NCBI GenBank assembly: GCA_025463875.1
Contig: JAODBI010000049.1
Location: forward strand, 1 to 56,682
DNA: 56,682 nucleotides
From: Actinomycetes bacterium
Lineage (GTDB): Bacteria > Actinomycetota > Acidimicrobiia > IMCC26256 > PALSA-610
Direction: 5' to 3'
Position numbers and translations under genes: made by a program. Below the pieces are notes generated by a model. The model did not search any database, was not told the origin of the DNA, and saw nothing but the letters and a program-made list of their open reading frames with translations. Positions within the stretch are counted from its first letter, which is position 1; every line of letters begins with the position of its first letter. This document shows positions 1 to 56,682 of this stretch, piece after piece.

Positions 1-1205
1 GACGCGATCCGGTCGCCCCGCGCGCGATTGCCGACGTGATCGTGGTTCTGGTCGAAGACCACGAAGCGCTTGCCCGGCAGGCCCGCGGCGCTACGTCCGT
101 GGTGGAGATCGCGGAACACCGAATAGCGGTGCGCGTACACGAACGCCTCGCGGTAGCTGACGGCAAGATCGGACACGGTTCCGAAGTCGGCGTAATAGGT
201 GTCGTGCTCGCCCGTGAGCACCGCGTGGAGCGCGTGGTGGAAGTCGTCGTTCCACTGGGCGTCGAAACCTATGCCCCCTTCCGCCTTTCCGGTGATGAGC
301 CGGGAGTCGTTCGCGGCGCTCTCCGCGATGACGAAGGCCGGCCGCGCGCCGGTCTGGGCGAAGTCGTGCACCGAGTCGGTCAGCTGCTCGACGAAGGGAT
401 ACGCGCTCGGATCCGCGATCGCATGGACCGCGTCCAGGCGCAACGCGTCGATGTGGAAATCGTCGCACCATTGGATCGCGTTGTCGACGAAGTACCGGCG
501 GACGGCATCGCTCCCCGGACCGTCGAAGTTCAGCGCGGCACCCCAGGGCGTGCGGTAGCGCTCGGTGAAGTAGGGGCCGTAGTCCGGAAGCACGTTGCCT
601 TCCGGGCCGAGATGGTTGTAGACGACGTCGAGGACGACCGCGAGCCCGCGGCCGTGCGCGGCGTCGACGAGTCGCCGGAGCCCGTCCGCGCCGCCGTAGC
701 TCGACTGGGCGGCGTACGGGAACACGCCGTCGTAGCCCCAGTTGCGCGTACCCGGGAACTCGGCGACGGGCATGAGCTCGATGGCGGTGACGCCCAGGTC
801 GGCGAGCGCATCGAGGCGACCGATGGCGGCGTCGAATGTGCCTTCGTCGGTGAACGTGCCGATGTGCAGCTCATAGATCACGTATTCCTGTAGGCGCAGA
901 CCGCGCCACCCGTTGTCGGACCAGCCGAAGTCGGGATCGATCACCTCGGAGTCGCCGTGCACGCCCTCGGGTTGGGCACGCGACGCCGGATCGGGGCGCT
1001 CGCGATCGGAGTCGAGCGCGAATCGGTAGCGCGCACCGGGCCCGAGCCCGTCGACGAACACGGAGTGGTATCCCGACACACCGCGCACCATCTCGATGCG
1101 TTGCGCACGCGGTGCGGTGACGACGACGTCGACCCGTTGTCGAGCCGGCGCCCAGACAGTGAACTCGACGCCACCGTCGCGCGGCCAGGCGCCGAGGCGA
1201 GTCAT
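1..1205 (-). CDS. treZ: Malto-oligosyltrehalose trehalohydrolase (GH13), 3' end runs off the window
   Basis: Manual translation from ATG at 1205 (ATGA overlap with the glgB stop): MTRLGAWPRDGGVEFTVWAP...YELHIGTF...ELMPVAEFPGTRNWGYDGV...LDVVYNHLGPEGN...LRLDAVHAI. Missing from the ORF track because it has no stop in the window. Confidence 0.93.
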   Translation of the reverse strand, partial: MTRLGAWPRDGGVEFTVWAPARQRVDVVVTAPRAQRIEMVRGVSGYHSVFVDGLGPGARYRFALDSDRERPDPASRAQPEGVHGDSEVIDPDFGWSDNGWRGLRLQEYVIYELHIGTFTDEGTFDAAIGRLDALADLGVTAIELMPVAEFPGTRNWGYDGVFPYAAQSSYGGADGLRRLVDAAHGRGLAVVLDVVYNHLGPEGNVLPDYGPYFTERYRTPWGAALNFDGPGSDAVRRYFVDNAIQWCDDFHIDALRLDAVHAIADPSAYPFVEQLTDSVHDFAQTGARPAFVIAESAANDSRLITGKAEGGIGFDAQWNDDFHHALHAVLTGEHDTYYADFGTVSDLAVSYREAFVYAHRYSVFRDLHHGRSAAGLPGKRFVVFDQNHDHVGNRARGDRIA

Positions 1206-3082
1206 CCCGGATCCGTTTCGGGCGCGAGCAGTACGACGCCGAGGGGTGGGAGCGTCAAGGTGAGTGACCACCAGTAGTCGTGCACGGGGGCGGGCTGCGC
1301 TTCGACACCGCCGAGGTTGCCCACTCCCGAACCGTCGTAGATCTCGGCGTCGCTGTTCAACACCTCGCGCCAGAACCCACCGCGCGGAACCGGTATGCGC
1401 GCGTCGCGCCGGATCACCGGGGTGAAGTTGGCGACGAACAACAACGGTGAGCCGTCGCGCGCGTAGCGCAGGAACGCGAGCGTGCTGTTGGCGCTGTCGT
1501 CGGCGACCGACCAGCCGAATCCGGCGGGATCGGAATCGAGCTCGTACAGCGCCGGGTGCTCGCGCAGGACGCGGTTGAGGTCGGTGACCCAGCGCCGCAC
1601 GCCGCGGTGCGCGGGAAGGTCTTCGAGATGCCAGTCGACCTGTCCGTCGTGGTTCCATTCACCCCACTGCGCGAGCTCGCCGCCCATGAACAGGAGGTTC
1701 TTGCCGGGTAACGCCCACTGGTACCCGTACAGCAGCCGCAGGTTCGCGAGTTGCTGCCACGCGTCGCCGGGCATCTTCGCCGCCAGCGAACCCTTTCCGT
1801 GTACGACCTCGTCGTGCGACAGCGGCAATACGTAATTTTCAGTCCACGCGTACACGGCCCGAAACGTCAGCTCGTCGTGATGGAAGCTCCGATGGATGGG
1901 GTCGAGCTTGAAGTACTCGAGCGTGTCGTGCATCCAACCCATGTCCCATTTGCCACCGAATCCCAGGCCGTCCGCGTAGGTCGGCCGCGACACGCCGGGC
2001 CACGCGGTCGACTCCTCGGCATACGTTTGCACGTCGGGGAAAGAGCGGTACACCTCCTCGTTCATCTCGCGCAGGAACGACACCGCCGCAAGATTCTCCC
2101 GTCCGCCGAACTCGTTCGGGATCCACTCGCCGGCCTTGCGTGAGTAGTCGAGATAGAGCATCGACGCGACCGCGTCGACTCGCAGCGCGTCGGCGTGGTA
2201 CCGGTCGAGCCAGAAGCACGCGCTGCTGATGAGGAAGGAGCGCACCTCGTGGCGGTTGTAGTTGAAGACGAGGGTGTCCCAATCGGGATGCAGCCCCTGA
2301 CGTGGATCGGCGTGCTCGTAGAGATGGGTGCCGTCGAAGCGCGCCAGTGCGAACTCGTCGGAGGGGAAATGCGAGGGCACCCAGTCGAGCACCACGCCGA
2401 TGTCGTGCTGGTGCAACACGTCGACGAACTCCATGAAGTCGGTCGGCGGCCCGAACCGCGCGGTCGGAGCGAAGTACGACGTGGTCTGGTACCCCCACGA
2501 GCCGAAGAACGGGTGCTCCATGATGGGCAACAGCTCGACGTGGGTGAACCGGTTCTCCTGCGCGTACCGCGCCAGGCGATGCGCGGCCTCGCGGTACGGG
2601 AGTGTGAAGCCGTCGTCGCCGCGCCGCCACGAACCAAGATGGACCTCGTAGATGGACACGGGCGAATCGATCCCCTGCTTCGCACCTCGACCTTGCATCC
2701 ACGCCGCGTCGTGCCATTCGTGGGTGAGATCGGCGACGACCGAGGCGGTACCGCCCGATTGCTCGGTGGCGAACGCGAACGGGTCGGCTTTCTGGATGCC
2801 GTAGCCCGGCGCGGTAACGATGTGGAACTTGTAGCGGTCGCCCGGTTGCCACGGCCCGAACGCGCCCGACCACACGCCACTCGAGCTGACCGGCGTAAGG
2901 GACTGCGCGCCCGGCTGCCAGCCGTTCCGGTCGCCGACGACGGACACGGAGCGCGCGTTGGGCGCCCACACCGCGAACTCGAACCGGTCGCCCGAGAGCC
3001 GGTGGGCGCCCAGTCGTTCGTAGAGCCGGTAGTGGCGGCCCTCGTTGAACAGATGCAGATCGTCGGCCGTCAGCAGCGTCAT
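1202..3082 (-). CDS. glgB: 1,4-alpha-glucan branching enzyme (short form, ~626 aa)
   Basis: Motifs YEVHLGSW, ELLPIMEHPF.GSWGYQ, DWVPSHFP, LRVDAVASMLYLDYSR, AEEST, LPLSHDEVVHGKGSL. Start ATG 3082 overlaps the malQ stop. Confidence 0.96.
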   Translation of the reverse strand: MTLLTADDLHLFNEGRHYRLYERLGAHRLSGDRFEFAVWAPNARSVSVVGDRNGWQPGAQSLTPVSSSGVWSGAFGPWQPGDRYKFHIVTAPGYGIQKADPFAFATEQSGGTASVVADLTHEWHDAAWMQGRGAKQGIDSPVSIYEVHLGSWRRGDDGFTLPYREAAHRLARYAQENRFTHVELLPIMEHPFFGSWGYQTTSYFAPTARFGPPTDFMEFVDVLHQHDIGVVLDWVPSHFPSDEFALARFDGTHLYEHADPRQGLHPDWDTLVFNYNRHEVRSFLISSACFWLDRYHADALRVDAVASMLYLDYSRKAGEWIPNEFGGRENLAAVSFLREMNEEVYRSFPDVQTYAEESTAWPGVSRPTYADGLGFGGKWDMGWMHDTLEYFKLDPIHRSFHHDELTFRAVYAWTENYVLPLSHDEVVHGKGSLAAKMPGDAWQQLANLRLLYGYQWALPGKNLLFMGGELAQWGEWNHDGQVDWHLEDLPAHRGVRRWVTDLNRVLREHPALYELDSDPAGFGWSVADDSANSTLAFLRYARDGSPLLFVANFTPVIRRDARIPVPRGGFWREVLNSDAEIYDGSGVGNLGGVEAQPAPVHDYWWSLTLTLPPLGVVLLAPETDPG

Positions 3083-5082
3083 ACCCCTTTCCTTCGCGCC
3101 CGCTTGAGTGTCCTCCGCGCCCGGTCGAGCGCATCGAGCGTGTTCTTCACCGAGGCGACGTCGTCGAGCTCTTCGAGCCCGTAGGCGGCCCGACGGCGGA
3201 ACGTCGCATTCGGGTCGGGCGTGCCGGGGATGTTCTGCGGTTCGGGCTCGAGCCAGAGGTCTTCGAGTGACACCAGGACTATCGGCGCCCGGCTCGCGCC
3301 GAGCCAGGCCATCGTGGCCGCGAGCACCGCCTCGGGTTCGGGCTCCTTCCCGGCACCGAGCCCATCGGTACCCAGGTGGCCGGACTCGCGGAGCGCCGCG
3401 AGGAGTGCGCGCCGCGGGATCGGATCGAGGTCGCGCCACCAGGTTGCGAACGTCGCGAGGTCGTGCGTGTCGAGACACGCGAGCGCTCCCCGGCCGGGCG
3501 GCTTGACGACCCGGTCGGGTTCGTCGGGCAGCTCGAACTCGACGACCCACATCCCGAGCGCCCGGTGGCGGCGAATCGCCCGGTCGGTCGCGGGCGGGAC
3601 AGTTCCGAGATTCTCGCCGACGATCGAAGCGCGATGACGATGCGCGGCGAGGCACACGGTCGCCCAATGCTCGTCGGCCCTGTAGTGCACGTACGCGCCG
3701 TCGGACGCCGACGCACCGGGCGGGATCATCCACAAGCGGTCCAGACCCATGACGTGATCGATCCGCAACCGGCGGGCGTACTGCAACTGCTCGTCGAGGC
3801 ACGCGGCGAGGTACGCGTAGCCGTCGGCGCGTTCGGCGACGGGATCGATCGGGGGAAAGCCCCAGTCCTGACCGGCGGCCTGGAAGTCGTCGGGCGGTGC
3901 ACCCACCGACGCGCCCGTCACGAACAGGTCCGGATGGGCGGCCACGTCGTAGCCGTCGCGATGGGCTCCCACCGGCAGATCGACGTAGAGCGTCTGGCCG
4001 CGTTCGCCGAGCGTGCGCGCCAGGTCCGCGAGCTGGTTCGCCATCATCCACTGCGCGTACTCGTGCACGGCGACGCCGCTCGGACCGCTGCCCTCGAGCG
4101 CGGCCCGGAACTCGGCGTAGGCACGCGCGTCGGGATGCGCGTCGAGCCACACCGCCAGCTCCCCGCGGCGCGCCGGAACATCACCGACGCGCGCGGCCGC
4201 CGCTTCGAGCACCGGACGGCGCGCCGCGGCGAGCTCGGGTAGGTCGACGCACGGGCCGGGCGCGGGTTCGACGAATCGCGGGCCGCCGTCGACGCGAACC
4301 TCGGGCACCGCGCCGAGATCGAGGTACAGCTCGTTCCAGTATCTGCGGCTCACCGGCGCATACGGGCTCGGGTCGCACGGCTCGTCGCCGTGGCCGAGGA
4401 AGGTGGCGAGGATCGGCAACGTCCCGACGACCTCGCCGCCGCGATCGGCGACCCAACGCGCGAGGCGACCGAGCGTCCCGAGATCGCCGGTCTCCGAGCG
4501 GCCCCGGGCGTGCAGGGCGTACACAGGCGCGAACACGCCCCACGCGTGGGCACCACCCACGGGCGCGAGGCGCGTCGGTGCCGCGATGAGCGTCGCCGCC
4601 GCGCGCGCGGTGCCGGCCTCGAAGCGAATCCGGTGCCGGCCGGGTTCGACCGGTGCCCCCAAGGTGATCTCGACGGCGACGACGTCGTCGCCGCCCTCGG
4701 TGGCCCGCACGTGTAATTCGCGTCGGGTCCAGCGCGATTCGTAGCCCGATTGGTGTTCGACGACCAAGGTGAACGGCGCGTCGGCCGCCGCAACCGGAAG
4801 GCGCGCCCGGAGCCGCGGCCGCGCGTCGTCCCACGCGACCACCACCGGGTCGAGCATCGACGCCCGTTCCACCCGTCGCTGCTCGGCTCGCGCGGCAGCC
4901 GCGTCCTCGGGCCGCAGGATGTCGACGCCGAGCATCTGCAGCACCGCCATCAAGGTTTCGTCGGAGCACGTCTGCGTCTCGCCGTCCTGGTCGCGCCACC
5001 GGACCTCGATGCCCTTGGCCCGAGCCAGGGCGTGCAGCTGACGGCGCGAGCGGGAGGCGGACCGCGCCGGCGTCGCGCTCAC
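3079..5082 (-). CDS. malQ: 4-alpha-glucanotransferase (amylomaltase, GH77)
   Basis: Motifs SPYAPVSR, DLPVG, GAPPDDF...GQDWGFPP, LRIDHVMG, GENLG, DTHD, QNIPGT. GTG start overlaps the treS stop. Confidence 0.92.
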   Translation of the reverse strand: MSATPARSASRSRRQLHALARAKGIEVRWRDQDGETQTCSDETLMAVLQMLGVDILRPEDAAAARAEQRRVERASMLDPVVVAWDDARPRLRARLPVAAADAPFTLVVEHQSGYESRWTRRELHVRATEGGDDVVAVEITLGAPVEPGRHRIRFEAGTARAAATLIAAPTRLAPVGGAHAWGVFAPVYALHARGRSETGDLGTLGRLARWVADRGGEVVGTLPILATFLGHGDEPCDPSPYAPVSRRYWNELYLDLGAVPEVRVDGGPRFVEPAPGPCVDLPELAAARRPVLEAAAARVGDVPARRGELAVWLDAHPDARAYAEFRAALEGSGPSGVAVHEYAQWMMANQLADLARTLGERGQTLYVDLPVGAHRDGYDVAAHPDLFVTGASVGAPPDDFQAAGQDWGFPPIDPVAERADGYAYLAACLDEQLQYARRLRIDHVMGLDRLWMIPPGASASDGAYVHYRADEHWATVCLAAHRHRASIVGENLGTVPPATDRAIRRHRALGMWVVEFELPDEPDRVVKPPGRGALACLDTHDLATFATWWRDLDPIPRRALLAALRESGHLGTDGLGAGKEPEPEAVLAATMAWLGASRAPIVLVSLEDLWLEPEPQNIPGTPDPNATFRRRAAYGLEELDDVASVKNTLDALDRARRTLKRARRKGV

Positions 5083-8000
5083 ACCGATTCCTCCACGCGC
5101 GAGCTCTGCAGCAGCCGCCGCAGCCCGGCGATCGGGATGCCGACCCAGTCGGGCCGGTGGTCGAGCTCGTAGCGGATCTCGTACAACGCCTTCTCGATGA
5201 GGTGGGCGTCGAGCTGGATCCGCCGGGCGTGGAGACCCGTCGGTACGAGATCGGTATCGCCGATCACCTCGAAGTACCCGCGCAGGAACGAGACGGTGAC
5301 CCAGGTGACCCATTCCTCGCTCCGGTCCGCGAGTAGCTCCTGCGCGCGTTCCTCGCTCCGGACCTGTCCGCGGGCGACGGCGTCGGGGATCGACGTACGC
5401 GCCGCGTAGTCGAACGACCGCAGCATCCCCGCGACGTCGCGCAACGGCGAACGTTTGATCCGCCGCTGGCTGATCGGCAGCGCGGGCTCGCCCTCGAAGT
5501 CGATGAAGACGAAGTCGCGTCCCGTCGAGAGCACCTGGCCGAGGTGGAGGTCGCCGTGCACCCGGATGCGCGACCCTCCCAGCGCGCCGAGCATCGCCCG
5601 CAGCCGATCGAGGAGCGCGTCGGTGTGGTCGAGGACGAACCTCGCCTCGTCCCCGCACGCGTCCGGAAGCCGGCGCTGTGCGCGCTCGAGGGTGCGCAAC
5701 GTTCGCACCGCCGTGTTCCGCATCGACTGGTACGTGGAGCGTTGCACCAAGAGGTTGAGCGGTTCGGGAGTGAAGGCGCCGTCGGGAACCGACGCCAACG
5801 CGACGTGCAGATCACCGGTGCGACGGCCGAGGAGCTCCACCGACGGCAGGATGTCGCCCGCGAGGAGCTCGAAGTCGACGGGCGGCTCGGAGTCGAGCAG
5901 CTCGAGCGGATGACGGTTCGGTGTGTTCTCCTTGACGATACCCGCGTCGAGATGGCTGAGGACGCCGTCGAAGTAGCGGCCGAGAGCGTCGCGGTACCAG
6001 GAGTACGCGTCGCTCTCGTTCTTGACGTACTCGTGGAGGACCGCGACCGTCGCGGTCGTGCCGTCGACCATGCGGTACTCCATCGAGCCGAGCAACGGCG
6101 GAGCATGCTCGAATTGCAAACGGGTGAGCGCGCGCCCGAGCTCGACTTCGGGACTGATTCCCGACTCGAGCCGCCGGACGGTCTTGAGGATCAGGCGGTC
6201 GTCGAACTGCAGCGACGTGTTCGACTGCTCGCCGCCGAGCACCGAGACGGGCATCTCGTCGAGGCCGGCAACCCGGGTGAGCTCGGGCCCGAACGACACG
6301 CCGACGAGAGTGCCGAGCTCGCCGCGCGCCCGGCGCCGCCGCTGCATGAAGCGCGCGAGGCCGCGCCCGTAGCCGGGCAGCCAGTGCGCGTCCATCACCA
6401 CGCCGAGCGGACCCGATGCCGAGTCGACCCTGAACAACACGCCTGCTTGGTTCTCGTCGTATATGCGGATCCCGGCGCTACCGGGCACGAACGCGAGTGG
6501 CAGCGCGTACGTCTCGGGTTCGCCGTCGGCGTACTCGACCCGGACGAACGCGACGCGCGCCGGCTCGGCCGGAGGCATGTCCTCGTCATCCGACCAGTAG
6601 TGCGGCATTGGCACGGCGATCGAGTCGACGACACGCGCACTGGTGATCTTGCGGCCCTTCGACCCGAACCAGCGCTTGGTCGACAGGAGCTGCGGCAGCT
6701 TGCGGTCGAGCGGTGAACGCTTGGCGAGCGAGAGCAGCTCCGTCCAGGCGCTCGTGACCGTCACGGGCGGGACCGCGGGCGCGGCCGCGTCCGCGACCTC
6801 AGCCGGTTCGAGCGCGAGCCAGTAGAACGCGTGCGGTCCGAGCGTCAGGAGATACGGCAGATCCCCGATCGCGGGGAACGAGGTCTGGCCGAACAGCTCG
6901 ACCGGGTGTGCGCCGCGGAACTCGTGCAGGTCGAGCTCGACGTACTGCGCGTACCGAGACAGGTTGGCGACCACCAGGACCTGACGGCCCTCGTGCCGGC
7001 GCAGGAACGCGAGCACGCGGTGGTTGTCCGGACTCAGGAGCTCGATCGTGCCGTGCGCGAACACGGGATTGCGCCGGCGTAGGGCGATGAGCCGCCGAAC
7101 CCACCACAGCAACGAATCGGGGTTGTCGAGCTGCGCGGCGACGTTCACGCTCTCGTAGCTGTACTCCGGATCGATGATCGTGGGGAGATAGAGGCGCTGC
7201 GGGTTCGCCTCGGAGAATCCCGCGTTGCGATCGGCACTCCACTGCATCGGAGTGCGCACCGAATCGCGATCGCCGAGGTAGACGTTGTCGCCCATCCCGA
7301 TCTCGTCGCCGTAGTAGAGGACCGGCGTCCCCGGCAGCGAGCACAGCAGCGCGTACATCAGCTCGATCTTGTGCCGATGGTTCTGCAGCAGCGGTGCGAG
7401 CCGCCTCCGGATGCCCAGGTTGATGCGCGCGACCGGATTGTGCGCGTAGCGCTGTACATGTAGTCGCGCTCTTCGTCGGTGACCATCTCGAGCGTGAGCT
7501 CGTCGTGGTTGCGCAAGAACACGGCCCACTGGCAGCCGTCGGGCGGCGTCGGCGTCTGGCGGAGGATGTCGACGATCGGGAACCGGTCCTCCATCCGCAG
7601 CCCCATGAACAGCCGCGGCATCAACGGGAAATGGAACGCCATCTGGCACTCGTCGCCGTCGCCGAAGTACTCGGCCGCGTCCTCGGGCCACTGGTTCGCC
7701 TCGGCGAGGAGCATGCGGTCGGGGAAGCGGGCGTCGATCGAACGCCGCACCTGCTTCAAGAAATCGTGCGTCTCGGGAAGGTTTTCGCAGCTCGTTCCCT
7801 CGCGCTCGAACAAGTAGGGCACGGCGTCGAGGCGTAGCCCGTCGACTCCCATCTCGAGCCAGTACTCGACCGTGCGCAACATCTCGCGGCGAACCTCGGG
7901 ATTGTCGAAGTTCAGGTCGGGTTGATGCGAGTAGAACCGATGCCAGTAGTACTGGCCCGCGACGTCGTCCCACGCCCAGTTGGAACGCTCGAAGTCGCGG

Positions 8001-8527
8001 AAGATGATGCGCGCGTCGCGGTAGCGCGACGGTTCGTCGCCCCACACGTACCAGTTGCGCCACCTGCTGCCGCGCGGCGCGCTCCGCGCCCGCTGGAACC
8101 ACGGGTGCTGGTCGGATGTGTGGTTGAGGACCAGCTCCGTGATCACGCGCAGATCGCGGCGGTGAGCCTCGACGAGGAACTGGCGGAACTGCCGGAGGTT
8201 TCCGTACGCCGGGTTGATCCCCCGGTAGTCGGAGATGTCGTAACCCTCGTCGCGCAGGGGCGACGGGTAGAACGGCAGCAGCCAGATCGCCGTGACGCCG
8301 AGGTCCTGTAGGTAGTCGAGCTTGCGGGTCAGGCCGCGCAGGTCGCCGATGCCGTCGCCGTCACTGTCGGCGAAGGCGCGGACATGCAGCTCGTACACGA
8401 CGGCGTCGCGATACCACGTCGGATCGGGCGTGAGCACATGGCTCGGTCGCCGGGAACCATTGGGCGAACCGTTCGGCGAACCGTTGCCGCTGTCACTCCT
8501 GGTGTCGGCGTTTCCGTCCTTCGTCAC
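5079..8527 (-). pseudogene. treS: Trehalose synthase-maltokinase fusion (TreS-Mak/Pep2) split by a 1-nt frameshift near 7454 (real lesion or sequencing error)
   Basis: ORF 7358..8527 gives the TreS N-terminus to [22 protein letters not shown]. The frame ending at 5079 continues [23 protein letters not shown], then a maltokinase domain (EQSNTS, RVHGDLHLGQVL, IDFEGEP, RDVAGMLRSFDYA). One extra base makes the span 1150 codons. Confidence 0.9.
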
Positions 8528-10488
8528 CCCGACCCCGCGTTCACGCGCTCGACCGCAAAGACATGCGCAGGAACGGAAGCGGGATCGAGGCGTACGAAGT
8601 TGTGCGGACCACGCCAGTCGTACGACGCGCCGGTCAACAGATCACGAACGACGTAGTCGTCGTCCCAACCGACGCCCAGCCGGGAGAGGTCGAGCGACGT
8701 CCACCCCGACTGCACCGACTCCGGATCGAGATTCACGACGACCAGGACGTGATCGCTGCCCCAGCTCTTGCTCCAGCAGAGCAGTTGCCCGTTGTCGATG
8801 TCGTGGAACCTCAAGGAGTCGTTGCGCTGCAGGGCGGGATGCGCGCGCCGGATCTCGTTGAGCCGGGCGAGGAAGTGACGGAGGCTGTCGGGCCGGTCGT
8901 TGTCCCAGTGCCGGATCTGGTACTTCTCGGAGTCGAGGTACTCCTCGGAACCGGGCTCGCGCGCCGCGCGTTCCTGCAGCTCGAACACCGGACCGTAGAT
9001 CCCGTAGTGCGCCGACAACCCGGCTGCGAGTACCGCCCGCGCGATGAAGGTGCCCCGTGAACCGTGTTGCAAGGTCTCGTGCAGGATGTCGGGCGTGTTG
9101 GGCCACACGTTCGGACGGAAGTAGTCGGACAACGGCGGCGTCGTCAGCTCGGTGAAGTACTCGATGAGCTCGTGCTTCGTGTTGCGCCACGTGAAGTACG
9201 TGTACGACTCGGTGAAGCCGATCTTCGCGAGCTGCTCCATGACGCGCGGCCGGGTGAAGGCCTCGGCGAGGAACACGACGTCGGGTTGCTTGGCGCGCAC
9301 CTGCGCGATCAACCACTCCCAGAAGAGGAACGGCTTCGTGTGCGGATTGTCGACGCGAAACACCCGGACGCCGTGGTCGATCCAGAACCGCACGACGTCG
9401 AGCAGCGCCGACCACAGTCCGGCGCGGTCTTCGGAGTCGAAGTCGAACGGAACGATGTCCTCGTACTTCTTGGGCGGGTTCTCCGCGAAGGCGAGCGAGC
9501 CGTCGGGCCGGTGCCGGAACCAACGGGGATGCTCACGGATCCACGGATGGTCGGGCGACGCCTGAAACGCGAGATCCAGCGCAATCTCCACGCCGTAGCC
9601 GTTCGCGGCCGCGACCAGGCGGTCGAAATCGGCGAGCGTTCCGAGCCCAGGGTGGATCGCCGTATGTCCCCCGTCGGCGCCACCGATCGCCCACGGACTT
9701 CCCGGATCACCGGGTTGAGCCTGCGTCCGGTTGTTCGCACCCTTGCGGTGGGTGACACCGATCGGATGGATCGGAGGGAGGTACACGACGTCGAAGCCCA
9801 TCGCCGCGATCGTCTCGATGCGGTCGGCGACGTCGGCGAGCGTGCCGGACCGGCGCGCGTCGGGCGACGCGGAGCGGGGAAAGAGCTCGTACCAGGCCGA
9901 GCAACCGGCCAGCGGTCGATCGACCCAGATCGTGGAGGTCTGCTCGAAGACGTTGCCGTCGTCCGGGTCGAGCAGCGAACGGTCGTACGCGACGAGTTGT
10001 TCGAGGTCGGCGCGCGTCGCCTCGTCGAACTTCGTACGCAAGCGGTTCGCCCAGGTCAGCAGGAGCTTCCCGTCGTCGGGGCCGACGCGCTTGGCCGCGC
10101 CCTCCGCGAGCTGCGCCCCTTCCTCTCGCTCCAGGTCGACGTCCTGGCCGGCATCGAGCTTGGCGACGATGTCGCGTCGCCAGGTCGCGATCGGGTCACG
10201 CCACGCAACGACCCGGAAGCGGAACTCCCCGACGCGATCAACGGTGAACTCACCGCGCCACCGGTCGTTCCCGAGCGGCTCCATCCACACCGATTGCCAG
10301 CGGGTCTTCCCGCGTCCGTGCCGCCGGTAGTCGAGCCGCACCGCGATCTCGTCGTGCCCGTACGTGAAGGCATCGGCTTCGACGACGACCGGATCGCCGA
10401 CGACGCGCTTGACCGCGTAGCGACCACCATCGACGTCGGGGCTGACGCGATTGATCTCGACCTGTTCGGGACGATTGGGCACCCGCAA
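8524..10488 (-). CDS. glgE: Alpha-1,4-glucan:maltose-1-phosphate maltosyltransferase
   Basis: Motifs [65 protein letters not shown] start chosen 6 nt after GAGGAG; exact start uncertain. Confidence 0.95.
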
Positions 10489-10760
10489 CACGAACTCCTC
10501 GATGACGCGAAACACATTCCGGCCGAGCGAGACGAGACCGGAACACCGGCACTGTCCTGCAGCGCCGACCCGCAAAGGCATCGCGGGGAATACCCACTCG
10601 TGTCCGGCACTACTCGGACGGCGTGACCCCACCAGTGTGCTACGGGATCATTGCGACGGAGTTACCACCAGGCGGCTCCGAGGTTGCGATCCGACCTCAC
10701 ACGCTCTTATCGGACGCCTGGGCGCCTGCTCCAGAAGGTCGGCGCTCCGGGTTGCAGTCG

Positions 10761-10785
10761 GTTCGGTGAGCCGGGGAACGGGTAG
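10761..10785 (+). promoter_or_regulatory. Putative SigF/SigB-type stress promoter upstream of glgX
   Basis: GTTC-N15-GGGTAG, close to the actinobacterial SigF consensus GTTT-N15-17-GGGTA. Confidence 0.55.
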
Positions 10786-10886
10786 ACCTGTGCTCATGCG
10801 CTCTGCCGGATCCTCCTTTCGCGCCGTGACGCGCGAAAGTGCCCGGAGCCGGTCACCCCGCAGGCGAACAACGGAGGGCGCAGGGC

Positions 10887-13025
<2,139 letters not shown>

Positions 13026-13138
13026 CCCTTCCCCGATCTCCCGGACCGATCTGCGAGTCCCCTGTCGGCTCCGTACCGGGAGCGCGTCCCAACCCGCGGG
13101 CCGGGGATCGGTTCGGCGACGGATCTTTACCTAGGCTA

Positions 13139-13157
13139 ATTAGTTGGGTAAACTAAT
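13139..13157. promoter_or_regulatory. Inverted repeat, probable MarR autoregulatory operator
   Basis: Perfect ATTAGTT-N5-AACTAAT in an AT-rich patch immediately before the MarR ATG (13162). Confidence 0.65.
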
Positions 13158-13161
13158 AGCG

Positions 13162-13620
13162 ATGCCCCCCACCGCCGTACCTCCGAACATCGAGCTCCCC
13201 GGAACCACCGAGATCGCCGCGCGCCTTCGCCTGAGCGCGACCCGGCTCGCGCGGAGGCTGCGCCAGGAGTCCGACGCGGCGCTGACACCCAGCCAGCTCT
13301 CGGCCCTCGCGAGCATCGAGCGGCACGGTCCGCTCACCCTGGGCGCGCTCGCCGACTGCGAGCGCGTGGCGCGGCCGAGTGTGACCAAGCTCGTCGCCAA
13401 GCTGGTGGCGGCGGGGCTCGTCGTACGTCGCCTCGACGAGCACGACGGACGCGTCGCCTGGGTGTCGCTCACACCCGCGGGCAAGACGCGCCTCGCCCAG
13501 ATCCGCCAACGGAAGACCGCATGGCTGGCGGCGCGACTCGCGCACTTCGACGACGAGCAGCGCCGCCGTATCGCCGACGCCCTCGACGTCCTCGACGCAC
13601 TCACGGTCGACACACCATGA
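13162..13620 (+). CDS. MarR-family transcriptional regulator
   Basis: LTPSQLSALASIERHGPLTLGALA...PSVTKLVAKL...DGRVAWVSLTPAG winged-helix pattern. Confidence 0.92.
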   Translation: MPPTAVPPNIELPGTTEIAARLRLSATRLARRLRQESDAALTPSQLSALASIERHGPLTLGALADCERVARPSVTKLVAKLVAAGLVVRRLDEHDGRVAWVSLTPAGKTRLAQIRQRKTAWLAARLAHFDDEQRRRIADALDVLDALTVDTP

Positions 13621-14897
13621 GTGCGCTGCGCGCCGCGACCCGCGAGACATTCCGCTCGTTCCACATCCGCAACTTCCGCCTGTTCTTCGGCGGTCAGCTG
13701 ATCTCCCAGATCGGCAACTGGCTCACCCTCATCGCGCAGACGCTCCTGGTCCTGAAGCTGACCGACAGCGGGATCGCGCTCGGAGCCCTGGCCGCCGCGC
13801 AGTTCGGCCCGGTCCTGTTGCTCGGGTCATGGGCCGGACTCGTCGCCGACCGTTCCGACAAGCGCAAGCTCTTGTTGATCGTGCAGACGATCGCGATGGC
13901 GCAGTCGTTCGCCCTGGCCGCGCTTGCGTTCACCGGTCATCCTCCCGTTCTCGCGATCTATGCGGTCGCGATCGTCGGCGGCATCACGATCGCGTTCGAC
14001 AATCCGGCGCGGCGGGCGTTCGTGGTCGAGATGGTCCCCGAAGACGACATGCAGAACGCGGTCAGCCTCAACAGCGCACTCATGACGGGGTCGCGCGTCG
14101 TGGGTCCGGTCATCGCGGGGCTCCTGGTCGTGAACGTCGGTTTCGGCTGGTGCTTCCTCGTCGACGCGTTCTCCTATGTTGCGGTGCTTGCCGGACTGTG
14201 GTTGATGCGCTCCGAGGAACTGCGACCGGCGCCCGTCACGCGCAAGGGCAAGGGCCAGATCCGTGATGGCCTGCGCTACGCCCGCAGTGTGCCCGAGCTC
14301 TGGGTGCCGCTCGTGATGATGGCGGCCGTCGGCACGCTCTCCTACAACTTCCAGACGGTCTTCCCGCTGTTCAACGAACGGGATCTGCACGGCTCCACGA
14401 CCACGTACACGTGGCTGTTCGCGGTCGTCAGCGTCGGCGCGCTGATCGGCGCACTCCGAGTCGCGCGGCGGCACACCACGAGTATCCGGAGTGTCGCGCT
14501 GTCGTCGCTCGGCTACGGCGCCGCGATGACCGTCATGGCCGTCGCCCCGAACCGATGGATCGCATACGCCGTCGGCCTCTTTCTCGGCGTCACGAGCATC
14601 GCGTTCCTCACGTCATCGACCGCGATCGTGCAGATGCGATCCGCGCCGGAGATGCGGGGCCGGGTCCTCGCGTTGCAGGCGATGTTGTTCCTCTGAAGCA
14701 CACCGATCGGCGGCCCGATCGTCGGCTGGATCGCCCAGCAGTTCGGCGCGCGCTACGCGATCGGAGTCGGCGCCGTCGCGGCATTCGGTGCGGGAGTCTG
14801 GGGCCTCGCCAAGGTTCGCCACGCCGCAGTCGAAGACGCACCGGACACGGGCATCGTCGAGGCGGACATCGCCGCCGTCGACGTCGCCGCGACTTAG
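13617..14897 (+). pseudogene. MFS transporter (DHA3/EntS-like) with in-frame TGA at 14694..14696
   Basis: RNFRLFFGGQLISQIGNW, ADRSDKRKLL, MRGRVLAL. After the TGA the same frame continues STPIGGPIVGWIAQQFGARYAIG to TAG 14897. The expected residue at the stop is Gly (FLGSTPIG). Confidence 0.85.
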
Positions 14898-15085
14898 TTG
14901 TCGAAACGGATGCGGCCCTCGACGACCGCGATCGCGAGGTCGCCGAGACTGCAGCGCTCGGTGTCGGCGCGCTCGATCATGAGGTCGGTCGCCTCGTCGA
15001 ACGAGCAGCGCGCCTGTACGGCGACGCGCTCGGCGGCGCGGGCAAACCCTCCGAGGTAGTAAGTGGCGGTCAGGTCGTCGGTCAC
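14894..15085 (-). CDS. Small stand-alone ANTAR-like protein (63 aa)
   Basis: GTG overlaps the STAS stop. AAERVAVQARCSFDEATDLMIERA...SLGDLAIAVVEG fits the ANTAR three-helix pattern, in degenerate form. Confidence 0.6.
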   Translation of the reverse strand: MTDDLTATYYLGGFARAAERVAVQARCSFDEATDLMIERADTERCSLGDLAIAVVEGRIRFDN

Positions 15086-15441
15086 GATGCACCTTCCACG
15101 ACGAGTCGGTCGGTCAGCCCGAGCAGGTCGAACACGAGCAGTACGTTCGGTCGGGGCCCATGCACGCCCAGTGTCGTTCCGAGGCTCTCCGCGTCTCGCT
15201 GCGCTGCCAAAAGGCATTGCACGCCCGACGAGTCGATGAACGTCACGTCGGCAAAGTCGGCGACAACCGACGAGCCCGAACCGCCGGCCGCGTCGCGGAG
15301 CGTCGCGTACAGCACGGGCGCGGTGGCAATGTCGACCTCGCCTTCCACACTCACGACGACCCGGTCGGTCTCTCTGCGAATCGCGCAGGAGAAGTCGGGC
15401 GCCGGCGGGATCGGCTCATCGGATTCGATACCAGGCGCCAC
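15082..15441 (-). CDS. STAS-domain anti-sigma factor antagonist
   Basis: VEGEVDIATAP...VVADFADVTFIDSSG, including the phosphorylatable Ser motif. Confidence 0.92.
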   Translation of the reverse strand: MAPGIESDEPIPPAPDFSCAIRRETDRVVVSVEGEVDIATAPVLYATLRDAAGGSGSSVVADFADVTFIDSSGVQCLLAAQRDAESLGTTLGVHGPRPNVLLVFDLLGLTDRLVVEGAS

Positions 15442-15663
15442 GTCACCTCCCTGTCCACACGGGCAGAGGTGACGGCTGCTGGTTGAACCGTCTCGCTTCG
15501 GAAATTGCTCACCCGAAGGCTATGAGTCCGAGGGGCGTCACTACAAGGGGCGCGTCTCGTTCGGAAACCGGTTCGAGCCTCGAAACCGGTACAGTGCGCG
15601 CAGTCCGGAGTCGGCCCACCTTGAAACACCAGGGACTCGACCTGCCTCCGAGGAGAGGCAGTC

Positions 15664-16392
15664 GTGGATCATTATCCCGATGGTTTCGCAGCGCTCGTCG
15701 TCGCGCTCAACACGTCGATGGTCGATGAAGAAGATCTCGACCAGACGCTACGCAGAGTGGCCTTCATCGCGTGCCAGAGCCCGATCGGGGCGGACAACGC
15801 CGGAGTGACGCTCCAACGGGGGAATGCCGCCGCGACCGCGGCATTCCACGGCGACGCCGCGCTCCCCCTCGACCAGGCGCAGTACGAAGCCGAGGACGGA
15901 CCGTGCCTCAGCGCGTTTCGCACCGGCGAGATCGTGCGGGTCGAACACATCGCCGACGTCGCGGCGCGTTGGCCGAAGTTCGTCGCGGCCGCGGCCGAAG
16001 CGGGGATCGTCAGCTCGCTCTCGCTCCCCCTCGTGCTGAAGAAGGAGGTGGTCGGCGCATTGAACCTCTACGCATCACGAGACTTGAGCTTCACCGACGC
16101 AAGTGTGCACCTGGCCCGGCTGTTTGCCGAACAGGCGGCGCTCGCGGTCACGAACGCCGAGGTCTACTGGAAGACCTACACGCTCACCCAGAACCTCACG
16201 CTCGCACTCGAGAACCGTGAGCGGATCGGGCAGGCCAAAGGGATCCTCGCCACTCGCCTCGGCATCACGATGGACGACGCCTTCGACCGACTCCGGCGCA
16301 CATCGCAGAACCTGAACATCAAGCTGCGCGACATCGCCGACCACGTCGTCCGCACCGGAGACCTTCCCACTCCCCCGGTTCCGCCGGGCTGA
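15664..16392 (+). CDS. GAF and ANTAR domain RNA-binding regulator
   Basis: GAF: LDQAQYEAEDGPC, RWPKF, SLSLPL, GALNLY. ANTAR: RERIGQAKGILA...AFDRLRRTSQNLNIKLRDIADHVV. Confidence 0.93.
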   Translation: MDHYPDGFAALVVALNTSMVDEEDLDQTLRRVAFIACQSPIGADNAGVTLQRGNAAATAAFHGDAALPLDQAQYEAEDGPCLSAFRTGEIVRVEHIADVAARWPKFVAAAAEAGIVSSLSLPLVLKKEVVGALNLYASRDLSFTDASVHLARLFAEQAALAVTNAEVYWKTYTLTQNLTLALENRERIGQAKGILATRLGITMDDAFDRLRRTSQNLNIKLRDIADHVVRTGDLPTPPVPPG

Positions 16393-16409
16393 AGTTGCCC
16401 GGTCGCGAT

Positions 16410-16868
16410 TCATGTTTGGGGGAAGTTCGCGAGCACAACATCGCGCAGACGCTTGAGCGACGCGTCGTTCCGTACTGCGATTCCGGGATCCACGACGGGT
16501 GTGAGGGCCCGCAACACCGGACTCGTCGGTATCTCCTCCATCGAGAGCTCGGTGCGGTCCGTCTCCCCAGTAGGCAAGGAGACGGGCTGCAAAGTGAAGC
16601 GCACGCCCGCTCGCCCGAAGGGCCGGGCCCGTGCATTGAGCTCCAGACAATTGGGGGGCGACAAGCTCGAGACCCGTGTGGAGTCGGCGAGCTTGATCGG
16701 CCCGAACCCGACGACGTGATGGAACGCCGAGCCCGGCTCCGGCCACGAGTCGTCGACCGATCGGATGCGCCGCGCGCCGACCAGCCAGTCGGGATAGGTG
16801 TACGGATCGAGCAGCAGCGAAAAGATGCTCTTCCCCGTCGCTTCGATCACGATCCGCTGTACCGACAC
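16410..16868 (-). CDS. SRPBCC (polyketide cyclase/START-like) family protein
   Basis: LLDPYTYPDWLVGARRIRSVDDSWPEPGSAFHHVVG...RNDASLKRL pattern. Confidence 0.8.
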   Translation of the reverse strand: MSVQRIVIEATGKSIFSLLLDPYTYPDWLVGARRIRSVDDSWPEPGSAFHHVVGFGPIKLADSTRVSSLSPPNCLELNARARPFGRAGVRFTLQPVSLPTGETDRTELSMEEIPTSPVLRALTPVVDPGIAVRNDASLKRLRDVVLANFPQT

Positions 16869-16974
16869 GGCTGTCCCGTCCTCGCTCGAGAGTCTCGACC
16901 CTCCTACCCGCCCGCGCCGAGCTGTCCCACCTAAGCCGCGCGGGACGCTTCACGCTGCGTCAGAATCGCGATGC

Positions 16975-17793
16975 ATGACAGACGAGGATCCCGGTAGTGG
17001 CGGTGCGAGCGAGCCCGACAACGCCGACGACGCTTTCGGCGCGGTGCCGGCCGACGATCTCGGCGGCCTGCTGAGGAACCTGCAGCGACTGGTCGACCCC
17101 CGCACCGCGGTACGCGCCGCGCAGGGATCGGTCGGCGCGGCCTGGCGCAGCGTGACGAACGAAGAGCCGCGGGTGCAGGTAACGGTCGCGGTGCTGGTCG
17201 CGATCGGTCTGACGATCCTGTTGCCGGCGCGGGTCGCGACCCATCCACTGTGGGTCCTGCCCGGGCTGGCAGTCGTGCTGCTCATCGGGGTGTTCGTCGC
17301 CAAGGCGGCGCGTTCGGCGCGCCGCACGAGCGAGTTGCGGATCGTGAGCCTCCTCCTCATCGCGGTGATGACCGTGTCGAACGCGACGTCGGCGGGCCGC
17401 CTCATCGTCGACCTCGTGCGCCGCGAGGGAATCCGAGAGCCGACGCAACTCCTCCTGACCGGCGCTTCGATCTGGTTCACGAACGTGATCGTGTTCGGCA
17501 TCTGGTACTGGGAATTCGACCGCGGCGGTCCGGTCGAGCGGGCCGCCGCGACCCGGCCGTACCCCGACTTCCTGTTCCCCCAGATGACCAGCCCCGAGCT
17601 CGCGCCGCCCGACTGGGAGCCGGGCTTCATCGACTACCTCTACGTTTCCTTCACGAACGCGACCGCGTTCAGCCCGACCGACGTGCTGCCCATGACCCGC
17701 TGGACGAAGCTCACCATGCTGGCGCAGTCCGCGATCTCGGTGGTTACCGTCGCACTCGTCATCGCGCGAGCCGTCAACATCCTGCAGCCGTGA
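16975..17793 (+). CDS. DUF1345-like integral membrane protein
   Basis: Several hydrophobic helices; WYWEFDRGGP, DFLFPQ, DYLYVSFTNATAFSPTD, ARAVNIL. Confidence 0.8.
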   Translation: MTDEDPGSGGASEPDNADDAFGAVPADDLGGLLRNLQRLVDPRTAVRAAQGSVGAAWRSVTNEEPRVQVTVAVLVAIGLTILLPARVATHPLWVLPGLAVVLLIGVFVAKAARSARRTSELRIVSLLLIAVMTVSNATSAGRLIVDLVRREGIREPTQLLLTGASIWFTNVIVFGIWYWEFDRGGPVERAAATRPYPDFLFPQMTSPELAPPDWEPGFIDYLYVSFTNATAFSPTDVLPMTRWTKLTMLAQSAISVVTVALVIARAVNILQP

Positions 17794-18455
17794 AGTCGGA
17801 CATCACCGCACCCCCGCGCGTTGTCTCCGTCAACGTCGGAAAGCCCCGGACCGTGACGTGGGCCGGGCGACGGGTCACGAGCGCGATCTGGAAGACGCCG
17901 GTCACCGGTCGCACACGCGTCGAGGGCGTCAACCTCGCGGGCGACGATCAAGCCGATCGGCGAGTCCACGGCGGTCGCGACAAGGCCGTGTACGCGTATG
18001 CGACCGAGGACTACATGTGGTGGTCGAGCAAGCTCGACACCGACCTCGGACCCGGAGCCTTCGGCGACAACCTCACCACCGAGCGCATCGACCTCCAGGC
18101 CGAAGTGGTCGGCCGGAGGTGGCACGTCGGTTCCGCCGTCCTCGAGGTCGCGCAGCCGAGACAGCCCTGTTACAAGCTCGGCATGCGGATGGGTGATGCC
18201 GCCTTCGTCGACCGCTTCGACGAAAGCCGACGGTTCGGTGCATACCTGCGCATCGTCGACGCGGGCGAGATCGGTGCGGGCGACGAGGTCGTCACCGGCG
18301 TTCCGCCCGCGCACGGCCTGACACTTGCCGAGCTCGCTGGTCTGCAACGCAATGCTCCCCGCGCGTTGCTCGAACGCATCGCGTCGATCGACGACGTGCC
18401 GCAGGGTTGGCGCGAGTGGGCTCGCCGCCAACTCGGCCGACGCGCCCACCCCTGA
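17790..18455 (+). CDS. MOSC domain protein (YiiM-like)
   Basis: NLAGDDQADRRVHGGRDKAVYAY, PGAFGDNLTT, QPRQPCYKL. GTG overlaps the upstream stop. Confidence 0.9.
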   Translation: MKSDITAPPRVVSVNVGKPRTVTWAGRRVTSAIWKTPVTGRTRVEGVNLAGDDQADRRVHGGRDKAVYAYATEDYMWWSSKLDTDLGPGAFGDNLTTERIDLQAEVVGRRWHVGSAVLEVAQPRQPCYKLGMRMGDAAFVDRFDESRRFGAYLRIVDAGEIGAGDEVVTGVPPAHGLTLAELAGLQRNAPRALLERIASIDDVPQGWREWARRQLGRRAHP

Positions 18456-18467
18456 ACTACTACGGCG

Positions 18468-19328
18468 CTATACGCCGGCCGCGGTCACGACCGCGTCCGT
18501 GGCGAACCCGGCGATGATGCCGATGAGGATGCCGTACGCGAGGAGGTCCATCCGTTTGCTGCGCGCGCCGAGACCGATCAGCTGGACAACGACGTAGAGG
18601 ATCGAGCCGGCCGCCAGCGTGAGGAACACGACCGAAAGCGCCTCCGACGTGAACGCGTGACCGACGGCGGTTCCGATGAAGGTGGGCCCGCCGCCGATTG
18701 CACCGAGCGCCAGCAGGAATCCCCAACTCGGCAGGACTCGCTCACCGTTGGAGTCGGTCTCACCGGTGAGCGGCGCGACGATGCCGAAACCTTCGGTCGC
18801 GTTGTGGAGGGCGAAGCCGATCACGAGCAGCGTCGCGAGCGCGATCTCGTCCGACGCGGCGGCCTGACCGATCGCGAGACCTTCGGCGAAGTTGTGCAAG
18901 CCGATACCGACCGCGATGAGCAGCGCAAGCTGGCGGCCGGGCGACCAGGCCGCGAGCCCGCGGGGAGGCGATGCCGGTCGGGGGGCGACCGGGGCGTCGT
19001 CGGGCGCACCCGTCACCCGCGCCATCCAGCGCTCGTACGCCACCAGCGAAAGCAGGCCGACGGCCAGCCCGCCGATGAACAGCGCGCCATATCCGGTCGC
19101 ACTCGCCAGGCCGCCGTTGCCGGTATGGAACTCGGAGAGGGCGGTGTCGATCGGTTCCCACGCCGCGGACAGCACGTCCCAGACGAGGAACACGAGGATG
19201 CCGACCGCGATCGCGTTCAGGAGTACACGCATCGACGCAGCCGGGTGCCTGAGCCGGCCGAGCGGCAGGCCCAGCAGGATCGTCACCCCGGCGATGAAGC
19301 CCAGCAACAGCGTCTTTCCCAGACCCAC
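18468..19328 (-). CDS. ZIP family divalent metal transporter
   Basis: Twin motifs GIGLHNFAEGLAIG and GFALHNATEGFGI; about 8 hydrophobic segments. Confidence 0.92.
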   Translation of the reverse strand: MGLGKTLLLGFIAGVTILLGLPLGRLRHPAASMRVLLNAIAVGILVFLVWDVLSAAWEPIDTALSEFHTGNGGLASATGYGALFIGGLAVGLLSLVAYERWMARVTGAPDDAPVAPRPASPPRGLAAWSPGRQLALLIAVGIGLHNFAEGLAIGQAAASDEIALATLLVIGFALHNATEGFGIVAPLTGETDSNGERVLPSWGFLLALGAIGGGPTFIGTAVGHAFTSEALSVVFLTLAAGSILYVVVQLIGLGARSKRMDLLAYGILIGIIAGFATDAVVTAAGV

Positions 19329-19344
19329 GTCCGCTCCCCTCGAC

Positions 19345-19363
19345 TAAGGACAGCCTTACCTTA
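19345..19363. promoter_or_regulatory. DtxR/IdeR-type metal-responsive operator upstream of the ZIP gene
   Basis: TAAGGACAGCCTTACCTTA matches TWAGGTWAGSCTWACCTWA at 17 of 19 positions, 16 nt upstream of the ZIP start codon. Confidence 0.8.
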
Positions 19364-19748
19364 GTTACTAGGAGAAGGGTGGGCCAGCCGCGCGCCGCCC
19401 GACCGACCACCGAGGTGCTGACCGCAGGGTCAGACGCCGATCAGTCAAATGCCTCGGGGCAGTGCTCGTCGCCGACACGGGCGACGCGCTCGAAGCCGTG
19501 CTCGAGCCGGACATGACGTTCGACGAAGATCGCGACGAGTCGGCTCGGCACGAGCGCGAGATCCGCGATCACGTCTCGTTCAACTACGCGATGTCATAAC
19601 CGCGGGATAGTCGATGTCGACGTCGCTCGCGCGAATGGCCGCAGGTGGTGCTCGGTCAACAGCGCGACCCGCTCAGGATGCACGAACTCGGGCGGCAACC
19701 AAGCACCTCGTTCCACCGCGGGAACCTCGTCATCGAGGTCGCGTTCGG

Positions 19749-19773
19749 GTTCATCACCAATGACACCGGGTAG
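19749..19773 (+). promoter_or_regulatory. Putative SigF/SigB-type promoter of the hemerythrin gene
   Basis: GTTC-N15-GGGTAG, followed by an AAGGAG RBS and GTG 19812. Confidence 0.55.
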
Positions 19774-19811
19774 AAATCATCTTCGCCCGAAGACCGAACA
19801 AGGAGCGACGT

Positions 19812-20225
19812 GTGAATGGGTTCGAGGTCCTCCACGCACAACATCGCGAAGTCGAAGCGCTCTTCGGCCAGTATGCCGCCAACCCGGACGACGTGATCGC
19901 CCGCCAGGTTCGGGAGAAACTCACGCGTCACACCGAGCTCGAGGAACGGGCGCTCTACCCCGAGCTGCGGCGCCTCGTCGACAACGGCGACGACTTCGCC
20001 GACGAAGCGGAGGCCGAGCACGCGCTCGCGCAGACGATCATCGCCCGCATGTACGACTCGCCGCCGGAGGATCTGCGGCCGCTGATGCAGGAGCTGGAGC
20101 GCATCGTGACGGCGCACGTGCGCACCGAGGAGGAGCAGCTCTTTCCGGTCATGATCGAATCGGGCGTCGACGCCGAGAAGCTCGCGTCGAAGCTCGACGC
20201 CGAGGCCGGCGTCGCCCGCGAGTGA
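19812..20225 (+). CDS. Hemerythrin/HHE domain protein
   Basis: LHAQHREVEALF, HTELEERALYP, EAEH, HVRTEEEQLFP. Confidence 0.9.
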   Translation: MNGFEVLHAQHREVEALFGQYAANPDDVIARQVREKLTRHTELEERALYPELRRLVDNGDDFADEAEAEHALAQTIIARMYDSPPEDLRPLMQELERIVTAHVRTEEEQLFPVMIESGVDAEKLASKLDAEAGVARE

Positions 20226-20244
20226 CCCGCGTCCCCGAGTGCCC

Positions 20245-20362
20245 GTCGCTTTTGTTGCAAACAGTGAGCAACAAATCGGACGCTGAGCGGTCGCTTTTGT
20301 TGCAAACAGTTTGCAACGAATCAGACCACGGGCGGTCGCTTTTGTTGCAAACAGTTTGCAAC
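20245..20362. repeat. Three 28-bp palindromic repeats at 45-bp period between convergent genes
   Basis: GTCGCTTTTGTTGCAAACAGTTTGCAAC at 20245 (2 mismatches), 20290 and 20335. Internal palindrome GTTGCAAAC-A-GTTTGCAAC. Confidence 0.92.
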
Positions 20363-20364
20363 GT

Positions 20365-21396
20365 TTAGATGGTGAGCTCGCTCTTGGTGCGGCCCTTGCT
20401 CGACCAGTAGGAGTCGGTGCGGCCGAGCCGGAACTGCGCGGGCTTGTCGTCGTCGGCGAGGACATCGGTCTCGAGCCACAGGCGCTTCAGGTGGCGGACG
20501 CGACCATTCGCCCGGTCGTCCTCGTACGCGTCGCGCGCGTGAAGGACGTGGTAGTTGTTCACGAATTGCATGTCGCCGGGTTGCATCGTCATCGACACGT
20601 GATACTGCGGATCGGCGCACATCGCGTCGACCCGATGCATCGCCTCGCGCGCCGCGTCCGAAACGCGTGGTGCGTCGTCGTGCCGGCGCGTCGACTCGAT
20701 GTACGGGCGGATGTACCGCGCGAACAACCGGTCGCCGTGCCGGCTGAAGACGGGCATCGTGTACCAGCCCTTGGCTCCCGGCGGCTGCTCGCCCCGCAGG
20801 TCGTAGGGAAACGGCGCGTACAACTCGGCCGCGAGCTCGGGCTCGGTACGGACCAACTCGTTGTGGATGGTCACGACGTTGGCGACCAGACTCGCGCCTC
20901 CACCCGCGCCCGCGTCGAGGCAGAACAACCCGACGAGATCCGAGCCGTCGGAGTGGAACGGAAACGCGATACCGCCGATCTCGTTGCCCCGCGAGGTCGG
21001 GTCGGTTGCCGCACGGCCCTGGTCGGTCACGTCACCGAGCAGGTGCCCCTTCGCGTTCTGGGGCCACGGCTGTCCGAGGTGCATGCCGACGCCCCAGTAG
21101 ATCGACGAGGCGCGTTGCTTGCCGTAGAGCTCGACGGGCACACCCCGGATGAGCACCACCCCGCGCCCGTCGATGAGCTCGCGTGCCACGGCCGCGAGCT
21201 CGGCGCCCAGCGTCGGGAGGGGGAATGCGTCGCGCGTGATGTCGAGCACGTCGTCGCAGGTCGCCTCCGCGTGCACGAGGGCGCGATCCAGCTCCTCGAG
21301 GTGCGCGCCAGTGAGCTCGAACACGTACCCGTCGCCGAGCTCGTCAGTTCGCCACGCGCAGCCGGGCTCGAGCGGCGTCAGATCGGATGCGTTCAT
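20365..21396 (-). CDS. TauD/TfdA family Fe(II)/2-oxoglutarate dioxygenase
   Basis: HxD motif FHSDGSD, distal NNYHVLHAR, RHLKRLWL. Confidence 0.9.
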   Translation of the reverse strand: MNASDLTPLEPGCAWRTDELGDGYVFELTGAHLEELDRALVHAEATCDDVLDITRDAFPLPTLGAELAAVARELIDGRGVVLIRGVPVELYGKQRASSIYWGVGMHLGQPWPQNAKGHLLGDVTDQGRAATDPTSRGNEIGGIAFPFHSDGSDLVGLFCLDAGAGGGASLVANVVTIHNELVRTEPELAAELYAPFPYDLRGEQPPGAKGWYTMPVFSRHGDRLFARYIRPYIESTRRHDDAPRVSDAAREAMHRVDAMCADPQYHVSMTMQPGDMQFVNNYHVLHARDAYEDDRANGRVRHLKRLWLETDVLADDDKPAQFRLGRTDSYWSSKGRTKSELTI

Positions 21397-21400
21397 CGCG

Positions 21401-23125
21401 TTATCCCTTCGTCGGCGCGGGCTGCGGCCCGCGGACGAGCCGGCCCGGCAGCGGACCGCACGCTTCGCCGTTCCCGTACGTGACGGCCCCGGCCACGATC
21501 GTCGCGGCATAGCCCTCGGCGGCCTGCACCAGCCGCCGCCCACCGGCGGGAAGATCGTGACGCATCACCGGGCGCCGCGCCGTCAGCCGGTCGAAGTCGA
21601 TGACGTTGAGATCGGCGCGGTAACCCGGCGCGATCACGCCGCGGTCGAGGAGGCCGACCGTTCGCGCGGTATCGCGTGTGTGCCGTTGCACGGCGAACGG
21701 GAGATCGAGTCGTCCGGTGGCTCGGTCGCGCGTCCAGAGCGTCAGCAATGTCGTCGGGAAGCTCGCGTCGCAGATCGTCCCGACGTGCGCGCCGCCGTCG
21801 CCGAGTCCGACGACGGTGTTCGGATGGGCGAGCATCTCGCCGACCGCGTCGAGGTTGCCGTCGGCGTAGTTCAGCGACGGGAGGTAGAGGAACGAGTGGC
21901 CGCCGTCGCGCAGCAGGATGTCGTACGCGAGGTCGAGTACGCCGCGGTGCTCTCGTTCGGCGCGTCGCGCAATGCTCGTCGACGGGTCGGGCTCGTAGTC
22001 GGGTGGATCGCCGAGCTCGAACATCCGGTGGAACGCGTGGATGAGGCGACCGCCGACTTTCGACTCGTCACGCGGCGCGGCGTCGGCCGCGAGCACGCGC
22101 GCCTTGAACTCCGGATCGCTCAACGCGGCAACTCGCTCCGCGAGCGGAAGCGCGCTGATCTCGCGGTAGACGGGATTCGTGAGCAGCGGGTGCAGTGTGC
22201 ATTCCAGACCGAGGATCAGACCCACGGCGCGGGGGGCGACCTGACCGGTCATGGCCACGCCGTCGGCGTTGGCGTCGGTGAGGAGCTCGAGCTGGCGGCG
22301 GTAGCCGTCGCCGCGGACCTGGACGAGCGAGAACGACAGGGGCCGACCCGACTCCTCGGCCATCCGCCGGAAGATCGCGAACTCGGCGTCGACGTCGCCG
22401 AAGTCGGAGACCACCTGCAACACCCCTCGGCCGGTCTCGCCGATCGCGTTCGCGATGCCGACGAGCTCGTCCGCGTCCGCGGTGAGCGTCGGGGTGTATT
22501 CGCCGCGGCTGGTGCGATGGTTGAGGGTGCGGGACGTCGTGAATCCCAACGCGCCCGCGTCGATCGCGCCGCGCGCGGTCGCGGCCATGGTCGCGATATC
22601 TTCCGCGGAGGCCGCCTCGCGACGCGCGCCCCGCTCCCCCATCACGTGCAACCGCAACGCGCCGTGCGGAACCTGGACCGCGACGTCGACGTCGAACGAC
22701 CGCCCGCCGAGTGCGTCCAGGAACTCGGGGAACGACTGCCAGCTCCAGGTGAGGCCCTCGTGCAGCACCGTCCCGGGAATGTCCTCGACCCCCTCCATCA
22801 ACTCGATGAGCCGATCGTGATCGCGCGGGCGCACCGGCGCGAAGCCCACACCACAGTTGCCCGTCACGACGGTCGTCACGCCGTGCCACGAAGACGGGAT
22901 CATGCGCTCGCCCCACGACGCCTGACCGTCGTAGTGCGTGTGGATGTCGACGAAGCCGGGCGTGACGAGGAGACCGTCCGCGTCGATCGTGTGGGAAGCG
23001 GAACCGTCGACACGGCCCACCGCGGTGATGACACCGCCCGCGACGGCGACGTCGGCGGTCCGTGCCGCCGCACCGGTGCCGTCGACAACCGTGCCGCCCC
23101 GAATGACGAGATCGTGGTCAGTCAC
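21401..23125 (-). CDS. N-acyl-D-amino-acid deacylase family amidohydrolase
   Basis: IRGGTVVDGTG, PGFVDIHTHYD, GVTTVVTGNCG, DGGAH, GYRADLNVID. Confidence 0.9.
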   Translation of the reverse strand: MTDHDLVIRGGTVVDGTGAAARTADVAVAGGVITAVGRVDGSASHTIDADGLLVTPGFVDIHTHYDGQASWGERMIPSSWHGVTTVVTGNCGVGFAPVRPRDHDRLIELMEGVEDIPGTVLHEGLTWSWQSFPEFLDALGGRSFDVDVAVQVPHGALRLHVMGERGARREAASAEDIATMAATARGAIDAGALGFTTSRTLNHRTSRGEYTPTLTADADELVGIANAIGETGRGVLQVVSDFGDVDAEFAIFRRMAEESGRPLSFSLVQVRGDGYRRQLELLTDANADGVAMTGQVAPRAVGLILGLECTLHPLLTNPVYREISALPLAERVAALSDPEFKARVLAADAAPRDESKVGGRLIHAFHRMFELGDPPDYEPDPSTSIARRAEREHRGVLDLAYDILLRDGGHSFLYLPSLNYADGNLDAVGEMLAHPNTVVGLGDGGAHVGTICDASFPTTLLTLWTRDRATGRLDLPFAVQRHTRDTARTVGLLDRGVIAPGYRADLNVIDFDRLTARRPVMRHDLPAGGRRLVQAAEGYAATIVAGAVTYGNGEACGPLPGRLVRGPQPAPTKG

Positions 23126-24149
23126 CTGCGCTCACCCCTTCCCGGAGAGCCGGGAGCAACTCCTGATTCAGCAGCTGATCGGCGGTGCGCGCGTGGTCGC
23201 GATCGGCGCGGAAGCTCGCACCCGTGATGACGAAGCGTTCGAGCCCCAGCGCCGCGAGGCCGCGCAGCCGGTCGGCGCACACGTCCGGTGTGCCGACGAC
23301 CGCGAACCGGTCGACGAATGCCGGATCGAGCGCGTTCGTGTGCTCGGCCGCGTTGCTCAGATGCTGGTTGCTGTCGTAGCGACGACCGACTTCCGCGACC
23401 ACACCCCGGTCGGCTTCGCTCAACCCCGCGCCCGTCGAGCCCGGCATCGACGAGAAGTGCGCGAAGGCGGCGACCGCACCGCGGATGAGATCGCGCGCGG
23501 CATCGAGGTCGGGATGGCAGCCGACATTGACGTACGCGCCGAACGAGATGTCGGCCGGATCGCGACCGGCATAGGCGGCGGCCTTGCGTGCGAGGTCGAT
23601 GGCCCACCCGACGCGATCGACGTCGGCGCCGACCGCGAACGTGACCCGTTCGGCGATGCGGGCGGCGAACTCGATCATCCTCGGGCCCGACACCGCGACG
23701 TCGAGCGGCACCTTCGGCTGCCGGCAGCGGTCGAGGAAGTGCAGACGGCTCTCGCGCCCGTCGCAGTCGATCGCAGTGTTCCCGAGGTACGCCTGCAGCT
23801 CGGTGACCGCCGCGACGAATCGCGCGACCGGCATCGGCGGCTTGCCCAGGTGGAACAACGCGGTGTCGCCCCGGCCGATGCCGAGGACGAAGCGGCCGCC
23901 GGACGTCTCCTGCACCGTCGCGGCCACGTTCGCGAGCGCGGCGGGATGACGGGTGTAGGCGTTGGTGACGCCCGTGGCGAATCGCAGTCGTTCCGTCGCC
24001 GCCGCCGCGAGCGCCACCGCGACGAACGGGTCGCCGACGAGGTTCTGCGAGTCGGTGAACGTGATGCCGTCCCAGCCGGTCTGCTCGGCCCGTTCCGCCT
24101 GCGCAGGGGCCGTACCGATCTCGGGGATCCGCATCGTCCAGAGCTCCAT
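23118..24149 (-). CDS. LLM class (luciferase-like, possibly F420-dependent) oxidoreductase
   Basis: DSQNL..DPFV, ATGVTN..TRHPA, GRFVLGIGRGD, SGPRM. Confidence 0.9.
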   Translation of the reverse strand: MELWTMRIPEIGTAPAQAERAEQTGWDGITFTDSQNLVGDPFVAVALAAAATERLRFATGVTNAYTRHPAALANVAATVQETSGGRFVLGIGRGDTALFHLGKPPMPVARFVAAVTELQAYLGNTAIDCDGRESRLHFLDRCRQPKVPLDVAVSGPRMIEFAARIAERVTFAVGADVDRVGWAIDLARKAAAYAGRDPADISFGAYVNVGCHPDLDAARDLIRGAVAAFAHFSSMPGSTGAGLSEADRGVVAEVGRRYDSNQHLSNAAEHTNALDPAFVDRFAVVGTPDVCADRLRGLAALGLERFVITGASFRADRDHARTADQLLNQELLPALREGVSAGD

Positions 24150-24272
24150 CGCGGGCGATGCTACGACGCATTCCGGTCCCGGGCACCGGGCGATCTCGGA
24201 CCTTTGGGTTCAGCCGCCGGCCGGTCGGAACTGGGCGCGTCGAAATCGGCTTACCGGGCCATTGCGTTGTTC

Positions 24273-25748
24273 TCAGACCGCGCCGCCGGCGCGGCGACCG
24301 AAGAACGTTCCGTCGCCCAGGCTGATGCCGCTGACGTACCCGCCGGCGGCGAGGCTCGCGCTCGTGCGGCCCGCCGCGAACAGACCGGCGACCGCGCGAC
24401 CGTCGGACGACAGCACCCGCCCGTCGACATCCGTGTGCAATCCGCCGAGCGTGAAGGTCGCGTAGATGGCGCCGCGCTGGACGCCGAGGTCGATCGCGCC
24501 GAGCGGCGGCACCAATGGTTGGACGAACGGCGGCAGCTTGCCGAAATCCGGGTCGTCTCCGTGCGCCGCGTGCTCGTTGTACCGCGCGATCGTCGCGGCC
24601 AACTCGGCCGCGGGAACACCCATGTCGCGCGCCAACTCCTCGACGGTCTCCGCCGCGTACGAGAACCGCAGGCCGAGCAGGTTGCGTTCGTAGATCGAGT
24701 CGTCGAGCACCATGAACACGTCACCGTCGTGTTCCATCAGCGCCTTCCACCCGATGCGTCCCGTGTAGGTGTCCTCGTTGACAAAGCGGCGGCCGCGCCG
24801 GTCGACCAGGATCGCCCGGCAGAGGCGATGCGGTGGCCCGAGCGGCAACGCGCATTCGAACACGTCGAGTCGCAGCGGCGCGCCGCCCGCACCCTGTGCG
24901 AGACGAATCCCTCGCCCGTCGTCGGCGTCGGTCCCGATGCGCCACGCGGGATCGGGCCGCATTGCCTCGGGGCAGTTCGCCGCGAGCATCGCCTCGTTGT
25001 ACGCGAAGCCTCCCGCGGCGAGGACCACTCCCCGGCGCGCCCGGATGTGACGCGTCGAGTTGTCGGCGCGGACCGCAACACCGACGACCGCGCCGTCGTC
25101 GTCGACTACGAGGCGGTCGACGCGCGCGTCGACCATCGTCCGGGTCGCGGTCTTGCCCACTGCGTCGGCGAGGCACTGCATCAAGAAGTTACCCGCACTG
25201 TCGGTGAACTGCGGCTTGTGGCCGCGCGGCGCCGGACGCGCGAGGTCGCAGAACGGACGGCTGTCCTCGCCACCGGAGAAGACGAGACCACTGTCGTCGG
25301 GCGACTCACGATTCGGCTCGTCACAGAACGCGGCGCGAAACGGAACACCGTGATCCACCAACCAATGGAAGTGGTCGACCGACTCGTCGCAGTACCTGCG
25401 CAGCTTGGCGAGGTCGGGCCGATCCGAAGCGTCCGCCGCGCCGTGCGCGGCCGTCGCCGCGACGAGGAACGCGTACATCGTGTCGGCGTCGTCGTCGAAG
25501 CCGCACTCATGTTGCACCGGCGTCCCGCCACCCAGATAGATGAGGCCACCCGACATGGCACTCGTGCCGCCCGGTGCACTCTGGCGCTCGACGCCCAGCA
25601 CGTCGAGCCCGCGCTCGGACGCGCTGATCGCGGCGGAGGCGCCCGCGCACCCGAGGCCCACGACGACGACGTCCGCCGCGTCGTCGTAACGGCCGACATC
25701 GCGCTCGGCCACGGGCTCGATCGCGGCCACCGAATCCCGTTCACTCAT
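24273..25748 (-). CDS. FAD-binding oxidoreductase, 3-ketosteroid dehydrogenase/flavocytochrome c family
   Basis: DVVVVGLGCAG, GGTSAMSGGLIYLGGGT, VVLAAGGF, RFVNED, TLGGL, GLFAAG, SGISLGDGTFFGRRAG. Confidence 0.88.
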   Translation of the reverse strand: MSERDSVAAIEPVAERDVGRYDDAADVVVVGLGCAGASAAISASERGLDVLGVERQSAPGGTSAMSGGLIYLGGGTPVQHECGFDDDADTMYAFLVAATAAHGAADASDRPDLAKLRRYCDESVDHFHWLVDHGVPFRAAFCDEPNRESPDDSGLVFSGGEDSRPFCDLARPAPRGHKPQFTDSAGNFLMQCLADAVGKTATRTMVDARVDRLVVDDDGAVVGVAVRADNSTRHIRARRGVVLAAGGFAYNEAMLAANCPEAMRPDPAWRIGTDADDGRGIRLAQGAGGAPLRLDVFECALPLGPPHRLCRAILVDRRGRRFVNEDTYTGRIGWKALMEHDGDVFMVLDDSIYERNLLGLRFSYAAETVEELARDMGVPAAELAATIARYNEHAAHGDDPDFGKLPPFVQPLVPPLGAIDLGVQRGAIYATFTLGGLHTDVDGRVLSSDGRAVAGLFAAGRTSASLAAGGYVSGISLGDGTFFGRRAGGAV

Positions 25749-25830
25749 CCGCCCACAATGCCTGATCGCGCGGGCATCGGACACGAGTCCGGTGCGGCAA
25801 CCGCTGGGTGGCCGAGACCGGGCAACACCT

Positions 25831-25858
25831 TTGACAGCTTTGACATCGGAGGTATCTT
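25831..25858 (+). promoter_or_regulatory. Putative sigma-A promoter
   Basis: TTGACA-N16-TATCTT. TTTGACA also occurs twice at 9-bp period. Confidence 0.55.
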
Positions 25859-25892
25859 GGAAGTCGGTAGCCGCTCCGAAGAGGAGATGCGC

Positions 25893-25985
25893 ATGGAAGA
25901 GGAAAGTCCACCTCGCCATCACCGGGTCGGTCTCGACCTGCTGACACGCACGAGCCTCCGACCGATATGGCTGCGGCCAAACTGA
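25893..25985 (+). CDS. Putative small peptide / leader peptide (30 aa)
   Basis: GAGGAG RBS 6 nt before ATG; MEEESPPRHHRVGLDLLTRTSLRPIWLRPN; flanked by a promoter and a terminator hairpin. Confidence 0.5.
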   Translation: MEEESPPRHHRVGLDLLTRTSLRPIWLRPN

Positions 25986-26031
25986 CGGCTTCTTGCGCGC
26001 CCGAAGACGCGACCGACCCTCGAACGGAACC

Positions 26032-26070
26032 GACGCCCCGGCAGACATGTAGCCGGGGCGTCTTCCAATT
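26032..26070 (+). terminator. Intrinsic terminator-like hairpin
   Basis: 11-bp perfect stem GACGCCCCGGC/GCCGGGGCGTC, 9-nt loop, weak tail TTCCAATT. A 16-bp palindrome follows at 26073..26088. Confidence 0.65.
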
Positions 26071-26166
26071 CCCCGGCGAATTCGCCGGCGTCACGTGAGT
26101 TCCGCGACGACCGGGTCGCGATGAGAGGATTGGCGACATGAACGCCGCCGTCCGACTCCGCTCGCG

Positions 26167-27276
26167 GTGACCGATTCATACGACGTGGTCGTCGTGGGAT
26201 GCGGTGGAGCGGGAGCGGCCACGACGTGGTGGTTGGCGCGCAACGGCTTCCGTGTCCTCGCGATCGACCGTTTCGACGCGCACCATACGCGCGGGTCGTC
26301 GCACGGCCGCGAGCGCATCGTCCGCCTCGCGTATGGCGACCCGGTCTACGTCGCGCTGGCGCAGGAATCGTTGCGCATGTGGCACGAGCTCGACGCGTCG
26401 GTCGACGCCACGCTCGTACGGACGGTGGGCGGCGTCGACACCGGATTTTCGGACGAGCTCGAGCAGGTGGCGCGCGGCTGCGACTGGGCCCGGGTGCCGT
26501 ACGAGTGGCTGGACCCCGACGCCGCCCGGCGAGCATTTCCCGGATTGCACTTCGATGGCCGCGCCCTCCTCCAGCGCGACGCGGGATGTGTCGACGCGCA
26601 TTTCGCGCTGGACGCGTTCGAGCAGTCGGCCGTGGCCGACGGCGCCGTGATCCACCGCTCGGAAACGGTGACCGGCATCTCCGAACAACCCGCGTCTGTG
26701 GCGGTGACGACCGACCGCGGGAGCTACCGCGGCGACTCGGTCGTGGTGACAACCGGCGCATGGGCCGCGGCGACGATCGACGGTCTCGCCCCGCTCCCCC
26801 CGATCACCGTCACCCGGGAGCAGGTGGCGTTCTTCCGCCCGCGGCGCGCCATGAGCTTCCCGACCTTCATCGACCGGCGGGCGACGAGCTACTACGGCCT
26901 TCCCACGCCGACCGGCTTGCTCAAGATCGGCGAGCACTACACCGGGCCCGTGGTCGATCCCGAGACCTACAGCGCCGACGTCGAACCGCGCACCTGGCGA
27001 CGGCTCCTCGATTGGGTGAGGCACAACGTGCCGGGTGTCGAACCCGAGCCGGTCGACCACAGCACCTGTCTGTACGCGTCCGGACCCGACGAAGATTTCG
27101 TCGTCGATCGGCAGGGACGCGTCACAGTCGGAGTCGGACTCGGTGGCCACGGGTTCAAGTTCCTCCCGATCCTCGGGCGCCGGCTCGCGGAGATCGCGAC
27201 CGGCACGCCTTGGACCGACAACCCGTTCCGATTCGAACGCGGGCCGCGCCTCGCCGCGCGTTCGTTGCACAAGTAG
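26167..27276 (+). CDS. SolA/monomeric sarcosine oxidase family FAD-dependent oxidase
   Basis: DVVVVGCGGAG, GSSHGRERIVRLAY, TCLY (covalent-flavin Cys), GHGFKF. Confidence 0.88.
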   Translation: MTDSYDVVVVGCGGAGAATTWWLARNGFRVLAIDRFDAHHTRGSSHGRERIVRLAYGDPVYVALAQESLRMWHELDASVDATLVRTVGGVDTGFSDELEQVARGCDWARVPYEWLDPDAARRAFPGLHFDGRALLQRDAGCVDAHFALDAFEQSAVADGAVIHRSETVTGISEQPASVAVTTDRGSYRGDSVVVTTGAWAAATIDGLAPLPPITVTREQVAFFRPRRAMSFPTFIDRRATSYYGLPTPTGLLKIGEHYTGPVVDPETYSADVEPRTWRRLLDWVRHNVPGVEPEPVDHSTCLYASGPDEDFVVDRQGRVTVGVGLGGHGFKFLPILGRRLAEIATGTPWTDNPFRFERGPRLAARSLHK

Positions 27277-27320
27277 CGCTCGAAACAACAGCCGCTGCAC
27301 ACCCGCGGTGCGGCGCGCAG

Positions 27321-27345
27321 GTTTGTATTGCCGCGACCCGGGTAT
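27321..27345 (+). promoter_or_regulatory. SigF/SigB-type promoter
   Basis: GTTT-N15-GGGTAT, an exact consensus match, 9 nt before ATG 27355. Confidence 0.7.
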
Positions 27346-27354
27346 CGCACGGCG

Positions 27355-28167
27355 ATGGCAACTGCGAAACGCACGACGAAACAGCCCGCGAAAACGACCG
27401 TGAAGCGCGCCGCGAAGCGCACCGCCAAGAAGGCGGTGCAGCAGGCGTCGCGGAGTAGTGCGGCGACTCGGGCGCGGAAGGTCTCGAAGAAGACCGCGGA
27501 GAAGACCGCGGAGAAGACCGCGCGCACCGTCACGTCCCGGAAGTCGACGGCGCGCAAGTCGGCGGCGAAACGGTCGGGCCGCGCCTCCGCCGGCGACGCG
27601 ATCGCGCTGTTGAAGAGCGACCACCGTGAGGTCGAGCAGCTCTTCAAACGCTTCGAGAAGGCCGGAAGTGGCGCCCACCGGGTCAAGGGGCAACTCGTCG
27701 CGTCGATGATCGAAGCGCTCTCGCGCCACGCGGAGATCGAAGAGTTGGTGTTCTATCCCGCGGTGCGGGAGCAGATGTCGCGGGCCGAGTCGGACGTGCT
27801 CGAGGCACTCGAGGAGCACCACGTGGTGAAGGTCGTGCTCCGTGAGCTCGAGAGCATGGATCCCGCGGCGGAGCGCTTCGACGCCAAGGTCACCGTGATG
27901 ATGGAAGCAGTCCGTCACCACGTGAAAGAAGAAGAAGGAGAGCTCTTCCCGAAGGTGCGCAGGCAAATCGATCGGCGCGAGCTTGTGGAGTTGGGTGAGC
28001 AGCTTCGGCGCGCGCAGCGGGTCGTGCCCACCCGTCCGCATCCCGGTGCGCCCGACACCCCGCCCGGCAACGTCGTCGCCGGCGCCGCAGTCGCGGTGAT
28101 GGACCGCGCCCGCACCGTCGGCAAGCGTGCGGTCGACCGCGTGCGGGACGAGATCCCGAGTCTCTGA
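27355..28167 (+). CDS. Hemerythrin domain protein with Lys/Ala/Thr-rich histone-like N-terminal tail
   Basis: About 80-aa basic low-complexity N-terminus with KTAE repeats, then DAIALLKSDHREVE, HAEIEELVFYP, EEHH, HHVKEEE..LFP, PTRPHP. Confidence 0.9.
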   Translation: MATAKRTTKQPAKTTVKRAAKRTAKKAVQQASRSSAATRARKVSKKTAEKTAEKTARTVTSRKSTARKSAAKRSGRASAGDAIALLKSDHREVEQLFKRFEKAGSGAHRVKGQLVASMIEALSRHAEIEELVFYPAVREQMSRAESDVLEALEEHHVVKVVLRELESMDPAAERFDAKVTVMMEAVRHHVKEEEGELFPKVRRQIDRRELVELGEQLRRAQRVVPTRPHPGAPDTPPGNVVAGAAVAVMDRARTVGKRAVDRVRDEIPSL

Positions 28168-28233
28168 CTCGTCGACGCACCCGTTCTTTCTCCGGAGGCG
28201 TCGGCCGCCGGGACAGGCCTAGCTTGGGCATCG

Positions 28234-29046
28234 ATGGAGTGGGACGTGCTCGCGCACGGCTACGGGCTGGCGGAGGCGCCGACGATCGACGTCGACGGCT
28301 CGGTCCTGTTCTCCGACGTGCTCGGCGGCGGCGTCTACCGACTCGACCCGGCGGGCGTAGTGACGACCGTCGTCCCGAAGCGGCGCGGCGTCGGGGGTAT
28401 CGCGATCCACGCCGACGGTGGGATCGTGTGCTCCGGTCGCGACGTCATTCACGCTCGGGAGGGCGACGACGCGCGGACGGTGCTCCACGTCGATGGTGTC
28501 GCGGGCTGGAACGACGTCTGCACCGATGCGACCGGCCGCGTCTACGCGGGCGCGTTGCGGTTCGCAGTGTTCGATGCGGATGCCGAGGTCGTGCCCGGCG
28601 AGATCCGGCGCGTCGATTCCGCGGGCACCAACCGCGTGCTGTTCGGCGACGTCGTGCACGCGAACGGCATCGTGTGTTCGCTCGACGGCGACACGGTCTA
28701 CGCGAGCGACACGCGTCGCCAGTGCATCATCGCGTTCGACGTCGAGCGCGCGGTTCGCAGGGAGTTCGATCTCTCCACGCTCGGTCACCCCGACGGCATG
28801 GCGCTCGACGAGCTCGGTGCAATCTGGGTCGCACTCGTGGGCGGCGGCATCGCCCGCCTCACGCCCGACGGCACCGTCGACCGGCGGATCCAGCCGCCCT
28901 CCGCATTTACGACGAGCATCTGTTTCGCGGGGCGCGATCTCTATGTGACGACGGGCGCCCACTCTGTAAATGCCGATCTGGGCGGCTGTGTGCTGCGCAC
29001 CACCCTCGACGTCGCCGGCGCCCCCGTGGCCCCGGCCCGCGTCTGA
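28234..29046 (+). CDS. SMP-30/gluconolactonase/LRE family protein
   Basis: LAEAP, WNDV..D..GR.Y.G, ANGI..S.DG..VY.SDT, HPDGMALD..G.IWVA. Confidence 0.9.
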   Translation: MEWDVLAHGYGLAEAPTIDVDGSVLFSDVLGGGVYRLDPAGVVTTVVPKRRGVGGIAIHADGGIVCSGRDVIHAREGDDARTVLHVDGVAGWNDVCTDATGRVYAGALRFAVFDADAEVVPGEIRRVDSAGTNRVLFGDVVHANGIVCSLDGDTVYASDTRRQCIIAFDVERAVRREFDLSTLGHPDGMALDELGAIWVALVGGGIARLTPDGTVDRRIQPPSAFTTSICFAGRDLYVTTGAHSVNADLGGCVLRTTLDVAGAPVAPARV

Positions 29047-29211
29047 CGCGCTTCCGGCTCAGATCCGCCGCAGCCGTTCGACAACGTGCTCGGCAACGAG
29101 CGCGGAAACGAGTCCGAAAACGGGAACTGTGACGCCCGCGACCGGGATCGTGTGCAACTCAGCGGATTTGGCGTACCCTTCGCCCATTCTCAGTCCGGCG
29201 TGGGGGGAACC

Positions 29212-30096
29212 ATGCAGACGCTCGACTCCGACCAGCAACTCGAACCGACCCCGAGTATCGAGTCGGTCTCGATCGGGAAGCGCCGCCGGCCGGCTCTCGC
29301 GCTGGCATCGGGCGCGCTCGCGCTCGTCGTCGTGACGGCCGGGATCGCGTACGCGGTGGGGTCGTCGCACACCAAGACCGCGACCATCGTGCGTACGGTG
29401 CCCGGCGCGCCCACGGGCGGTTCGAACGGCACAGCTACGAAGTCGCCCGCCGCGAAGCCCGGGGTGCCGGCGTGCGTGCGAGGCGCGGCCGCCGGCTCGT
29501 GCAACATCGACGAGGCCCGGGCGGAGATCCCCGACAAGCCGCTCCCCGCCGCGACCCGTGCAGTTCTCGCGGCACAGCTCGTCGCCGCCCGCACCGCGGC
29601 GGGCAAGTATCCGACCGTCGCCGACGCGCAACGCGGGGGATTGGTCCAAGCCGGCAAGTTCTCACCGCAGACCGGGGCGCACTTCATCAAGATGGACGCA
29701 ATCGGTACTTTCGATCCCTCGGATCCGCCTTCGTACATCTACGACGGCATCAGTCCCACGTCGAAAGTCGTCGGCCTGATGTATCTGTCGCTCAGCACCG
29801 CGCCGCCCGAGGGCTTCGCCGGCCCGAACGATCACTGGCACCGTCACACGAACACGTGCGTCATCTTCGGCGGCACACAGATCAAGATCCCGTTCGCCGC
29901 CGACTCCAGCGTGACACTCGAGCAGTGCAACGCCCAACACGGCACGTTCATGCGCGAGACGGCGTGGATGGTGCACGCGTGGGTCGTGCCGGGTTGGGAG
30001 AGCCCGCGCGGCGTGTTCTCGCACGAGAACCCGAACGTGCTCTGTGCCGACGGCACCAGCAAGGCCGACTCCCTCGGCTTCTGCGCCGGTACCTGA
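29212..30096 (+). CDS. Membrane-anchored/exported hypothetical protein, His/Cys-rich
   Basis: N-terminal hydrophobic helix, Pro/Thr linker, motifs GAHF, WHRHTNTC, WMVHAWVVPG, six Cys. Confidence 0.75.
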   Translation: MQTLDSDQQLEPTPSIESVSIGKRRRPALALASGALALVVVTAGIAYAVGSSHTKTATIVRTVPGAPTGGSNGTATKSPAAKPGVPACVRGAAAGSCNIDEARAEIPDKPLPAATRAVLAAQLVAARTAAGKYPTVADAQRGGLVQAGKFSPQTGAHFIKMDAIGTFDPSDPPSYIYDGISPTSKVVGLMYLSLSTAPPEGFAGPNDHWHRHTNTCVIFGGTQIKIPFAADSSVTLEQCNAQHGTFMRETAWMVHAWVVPGWESPRGVFSHENPNVLCADGTSKADSLGFCAGT

Positions 30097-30100
30097 GCAG

Positions 30101-31126
30101 TCAGCGGCGGCGATTCTCCGCGAGCAGGCTCGGCGGATCCCAACCCGCGTCGCCGGGATCGAGGTCGACCCCCGGGGGCACGATCGCGTCGATCGCGTCG
30201 AGCAGCTCCGCGGGAAGGTCCACCTCGCTCGCGGCGAGCTGAGACTCGAGCTGCTCCATCGTGCGCGGTCCGATGATCGCCGCCGTCACCGCCGGATGGT
30301 CGAGGACGAACGCCAGCGCCATGTCGACGACTGTGAGGCCGAACTTCTCGGCGAGGTCGCCGAGAAGTTCGGCGGCCTCGCGTTTGGTCTGCTCGCCGGG
30401 CGACTCCGCGGCACCCCGCGCCGCCCTCAGCCGATCGCGATGTGACGGTTCCGGCGTCACGCCGGTGCGATAGCGGCCGGAAAGGAATCCACCGTTGAGT
30501 GGGCTCCACGGGATCACACCCATCCCGTACTTCTGCGCGACCGGCAGCACGTCCCGCTCGATGCCCCGGGCGAGGATCGAGTACGGCGGCTGCTCACAGA
30601 CGAACCGGCCGAGACCGCGCCGATCGGAGACCCATTGCGCCTCGACGATCTCGTGCGCCGGGAACGTCGACGAACCGAAGTAGCGGATCTTGCCCGCGCG
30701 CACGAGGTCGGTGAGCGCCGAGAGCGTCTCCTCGATGTCGCACGTCGGATCGGGTCGATGGATCTGGTAAAGGTCGATGTAGTCGGTGCCGAGCCGGCGC
30801 AGGCTGTTCTCCACTTCGGCGGTGATCCAGCGTCGCGAGTTGCCGCGCGCGTTGCGATCGGTCCCCATCTGCCCATGGGCCTTCGTGGCGAGCACCACGT
30901 CGCGGCGAACCTTGCCGTCTGCGAGTGCCTTACCGACGATCTTCTCCGACTCCCCGGCCGAGTAGACGTCGGCGGTGTCGATGAAGTTGATGCCGCCGTC
31001 GAGGGCGCGCCGGATGATGCGCACCGAGTCGTCGTGATCCGGGTTCCCCCAGACGCCGAACATCATTGCGCCGAGGCACAGCTCACTGACCTCCATGCCG
31101 GTGCGGCCGAGCGTTCGGAACTTCAT
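30101..31126 (-). CDS. Aldo/keto reductase
   Basis: LGRTG..VS.LCLG.MMFG, GINFIDTADVYS.G.SE, SLRRLGTDYIDLYQIH, WSPL.GG.L. Confidence 0.95.
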   Translation of the reverse strand: MKFRTLGRTGMEVSELCLGAMMFGVWGNPDHDDSVRIIRRALDGGINFIDTADVYSAGESEKIVGKALADGKVRRDVVLATKAHGQMGTDRNARGNSRRWITAEVENSLRRLGTDYIDLYQIHRPDPTCDIEETLSALTDLVRAGKIRYFGSSTFPAHEIVEAQWVSDRRGLGRFVCEQPPYSILARGIERDVLPVAQKYGMGVIPWSPLNGGFLSGRYRTGVTPEPSHRDRLRAARGAAESPGEQTKREAAELLGDLAEKFGLTVVDMALAFVLDHPAVTAAIIGPRTMEQLESQLAASEVDLPAELLDAIDAIVPPGVDLDPGDAGWDPPSLLAENRRR

Positions 31127-31224
31127 ACCGATCTCCTGACGAGTCGACCGGGGCGCGCCCCGGTGTCGCAATCGTTGACACGCGTCATCATGGCGCGGGC
31201 GCCGGAGTCGGCGCCTCGACGGCC

Positions 31225-31342
31225 CGGATTGCCTCCCGTCGGCTCCGCTGCCGCTCCTCTCATTGGTCGCTCGCGCTCCGCCGACCGATCCCCTCGACCC
31301 GCGGCTGATGCGGATTGCCTCCCGTCGGCTCCGCTGCCGCTC
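31225..31342. repeat. Perfect 32-bp direct repeat (two copies, 86-bp period)
   Basis: CGGATTGCCTCCCGTCGGCTCCGCTGCCGCTC at 31225..31256 and 31311..31342. Confidence 0.9.
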
Positions 31343-31363
31343 TAGGATCGAACGTGTGTTCGC
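31343..31363 (+). promoter_or_regulatory. -10 element plus LexA (SOS) box overlapping a leaderless start
   Basis: TAGGAT at 31343..31348. TCGAAC-GTGT-GTTCGC at 31348..31363 versus the actinobacterial consensus TCGAAC-N4-GTTCGA. In-frame GTG at 31356. Confidence 0.8.
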
Positions 31364-33395
31364 CATCGTCGATCGACTGAACGAGGAACAACGGGCGGCA
31401 GCGACATTCGAAGGCGACCAGTTACGGATCCTCGCCGGGGCCGGTACGGGAAAGACGACGGCGCTTACCGCCCGGATCGCGTGGCTGGTCGCGAGCGGGA
31501 TGCCCGCCGAGCGCGTGATGGCGCTGAGCTTCACCCGGCGCGCGGCCCGGGAGATGATGCATCGCTGCGACACCCTCCTCGCCGACGCGCCCGTGCGGTC
31601 GGCCACGCGGCGGCGCGGCCGGATCGTCGGCGGCACGTTCCACTCCATCGCGCACCGCACCCTCCGGCGCCACGCGGTCGCGCTCGGGCTGCCCGAGGGT
31701 TTCTCGATGCTCGACGCGGGCGACGCGGCCGACGTCATCGACCTCGTGCGTGACGAGCACGGCGCAGCCGCGAACGGTCGCCGCTTCCCGAAGAAGGGGA
31801 CGCTCCTCGACGTGTACTCGCGCACGGTCAACACGCAGCGGCCGTTGTCGACCGTCATCGACGAAGTGGCGCCCTGGTGCGCCGACCAGGTCGAACCGGT
31901 GGCATCGATCTGTCGCGCGTACGTACACCGCAAACGCACGCTCGGTCTGGTCGACTTCGACGACCTACTCCTCTACTGGCGCGCGGCCGCGATGGACGAT
32001 CGGCTGGGCCCGCTGCTCGCGGCGGAGATCGATCACGTCTGCGTCGACGAATACCAGGACGTCAACGCGCTGCAGGTCGAGGTATTGCGCGCGCTGCGCC
32101 GTACCGATCCGCGATTGACCGTTGTGGGCGACGATTCGCAGGCCGTCTACGGCTTTCGCGGTGCGAGCCCCCGGCATCTGCTCGACATCGGGTCGGTCTT
32201 TCCCGAGATCAGCACGATCCTGCTCGAACGCAACTACCGGTCGGTGCAACCGGTCCTCGACGTCGCCAACGCAGTCAGCGAGGCCGCGCCCGAGGGGTTC
32301 ATGGCCCGCTTGCGCGCGGAATCACCGGGCGGCGAGCGGCCTCGGCTCGTGCGCGCCGCCGACGAGGACGCGCAGGTCGACGCCGTCTGCGAACAGATCC
32401 TGGCGCATCGCGAAGAGGGCATCGCGCTCCGCGAACAAGCGGTGCTGGTACGCGCCGCCCATCACAGCGACCTGCTCGAGCTCGAGCTCTCCCGCCGTCG
32501 TATCCCCTACGTGAAGTACGGAGGGCTGCGGTTCATCGAGGCGGCCCACGTCAAAGACCTCATCTGCCTGTTCCGCCTCGCCGACAACCCGCGCGACGAG
32601 CTCGCATGGTTTCGTCTCCTCCAGCTGCTGGAGGGCGTCGGTCCGGTGCGCGCCCGGCGTGCGATCGGCGCGCTCGGCGTGGATCAACCGGGCACCCCGG
32701 CGGAGATCCTGATGCGATGGCCGCTCGCGGTCGAGGAGCTGCCGGCGCCGTCCCGGCGAACGGCCGACGCCTTCGTCAACGCCCTTCGACCGGCCACCGG
32801 CGAGTCGGTCGGCGCGCACGGCGAGCGGCTGCGCGACGCGCTGGCACCGTTGGTTGCGACCGCCTACGACAACGCCGACGCGCGGGTCGCCGATCTGGAT
32901 GCACTCACGGCCGCCGCGCACAACGCGGCGCGTCTGTCCGACGTCGCCGCCGACCTCACGCTCGAACCGCCCAACTCGACGGGCGATCTCGCGGGGAATC
33001 CTTCGATCGACGAGGACTGGCTCGTCATCTCGACCGTGCATTCGGCGAAGGGGCTCGAGTGGGACGTCGTCCACCTGCTGAACGCGGCCGACGGCAACTT
33101 CCCCTCCGACATGGCGCTCACCTCCCGCGAAGGACTCGAGGAGGAGCGCCGGCTCTTCGATGTGGCGGTGACGCGGCCGCGGCGTCGTCTGCACGTGTAC
33201 TTCCCGCTCCGGTTCCACTACCGGCCCCGCGGCCGCGACGACGACCACACGATGAGTCAGCCGAGCCGCTTTCTCTCGGCCGACGTCACCGCGTGTTTCG
33301 ACACCGTGCGTTCGTCGCGGCACGACACCCTGGCCGGCGAGTCGATCGACGCGGGCTTTCGGGTCGCGACCGAGCTCGACGCGCTCTGGACCTGA
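31356..33395 (+). CDS. ATP-dependent SF1A DNA helicase (UvrD/Rep/PcrA family)
   Basis: LAGAGTGKT, GTFHS, VDEYQD, VGDDSQAVYGFRGA, LERNYRS, STVHSAKGLEW, EERRLFDVAVTR. Confidence 0.93.
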   Translation: MFAIVDRLNEEQRAAATFEGDQLRILAGAGTGKTTALTARIAWLVASGMPAERVMALSFTRRAAREMMHRCDTLLADAPVRSATRRRGRIVGGTFHSIAHRTLRRHAVALGLPEGFSMLDAGDAADVIDLVRDEHGAAANGRRFPKKGTLLDVYSRTVNTQRPLSTVIDEVAPWCADQVEPVASICRAYVHRKRTLGLVDFDDLLLYWRAAAMDDRLGPLLAAEIDHVCVDEYQDVNALQVEVLRALRRTDPRLTVVGDDSQAVYGFRGASPRHLLDIGSVFPEISTILLERNYRSVQPVLDVANAVSEAAPEGFMARLRAESPGGERPRLVRAADEDAQVDAVCEQILAHREEGIALREQAVLVRAAHHSDLLELELSRRRIPYVKYGGLRFIEAAHVKDLICLFRLADNPRDELAWFRLLQLLEGVGPVRARRAIGALGVDQPGTPAEILMRWPLAVEELPAPSRRTADAFVNALRPATGESVGAHGERLRDALAPLVATAYDNADARVADLDALTAAAHNAARLSDVAADLTLEPPNSTGDLAGNPSIDEDWLVISTVHSAKGLEWDVVHLLNAADGNFPSDMALTSREGLEEERRLFDVAVTRPRRRLHVYFPLRFHYRPRGRDDDHTMSQPSRFLSADVTACFDTVRSSRHDTLAGESIDAGFRVATELDALWT

Positions 33396-33609
33396 TTCAC
33401 ATCACCAGCACATCGCCGTCGCGACGGCCGCGCCGGCGTTGCGGACCGCCGAGATGTTGCGGGACGCGTCTGCGACGACGATCGCTCCCGTAGCGCGCGG
33501 CACGCGCTCACGCAGGTCCTCAACTACAAGGGCACATGAGCGGACGCCCCACCCGGCGTCGTTGCCGGGCAGGGCGTCCGCGCTTCAACGTGCGACTCAG
33601 CCGCGACGG

Positions 33610-34260
33610 TCAGGGGTTGCAGGTGAAGATGCCCTCGCTGCCCGAGGTCGGGTCGAGGCAGAGCGGGCCGAGCCCGGTCCGGGCGCTGGGCCGCGTGACG
33701 AACGCGAGGGGTCCGGCGGTGTGCTCACCGTTGAAGGGCGTCATCCCGGTGAAGCCGCAGCTCTTCGCGTCGGCCGGGTTGTTGAACCAGAAGCCGAGGT
33801 GGAACGTGTTGGTGGGTGCGAGCGCGACGTCCTTGTCGAGACCGAAGATCTGATCGAGCAGGATCGTGCGGATCTTGGCGTGACCCGAACCTTTCGACCC
33901 GACGTGCAGATCCGACTGGTACCACGCCAGGCCGACGCCCGAGTTCGGGTCGGCGGCGCCGGTCGCCGTCTGCGGACTGTGCTGGATCGTGAAGAGATCG
34001 AAGTCGAGGTTCGGCTTGAAGCCCTTCAACTCGACCGTCGCTCGGTCGTTGAGATCGTCACGCTTCACCTTCACCGTGACCGTCGGCGCGGGCGAGCTCG
34101 GGTGTGGCTTCACACAGTTGAGGAACGAGGCTTGCGGGAACATCGAGAACTTCGTGTACGAGGGCTTGCCGTTGGCGGCCGCCGAGATCCCGACAGAGCT
34201 GAGTAGGGCGAGAGCAGCGACACCCGCGAACACACGGGCGCGTAGCGAAATAGCGTGCAC
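33610..34260 (-). CDS. Exported hypothetical protein
   Basis: Sec-like signal peptide (RARVFAGVAALALLSSVGISAAA), strong high-GC codon bias, four Cys. Confidence 0.75.
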   Translation of the reverse strand: MHAISLRARVFAGVAALALLSSVGISAAANGKPSYTKFSMFPQASFLNCVKPHPSSPAPTVTVKVKRDDLNDRATVELKGFKPNLDFDLFTIQHSPQTATGAADPNSGVGLAWYQSDLHVGSKGSGHAKIRTILLDQIFGLDKDVALAPTNTFHLGFWFNNPADAKSCGFTGMTPFNGEHTAGPLAFVTRPSARTGLGPLCLDPTSGSEGIFTCNP

Positions 34261-34412
34261 GAGAGACTCCTTTGGCTCGGTCGACGTGTCCCGCGACGCG
34301 GGTCCGTCTTCAGTACGCCGGGAGCGGCGATCGGGTTCTCGTCGTTTCGTGTTTCGCGGTGCGCGTCTCGTGCGGGCCGTATCGATGCCTGATCGATGAT
34401 CTACTGGCGTCG

Positions 34413-34658
34413 ATGGTCGCCAGCGCCGACGAAGCCGTTCGCCACACGATCGCGTGGTTCGAGGTCAACAGCGGCTGGGCGCCGCCCGACCACGACACGC
34501 TCGTCGAATGGGTCGCCGACGGGGTGTGCCGCTGTCCCGACGACTGCATCGTCGCACCCGACGCGTGGTGCGAGCACGGCCTCGCATCCTGGTGGCTGGT
34601 GAGCCGGGCACTCGACCGGATCGACGAACACACCCGCCGTGGTCGCGAAACGGGTTAG
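34413..34658 (+). CDS. Small Cys/His-rich hypothetical protein (possible zinc-binding)
   Basis: DGVCRCPDDCIVAPDAWCEHGLASWW; GC3-biased codons; start uncertain. Confidence 0.7.
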   Translation: MVASADEAVRHTIAWFEVNSGWAPPDHDTLVEWVADGVCRCPDDCIVAPDAWCEHGLASWWLVSRALDRIDEHTRRGRETG

Positions 34659-34667
34659 CGCGCCGAG

Positions 34668-35540
34668 TTACCGCGGAGCACCGGGCCAGCCCTCGCGGAA
34701 GAGATCGATCGGGTCGCGCATGTCGAGCATGCCGAGATAGCCGCCGCCGCGCTCGATCGCGTCGTGCACGGCGTAGCCCAACACCTCTTGGCATTGCTGC
34801 GGCAGCCCCGCCGCAGTTTCGGGTGGTACGGCGAGATAGTTGTTCTCCTCGGTGCGCAGCCAACCGAGGGTGTACGAGAGGTGCACGCCGCGCCGCGGTT
34901 CCGATCCGGTGTGCGCGCCACCGCCGTGGAAGGTCGAACCGAGATAGATGATCGCCGAACCGGCCGGCATCACCGCCGCGACCGCTTCTTCGTCGGCCGG
35001 GTAGCGCCCGGTCTCCCAACGATGACTTCCGGGAAACACCCGCGTCGCACCGTTTTCCGCGGTGAAGTCGACGAGGGCGATGACCGATGCAACCTGCAAC
35101 TCGGGCTTCGGCTCGGGAACGAGATTCCAGACGAGCTCGTCCTGATGCCAGAACTGGCTCTCGGCGCCTGGCAGCCGTTCCAGGAGATGCGCAAGGTTGA
35201 GCTGGTAGCGCGCGCACGACGGCCCGAGGATCGCGTCGCACAGCGCCGAGAACAACGGATGGATCATGACCTCGGTGGCAAAGGTCGGCGACTTCCCGGC
35301 GAGTCCGGACACGTGCCGGGTCTGGGCATGGAAGTACTGCACACCCGGATTGAGGTGGCGCATGTCCGGGTCGGCCGCGTCGACGAAGGGCTGCACTTCC
35401 GCGTTGATCGCATCGACAACGTGGGCCGAGAGCAGATCGCGGACGATCACGGCGCCGTCCCGCATCAGCGCGTCGACGACCTCCTCGGCTGGCGCGCCGA
35501 GTTCCATCGTGTGCAGTCGGCCATCGCTCGGTCGGGACAC
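34668..35540 (-). CDS. Phytanoyl-CoA dioxygenase (PhyH) family protein
   Basis: HQD facial-triad motif, DFTAENGAT..PGSH, HGGGA, GWLRTEEN; AGGAGG RBS. Confidence 0.9.
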   Translation of the reverse strand: MSRPSDGRLHTMELGAPAEEVVDALMRDGAVIVRDLLSAHVVDAINAEVQPFVDAADPDMRHLNPGVQYFHAQTRHVSGLAGKSPTFATEVMIHPLFSALCDAILGPSCARYQLNLAHLLERLPGAESQFWHQDELVWNLVPEPKPELQVASVIALVDFTAENGATRVFPGSHRWETGRYPADEEAVAAVMPAGSAIIYLGSTFHGGGAHTGSEPRRGVHLSYTLGWLRTEENNYLAVPPETAAGLPQQCQEVLGYAVHDAIERGGGYLGMLDMRDPIDLFREGWPGAPR

Positions 35541-35591
35541 GAGTTCCTCCTGTTCGCGCGTCGATCATCGCACGCGGGACAGACTCAGGTC

Positions 35592-36008
35592 ATGGGCATC
35601 GAAGTGATCGAAGCTGCGCGGATGGACGAATACTCCCGCGAGCGAGTCGCATCTGAACGCCCGCGGCGGATCGTCAGCGCTGTCTTTTCCGTGGCGTTGG
35701 CCTGTGCAGCCGGTTCCGCGTGCGGCAAGAGCCTGAGCGCGCAACATCCGGGCGGAGATCCGGACGGTCGGCTGCTCGCCGCGCTGAACTCGGTCGTTGT
35801 GGCGGCGCCACCCGACGCGCAGATCGTCTACGTACACAAGCGCGAATCGCACTTGGGTTCTTGTGACGGCATGGCGGGAACCTGGGGCTGGACCAACGTA
35901 GGGTTCGAAGCGGGATTCGCTTCCTCCAAGTCGAACAACAGGCCGCGCGTCGGCTGGGCATTCAAGACGTCGGCGACCCCTCCCGGCTACCCCGTACGCG
36001 GATGTTGA
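35592..36008 (+). CDS. Hypothetical lipoprotein, possibly a truncated remnant
   Basis: Hydrophobic stretch ending in a lipobox-like AGSAC; weaker codon bias than its neighbours. Confidence 0.4.
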   Translation: MGIEVIEAARMDEYSRERVASERPRRIVSAVFSVALACAAGSACGKSLSAQHPGGDPDGRLLAALNSVVVAAPPDAQIVYVHKRESHLGSCDGMAGTWGWTNVGFEAGFASSKSNNRPRVGWAFKTSATPPGYPVRGC

Positions 36009-36153
36009 TCGCACATACAGACCGTGCGCAACTGCCGCCCGCGATCTCCTTGCCACCTGGAGCCTCGAAGGTCGAACCACCCCGCATCGGGCCTTCCCGT
36101 CGTGCCTTCCCTCATCGTGGAGGCTTGCCACATCGTGGGATACGCTCGCGGGC

Positions 36154-36843
36154 GTGCCGGACGAGGAAGAGATCGACCTTGCCAGCCTTCCCGACGACCA
36201 GCTCGTCGCCCAGATGCACGACGATCTCTACGACGGCCTGGCCGACGAGATCGCCGAGGGCACGAACCTGCTCCTCGGCCGCGGTTGGTCGCCGGACGAC
36301 ACGCTGAACAAGGCGCTCGTCGAGGGCATGCGCATCGTCGGCATCGACTTCCGCGACGGCATCCTGTTCGTACCCGAGGTGCTCCTGGCCGCGAACGCGA
36401 TGAAGGCCGGTATGGCGATCCTGCGCCCACTGCTCGCGGAGACGGGCGTCGAGCCGATCGGGAAGGTCGACATAGGCACCGAAAAGGGCGACATCCACGA
36501 CATCGGCAAGAACCTCGTCGCGATGATGCTCGAGGGCGCGGGGTTCGAGGTGTTCGATCTCGGGATCAACACCGATGCCGACGAATTCCTGGCTGCCCTC
36601 GACGAACACAAGCCCGACATCCTCGGCATGTCGGCCCTGCTCACGACGACGATGCCGTACATGAAGGTCGTGATCCAGACCCTCATCTCGAAAGGGATTC
36701 GGGACGACTACATCGTCCTCGTCGGCGGCGCCCCGCTCAACGAGGAATTCGGCACGGCGATCGGCGCCGACGCGTACTGCCGCGACGCGGCGGTGGCGGC
36801 CGAGACCGCGAAGGCACTCGTGCGCGCCCATCGAGCCGCGTGA
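36154..36843 (+). CDS. Stand-alone cobalamin-binding (corrinoid) protein, cap plus B12-binding domains
   Basis: GM..VG.DFRDGILFVPEVLLAANAMK, GDIHDIGKNLV (DxHxxG), SALLTTTM, VGGAP. A -10 TACGCT 7 nt upstream suggests a leaderless start. Confidence 0.95.
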   Translation: MPDEEEIDLASLPDDQLVAQMHDDLYDGLADEIAEGTNLLLGRGWSPDDTLNKALVEGMRIVGIDFRDGILFVPEVLLAANAMKAGMAILRPLLAETGVEPIGKVDIGTEKGDIHDIGKNLVAMMLEGAGFEVFDLGINTDADEFLAALDEHKPDILGMSALLTTTMPYMKVVIQTLISKGIRDDYIVLVGGAPLNEEFGTAIGADAYCRDAAVAAETAKALVRAHRAA

Positions 36844-36845
36844 AC

Positions 36846-37484
36846 ATGGACGCCCGGCGCGAGCGCCCGCCACTCGTCCTCGCTTGCGGTGCGCTCGCCG
36901 GCGATCTCCGCGCGGTCCTCGCGGCCGACGGTCTCGCCGCGCACATCGACGTCGAGTACCTGCCCGCCAACCTGCACAACCGCCCCGACGCGATCGCGCC
37001 CGCCCTGCGCCCGCGCCTGCAGGCCGCGGTCGACGCGGGGCGCCCGGTCTTCGTCGCGTACGCCGACTGCGGTACCGGCGGCGCGCTCGACGCGCTGCTC
37101 GCGGAGTATCCCGGCACGCACCGCCTGCCCGGCGCGCACTGTTACGAGCTCTTCGCAGGCTCGCACGCGTTCGGCGCGTTGCACGAGGAGGAGCTCGGTA
37201 CCTTCTATCTCACCGACTTCCTCGCGAAACACTTCGACGCGCTCGTGTGGAGCGGGCTCGGTCTCGACCGCCACCCCGAGCTACGCGACACGTATTTCGG
37301 CAACTACCGGCGGGTGGTCCTGCTCTCGCAGGCTCTCGATCCCGAGCTGCTCGCGCAAGGTCGCGCGGCCGCCGATCGTCTCGGGCTCGCCTTCGTCCAC
37401 CGCAGCACCGGTCGCGACGGTCTCCGCGCGCCGGTGCTCGCCTTCGCCGCCGAACCCGAAGCTCGACATGCCGCGGCGCGGTAG
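36846..37484 (+). CDS. DUF1638 domain protein
   Basis: LACGAL, LPANLHNRP, YADCGTGG, HCY, GTFYLTDFL, LGLDRHPELRD.YFGNY. Confidence 0.88.
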   Translation: MDARRERPPLVLACGALAGDLRAVLAADGLAAHIDVEYLPANLHNRPDAIAPALRPRLQAAVDAGRPVFVAYADCGTGGALDALLAEYPGTHRLPGAHCYELFAGSHAFGALHEEELGTFYLTDFLAKHFDALVWSGLGLDRHPELRDTYFGNYRRVVLLSQALDPELLAQGRAAADRLGLAFVHRSTGRDGLRAPVLAFAAEPEARHAAAR

Positions 37485-37872
37485 CGGTCTCGTCGTCATC
37501 TTCTGGCGCGACATTCCTGCGCAGGTGAACGCGGGCTCGGGCGCGGAGAAGCATCAGGTGATCCTCCCGCGCCGCTTCCAGCGCGCCGTCGACGACGCGG
37601 CAATGGTCGCCGGCAAGAAGACCGCGAGCGAGTACGTCGGCGAGTGGCGACGCGTCGCGATCGCGGTCCCCGACGACGCCGGAGGGATGCAAGCCGCCGC
37701 GGAGCAGGAGGCGCACCGGCTGGACGACGCGTTCCCGCGCGAACGGCTGCAGCAGCTCGTGGCGAACGGCGGCCGCGACCCCGATGCACCCGATCCCGTG
37801 CCGGCGCCGGCGGCGGCGTCGGACGCGATCGGTGATCTGCCGACCTTCGATGTGAAGGAAGCGCGGCCGTGA
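37468..37872 (+). CDS. 'Virulence factor' (CvfA/B/C-like, PF13769-type) small domain protein
   Basis: IFWRDIPAQV, LPRRFQRAVDDAAM, Y..EWRR signature. Confidence 0.82.
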   Translation: MPRRGSGLVVIFWRDIPAQVNAGSGAEKHQVILPRRFQRAVDDAAMVAGKKTASEYVGEWRRVAIAVPDDAGGMQAAAEQEAHRLDDAFPRERLQQLVANGGRDPDAPDPVPAPAAASDAIGDLPTFDVKEARP

Positions 37873-39842
37873 GCGCGACGCGCCTCGTCGGAGAGCCGAC
37901 GATCGTGTTCACGCCGAGCGGCCGGCGGGGAACCGTCCCGGCGGGTACGACGGTGCTCGACGCCGCGCGCCGGCTCGGTGTCGATCTCGATTCGATCTGC
38001 AACGGACGGGCGTTATGCGGTCGTTGCATGGTCACGCCCGGATTCGGCGAGTTCCCCAAGCACGCGATCGTGAGCGACCCGGCAAGCCTCGACACGGCGA
38101 CCGGCGCGGAGCGCGCGTATCGCGGCCGTCGCCCACTCGAGCCGACGAGTCGCCTGGCGTGCTCGGCCCACGTCCTCGCCGACGTACTCGTCGACGTTCC
38201 CGCCGCGAGTCAGGTCCACCGGCCCGTCGTACGCAAGTCGGTCGCGCTCGACGATCTCGTCATCGATCCCGTCGTGCACCTCTACGTTGTCGACGTTCCG
38301 GCTCCCGATCTCGGCTCCGACCGCAGTGAGTTGCGCCGCCTCTACGACGCGCTCGCACTCGAATGGGGTCTCACCGATCTCGACATCCGATCCGCGATCC
38401 TCGCCACGCTCCAACCGGCGCTGGCTCACGGTGCGCGCACCGTCACGGTCGCGGTGCACGGCGGTCACTGGGTGTCGGCCGTGTGGCCGGGCTTCGTCGA
38501 CACTGCGTACGGAGTTGCGGTCGACGTCGGCTCGACGACTGTCGCCGGACACCTGTGCGATCTCACGACCGGCGAGGTGGTCTCGTCCGCCGGGATCATG
38601 AATCCGCAGATCCGTTTCGGCGAGGATCTGATGAGCCGCGTGTCGTACGTGATGATGCACCACGACGGCGCGGCCGAGCTCACCCACGCCATCCGCGCCG
38701 GGCTGCGCGACGTCGTCGACGAGCTCACCCTGACCGCCGGCGTCGAGCCCGATCGCGTCGTCGACCTCGTGCTCGTCGGGAACCCGATCATGCACCACCT
38801 CGTGCTCGGCATCGATCCCACACCGCTGGGCACCGCGCCGTTCACGCTCGCGACCGACGAGCCGGTCGATGCGTGGGCCGACGACATCGGGCTCGATCTC
38901 CCCAACGCACACCTGCACGTGCTGCCGTGTATCGCAGGCCATGTCGGCGCGGACACCGCGGCGGCGGTGCTGCAGGAGGGCCCGCACCGGGGCGACGCCG
39001 TCATGCTCCTCGTCGACGTCGGGACCAACGCCGAGATCGTGCTCGGCAACCGGGAATGGCTCTTCGCCGCGTCGAGCCCCACCGGGCCCGCCTTCGAAGG
39101 AGCGCAGCTCTCGTGCGGAGTGCGAGCGACGACCGGCGCGATCGAGCGGGTCCGGATCGACCGCGCCACGCTGGAGCCGCGCGTCAAGATCATCGGCGTC
39201 GACGCCTGGTCGGACGAGGACGGCTTCACAGAGCAGGTTGCGCAAGTCGACGTCACCGGCGTCTGCGGCAGCGGCATCATCGAAGCAATCGCCGAGCTGT
39301 TGCGCGCGGGTGTGATCCTGCGCGACGGCACGATCGACGGTTCCGCCGCCCCCCGATCATCCCGGGTGGTGGCCGACGACCGCACCTTTGCTTTCGTGCT
39401 GTACGAGGGAAGCACTCACGAGCTGCGGATCACGCAGAACGACGTCCGGGCGATTCAGCTCGCCAAGGCCGCTCTCAACGCCGGGATCCGCCTCTTGATG
39501 GATCACGCGACCATCACCGGGTTCGACGCGGTCCGGCTCGCGGGCGCGTTCGGGAGCCACATCGATCCCGCGTACGCGATCGCGATCGGACTGATCCCCG
39601 ACTGTGATCCCGCGATCGCAACGAACGTGGGCAACGCGGCGGGCGGCGGTGCGGTGCGCGCGCTCCTGTCGAACGCGGCGCGCGTCGAGATCGCCGAGGT
39701 CGCGCGCCGGATCGTGAAGATCGAGACCGCGACCGAGCCCGCGTTCCAGGCGCATTTCGTGCGCGCCATGGGCATCCCGGATTCCGACGAGACCGCGCCG
39801 CGCCGTACCCGCCGCGCGACCAGGGGGGTGCCCACACCGTGA
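37869..39842 (+). CDS. Reductive activator of corrinoid proteins (RACo/RamA-like; [2Fe-2S] plus ASKHA ATPase)
   Basis: CNGRALCGRC...RLAC ferredoxin, DVGSTT, NPQIRFGEDLMSRV, DVGTNAE, GPAFEG, GVCGSG, DVRAIQLAKAAL, LAGAFG, GNAAG. Confidence 0.93.
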   Translation: MSATRLVGEPTIVFTPSGRRGTVPAGTTVLDAARRLGVDLDSICNGRALCGRCMVTPGFGEFPKHAIVSDPASLDTATGAERAYRGRRPLEPTSRLACSAHVLADVLVDVPAASQVHRPVVRKSVALDDLVIDPVVHLYVVDVPAPDLGSDRSELRRLYDALALEWGLTDLDIRSAILATLQPALAHGARTVTVAVHGGHWVSAVWPGFVDTAYGVAVDVGSTTVAGHLCDLTTGEVVSSAGIMNPQIRFGEDLMSRVSYVMMHHDGAAELTHAIRAGLRDVVDELTLTAGVEPDRVVDLVLVGNPIMHHLVLGIDPTPLGTAPFTLATDEPVDAWADDIGLDLPNAHLHVLPCIAGHVGADTAAAVLQEGPHRGDAVMLLVDVGTNAEIVLGNREWLFAASSPTGPAFEGAQLSCGVRATTGAIERVRIDRATLEPRVKIIGVDAWSDEDGFTEQVAQVDVTGVCGSGIIEAIAELLRAGVILRDGTIDGSAAPRSSRVVADDRTFAFVLYEGSTHELRITQNDVRAIQLAKAALNAGIRLLMDHATITGFDAVRLAGAFGSHIDPAYAIAIGLIPDCDPAIATNVGNAAGGGAVRALLSNAARVEIAEVARRIVKIETATEPAFQAHFVRAMGIPDSDETAPRRTRRATRGVPTP

Positions 39843-41413
39843 GCGACGACGACATTCCCGCGGCGGCGACGGCCACCGGACCCGAGCCGCGGCGCGGTCG
39901 GACCGGCGGGCGCAGCGGGCGGCAAGCGGCCCGCCTGGCCACGCACATCGAAGCCGTACCGTTCCTGACGCGCACGCTGAAACCGCTCGACGTGGTGAGC
40001 GACGAGGGCCTCTCGATCATCGAGGAGAACGCCGACACGATCCTCGAAAGGGTCGGCGTCATCGTGCACGACTATCCCGACGCGCTCGCGCTCTATGCCG
40101 CCGCGGGCGCCGATGTCGACGGTGAGCGCGTGCGCTTCCCACGTGGGCTGTGCCGTTCCATCGTCCAGGCGACCGCACCCGCCATCTACACGCAGCACGC
40201 GCGCAACCGCGCGCACAACGTGCAGATCGGGGGCGACGCCACGGTGTTCGCGCCCAACTACGGCTCCCCCTTCGTGCACGATCTCGACGACGGCCGGCGT
40301 TACGCGACGCTCGCCGACTTCCAGAACTTCGTGAAGCTCACGTATCTGTCGCCCAACCTGCATCACTCCGGCGGGACGGTGTGCGAGCCCGTCGACATCC
40401 CCGTGAACAAGCGGCACCTCGACATGGTCTACGCGCATCTCCGCTACAGCGACAAGCCGTTCATGGGCTCGGTGACGGCCGCGGCACGCGCCGCGGACAG
40501 TGTGGAGATGGCCCGCATCGGCTTCGGTGGCGACCTCGAGGACCGCACCGCGATGACGAGCCTCATCAATGCGTCGTCGCCGCTCGTGTGGGACGCGACG
40601 ATGCTCGGCGCCGCGCACGTCTACGCGGCCGCCAACCAGGCCACCATCATCACGCCGTTCATCCTCGCCGGCGCGATGGCGCCGGTGACGACGGCCGGCG
40701 TCGCGGCGCAGACGTTGGCGGAAGCACTGGCCGGTATGGCGTTCGTGCAGCTGGTGCGACCCGGTGCGCCCGTCGTGTTCGGGTCGTTCGCGTCGTCGAT
40801 GTCGATGCAGACCGGTGCGCCGACGTTCGGTACCCCGGAACCGTCCCTCGTGCTGTACGTCGTCGGCCAGCTCGCGCGCCGTCTCGGCGTGCCCTTCCGA
40901 TCGGGCGGTTCGTTGTGCGCGTCGAAGCTGCCCGACGCCCAGGCTGCGTACGAGTCGGCCAACACACTGCAGGCCACGGTTCTCGGCGGCGTGAACTTCG
41001 TCCTGCACGCTGCGGGCTGGCTGGAAGGCGGCCTCGCGATCGGCTACGAGAAGTTCATCCTCGACGACGACCAACTGGGCATGATGGCGACGTTCGTACG
41101 CGGGGTCGACCTGTCCGAGAACGGCCAGGCGCTCGACGCCATTCTCGAGAACGGACCTGGGCAGCACTTCCTCGGGACGGCGCACACGCTCGCCAATTTC
41201 GAGAACGCCTTCTACCGGTCGACGACGGCCGACAACGCGAGCTACGAGCAGTGGCTCGAAGACGGGGGCCTCGACGCGTCGCAGCGCGCCAACGCGATCT
41301 GGAAGCGCCGGCTCGCCGAGTACGAACCGCCCGCGATCGATCCGGCCGTCGACGAGGCGCTGCGCGACTTCATCGCCCGGCGCAAGTCCGAGATGCCCGA
41401 CGAGATCGGCTGA
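39839..41413 (+). CDS. MttB-superfamily methyltransferase (non-pyrrolysine; MtgB-like)
   Basis: YGSPFV.D, GGTVCEP.D, NASSPLVWD, TPFILAGAMAPVT, PTFGTPE, SKLPDAQAAYES, HAAGWLEGGL, GPGQHFLG. No in-frame amber codon. Confidence 0.94.
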   Translation: MSDDDIPAAATATGPEPRRGRTGGRSGRQAARLATHIEAVPFLTRTLKPLDVVSDEGLSIIEENADTILERVGVIVHDYPDALALYAAAGADVDGERVRFPRGLCRSIVQATAPAIYTQHARNRAHNVQIGGDATVFAPNYGSPFVHDLDDGRRYATLADFQNFVKLTYLSPNLHHSGGTVCEPVDIPVNKRHLDMVYAHLRYSDKPFMGSVTAAARAADSVEMARIGFGGDLEDRTAMTSLINASSPLVWDATMLGAAHVYAAANQATIITPFILAGAMAPVTTAGVAAQTLAEALAGMAFVQLVRPGAPVVFGSFASSMSMQTGAPTFGTPEPSLVLYVVGQLARRLGVPFRSGGSLCASKLPDAQAAYESANTLQATVLGGVNFVLHAAGWLEGGLAIGYEKFILDDDQLGMMATFVRGVDLSENGQALDAILENGPGQHFLGTAHTLANFENAFYRSTTADNASYEQWLEDGGLDASQRANAIWKRRLAEYEPPAIDPAVDEALRDFIARRKSEMPDEIG

Positions 41414-41423
41414 GGGCTGAGGG

Positions 41424-42173
41424 ATGGCCGGAGGCACCGTGCAGTCTGTCGACCGGGCGTTCGCGGTGCTGCGCCAGGTCGCGAGCGAGCCGGGCGGCAT
41501 CAGCGAGGTCGCCCGCGCCGTCGACCTCCCGGTCAGCACGGTGGCGCGCCTGCTCGGCACCTTGGAATCGCTCGGCGCCGTGGTCCGCATCGGCGACTCG
41601 GGGACCTACGGAATCGGCTCCGGTATCCGCACCCTGGCCGAGGGTGTCAGCGCGTCGGAGACGCTCATCGCGCGCGCCCGGCCGCTGTTGACCGAGCTCG
41701 TGGGGCGCACGGGCGAGACGTCGGGCCTTTCGGTGCTCGACGGCGACGAGGTCGTGTACCTCGATCACGTCGAGAGCGAGAACGAGGTGACGCTGCGCGA
41801 CTGGACGGGTGCGCGCCTTCCATTGCACGTCGTGTCGTCCGGACTCGTCCTGCTCGCCGCACAACCGGCCTCGGTGGTCACCGCGTACCTCGCGCACCCG
41901 CCGGCGCGCTTCACGCGTCACACCATGACGCAACCAGCTCGCATCAAGCGCCGGCTCGCCACGATCCGGCGGGAAGGTCACGCGTGGACGATCGGCGAGT
42001 TCGACGAAGGCATCAGCTCCGTCGCCGCGCCCGTTGTCGACGCGCACGGCACCACGGTCGCGGCCATCCACTGCCACGGTCCGAGCTACCGCTTTCCCGG
42101 TCGCGCGACCGCCGACACGATCGCGTCGCGGGTCACCGCGATCGCGCGCGAGCTCGGTGCGCTGCTCCCATGA
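41424..42173 (+). CDS. IclR family transcriptional regulator
   Basis: VQSVDRAF..L, DLPVSTVARLL.TL, TGET, GARLPLH..SSG, SVAAPV. Confidence 0.93.
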   Translation: MAGGTVQSVDRAFAVLRQVASEPGGISEVARAVDLPVSTVARLLGTLESLGAVVRIGDSGTYGIGSGIRTLAEGVSASETLIARARPLLTELVGRTGETSGLSVLDGDEVVYLDHVESENEVTLRDWTGARLPLHVVSSGLVLLAAQPASVVTAYLAHPPARFTRHTMTQPARIKRRLATIRREGHAWTIGEFDEGISSVAAPVVDAHGTTVAAIHCHGPSYRFPGRATADTIASRVTAIARELGALLP

Positions 42174-42231
42174 GCGCACACATTCAGTCGTTAAGGTTCG
42201 GCCCGCCGCCCCTATCCCGAGGAGTGCAAGA

Positions 42232-44739
42232 GTGAGCGACCTCCCCACCGCCGCGCGAGTCGTGGTGATCGGGTCCGGCATCGTCGGCAACTCGGTGGTC
42301 GCGCACCTGGCCGAGCTCGGCTGGCGCGACATCGTGCAGTTCGACAAGGGGCCGCTCCCCAATCCCGGCGGCTCAACCGGTCACGCGTCGAACTTCATCT
42401 TTCCGGTCGATCACAACCGCGAGATGGCCGCGCTGACCCTCGACAGTCAACGGCAATACGCGGCGATGGGCGTCAACACCACGTGCGGCGGGATCGAGAT
42501 CGCGCGCAACCCGGAGCGCATGGAGGAGTTCCGGCGCCGGATGACGTCGGCCACGGCGTGGGGCGTCGACGCCGAGCTGCTGACGCCCGCCGAGGTCGCC
42601 AAGCTCGTCCCGTTCGTCAACACCGAGATCGTGCTCGGTGGCTTCTATACGCCGAGCGTCTCGGTCGTCGACTCGCTGCGCGCGGGGACGATCTTCCGCG
42701 AGCGGGCGATCGAGCTCGGTGCACTGAAGACGGTGGCCGCGGTGGAGGTGCTCGACATCGAGGTCGAGCAGGGACGCGTGCAGGCCGTCGTCACCGACCA
42801 GGGGCGCCTCGCGACCGAGTACGTGGTGGTCGCGTGCGGAGTGTGGAGCCCGCGCATCGCGGCGATGGCGGGCGCGACCATCCCGCTCACCCCGGCGGTG
42901 CACCAGATGATCGACGTCGGCCCGATCCCCGAGCTCGAGGCCACCGGCAACGAGATCGGCTTCCCGATCATCCGCGACATGGACACGTTCTGTTACGAAC
43001 GCCAGACCGGCGGCTCGATGGAGGTCGGCTCCTACGCGCACCGGCCGATCTTCCACCGCGCCGACGACATCCCGTCGATCAAGGAATCACGCCTCTCGCC
43101 CACCGAGCTGCCGTTCACCGCCGACGACTTCGACCAACAGCTCGAGGAGGCACTCGAGCTCATGCCCGACATTCTCTCGACGGCGGAGATGAAGTACGCG
43201 ATCAACGGACTCCTGTCGCTGACTCCCGACGGCTTCCCGCTCCTCGGCGAGACGGCCGAGGTGCAGAACCTCTGGTCGGCCGCCGCGGTCTGGATCAAGG
43301 AGGGTCCGGGAGTGGGTCGCATGATCGCGGAGTGGATGACGCACGGTGCGTCCGAGATCGACGCGCACCACTCCGACATCACACGCTTCTACCGGTACGC
43401 GCGCAACGATCATCACGTTCGCGCGCGCTGCGCCGAGCACTACAATAAGACGTACGGCATCGTGCACCCGCGTGAGCAGTGGGCATCGGAACGCAACATG
43501 CGCTGCGCGCCGTACCACGCGCGCACGCAGGCGCTCGGCGCGGTGTACTTCCAAGCCGGCGGGTGGGAACGCCCGCACTGGTACGAGAGCAACGCGGCGC
43601 TCGTCGAGCACTACGGCATCGAGGACCGCCCCCACGAGTGGGACGCCCGCTGGTGGTCGCCGATCATGAATGCCGAACACCTCGCGATGCGCGCGGGCGT
43701 CGGCATGATCGATCTCGCACCGTTCGTCGTCTTCGACATCAACGGCCCGGGCGCGCTCGACTACCTGCAGCACCTCACCGTGAACAACTGCAATGTCGCG
43801 GTCGGCCGTTCGATCTACACACCGTTGCTCGACCCCCGGGGCGGCTTCCGCACCGATCTCACGATCTTGCGGCTCGCCGACGACGCATTCCGGGTCGTCA
43901 CCGGTGCGTTCGACGGTCCGCGTGACGCGCACTGGTTCCGGTCGCACCTCCCGACCGGCGGCTCGGTCACCTTCGTCGACAACACCTCCGCGTACGCCAC
44001 GATCGGCGTGTGGGGACCGAAGGCGCGCGCGCTCGTGGAGTCGCTCACCTCCGACGACATCTCCGACGCCGCGCTCCCCTACGGCTCGACCGCCGAGGTG
44101 CTGATCGACTCCATCACGGTCCGCCTCTTCCGCATCTCCTACGTCGGCGAGCACGGCTGGGAGATCTACGTGCCGAGCGACAACGCGCTCGCGATCTGGG
44201 ACCGGTTGTGGGAAGCCGGACAGGCATTCGGCGTGACCGCGGTCGGTGCAGGGGTGTACGGAACGACGGGACGACTGGAGAAGGGCTATCGGCTCATGGG
44301 TGCCGAGCTCGACGGCGAGTACACGCCCGTGGAAGCCGGTCTTGCGCGGCCGAAGGTCAAGACCGCCGACTTCATCGGCAAGGACGGCTACCTCGCCGCG
44401 CGCGAGGCCGAGCCCGCGGCAGTGTTGTGCACGCTGACGGTCGAGAACCACATCTCACCCCGCGACGGGATCGCGCGCTTCATGTGCGGTTCCGAACCGA
44501 TCCTCACGCTCGACGGTGAGCGCATCGTCGACGCCAAGGGCCGGGTTTCGATCGTCACCTCGGCGGGCGCGGGCCCCTCCGTCGGCAAGTTCCTCCTGCT
44601 CGCGTATCTGCCCCCGGAGCACGCCGTCGTCGGTACCGACCTACTCGTGCGCTACATGAACGAGGACTACCCGGTGCGGGTCGCGGTGGCGGGGTCCCGA
44701 CCGTTGTTCGATCCCGACGACGCGCGCATGAAGGGCTGA
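42232..44739 (+). CDS. Dimethylglycine dehydrogenase/oxidase-like FAD- and folate-binding protein (GcvT C-terminal domain)
   Basis: VVIGSGIVG, GGSTGHAS, TPDGFPLLGE, GGWERPHWY, RISYVGEHGWE, RLEKGYR; AGGAG RBS before GTG. Confidence 0.92.
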   Translation: MSDLPTAARVVVIGSGIVGNSVVAHLAELGWRDIVQFDKGPLPNPGGSTGHASNFIFPVDHNREMAALTLDSQRQYAAMGVNTTCGGIEIARNPERMEEFRRRMTSATAWGVDAELLTPAEVAKLVPFVNTEIVLGGFYTPSVSVVDSLRAGTIFRERAIELGALKTVAAVEVLDIEVEQGRVQAVVTDQGRLATEYVVVACGVWSPRIAAMAGATIPLTPAVHQMIDVGPIPELEATGNEIGFPIIRDMDTFCYERQTGGSMEVGSYAHRPIFHRADDIPSIKESRLSPTELPFTADDFDQQLEEALELMPDILSTAEMKYAINGLLSLTPDGFPLLGETAEVQNLWSAAAVWIKEGPGVGRMIAEWMTHGASEIDAHHSDITRFYRYARNDHHVRARCAEHYNKTYGIVHPREQWASERNMRCAPYHARTQALGAVYFQAGGWERPHWYESNAALVEHYGIEDRPHEWDARWWSPIMNAEHLAMRAGVGMIDLAPFVVFDINGPGALDYLQHLTVNNCNVAVGRSIYTPLLDPRGGFRTDLTILRLADDAFRVVTGAFDGPRDAHWFRSHLPTGGSVTFVDNTSAYATIGVWGPKARALVESLTSDDISDAALPYGSTAEVLIDSITVRLFRISYVGEHGWEIYVPSDNALAIWDRLWEAGQAFGVTAVGAGVYGTTGRLEKGYRLMGAELDGEYTPVEAGLARPKVKTADFIGKDGYLAAREAEPAAVLCTLTVENHISPRDGIARFMCGSEPILTLDGERIVDAKGRVSIVTSAGAGPSVGKFLLLAYLPPEHAVVGTDLLVRYMNEDYPVRVAVAGSRPLFDPDDARMKG

Positions 44740-44747
44740 GCAGAGCA

Positions 44748-45536
44748 TTGAGCGGCTTGCGCATTCTCGTCTGCGTGAAGCGGGTCCCCGCGCCCGGCGC
44801 GCAGATCACACTGACTCCCGACGCCCGGGCCGTCGACGCGCGCAATCTGGCCTTCACGACGAGCCCCCACGAGGAGTGCGCGGTCGAAGCGGCCCTCCAG
44901 CTCGTCGAGGCGCACGGCGGCGATATCACCGTGCTTACCGTCGGGCCCCCCGAAGCCGAGGAGCAACTGCGGTTCTCCGTCTCGGTCGGCGTGCAGCACG
45001 CGGTCCTCCTCACCAACGACGAGCTGGCTGCGGGCGGGGATCTCGACCCGCAGGCGACGGCCCGCACGATCACCCGCGGCGTCCGCACGCTCGAAACCGA
45101 GGCCGCTCGGCCGTTCGACGTGCTCCTGTTCGGCAACGAGTCGGCCGACTCCGGCGGCTTCCAGGTCGGCGTGCGCGTGGCGCGGATGCTCGGCCTCCCG
45201 ATTGTCAACGGCATCAAGGGGATCGCCATCGCCGACGGCGTGCTCACCGCGCGGCGGGAGGGCGACGCCGGCTTCGAGGTGTATCGGATGCCGCTTCCGG
45301 CCGCGGTCGGCGTGAAGGAGGGCATCAACCTCCCGCGCTACCCCACCCTGCCGGGACGGCTTCGCTCGAAGAAGGCCGAAGTGCGCTCGTGGCCGTTCGT
45401 GACCGAGCCGGGCGGCCTCACGATGGTGCGCTTCGCCACGCCGACGGTCGAGCTCACCGAGACGGTGGTGCTCGGCGCGGGCGCGGGTGCGGCCGGCGCG
45501 GTCGTCGATCTTCTGGTCGAGCTGGGCATCGCATGA
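44748..45536 (+). CDS. etfB: Electron transfer flavoprotein beta subunit
   Basis: ILVCVKRVP, AVEAALQL, G.ESADS, NLPRYP. Confidence 0.92.
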   Translation: MSGLRILVCVKRVPAPGAQITLTPDARAVDARNLAFTTSPHEECAVEAALQLVEAHGGDITVLTVGPPEAEEQLRFSVSVGVQHAVLLTNDELAAGGDLDPQATARTITRGVRTLETEAARPFDVLLFGNESADSGGFQVGVRVARMLGLPIVNGIKGIAIADGVLTARREGDAGFEVYRMPLPAAVGVKEGINLPRYPTLPGRLRSKKAEVRSWPFVTEPGGLTMVRFATPTVELTETVVLGAGAGAAGAVVDLLVELGIA

Positions 45537-46504
45537 CCGGCGCGCCGCTCGTCCTGATCGACCACGACCGCGGGGTCGTCGGCGACGACACGCGCCAGGC
45601 GCTCGCATTCGCACGCGCCTGTTTCCCGGACCTTCCGATTGCGGCGGTCGTCATCGGCCGCGAACAGACCGAGCCGATCGCGGGCGCGGACACGACCTTT
45701 CATATCCGCCACACCGCGCTCGTCGACTACGCACCCGAAGCGTGGGGCGACGCGCTCCACGAGCTCGCAGTCGCGCAGTCGCCCGGTGCGATCGTCGCCA
45801 CCGGCACCGAACGCGGCAACGAGGTGCTCGCGCACGTCGCCGCGATCGCCGACCAGCCGTTCGCCTCCAACGTCATCGAGGCCGTGGCCGGAGCATCCGG
45901 AACGCCGTGGCAGATCCGGCGCCTGCGCTGGGGCGGAAGCCTGCTCGAGGACGCCACGCTCGACGCGACGCTGCCGATCATGAGCTGCGCGCTCCACGTC
46001 TTCCCGAACGAAATATCCGGTGGTCCGCCAAACGCCGACACGCCGGTCGTCGAGTTCGTCCCCACCCTCGGACCCGACGCCGGGCGCACGCGCATCGTCG
46101 ACCGGGTGCGGGTTGCGGAGGGGATCACGCTCACGACGGCTCCGGTCGTGGTGAGCGGCGGCCGGGGTGTCGGCTCCGAGGAGGGATTCGCCGCCATTGA
46201 AGCGCTCGCCGAGCTGCTAGGCGCGGCCGTCGGTTGCTCCCGGGTCGTCACCAACCAGGGATGGCGGCCGCACGCCGACCAGGTCGGCCAGACCGGCAAG
46301 CGGGTCGCGCCCGATCTTTACATTGCGTGCGGTATCTCCGGGGCAATACAACATTGGGTTGGGATGCAGGCGGCAAAGAACGTGCTGGCGATCAACACCG
46401 ATCCCGACGCGCCCATGGTCACCAAGGCCGACTACGCGGTCATCGGTGATCTGCACGAGATCGTTCCGGCGATCGTCGCCGAGATCCGCCGGCGGCGCAC
46501 GTGA
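45533..46504 (+). CDS. etfA: Electron transfer flavoprotein alpha subunit
   Basis: [38 protein letters not shown]. Confidence 0.94.
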
Positions 46505-47583
46505 CGACGAGCGGCACCGACACGACCACCGACGGGACGCCGCCGATCACCACGGCCGGCGCGGAAACGCCGACGATCTCGTGTCGAGGCGTATGGAAGG
46601 TGTTCGGACCCCACCCCGAACGCGTCGTCGGTTCGTCCGATGCCGAGCTCCCCCGCGCCGAGCTCGAGGCGCGCACCGGTTGCGTCGCGGCGGTGCGCGA
46701 CGTCAGCTTCGACGTCGACGCGGGCCGCGTGTTCGTCGTGATGGGTCTCTCGGGTTCGGGGAAGTCGACGCTCGTACGCTGCCTGAGCCGGCTCATCGAA
46801 CCCACCGCGGGCGATGTCCTGATCGACGGCGAGGACACCGCGCACTGTTCGGCACAGTGGCTGCGCGATCTGCGCCGCGACCGCGTGTCGATGGTCTTCC
46901 AGCACTTCGGCCTCCTCCCCCACCGGCGCGTGCTCGACAACGTCGCGTTTGGGCTCGAGGTACAAGGCAAGTCGAAGGCGGAGCGCCACGCGCGCGCCGG
47001 CGACATGCTCGACCTCGTCGGGCTCAGTGGGCTCGGCGACAGTTACCCCGACGAGCTCTCGGGCGGCATGCAGCAGCGGGTCGGGCTCGCCCGTGCCCTC
47101 GCGAACGATCCCGAGATCCTGCTCTTCGACGAACCGTTCTCCGCGCTCGACCCGCTCATCCGCCGCGACATGCAGGACGAGGTCGCTCGCCTCCAGCGCG
47201 AGCTCAAGAAGACCGTGGTGTTCATCACCCACGACCTCCAGGAGGCGCTCAAGCTCGGTGATGAGATCGCGATCATGCGCGACGGCCGCTTCGTCCAGGT
47301 CGGCACACCCGAAGGCGTCGTCGCGCATCCCGTCGACGACTACGTGCGCGACTTCGTACGCGACGTCCCGCGCGAGCACGTGCTGACGGCAGGCGGCATC
47401 ATGCGCGCACCGGTCGACAACGAGGAGACCGCAGGCACCGTCACGGAAACCACGTTGGTCAGCGACCTGCTCCCGATCGTCGTCGCGAGCGACCACCCGA
47501 TCGCCGTGCTCGACGGCGACGGCCGCGTGTGCGGCTCGGTCGACCGCCTGATCGTGCTGCGCGCGCTCGCGGAAGATGACTAG
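46501..47583 (+). CDS. Glycine betaine/choline ABC transporter ATP-binding subunit (ProV/OpuAA-like)
   Basis: [46 protein letters not shown]. Confidence 0.95.
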
Positions 47584-49597
47584 CCCTCGGTCGCTGCTCG
47601 TACGACTCGCGGTCCCGACCGCGGTGATCGCCGCATTCGCAGTGCTCCTCGCCGGGGTATGGGGCAATCCGATCGCGACGTGGTGGAACTTCCGGATCGG
47701 TCCGTGGATCGACAGCGTCGAGGAATGGATAATCCTGCACCGCGGCAACCATTGGCTGTTCCGCTGGGGCTTCGAGCCGATCGCACGATGGCTCCACAAC
47801 CTCGTGCAATGGGACCTCAACGCGCTGCACTTCATCACGTGGCCGGGGCTCATCACGCTGGTGGTCGTGGTCGCGGCACGCGTCTCGGGCATCCGGGCCG
47901 CGTTGACCGCGGGCGTTGCGGTGTTCGTGATCGGCGGGCTCGGCGTGTGGGAGCCCGCGATGGTCACCGTCGCGCTGATGCTGGTATCGGTCGCGATCGT
48001 CCTCGCGCTCGGTCTTCCGCTCGGAATCCTGAGCGCGCGGCGCCCGGCGTTCGAACGACGTACCCGCGTCGTCCTCGACGCGATGCAGGTGATGCCCGCG
48101 TTCTGCTACCTGCTCCCGTGCGTGCTCTTGTTCGACATCGGCTATCCCCCGGCCGTCGTCGCCACCGTGATCTTCGCACTGCCCGCCGCGATCCGGCTCA
48201 CCTCGCACGGACTCCGCGGTGTGCCCGACCGGCTGATGGAGGTCGGCACCGCGCACGGCGCAACTCCGCGCCAGTCGCTGTTGAAGATCCAGCTCCCGGT
48301 GGCGCGCCCCGCGTTGCTGCTCGGCATCAACCAGACCATCAACCTCGCGCTCGGCATCGTCGTCATCGCCGCGCTGGTCGGCGCCGAGGGCCTCGGCCAG
48401 GAGGTGCTCGCCGGTCTCCAACACCTCGACGTCGGTCAGGCCTTCGACGCGGGTCTCGCGATCGTGGCCGTCGCGATCGTGCTCGACCGCCTCACCGCGG
48501 GCCGGCCCCTGCGCGCCGCCCGCAAGTTTCGGCGCGACCGCACGCCGGAACGGGCGCGCATCGAGTTGCTCGCGGGCGTGGGAGCCGTCGTCATCGCGAT
48601 CATCGTCGGCAAGCTCTGGTCGTCGGGCGCGTTCCCGACCTCGATCGACTTCTCGTTGCACGATCCCGTCAACCGGCTCGTGGCGTGGTGCCGCGACAAT
48701 CTCCGTAACGGCGTACCGATCATCGGCGGCACCGGTTCGATCAGCGACTTCACGGTCATCCACCTTCTCGATCCGATCCGTGACTTCCTGACCCAGCGCA
48801 CATGGTGGGAGGTCATCTGCGGGGTGACCGCGTTGGCGTGGATCACCGCGGGTCGGCGGGTCGCCGCCGCGTGCGCGATCGCATTGCTCGTGGTGACCGG
48901 CCTGCACGCCGACGGCTCCGCGGGCGGCAGCATCTGGGTCGACACGATGGACACCCTGAGCCAGGTGCTCGTCGCGGTCGTGATCTCGATGGTCATCGCG
49001 CTGCCGATCGGCATCTGGGCCGGCATCAGCGAGCGCTTCTATGCGGCCATCCGACCACTGCTCGACGCCATGCAGGTCATGCCCGCGTTCGTCTACCTCG
49101 TCCCCGTGATCGGCCTCTTCAGCGTCGGGCGCGTGCCGGGCATCATCGCGTCGGTGGTCTACGCGCTGCCGCCGGGTATCCGCCTCACCGCGCTCGGCAT
49201 CCGCGAGGTGCCACCCGAGACGATCGAGGCTGCGCGTTCGAGCGGCGCGACCAAGTTCCAGATCCTCACCAAAGTGCAGCTGCCGCTCGCGTTGCGGTCG
49301 ATCATGCTCGGCCTCAACCAGACCATCCTCATGGTGCTCTCCGTGGTCGTCATCGCGGGGCTCGTCGGAGGCGGAGCACTGGGCGTCGATGTCGTCTACG
49401 GTCTCACCAAGAGCGAGCTCGGCCTCGGCGTCGAGGCGGGAATCGCGATCGTCGCGCTCGCCGTCGTGCTCGATCGAATGACCCAGGCGTGGGCGGCGGG
49501 CGTGCGGGGCGTCGCCGGAAGCACCAGACTGCGCACACCTCCCCGAGTTATTCGTGTCGGCAAGACCAAACTTCTCGATCAACTGGAGACAGCATGA
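47576..49597 (+). CDS. Betaine ABC permease with two fused ProW-like domains
   Basis: Duplicated [22 protein letters not shown] and K.QLP.A...G.NQTI motifs. Confidence 0.93.
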
Positions 49598-50595
49598 AAC
49601 GCAGCAGGCGGCTGATTCTCGGCACCGTCGTGCTCGCATTCGCGTTGAGCGCGTGCGGGAGCAGCTCGAAGCCCAGCTCGAGCGGCACGACCACAACCAC
49701 CGGCGGCGGTGGCGCCAAGAAGTTCAGCGGATCGATCACCCTCGCGGTCAACCCGTGGGACGGTTCTGCTGCCAACGCGGCCGTCGCGAAGGTCATCCTC
49801 GAAAAGCAGGGGATGACGGTGAAGACGAAGGACATCGACGAGAACGCGGTGTGGGCCGCGCTCGACTCGGGCACCATCGACGCGAACCTCGAAGTGTGGC
49901 CGTCGGGTCACGCCAAGGACATCGAGACCTACATCACCACGAAGAAGTCGGTGATCGACGGCGGCCTCATCGGCCCGACCGGTCACATCGGCTGGTTCAT
50001 CCCGAAGTTCGTGGCCGACGCGCATCCCGAGTACAAGACATGGGACGGCCTCAAGACGGCCGCGGCCGCGAAGTACTTCGCCACCGCCGAGACCGGCGAC
50101 AAGGGTCAGTTCCTGCTCGGCGATCCCAGCTATGTGAGCTACGACGCCGACATCATCAAGAATCTGAACCTGCCGTTCAAGGTCGTCACCGGCGGCGGCG
50201 AGGCCGCGCTCATCACCGGCATCGACACCGCGTTCAAGGACCAGAAGCCCCTGCTCTTCTACTTCTACACACCGCAGTGGGCGAACGCGAAGTACGACCT
50301 CGTCACCGTCAAGCTGCCCGACATCACGCCCGCGTGCACCGCATCGGCGGCCGGGCAGGGCAAGGACGGCAAGTACTCCTGCGACTACCCGACTGATCAC
50401 CTCATGAAGGCGATCAGTGCGAAGTTGCAGTCGAAGAACGCGAATGCGTTCTCGTTCCTCGAGAAGATGAAGTGGACCGACAACGACCAGAACACCGTCA
50501 CGAAGTACAAGAACGAGGACGGCATGACGATCGACGCGGCGGCCCAGAAGTGGGTCGACGCCAACCCGACGGTCTGGCAGGCGTGGCTCTCCTGA
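49594..50595 (+). CDS. Betaine/choline ABC substrate-binding lipoprotein (ProX/OpuAC-like)
   Basis: Lipobox LSAC, NPW, LEVWP, GWFIP, FYFYTPQW. Confidence 0.92.
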   Translation: MKRSRRLILGTVVLAFALSACGSSSKPSSSGTTTTTGGGGAKKFSGSITLAVNPWDGSAANAAVAKVILEKQGMTVKTKDIDENAVWAALDSGTIDANLEVWPSGHAKDIETYITTKKSVIDGGLIGPTGHIGWFIPKFVADAHPEYKTWDGLKTAAAAKYFATAETGDKGQFLLGDPSYVSYDADIIKNLNLPFKVVTGGGEAALITGIDTAFKDQKPLLFYFYTPQWANAKYDLVTVKLPDITPACTASAAGQGKDGKYSCDYPTDHLMKAISAKLQSKNANAFSFLEKMKWTDNDQNTVTKYKNEDGMTIDAAAQKWVDANPTVWQAWLS

Positions 50596-50618
50596 TCTGA
50601 CGCCTGATCTCCAGACAC

Positions 50619-52283
50619 TTGACACAAGCAGAAACGCAATACGACTTTATCATCGTCGGCGGCGGGTCCGCCGGTTGTGTGCTCGCGAATCGTCTCAGCG
50701 AGGATCCTTCGACGCGCGTGCTGGTCCTGGAAGCAGGCCGGCCCGACTACCGCTTCGACGTGTTCGTGCACATGCCGGCGGCCCTGTCGTTCCCGATCGG
50801 GAGTCGGTTCTACGACTGGAAGTACGAGTCCGAGCCCGAACCGTTCATGAACGGACGGCGCATCTACCACGCGCGCGGGAAGCTGCTCGGTGGTTCGAGC
50901 AGTATCAACGGGATGATCTTCCAGCGGGGCAACCCGCTCGACTACGAGCGCTGGGCCGCGGATCCCGGTATGGCCGAGTGGTCGTACGCACATTGCCTGC
51001 CGTACTTCAAGAAGATGGAGACGTGCCTGGCGGGCGCGGACGAGTTCCGCGGTGGGTCGGGACCTCTGGTACTCGAGCGCGGTCCCGCCACCAATCCCCT
51101 GTTCCAGGCGTTCTTCGGCGCAGTGCAACAGGCTGGGTACGAGCTCACCGACGACGTCAACGGTTACCGCCAAGAGGGCTTCGCCGCTTTCGACCGCAAC
51201 ATCCGGCGCGGGCGGCGCCTGAGCGCGGCGGGCGCGTACCTGCATCCGGTCATGCGCCGACCGAACCTCGACGTGAAGACCCGCGCGTTCACCACCCGGA
51301 TCCTGTTCGACGGCACGCTCGCGACCGGCGTCGAGTACACGACCCGGCGCGGTCAGGTCGAGCGGGTCACGGGCCGCGAGATCATCTGTTGCGGCGGCGC
51401 GTTCAACTCGCCGCAGCTGCTGCAGCTGTCGGGGGTCGGAAACGCGGCGGAGCTGAGCGCGCTCGGCGTCGACGTGGTGCACGATCTGCCCGGTGTCGGC
51501 GAGCACATGCAGGACCACCTCGAGGTGTACATCCAACATAAGGCGACGCAGCCCGTCTCGATGGCGCCGATGATCGCGAAGTGGCGCCGCCCGTGGATCG
51601 GGCTGCAATGGTTGATGCGCCGCGGACCGGGCACGACGAACCATTTCGAAGCGGGGGGTTTCGCGCGCAGCAACGACTCGCGCGTCTATCCCAACGTGAT
51701 GTTCCACTTCTTGCCGATCGCGATTCGCTACGACGGCTCGATGCCGCCCGGCGGGCTCGAGCACGGTTACCAAGTGCACGTCGGTCCGATGTACTCCAAC
51801 TCACGGGGTTCGTTGAAGATCACGTCGCGCGATCCCAAGGTGAAACCCGCGCTGCGGTTCAACTACCTGTCGACGCCCGAGGACGAGGTCGAGTGGGTCG
51901 AGACCGTGCACGCGGCGCGCAACATCCTCTCGCAGCCCGCATTCGGGCCGTTCAGCGGCGGCGAGATCTCACCCGGTCCGAGCGTCTCGAGCGACGACGA
52001 GATCCTCGAATGGGTGCGGCGGGACGCGGAGACCGCGCTGCATCCGTCGTGCACGTGCCGCATGGGCATCGAGGCCGATTCGGTACTCGATCCCGACACG
52101 ATGCGCGTGCACGGTGTCGACGGTCTGCGCGTCGTCGATGCCGCGTCGATGCGCTACATCACGAACGGCAACATCTACGCGCCGGTGATGATGCTCGCCG
52201 AGAAGGCGTCCGACCTCATCTTGGGGAATACGCCCCTCGCGCCCCAGCCCGTCGAGTTCTTCCGCCGCGACCTCGCCCGCTGA
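50619..52283 (+). CDS. betA: Choline dehydrogenase (GMC oxidoreductase)
   Basis: [71 protein letters not shown]. Confidence 0.95.
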
Positions 52284-52286
52284 CAA

Positions 52287-52369
52287 ACGCGCCCAAAACC
52301 CTGCCAACAGTGGGCAGGAAAACGTGCGCCACGCGCCGAAAACCCTGCCCACAGTTGGCAGTGAAAACG
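52287..52369. repeat. Two ~38-bp palindromic repeats at 44-bp period between convergent betA and bmt
   Basis: ACGCGCCCAAAACCCTGCCAACAGTGGGCAGGAAAACG and ACGCGCCGAAAACCCTGCCCACAGTTGGCAGTGAAAACG. Confidence 0.88.
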
Positions 52370-52372
52370 GCG

Positions 52373-53383
52373 TCAGCGGGCGCGGCGGCGTTCGCGGCTG
52401 CGGGCGCCTTGTGACTCCGCCGTTTCGGGCGCGGAGTTCGCGAGCGGACCGATGCGTTCGACGATCAGCTCGGGTGTCGGCGCCGCAGCCGCCGAGTGGG
52501 TGTCGAGCGCGACGCGCATCGCGCGGAGATGCTCGGGCGACGTGCCGCAGCAACCACCGACGATCGCCGCGCCCCCGTCGACCGCGAGCCGCGCGTACTC
52601 GGCCATGAGATCCGGCGTGCCGGAATAGACGATCTCGGCGCCGTGGAACTGCGGGATGCCGCAGTTGCCCTTCGAGATGAGTCGATGGGCGCCGTTCGCG
52701 CCGGCCATCTCCAGCAGCGTGACGAGGATGTCGGACGCGCCGACGCCGCAGTTCGCTCCGATCGCCAACGGGGGTCGATCGAGACCGTCGAACGCGGAGC
52801 CGAAAGCCGCGGGGTGGAGTCCCATCATCGTGCGGCCGGCGGTGTCGAACGAACCGGTCGCCGCGTACGGAATCCCGACCGCGATCGCGGCGCGCGCCGC
52901 GGCGCGCAGCTCCTCGGACGCGGACATCGTCTCGATCCATGCGACGTCGGCGCCGCCCGCCGCCAGGCCGGTGATCTGTTCGGTGAACACCTCGAGCGCG
53001 TCATCGTCGGTGAGGGCGCCGAGCGGAGCGAACAACTCCCCCGTCGGCCCCACCGAGCCCGCGACCACAACCGGCCTCGGCGCCGCGTCGGCAACCTCGC
53101 GGGCCAGCTCGGCCGCCCGCCGGTTGAGCTCGAGTACCCGGCCTTCGTTGTGGTGCAGCTTCAAACGGTGCCGATTACCGCCGAACGTGTTCGTCAGGAT
53201 GAGGTCGGATCCGGCGTCGACGAACGCCTGGTGCAGCGCCTTCACGCGGTCAGGATGGTCGACGTTCCACAGCTCGGGCGGCTCGCCGGCCTCGAGCCCC
53301 ATCCGGAAGTAGTTCGTGCCCGTGGCGCCGTCCGCGAGCAGCACCCGACGAGTCGCGAGAAGGGCTTCGAGGGAGGTGCGCAC
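52373..53383 (-). CDS. bmt: Stand-alone homocysteine S-methyltransferase domain (Bmt-like, split methionine synthase module)
   Basis: LADGATGTN, PELWN, ILTNTFG, AGSVGPTG, IETMS, GANCGVG, KGNCGIP, VGGCCGT (Zn-binding Cys), Arg-rich C-terminus. Start placed at GTG 8 nt after a -10 TAGCCT. Confidence 0.9.
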   Translation of the reverse strand: MRTSLEALLATRRVLLADGATGTNYFRMGLEAGEPPELWNVDHPDRVKALHQAFVDAGSDLILTNTFGGNRHRLKLHHNEGRVLELNRRAAELAREVADAAPRPVVVAGSVGPTGELFAPLGALTDDDALEVFTEQITGLAAGGADVAWIETMSASEELRAAARAAIAVGIPYAATGSFDTAGRTMMGLHPAAFGSAFDGLDRPPLAIGANCGVGASDILVTLLEMAGANGAHRLISKGNCGIPQFHGAEIVYSGTPDLMAEYARLAVDGGAAIVGGCCGTSPEHLRAMRVALDTHSAAAAPTPELIVERIGPLANSAPETAESQGARSRERRRAR

Positions 53384-53651
53384 GAAGTCCGAGGCTACGC
53401 CGCCGCGGAGATGCACTTCGGCGACTCCCGGGACTGGTCGTCGACTTCTCTTCAGAAGAGACGATCGCCGTCCGATTGCGGCGGTGCGGGGCAATGCACG
53501 GGCGAAAGTGAATGAGAGAGCTCATGCGTACACGCTCCGGCCATGCCGCGGCCCCGAATAGGGCGCGCCCAATGGCGTCTCACCTGTCACGTTCGGCGCT
53601 CCGCCGGCGACTGGGTCTCAAGTCGGCCGTCCCGGAGCCCGACGACTTGGT

Positions 53652-55238
53652 GTGGAAGAAATTGGGCGAATCGACGCGGCCGCGACCGACACCGCGTTGC
53701 GGACGCTGCTGCGGACGAGCCCCGGCGCCTGGGTCGCCGCCATCGACGACCGCGGCTTCTTCGTCGCCGTCCCTCCGACCCTCGATGTCGGCAGCCACGA
53801 GCTGCTCCCGGCGCGTTCCGCGCTCGATCTCGTCGAGGGCGGCGAACGGGCCGGCGTCGTCGAGACCTGGAACCGCGCGCAGGCCACCGGCGCGGCGCGG
53901 ACCGAAGTGCACCTCAAGGGCACGGGCACCGAAGGGCAGCTGCACTTCTTCGATGTGCGGCCGCTGTACGGCGTCTATGTCGGCGTGCTGGTCGCGGAAG
54001 CCGGCCACGAGCTCACCCGCGTCCGCGAGGCGGTGTCGTTCCGACCGCGCCTGTGCGTCCAGCGCAAGAACGAAGTCGCAGTGTGGACCGAGGTCGACGA
54101 CGACACGAGCCGGATGCTCGGCTGGGAACGGTCGGCGCTCGTCGGTCGGCGTGGGCTCGAGCTCGTGCATCCCGACGACCAGGACCGCGCGATCGAGGCA
54201 TGGATGGACATGCTGGCGCGGCCCGACATGGAGCATCGCGTCCGCGTCCGGTATCTGACATTGAGCGGCGAGTGGCTGTGGGTCGAGACCGTGCACCGCA
54301 ACCATCTCGACGACCCCGAGCTCGGCTATGTCATCGCGGAGTGCCTCGACGTCAGCGACGAGATGGCGGCGCACGAGGCGGTACGCGAGCGTGAGCAGCT
54401 ACTGCAGCGCATCGCGGAGACCGTGCCGCTGGGCTTGTTGCAACTCGATGGTGAAGGTCGGGCCGTGTACGCGAACGAACGGCTCGCGTCGGTCCTCGGC
54501 GGTTCGGGCTCGTCGGCCGACGACCACTTCGGCAACGTCGCCGACGACGATCGGACCGCACTCGACGACGCGCTGCGGGCGCTGTTCGCGAACGGCTCCG
54601 ACCGCGACCTCGAGATCGAGGTTCGGTCGGAACGGCGCCACGATCGTCGGTTCTGTCACGTCCGGCTCCGTGCGCTCACCCAGGACAACGGTACGGTCAG
54701 CGGCGCGATCCTGTGCTTCGAGGATGTGACGGAGCGGGTGCACTCGCGCGCCGAGCTCGAACACCGCGCGACGCGCGACGGCCTCACGGGTTGCCTCAAC
54801 CGGTCGTCGATCATGTCGGTACTGCAGGCCGCGGTCGCGGGCACGACCGGCGTCGGCGTCGCCTTCATCGACCTCGACGGGTTCAAGGACGTGAACGACA
54901 CGCGCGGCCACGCAGCCGGCGACGAGGTGCTCATCGAGACCGCCCGTCGTCTCCGCTTGCACATCCGGACCGACGACACCGTGGGTCGACTGGGCGGCGA
55001 CGAGTTCCTCGTCGTCTGCCCCGGCATCGACTGTCACCACGAGCTGCCGCAACTTGCACTCCGGTTGTGCGACGCACTCCGCGCGCCGATTCCGCTCGCG
55101 AGCGGTGCGCTGGAGCTCCGCGCGAGCATCGGTGTCGGCTCCACGAGCGACGTCGGCCGCAACGCCGACGCGCTGGTCGCCATGGCGGACGCGACGATGT
55201 ACGAAGTCAAGCGCGGCCACCGCGGGAGTGCCGCGTAA
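53652..55238 (+). CDS. PAS-domain diguanylate cyclase
   Basis: VHPDD PAS motif, second PAS, DGLTGCLNR, FIDLDGFK.VND..GH..GD, RTDD I-site, intact GGDEF. Confidence 0.93.
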   Translation: MEEIGRIDAAATDTALRTLLRTSPGAWVAAIDDRGFFVAVPPTLDVGSHELLPARSALDLVEGGERAGVVETWNRAQATGAARTEVHLKGTGTEGQLHFFDVRPLYGVYVGVLVAEAGHELTRVREAVSFRPRLCVQRKNEVAVWTEVDDDTSRMLGWERSALVGRRGLELVHPDDQDRAIEAWMDMLARPDMEHRVRVRYLTLSGEWLWVETVHRNHLDDPELGYVIAECLDVSDEMAAHEAVREREQLLQRIAETVPLGLLQLDGEGRAVYANERLASVLGGSGSSADDHFGNVADDDRTALDDALRALFANGSDRDLEIEVRSERRHDRRFCHVRLRALTQDNGTVSGAILCFEDVTERVHSRAELEHRATRDGLTGCLNRSSIMSVLQAAVAGTTGVGVAFIDLDGFKDVNDTRGHAAGDEVLIETARRLRLHIRTDDTVGRLGGDEFLVVCPGIDCHHELPQLALRLCDALRAPIPLASGALELRASIGVGSTSDVGRNADALVAMADATMYEVKRGHRGSAA

Positions 55239-55266
55239 GGCGCTGCGTCCCCTGGGGACGCCGGCG

Positions 55267-55665
55267 TCAGTCCGGCGGCGCGAAGAATTCCAACGCAATG
55301 TTGTCGGGGTCGCGAAACGACAAGCCCGACCCGTAGGACGCGTCGACGATGCCGCCGTTGGTGATTCCGAGCTCGTGCAGGCGGGACTCCCACTCCGCGA
55401 GCTCGGCGCGGTTCGGGCACGCGAACGCCAGGTGGTCGAGCCCGATCCGGCGCTCATCGAAGGGCGCGGCGCTCTCGAGGTCGGGGAACTGATGGAGTCC
55501 GACCAAGGTGCCGCCGACGACCCAGACCACGTGCCGGAACGGCCCCGTGTCCTCGTCGAGCACCGGCTTCGCGCCGAACAACGCCTCGTACCACGGCACG
55601 CTGCGCGCCAGGTCGCTCACCGTCAACGCAACGTGCGTGATCCCGGGAAAGTTCGCCACTGTCAT
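55267..55665 (-). CDS. VOC (glyoxalase) family protein
   Basis: ITHVALTVSDL.RS..WY, GLDHLAF, FRDPDNIALEF. Confidence 0.92.
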   Translation of the reverse strand: MTVANFPGITHVALTVSDLARSVPWYEALFGAKPVLDEDTGPFRHVVWVVGGTLVGLHQFPDLESAAPFDERRIGLDHLAFACPNRAELAEWESRLHELGITNGGIVDASYGSGLSFRDPDNIALEFFAPPD

Positions 55666-55742
55666 CCTCCTCGATGAACGCGCATGCATGGTCGCGAGCT
55701 CGAACCGTCAGGCGTGCGGAAATGGAAACCAGGGATCGGCCC

Positions 55743-56033
55743 CTAGGAATTGTCGACGTATCCGACGACCTGCGCGAATTCGACACGCGGCCGCACGCCG
55801 TAGAGACCCGTCACGCGCTCCACGAGTTGCTCGGAGAAGAACTCGCGCGCCGCGTCCTCCGACTCCCACATGTAGAAGTTCGTCGCACGGTTGTGCTTCT
55901 CGTCGAGCGTGAAGAATTTGTTGCGCAGTCCCGGCATTCCCTCGAACATCCCACTCGCTTCGCCGGCGATCTTGGTGATGACAGCTTCGTCGAAGCCGTC
56001 GTCGGATTCGAACGTGACGAATACGCCGATCAT
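55743..56033 (-). CDS. YdhR-like putative monooxygenase (dimeric alpha+beta barrel)
   Basis: FEGMPGLRNKFF...NFYMWESEDAAREFF. Confidence 0.8.
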   Translation of the reverse strand: MIGVFVTFESDDGFDEAVITKIAGEASGMFEGMPGLRNKFFTLDEKHNRATNFYMWESEDAAREFFSEQLVERVTGLYGVRPRVEFAQVVGYVDNS

Positions 56034-56417
56034 GAGAGATCTCCCCGTCCGCTGCAGGTCGCGCGGACGCTACTGCTTACGCGACGCGACGCCAAGGCCT
56101 GTCCGGTTGTGGACATTGTCGGAGGCGCTCTCTGTCAGTCCACGTCGGGGCAGCGATGGACCTCGTCCGGACCTTCACGCATGACCCACTCACGTGTTTC
56201 GCCACCCGAAGCGCTGTGCCCCGAACGAACCGCCGACGGCTCGTCTACGTGTACCGGCGCACCGCAATGAGGGCACTCGATCACAGCCATCATTCCCCCT
56301 TACTGAGCGAAGAAGAACAACCGAACCAAGGGTCCCGCGTCTTGAGACTCCGATGCGGATTATGCCGAATCCGTCCGCGCCTGACAAGCCACGACTCGCA
56401 GGACAACGAGTGAGAGG

Positions 56418-56682
56418 ATGGGCACGATGGATCCGTTCACGCGTCGTCCCGATGATCCGCCGGGCGATCCCTCGGGGACACGATTCGCCGAGATCGCGCG
56501 CTCGCTGGCGGCCGAGCCCGACGTTGCCCGGACGTTGCAGCGCATCGTCGACCTCGCGGTCGAGACGATCGACGGATGTGAGGGGGCGGGCCTCTTGATC
56601 GTCAGCCGGGGAAAGATCCTGGCGGGATCGTGGTCAGACGAGGCCGTGCACAGAATCGAGCAACTCGAATACGAGATCGGCG
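56418..56682 (+). CDS. GAF(-ANTAR) regulator, 5' part (runs off the window)
   Basis: Manual translation FAEIARSLAAEPDVARTLQRIVDLAVETIDGCEGAGL...IEQLEYEIG, similar to the 15664..16392 N-terminus. Start could be 56427. The ANTAR domain is not in the window. Confidence 0.8.
   Translation, partial: MGTMDPFTRRPDDPPGDPSGTRFAEIARSLAAEPDVARTLQRIVDLAVETIDGCEGAGLLIVSRGKILAGSWSDEAVHRIEQLEYEIG

Follow-up and report, generated by a model that had tools for sequence, protein, structure and literature searches.

A putative B12-dependent betaine methyl-transfer island without MtgD in a soil actinobacterium of the class Acidimicrobiia

Betaine and choline rank among the major osmolytes and also serve as nutrients rich in nitrogen. 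Mammals oxidise choline by means of CHDH, BHMT, DMGDH and ETF: choline is converted to betaine, a betaine methyl is passed to homocysteine, and a folate-binding flavoenzyme oxidises dimethylglycine, with ETF receiving the electrons. Aerobic removal of the first methyl group of betaine was resolved only in 2025, and for marine Proteobacteria only. A cobalamin-dependent glycine-betaine demethylase/split methionine synthase, MtgBCDE, was shown genetically in aerobic Ruegeria pomeroyi, in which both betaine use and methionine synthesis are reported to require mtgC and mtgD (PMC12478193). The same report identifies Bmt of Sinorhizobium meliloti as MtgE and assigns 5% of marine mtgC reads to Actinomycetota. 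A related arrangement occurs in Phaeobacter inhibens, whose three-part methionine synthase has stand-alone B12-binding, homocysteine and pterin-binding methyl-THF modules; it is described as requiring DUF1638, and its RamA-like and DUF1638 helpers were established by mutant fitness (PMC5764234). The Desulfitobacterium hafniense MtgABC system combines MtgB and its cognate corrinoid protein with a RamA-type activator and MtgA, a methylcobalamin:THF methyltransferase.

The DNA analysed here (the window) is a stretch of 56,682 nt, contig JAODBI010000049.1 of assembly GCA_025463875.1 (Actinomycetota; Acidimicrobiia; IMCC26256; PALSA-610). The host is a soil actinobacterium whose genome is 88.5% complete, so that absences from it are weak when taken alone. 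Pfam and NCBIfam profiles delineate an island of 13 abutting genes on the plus strand (36154-52283), followed by a convergent homocysteine methyltransferase gene on the minus strand (52373-53383), with 89 nt separating the betA and bmt stops (Table 1). A preliminary description of this DNA had listed the same 14 genes; their positions and identities hold, once two reading frames are corrected. The mechanical list of open reading frames masks the DUF1638 gene within a 486-aa frame and the PF13769 gene within a 327-aa frame, and the true frames were assigned by per-frame third-position GC, start codons and Pfam matches. With the start codons selected in our analysis, on which these counts depend, 7 of the 12 junctions within the island are overlaps (4-17 nt) and 5 are gaps (2-58 nt).

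Table 1. Genes of the island and the convergent bmt gene, with coordinates in the window
Product	Position	Strand	Length	Profile matches and remarks
MtgC-type corrinoid (cobalamin-binding) protein	36154..36843	+	229 aa	PF02310 95.2 bits, PF02607 59.4 bits (B12-binding and cap domains)
DUF1638 protein	36846..37484	+	212 aa	PF07796 77.6 bits; other possible start GTG 36840
Small PF13769 ('Virulence_fact') protein	37468..37872	+	134 aa	PF13769 70 bits
RACo/RamA-like reductive activator of corrinoid proteins	37869..39842	+	657 aa	Fer2, linker, middle and ASKHA domains
MtgB-type non-pyrrolysine MttB-superfamily methyltransferase	39839..41413	+	524 aa	PF06253 739.7 bits
IclR-family regulator	41424..42173	+	249 aa	HTH_IclR, IclR_C
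Dimethylglycine dehydrogenase/oxidase-family flavoenzyme with folate-binding GcvT domain	42232..44739	+	835 aa	DAO, FAO_M, GCV_T, GCV_T_C
EtfB, electron transfer flavoprotein beta subunit	44748..45536	+		PF01012; EtfB-type NCBIfam matches under cut-offs
EtfA, electron transfer flavoprotein alpha subunit	45533..46504	+		ETF_alpha, ETF; ATG 45533 overlaps EtfB stop
ProV/ChoV-type ABC ATPase	46501..47583	+		TIGR01186 (proV subfamily) 358.8 bits, above cut-off 326.6
Fused double permease, choline/betaine ABC transporter	47576..49597	+	673 aa	TIGR03416, 462.8 bits in two stretches, cut-off 363
OpuAC-family substrate-binding lipoprotein	49594..50595	+		PF04069 131.4 bits; ATG 49594
Choline dehydrogenase BetA	50619..52283	+		TIGR01810 800.6 bits, above cut-off 732.1
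MtgE/'Bmt' stand-alone homocysteine S-methyltransferase module	52373..53383	-	336 aa	PF02574 207.1 bits; GTG start 53383

Judged by its protein families, the island belongs to an already known kind: it is orthologous to the aerobic MtgB-MtgC-(MtgD)-MtgE system and represents it in Acidimicrobiia, differing in the missing MtgD. MtgB, MtgC, MtgE, a RamA/RACo-type activator and DUF1638 are common to the island and to the alphaproteobacterial MtgBCDE systems as described (PMC12478193), and the hosts of both are aerobic. A co-located locus of S. meliloti contains orthologs of all six core proteins, with identities of 73% for MtgC, 65% for Bmt (a gene annotated bmt), 63% for MttB, 51% for RACo, 48% for DUF1638 and 40% for the PF13769 protein, which is annotated there as 'virulence factor' and for which a profile search of the island protein gave no PDB relative. 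The preliminary description had seen novelty in anaerobe-type chemistry carried by an aerobe; PhyH and TauD family enzymes, O2-dependent, do lie within the window as it claimed, but the combination has a precedent in R. pomeroyi and is mapped in S. meliloti (PMC12478193). Its other claim of novelty stands, since the literature searched yielded no characterised actinobacterial example.

The corrinoid core has the expected signatures. The corrinoid protein stands alone, as MtgC does in the aerobic system, and carries a DxHxxG (His-on) motif (D113, H115, G118) that is invariant in 35 sequences; among NCBIfam profiles it scores highest against MtgC, the glycine-betaine corrinoid protein, at 197.5 bits, short of the cut-off of 370. 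The DUF1638 protein has four residues, H44, C75, H98 and C99, that do not vary among 37 sequences. RACo is matched by RACo_C_ter (277.2 bits), Raco_middle (157.6), RACo_linker (61.8) and Fer2 (26.1), and by an AcsV-like NCBIfam profile at 340.4 bits, under its cut-off. The MttB frame is open, with zero in-frame stops, and thus encodes the non-pyrrolysine form, as does mtgB of the aerobic system. Its PDB matches are 4yyc (705.6 bits), the structure of the MttB encoded in the S. meliloti locus (1189.9 bits between structure and locus protein), D. hafniense MtgB (2qne/9yce, 427 bits) and, far lower, the pyrrolysine-type MttB 7xcl (96.8 bits). Compared with D. hafniense, the island MtgB has an N-terminal extension of ~45 aa, also present in 4yyc, the island has no MtgA-type methyltransferase, its host is aerobic, and homocysteine is the proposed methyl acceptor. 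Compared with P. inhibens, the methyl donor module would be MttB, acting on betaine, in place of the pterin-binding one.

What sets the island apart is the fate of the methyl group. Among 55 related loci with both MtgC and MttB, mtgD lies between the two in 49, in a slot between the PF13769 gene and RACo, and an MTHFR-like gene usually lies 3' of mttB. The slot is empty in the remaining six (the island itself, L016, L035, L049, L052 and L057). The window contains no mtgD remnant; the only two PF00809 matches in the host genome are DHPS genes, and tblastn with the MtgD of a relative gave a single weak match (E 3e-4) in a DHPS frame of contig C245. The pterin-binding MtgD of the aerobic system was thus not found in the 88.5%-complete host genome. 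A genome-wide search found no stand-alone pterin module in the host or in any of eight MtgD-less relatives (0/9), whereas MttB-positive genomes of other families have one in 17/17 cases. Full-length MetH shows the reverse pattern, being kept in 8/8 MtgD-less relatives and absent from 15 of the 17 MtgD-bearing genomes. In the host itself a classical one-polypeptide MetH was sought and not found, as TIGR02082 matches only the separate MtgC, Bmt and mutase B12 domains; the gene probably sits in an assembly gap. The island lineage also differs from R. pomeroyi and S. meliloti by having no MetF2-like MTHFR, and by carrying its core in a single tight operon with DMGDH-EtfBA, the ABC importer and BetA. 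With neither MtgD nor an MTHFR-like gene, no route for the first methyl to tetrahydrofolate is visible, and MtgE/Bmt is the only visible acceptor of the corrinoid-bound methyl, since the lineage lacks MtgD and a stand-alone pterin module. The first betaine methyl would then most likely go straight into methionine.

Our main reading, to which we give a probability of roughly 0.6, is that the island represents a derived, MtgD-less Acidimicrobiia MtgB/MtgC/MtgE system, with RACo, DUF1638 and PF13769, inside a choline-to-sarcosine operon. Family membership and gene context suggest the following steps. Choline or betaine would be taken up by the ChoXWV/ProU-type ABC importer, in whose OpuAC protein we read a Cys following the hydrophobic N-terminus as a probable lipobox, and BetA would oxidise choline towards betaine. 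MtgB would transfer a betaine methyl to Co(I)-MtgC, releasing dimethylglycine, and MtgE/Bmt would pass it from methyl-Co(III)-MtgC to homocysteine, yielding methionine. RACo (ATP, 2Fe-2S), with DUF1638 and perhaps PF13769, would re-reduce the Co(II) arising under air. The DMGDH-family enzyme would convert dimethylglycine to sarcosine, delivering the C1 unit to folate and electrons to EtfAB, and IclR would act as the regulator. The flavoenzyme matches Arthrobacter globiformis dimethylglycine oxidase (1pj5) over its full length at 517.1 bits and mammalian DMGDH at ~306 bits; the adjoining EtfBA genes suggest an ETF-using dehydrogenase, unlike the A. globiformis oxidase. The chemical logic is that of the mammalian pathway, but the betaine-homocysteine step, performed there by one Zn enzyme, would here depend on B12 and be shared among three proteins; given no route to tetrahydrofolate, the system would amount to a three-piece B12-dependent betaine-homocysteine methyltransferase beside classical MetH. 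The preliminary description had called the island self-contained, which overstates the case: the host genome yields no BetB above the cut-off, CbiC, a marker of corrin-ring synthesis, was not found, no gene for the sarcosine step lies within the island, and homocysteine would have to be regenerated elsewhere. The route it had drawn from betaine over MttB and the corrinoid protein to Bmt and methionine is the one that fits the gene content best, with support from the affinities of Bmt and from the missing MtgD outlet to folate.

The affinities of Bmt bear directly on the strongest alternative, namely that Bmt is a cobalamin-independent enzyme acting directly on betaine and homocysteine while the MtgB-MtgC methyl goes elsewhere, to an unrecognised methyltransferase, to MetH in trans or to an unassembled mtgD product. 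The name of its NCBIfam match, betaine--homocysteine S-methyltransferase (NF005718, 521.9 bits, above the cut-off of 338), points that way, MtgE is still held able to act in this manner in a recent preprint (bioRxiv 10.64898/2025.12.19.695462), and the incomplete host genome leaves room for a missing partner. Yet the nearest PDB relatives of Bmt are the homocysteine modules of MetH (1q7m, 156 bits), with BHMT chains at only 58.6-65.8 bits, so that by sequence closeness it does not rank with true BHMT, and the S. meliloti-type proteins are described as lacking the betaine-binding residues of human BHMT (PMC12478193). The cysteines of its Zn site (C212, C278, C279) do not vary, and a stand-alone homocysteine module, as in the aerobic system, accompanies MttB across the class (E < 1e-25 in 19/20 MttB-positive versus 0/20 MttB-negative genomes). 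A methyl diverted from Bmt would moreover leave an intact, conserved MtgB-MtgC-RACo set with no acceptor; a stand-alone pterin module is missing from 8/8 MtgD-less relatives, and no alternative methyltransferase candidate was found next to MtgD-less loci. Several points count against the main reading itself. Bmt is convergent to the 13-gene operon, outside it and not co-transcribed with it, which also suits a directly acting Bmt; in the nine MtgD-less genomes the homocysteine module lies within ~15 kb of mtgC in five and on a different contig in three, and one (G101) has no match at E <= 1e-15. Furthermore, on betaine R. pomeroyi and P. inhibens are reported to raise MtgBCD and lower MtgE, the catabolic flow there passing through MtgD, not MtgE (PMC12478193; bioRxiv 10.64898/2025.12.19.695462). 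The proposed route is coupled 1:1 to homocysteine, so that any large catabolic flux through it requires a methyl sink, and no such sink was identified. On balance, we regard a directly acting, cobalamin-independent Bmt as unlikely.

The substrate of MtgB is a separate matter. Three of the four betaine-binding residues reported for D. hafniense MtgB (Y97, R312, H348 and F356; PMC13080624) align with identical residues of the island protein (Y141, R354, H390), whereas F356 aligns with G398, with W394 close by. Glycine betaine is thus a putative substrate, and the replacement would suit demethylation of another quaternary amine such as proline betaine, carnitine or gamma-butyrobetaine, as would the up to five MttB paralogs in relatives, for which multiple substrates have been proposed (PMC12478193). 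We nevertheless consider another amine improbable: the host genome carries a single MttB, whose gene is flanked by betA and by genes for a dimethylglycine dehydrogenase-family enzyme and a choline/betaine importer, the Arg and His that bind the carboxylate are kept along with one aromatic residue, and the S. meliloti 4yyc protein has the identical residue pattern, including Gly at the F356 position.

The island is not an isolated case. Public genomes contain 569 confirmed relatives of the locus, and of 101 Acidimicrobiia genomes sampled, 21 carry MttB. The 80 best MttB loci contain RACo in 68, PF13769 in 57, MtgC in 55 and DUF1638 in 55 cases, counts that are lower bounds because many loci are incomplete; the IclR gene is present in 31/80, and DMGDH-EtfBA lies close to mttB in 24/80. 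The order mtgC-DUF1638-PF13769-RACo-mttB repeats across independent assemblies, and contigs from four soil metagenome runs span the PF13769/RACo junction. The form without MtgD is retained in at least nine genomes, with MttB identities of 77-90%, and a quick tree does not group these sequences, requiring at least two label changes. Although without mtgD and the MTHFR-like gene the catabolic outlet described for Proteobacteria is gone, this retention and scatter, together with five core genes whose frames are all open and intact and whose stops and starts overlap, make a functionless, decaying relic very improbable. We see about even odds that the MtgD-less islands are minimal MtgB+MtgC+MtgE B12-dependent betaine-homocysteine methyltransferases that arose repeatedly by mtgD loss in Acidimicrobiia that keep MetH.

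Collectively, the island and its relatives widen the known range of the B12-dependent betaine route to actinobacteria abundant in soil and freshwater. Islands without MtgD provide a clean natural experiment on two questions: whether a corrinoid-bound methyl can be passed directly to homocysteine, and whether Bmt of bacteria is a module that depends on B12 or a true BHMT. If the islands are such minimal systems, the betaine methyl on the corrinoid would pass directly to homocysteine, the dispute on the function of bacterial 'Bmt' would be settled, and Co(I) chemistry in air would depend on PF13769 and the Cys/His-bearing DUF1638 as obligatory helpers. Soil and freshwater Acidimicrobiia would then be B12-dependent betaine consumers, with the prediction that betaine use needs B12 in organisms that may not synthesise it.

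The window corresponds to contig C73 in an assembly of 4.6 Mb (403 contigs, 88.5% complete); the nearest public relatives are metagenome-assembled genomes labelled Acidimicrobiia, Ilumatobacteraceae and similar, and the locus is also present in soil metagenome runs. A search for RNA runs containing the locus found none. Pfam and NCBIfam scans recovered all of the genes named in the preliminary description. The genes for DUF1638 and PF13769 ("Virulence_fact") are masked by longer overlapping frames in the mechanical ORF list, and their frames were corrected using third-position GC, start codons and Pfam. With refined starts, the 13 co-oriented genes from mtgC to betA are joined by 12 junctions, seven of which are overlaps of 4–17 nt and five are gaps of 2–58 nt. 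The permease of the transporter consists of two ProW/ChoW-type domains fused into one protein of 673 aa. A PAS-PAS-GGDEF diguanylate cyclase is encoded directly past bmt, and a GGDEF homolog is also found close to the related locus L052. No Rfam family reached the gathering score in the window, where no cobalamin riboswitch was seen; inverted repeats were absent from the leader (35560–36160), and those within 41400–42240 lie mostly inside the IclR coding sequence. A promoter and terminator scan was uninformative (0 promoter-like and 4 terminator-like signals, versus 5.3 of the latter expected).

Features of the choline/betaine locus and its surroundings, in window coordinates
Feature	Position	Strand	Remark
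TauD-family dioxygenase gene	20365–21564	−	
Sarcosine oxidase/N-methyltryptophan oxidase-like flavoenzyme gene (monomeric type)	26125–27276		9 kb upstream of the island; followed by a hemerythrin-domain gene and an SGL-family gene
mtgC to betA (13 genes)	36154–52283	+	
DUF1638 gene	36846–37484	+	frame corrected
PF13769 gene	37468–37872	+	frame corrected
N-terminal extension of MtgB	39839–39980		
Fused permease gene	47576–49597		
Homocysteine methyltransferase gene (bmt)	52373–53383	−	converges on betA; stops 89 nt apart
Diguanylate cyclase gene	53652–55238		

According to PMC12478193 (PNAS 2025), the aerobic Ruegeria pomeroyi possesses a system that serves both as betaine demethylase and as split methionine synthase and is composed of MtgB (pfam06253), the corrinoid protein MtgC, the pterin-binding protein MtgD and the homocysteine module MtgE, assisted by a RamA-like protein and DUF1638; the same text equates MtgE with the "Bhmt" of Sinorhizobium meliloti, in which these genes are co-located. 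Identities of the window proteins to those of the S. meliloti locus are 73% for MtgC, 65% for Bmt, 63% for MttB, 51% for the RamA-like activator RACo, 48% for DUF1638 and 40% for PF13769, marking them as orthologs. Given the aerobic R. pomeroyi system and the S. meliloti orthologs, the anaerobe-type chemistry in an aerobe pointed out in the preliminary description now belongs to an established kind of system.

The MttB-family protein of the window, the only one in its genome, scores 427 bits against Desulfitobacterium hafniense MtgB versus 96.8 bits against pyrrolysine-type MttB, and its best match among solved structures is 4yyc (705.6 bits), which is the MttB of the S. meliloti locus (1189.9 bits). 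The window MtgB and 4yyc share an Arg/Gly-rich N-terminal extension of ~45 aa, whereas D. hafniense MtgB lacks it, the alignment beginning at query residue 47–50. The betaine-binding residues of the D. hafniense enzyme are given in PMC13080624 as Y97, R312, H348 and F356, corresponding to chain indices 95, 310, 346 and 354 (Y, R, H and F) of 9yce, an offset of 2 from the published numbering. Alignment to 9yce shows that three of these are kept in the window protein (Y141, R354 and H390) but that the position of F356 is occupied by G398, with W394 close by, a pattern also seen in 4yyc, so that specificity for betaine is probable rather than proven. The gene context supports betaine as the substrate: mttB is neighboured by a dimethylglycine dehydrogenase/oxidase-family gene (product 517.1 bits to 1pj5), EtfBA, a choline/betaine ABC importer and BetA, and 24 of the 80 best related loci likewise encode DMGDH and EtfB close to mttB. 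Elsewhere in the window, the TauD-family dioxygenase is weakly similar to trimethylaminoethylphosphonate, gamma-butyrobetaine and trimethyllysine dioxygenases and may be another quaternary-amine enzyme.

The locus was compared with the best 80 MttB loci from public genomes, a relative being encoded in 569 of 600 matched stretches. The core order mtgC-DUF1638-PF13769-RACo-mttB is widely kept. In 49 of the 55 loci with both MtgC and MttB, an extra gene of ~300 aa lies between those for PF13769 and RACo, and in three examples tested its product was a pterin-binding protein (PF00809, 93–103 bits). The arrangement without mtgD is seen in the window and in L016, L035, L049, L052 and L057 (the MttB of L016 being 90% identical to that of the window); L092 is an irregular locus. 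An ORF belonging to one particular cluster, typically of about 290–330 aa and mostly immediately 3′ of mttB, was found in 34 of the 80 loci; three members tested (from relatives in the range L017–L095) gave weak matches to PF02219 (25.5–31.8 bits). In the MtgD-bearing relatives this gene encodes a divergent MTHFR-like protein that may oxidise methyl-THF, a role that has been proposed for MetF2 in Ruegeria. Genes for FolD or formate-THF ligase occur near some of these loci. Both mtgD and the MTHFR-like gene are missing from the window and the same five loci, and no significant remnant of either was detected in the window.

Misassembly does not explain the lack of mtgD, since the junction between the PF13769 and RACo genes is bridged by DNA contigs from four soil metagenome runs and the same form recurs in genomes G051, G047 and G087. 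Two PF00809 matches in the window's genome were considered as MtgD, and both proved to be DHPS; a tblastn search of the assembly with a relative's MtgD gave one weak match, on contig C245, inside a frame scored as DHPS, so that no MtgD was found in this 88.5% complete assembly. In a quick MttB tree, with the root set at midpoint for drawing only, MtgD-less rows do not cluster together but are spread over several supported groups interspersed with MtgD-bearing rows, so that the label requires at least two changes, provisionally; Chloroflexota and proteobacterial rows carry MtgD. We read this, again provisionally and assuming an MtgD-bearing ancestor, as indicating that mtgD was lost more than once.

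MttB is encoded in 21 of 101 sampled genomes of the class, and a scan with the MetH model covered 20 MttB-positive and 20 MttB-negative genomes, with a clear split in outcome. A stand-alone pterin module is present in all 17 MttB-positive genomes from families f13, f18, f22 and f28, of which 15 are without full MetH. The three MttB-positive genomes belonging to the same order as the window encode full MetH but lack a stand-alone pterin module, and five out of five further MtgD-less genomes do likewise (8/8 in total). MetH was found in 18 of the 20 MttB-negative genomes. Neither MetH nor MetE was found in the window's assembly (88.5% complete), which at first left Bmt as the organism's possible sole methionine synthase; this reading was dropped. 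Synteny with a same-family genome (L096), compared over contigs C21 and C359 of the window's genome, breaks off where the 3979-bp C359 ends, 2.7 kb short of metH; because of this, and because MetH is present in 8/8 relatives with the MtgD-less form, its absence here is probably an assembly gap. A segment of ~330 bp in the metH flank of the relative (L096, 15950–16280) has counterparts with 67–72% identity on many contigs of the window's genome, which makes it either a multi-copy element or a repeated domain.

A stand-alone homocysteine module (E < 1e-25) tracks MttB in its distribution, being found in 19 of 20 MttB-positive and none of 20 MttB-negative genomes, and lies within ~15 kb of mtgC in five of the nine MtgD-less genomes, including that of the window. 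The window's MtgE/Bmt keeps the three Zn cysteines and scores 156 bits against the homocysteine module of MetH versus 58.6–65.8 bits against true BHMT. No other methyltransferase candidates were found adjoining MtgD-less loci, and MtgE appears to be, MetH aside, the only protein in MtgD-less genomes built to take a methyl group from methylcobalamin. On these grounds, together with the lack of MtgD, we favour MtgE as the acceptor in a putative route from betaine through MtgB, MtgC and MtgE to methionine, in which RACo, DUF1638 and PF13769 would keep the cobalt reduced and dimethylglycine would then be oxidised via ETF. Against this route, MtgE falls while MtgBCD rise on betaine in proteobacterial models (PMC12478193 and bioRxiv 10.64898/2025.12.19.695462), and coupling to homocysteine would limit flux unless a methyl sink exists; none was found.

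With respect to the accessory proteins, H44, C75, H98 and C99 of DUF1638 are invariant, and C14 nearly so, in an alignment of 37 sequences (A4), a Cys/His pattern which suggests a metal or cluster site. The small PF13769 protein (also encoded at 7114–7416 of L100) is a conserved part of the corrinoid module, present in 57 of the 80 best loci, and its gene adjoins the MTHFR genes in S. meliloti; the Pfam name "virulence factor" is probably misleading. Profile searches of both proteins against PDB sequences gave nothing below E 0.5, and the protein atlas holds small PF13769 clusters only, with no function.

The island is not self-contained, contrary to the preliminary description. The best aldehyde dehydrogenase in the genome scores 540.9 bits against the BetB model, below the cut-off of 668.6; CbiC, a marker of corrin synthesis, was not found; and the island itself contains no sarcosine enzyme. 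Outside the island, the upstream flavoenzyme (NF008425, 248.3 bits; cut-off 257) could convert sarcosine to glycine.

The preliminary description knew of no characterised actinobacterial example, and among the papers searched none was found that describes such a locus from Actinobacteria or Acidimicrobiia; PMC12478193 attributes 5% of marine mtgC reads to Actinomycetota. The MtgBCDE-type system itself is of a known kind; what is new, as read from gene content, is an operon form that lacks MtgD, retains MetH in the genome and is joined to DMGDH-ETF, transporter and BetA genes.
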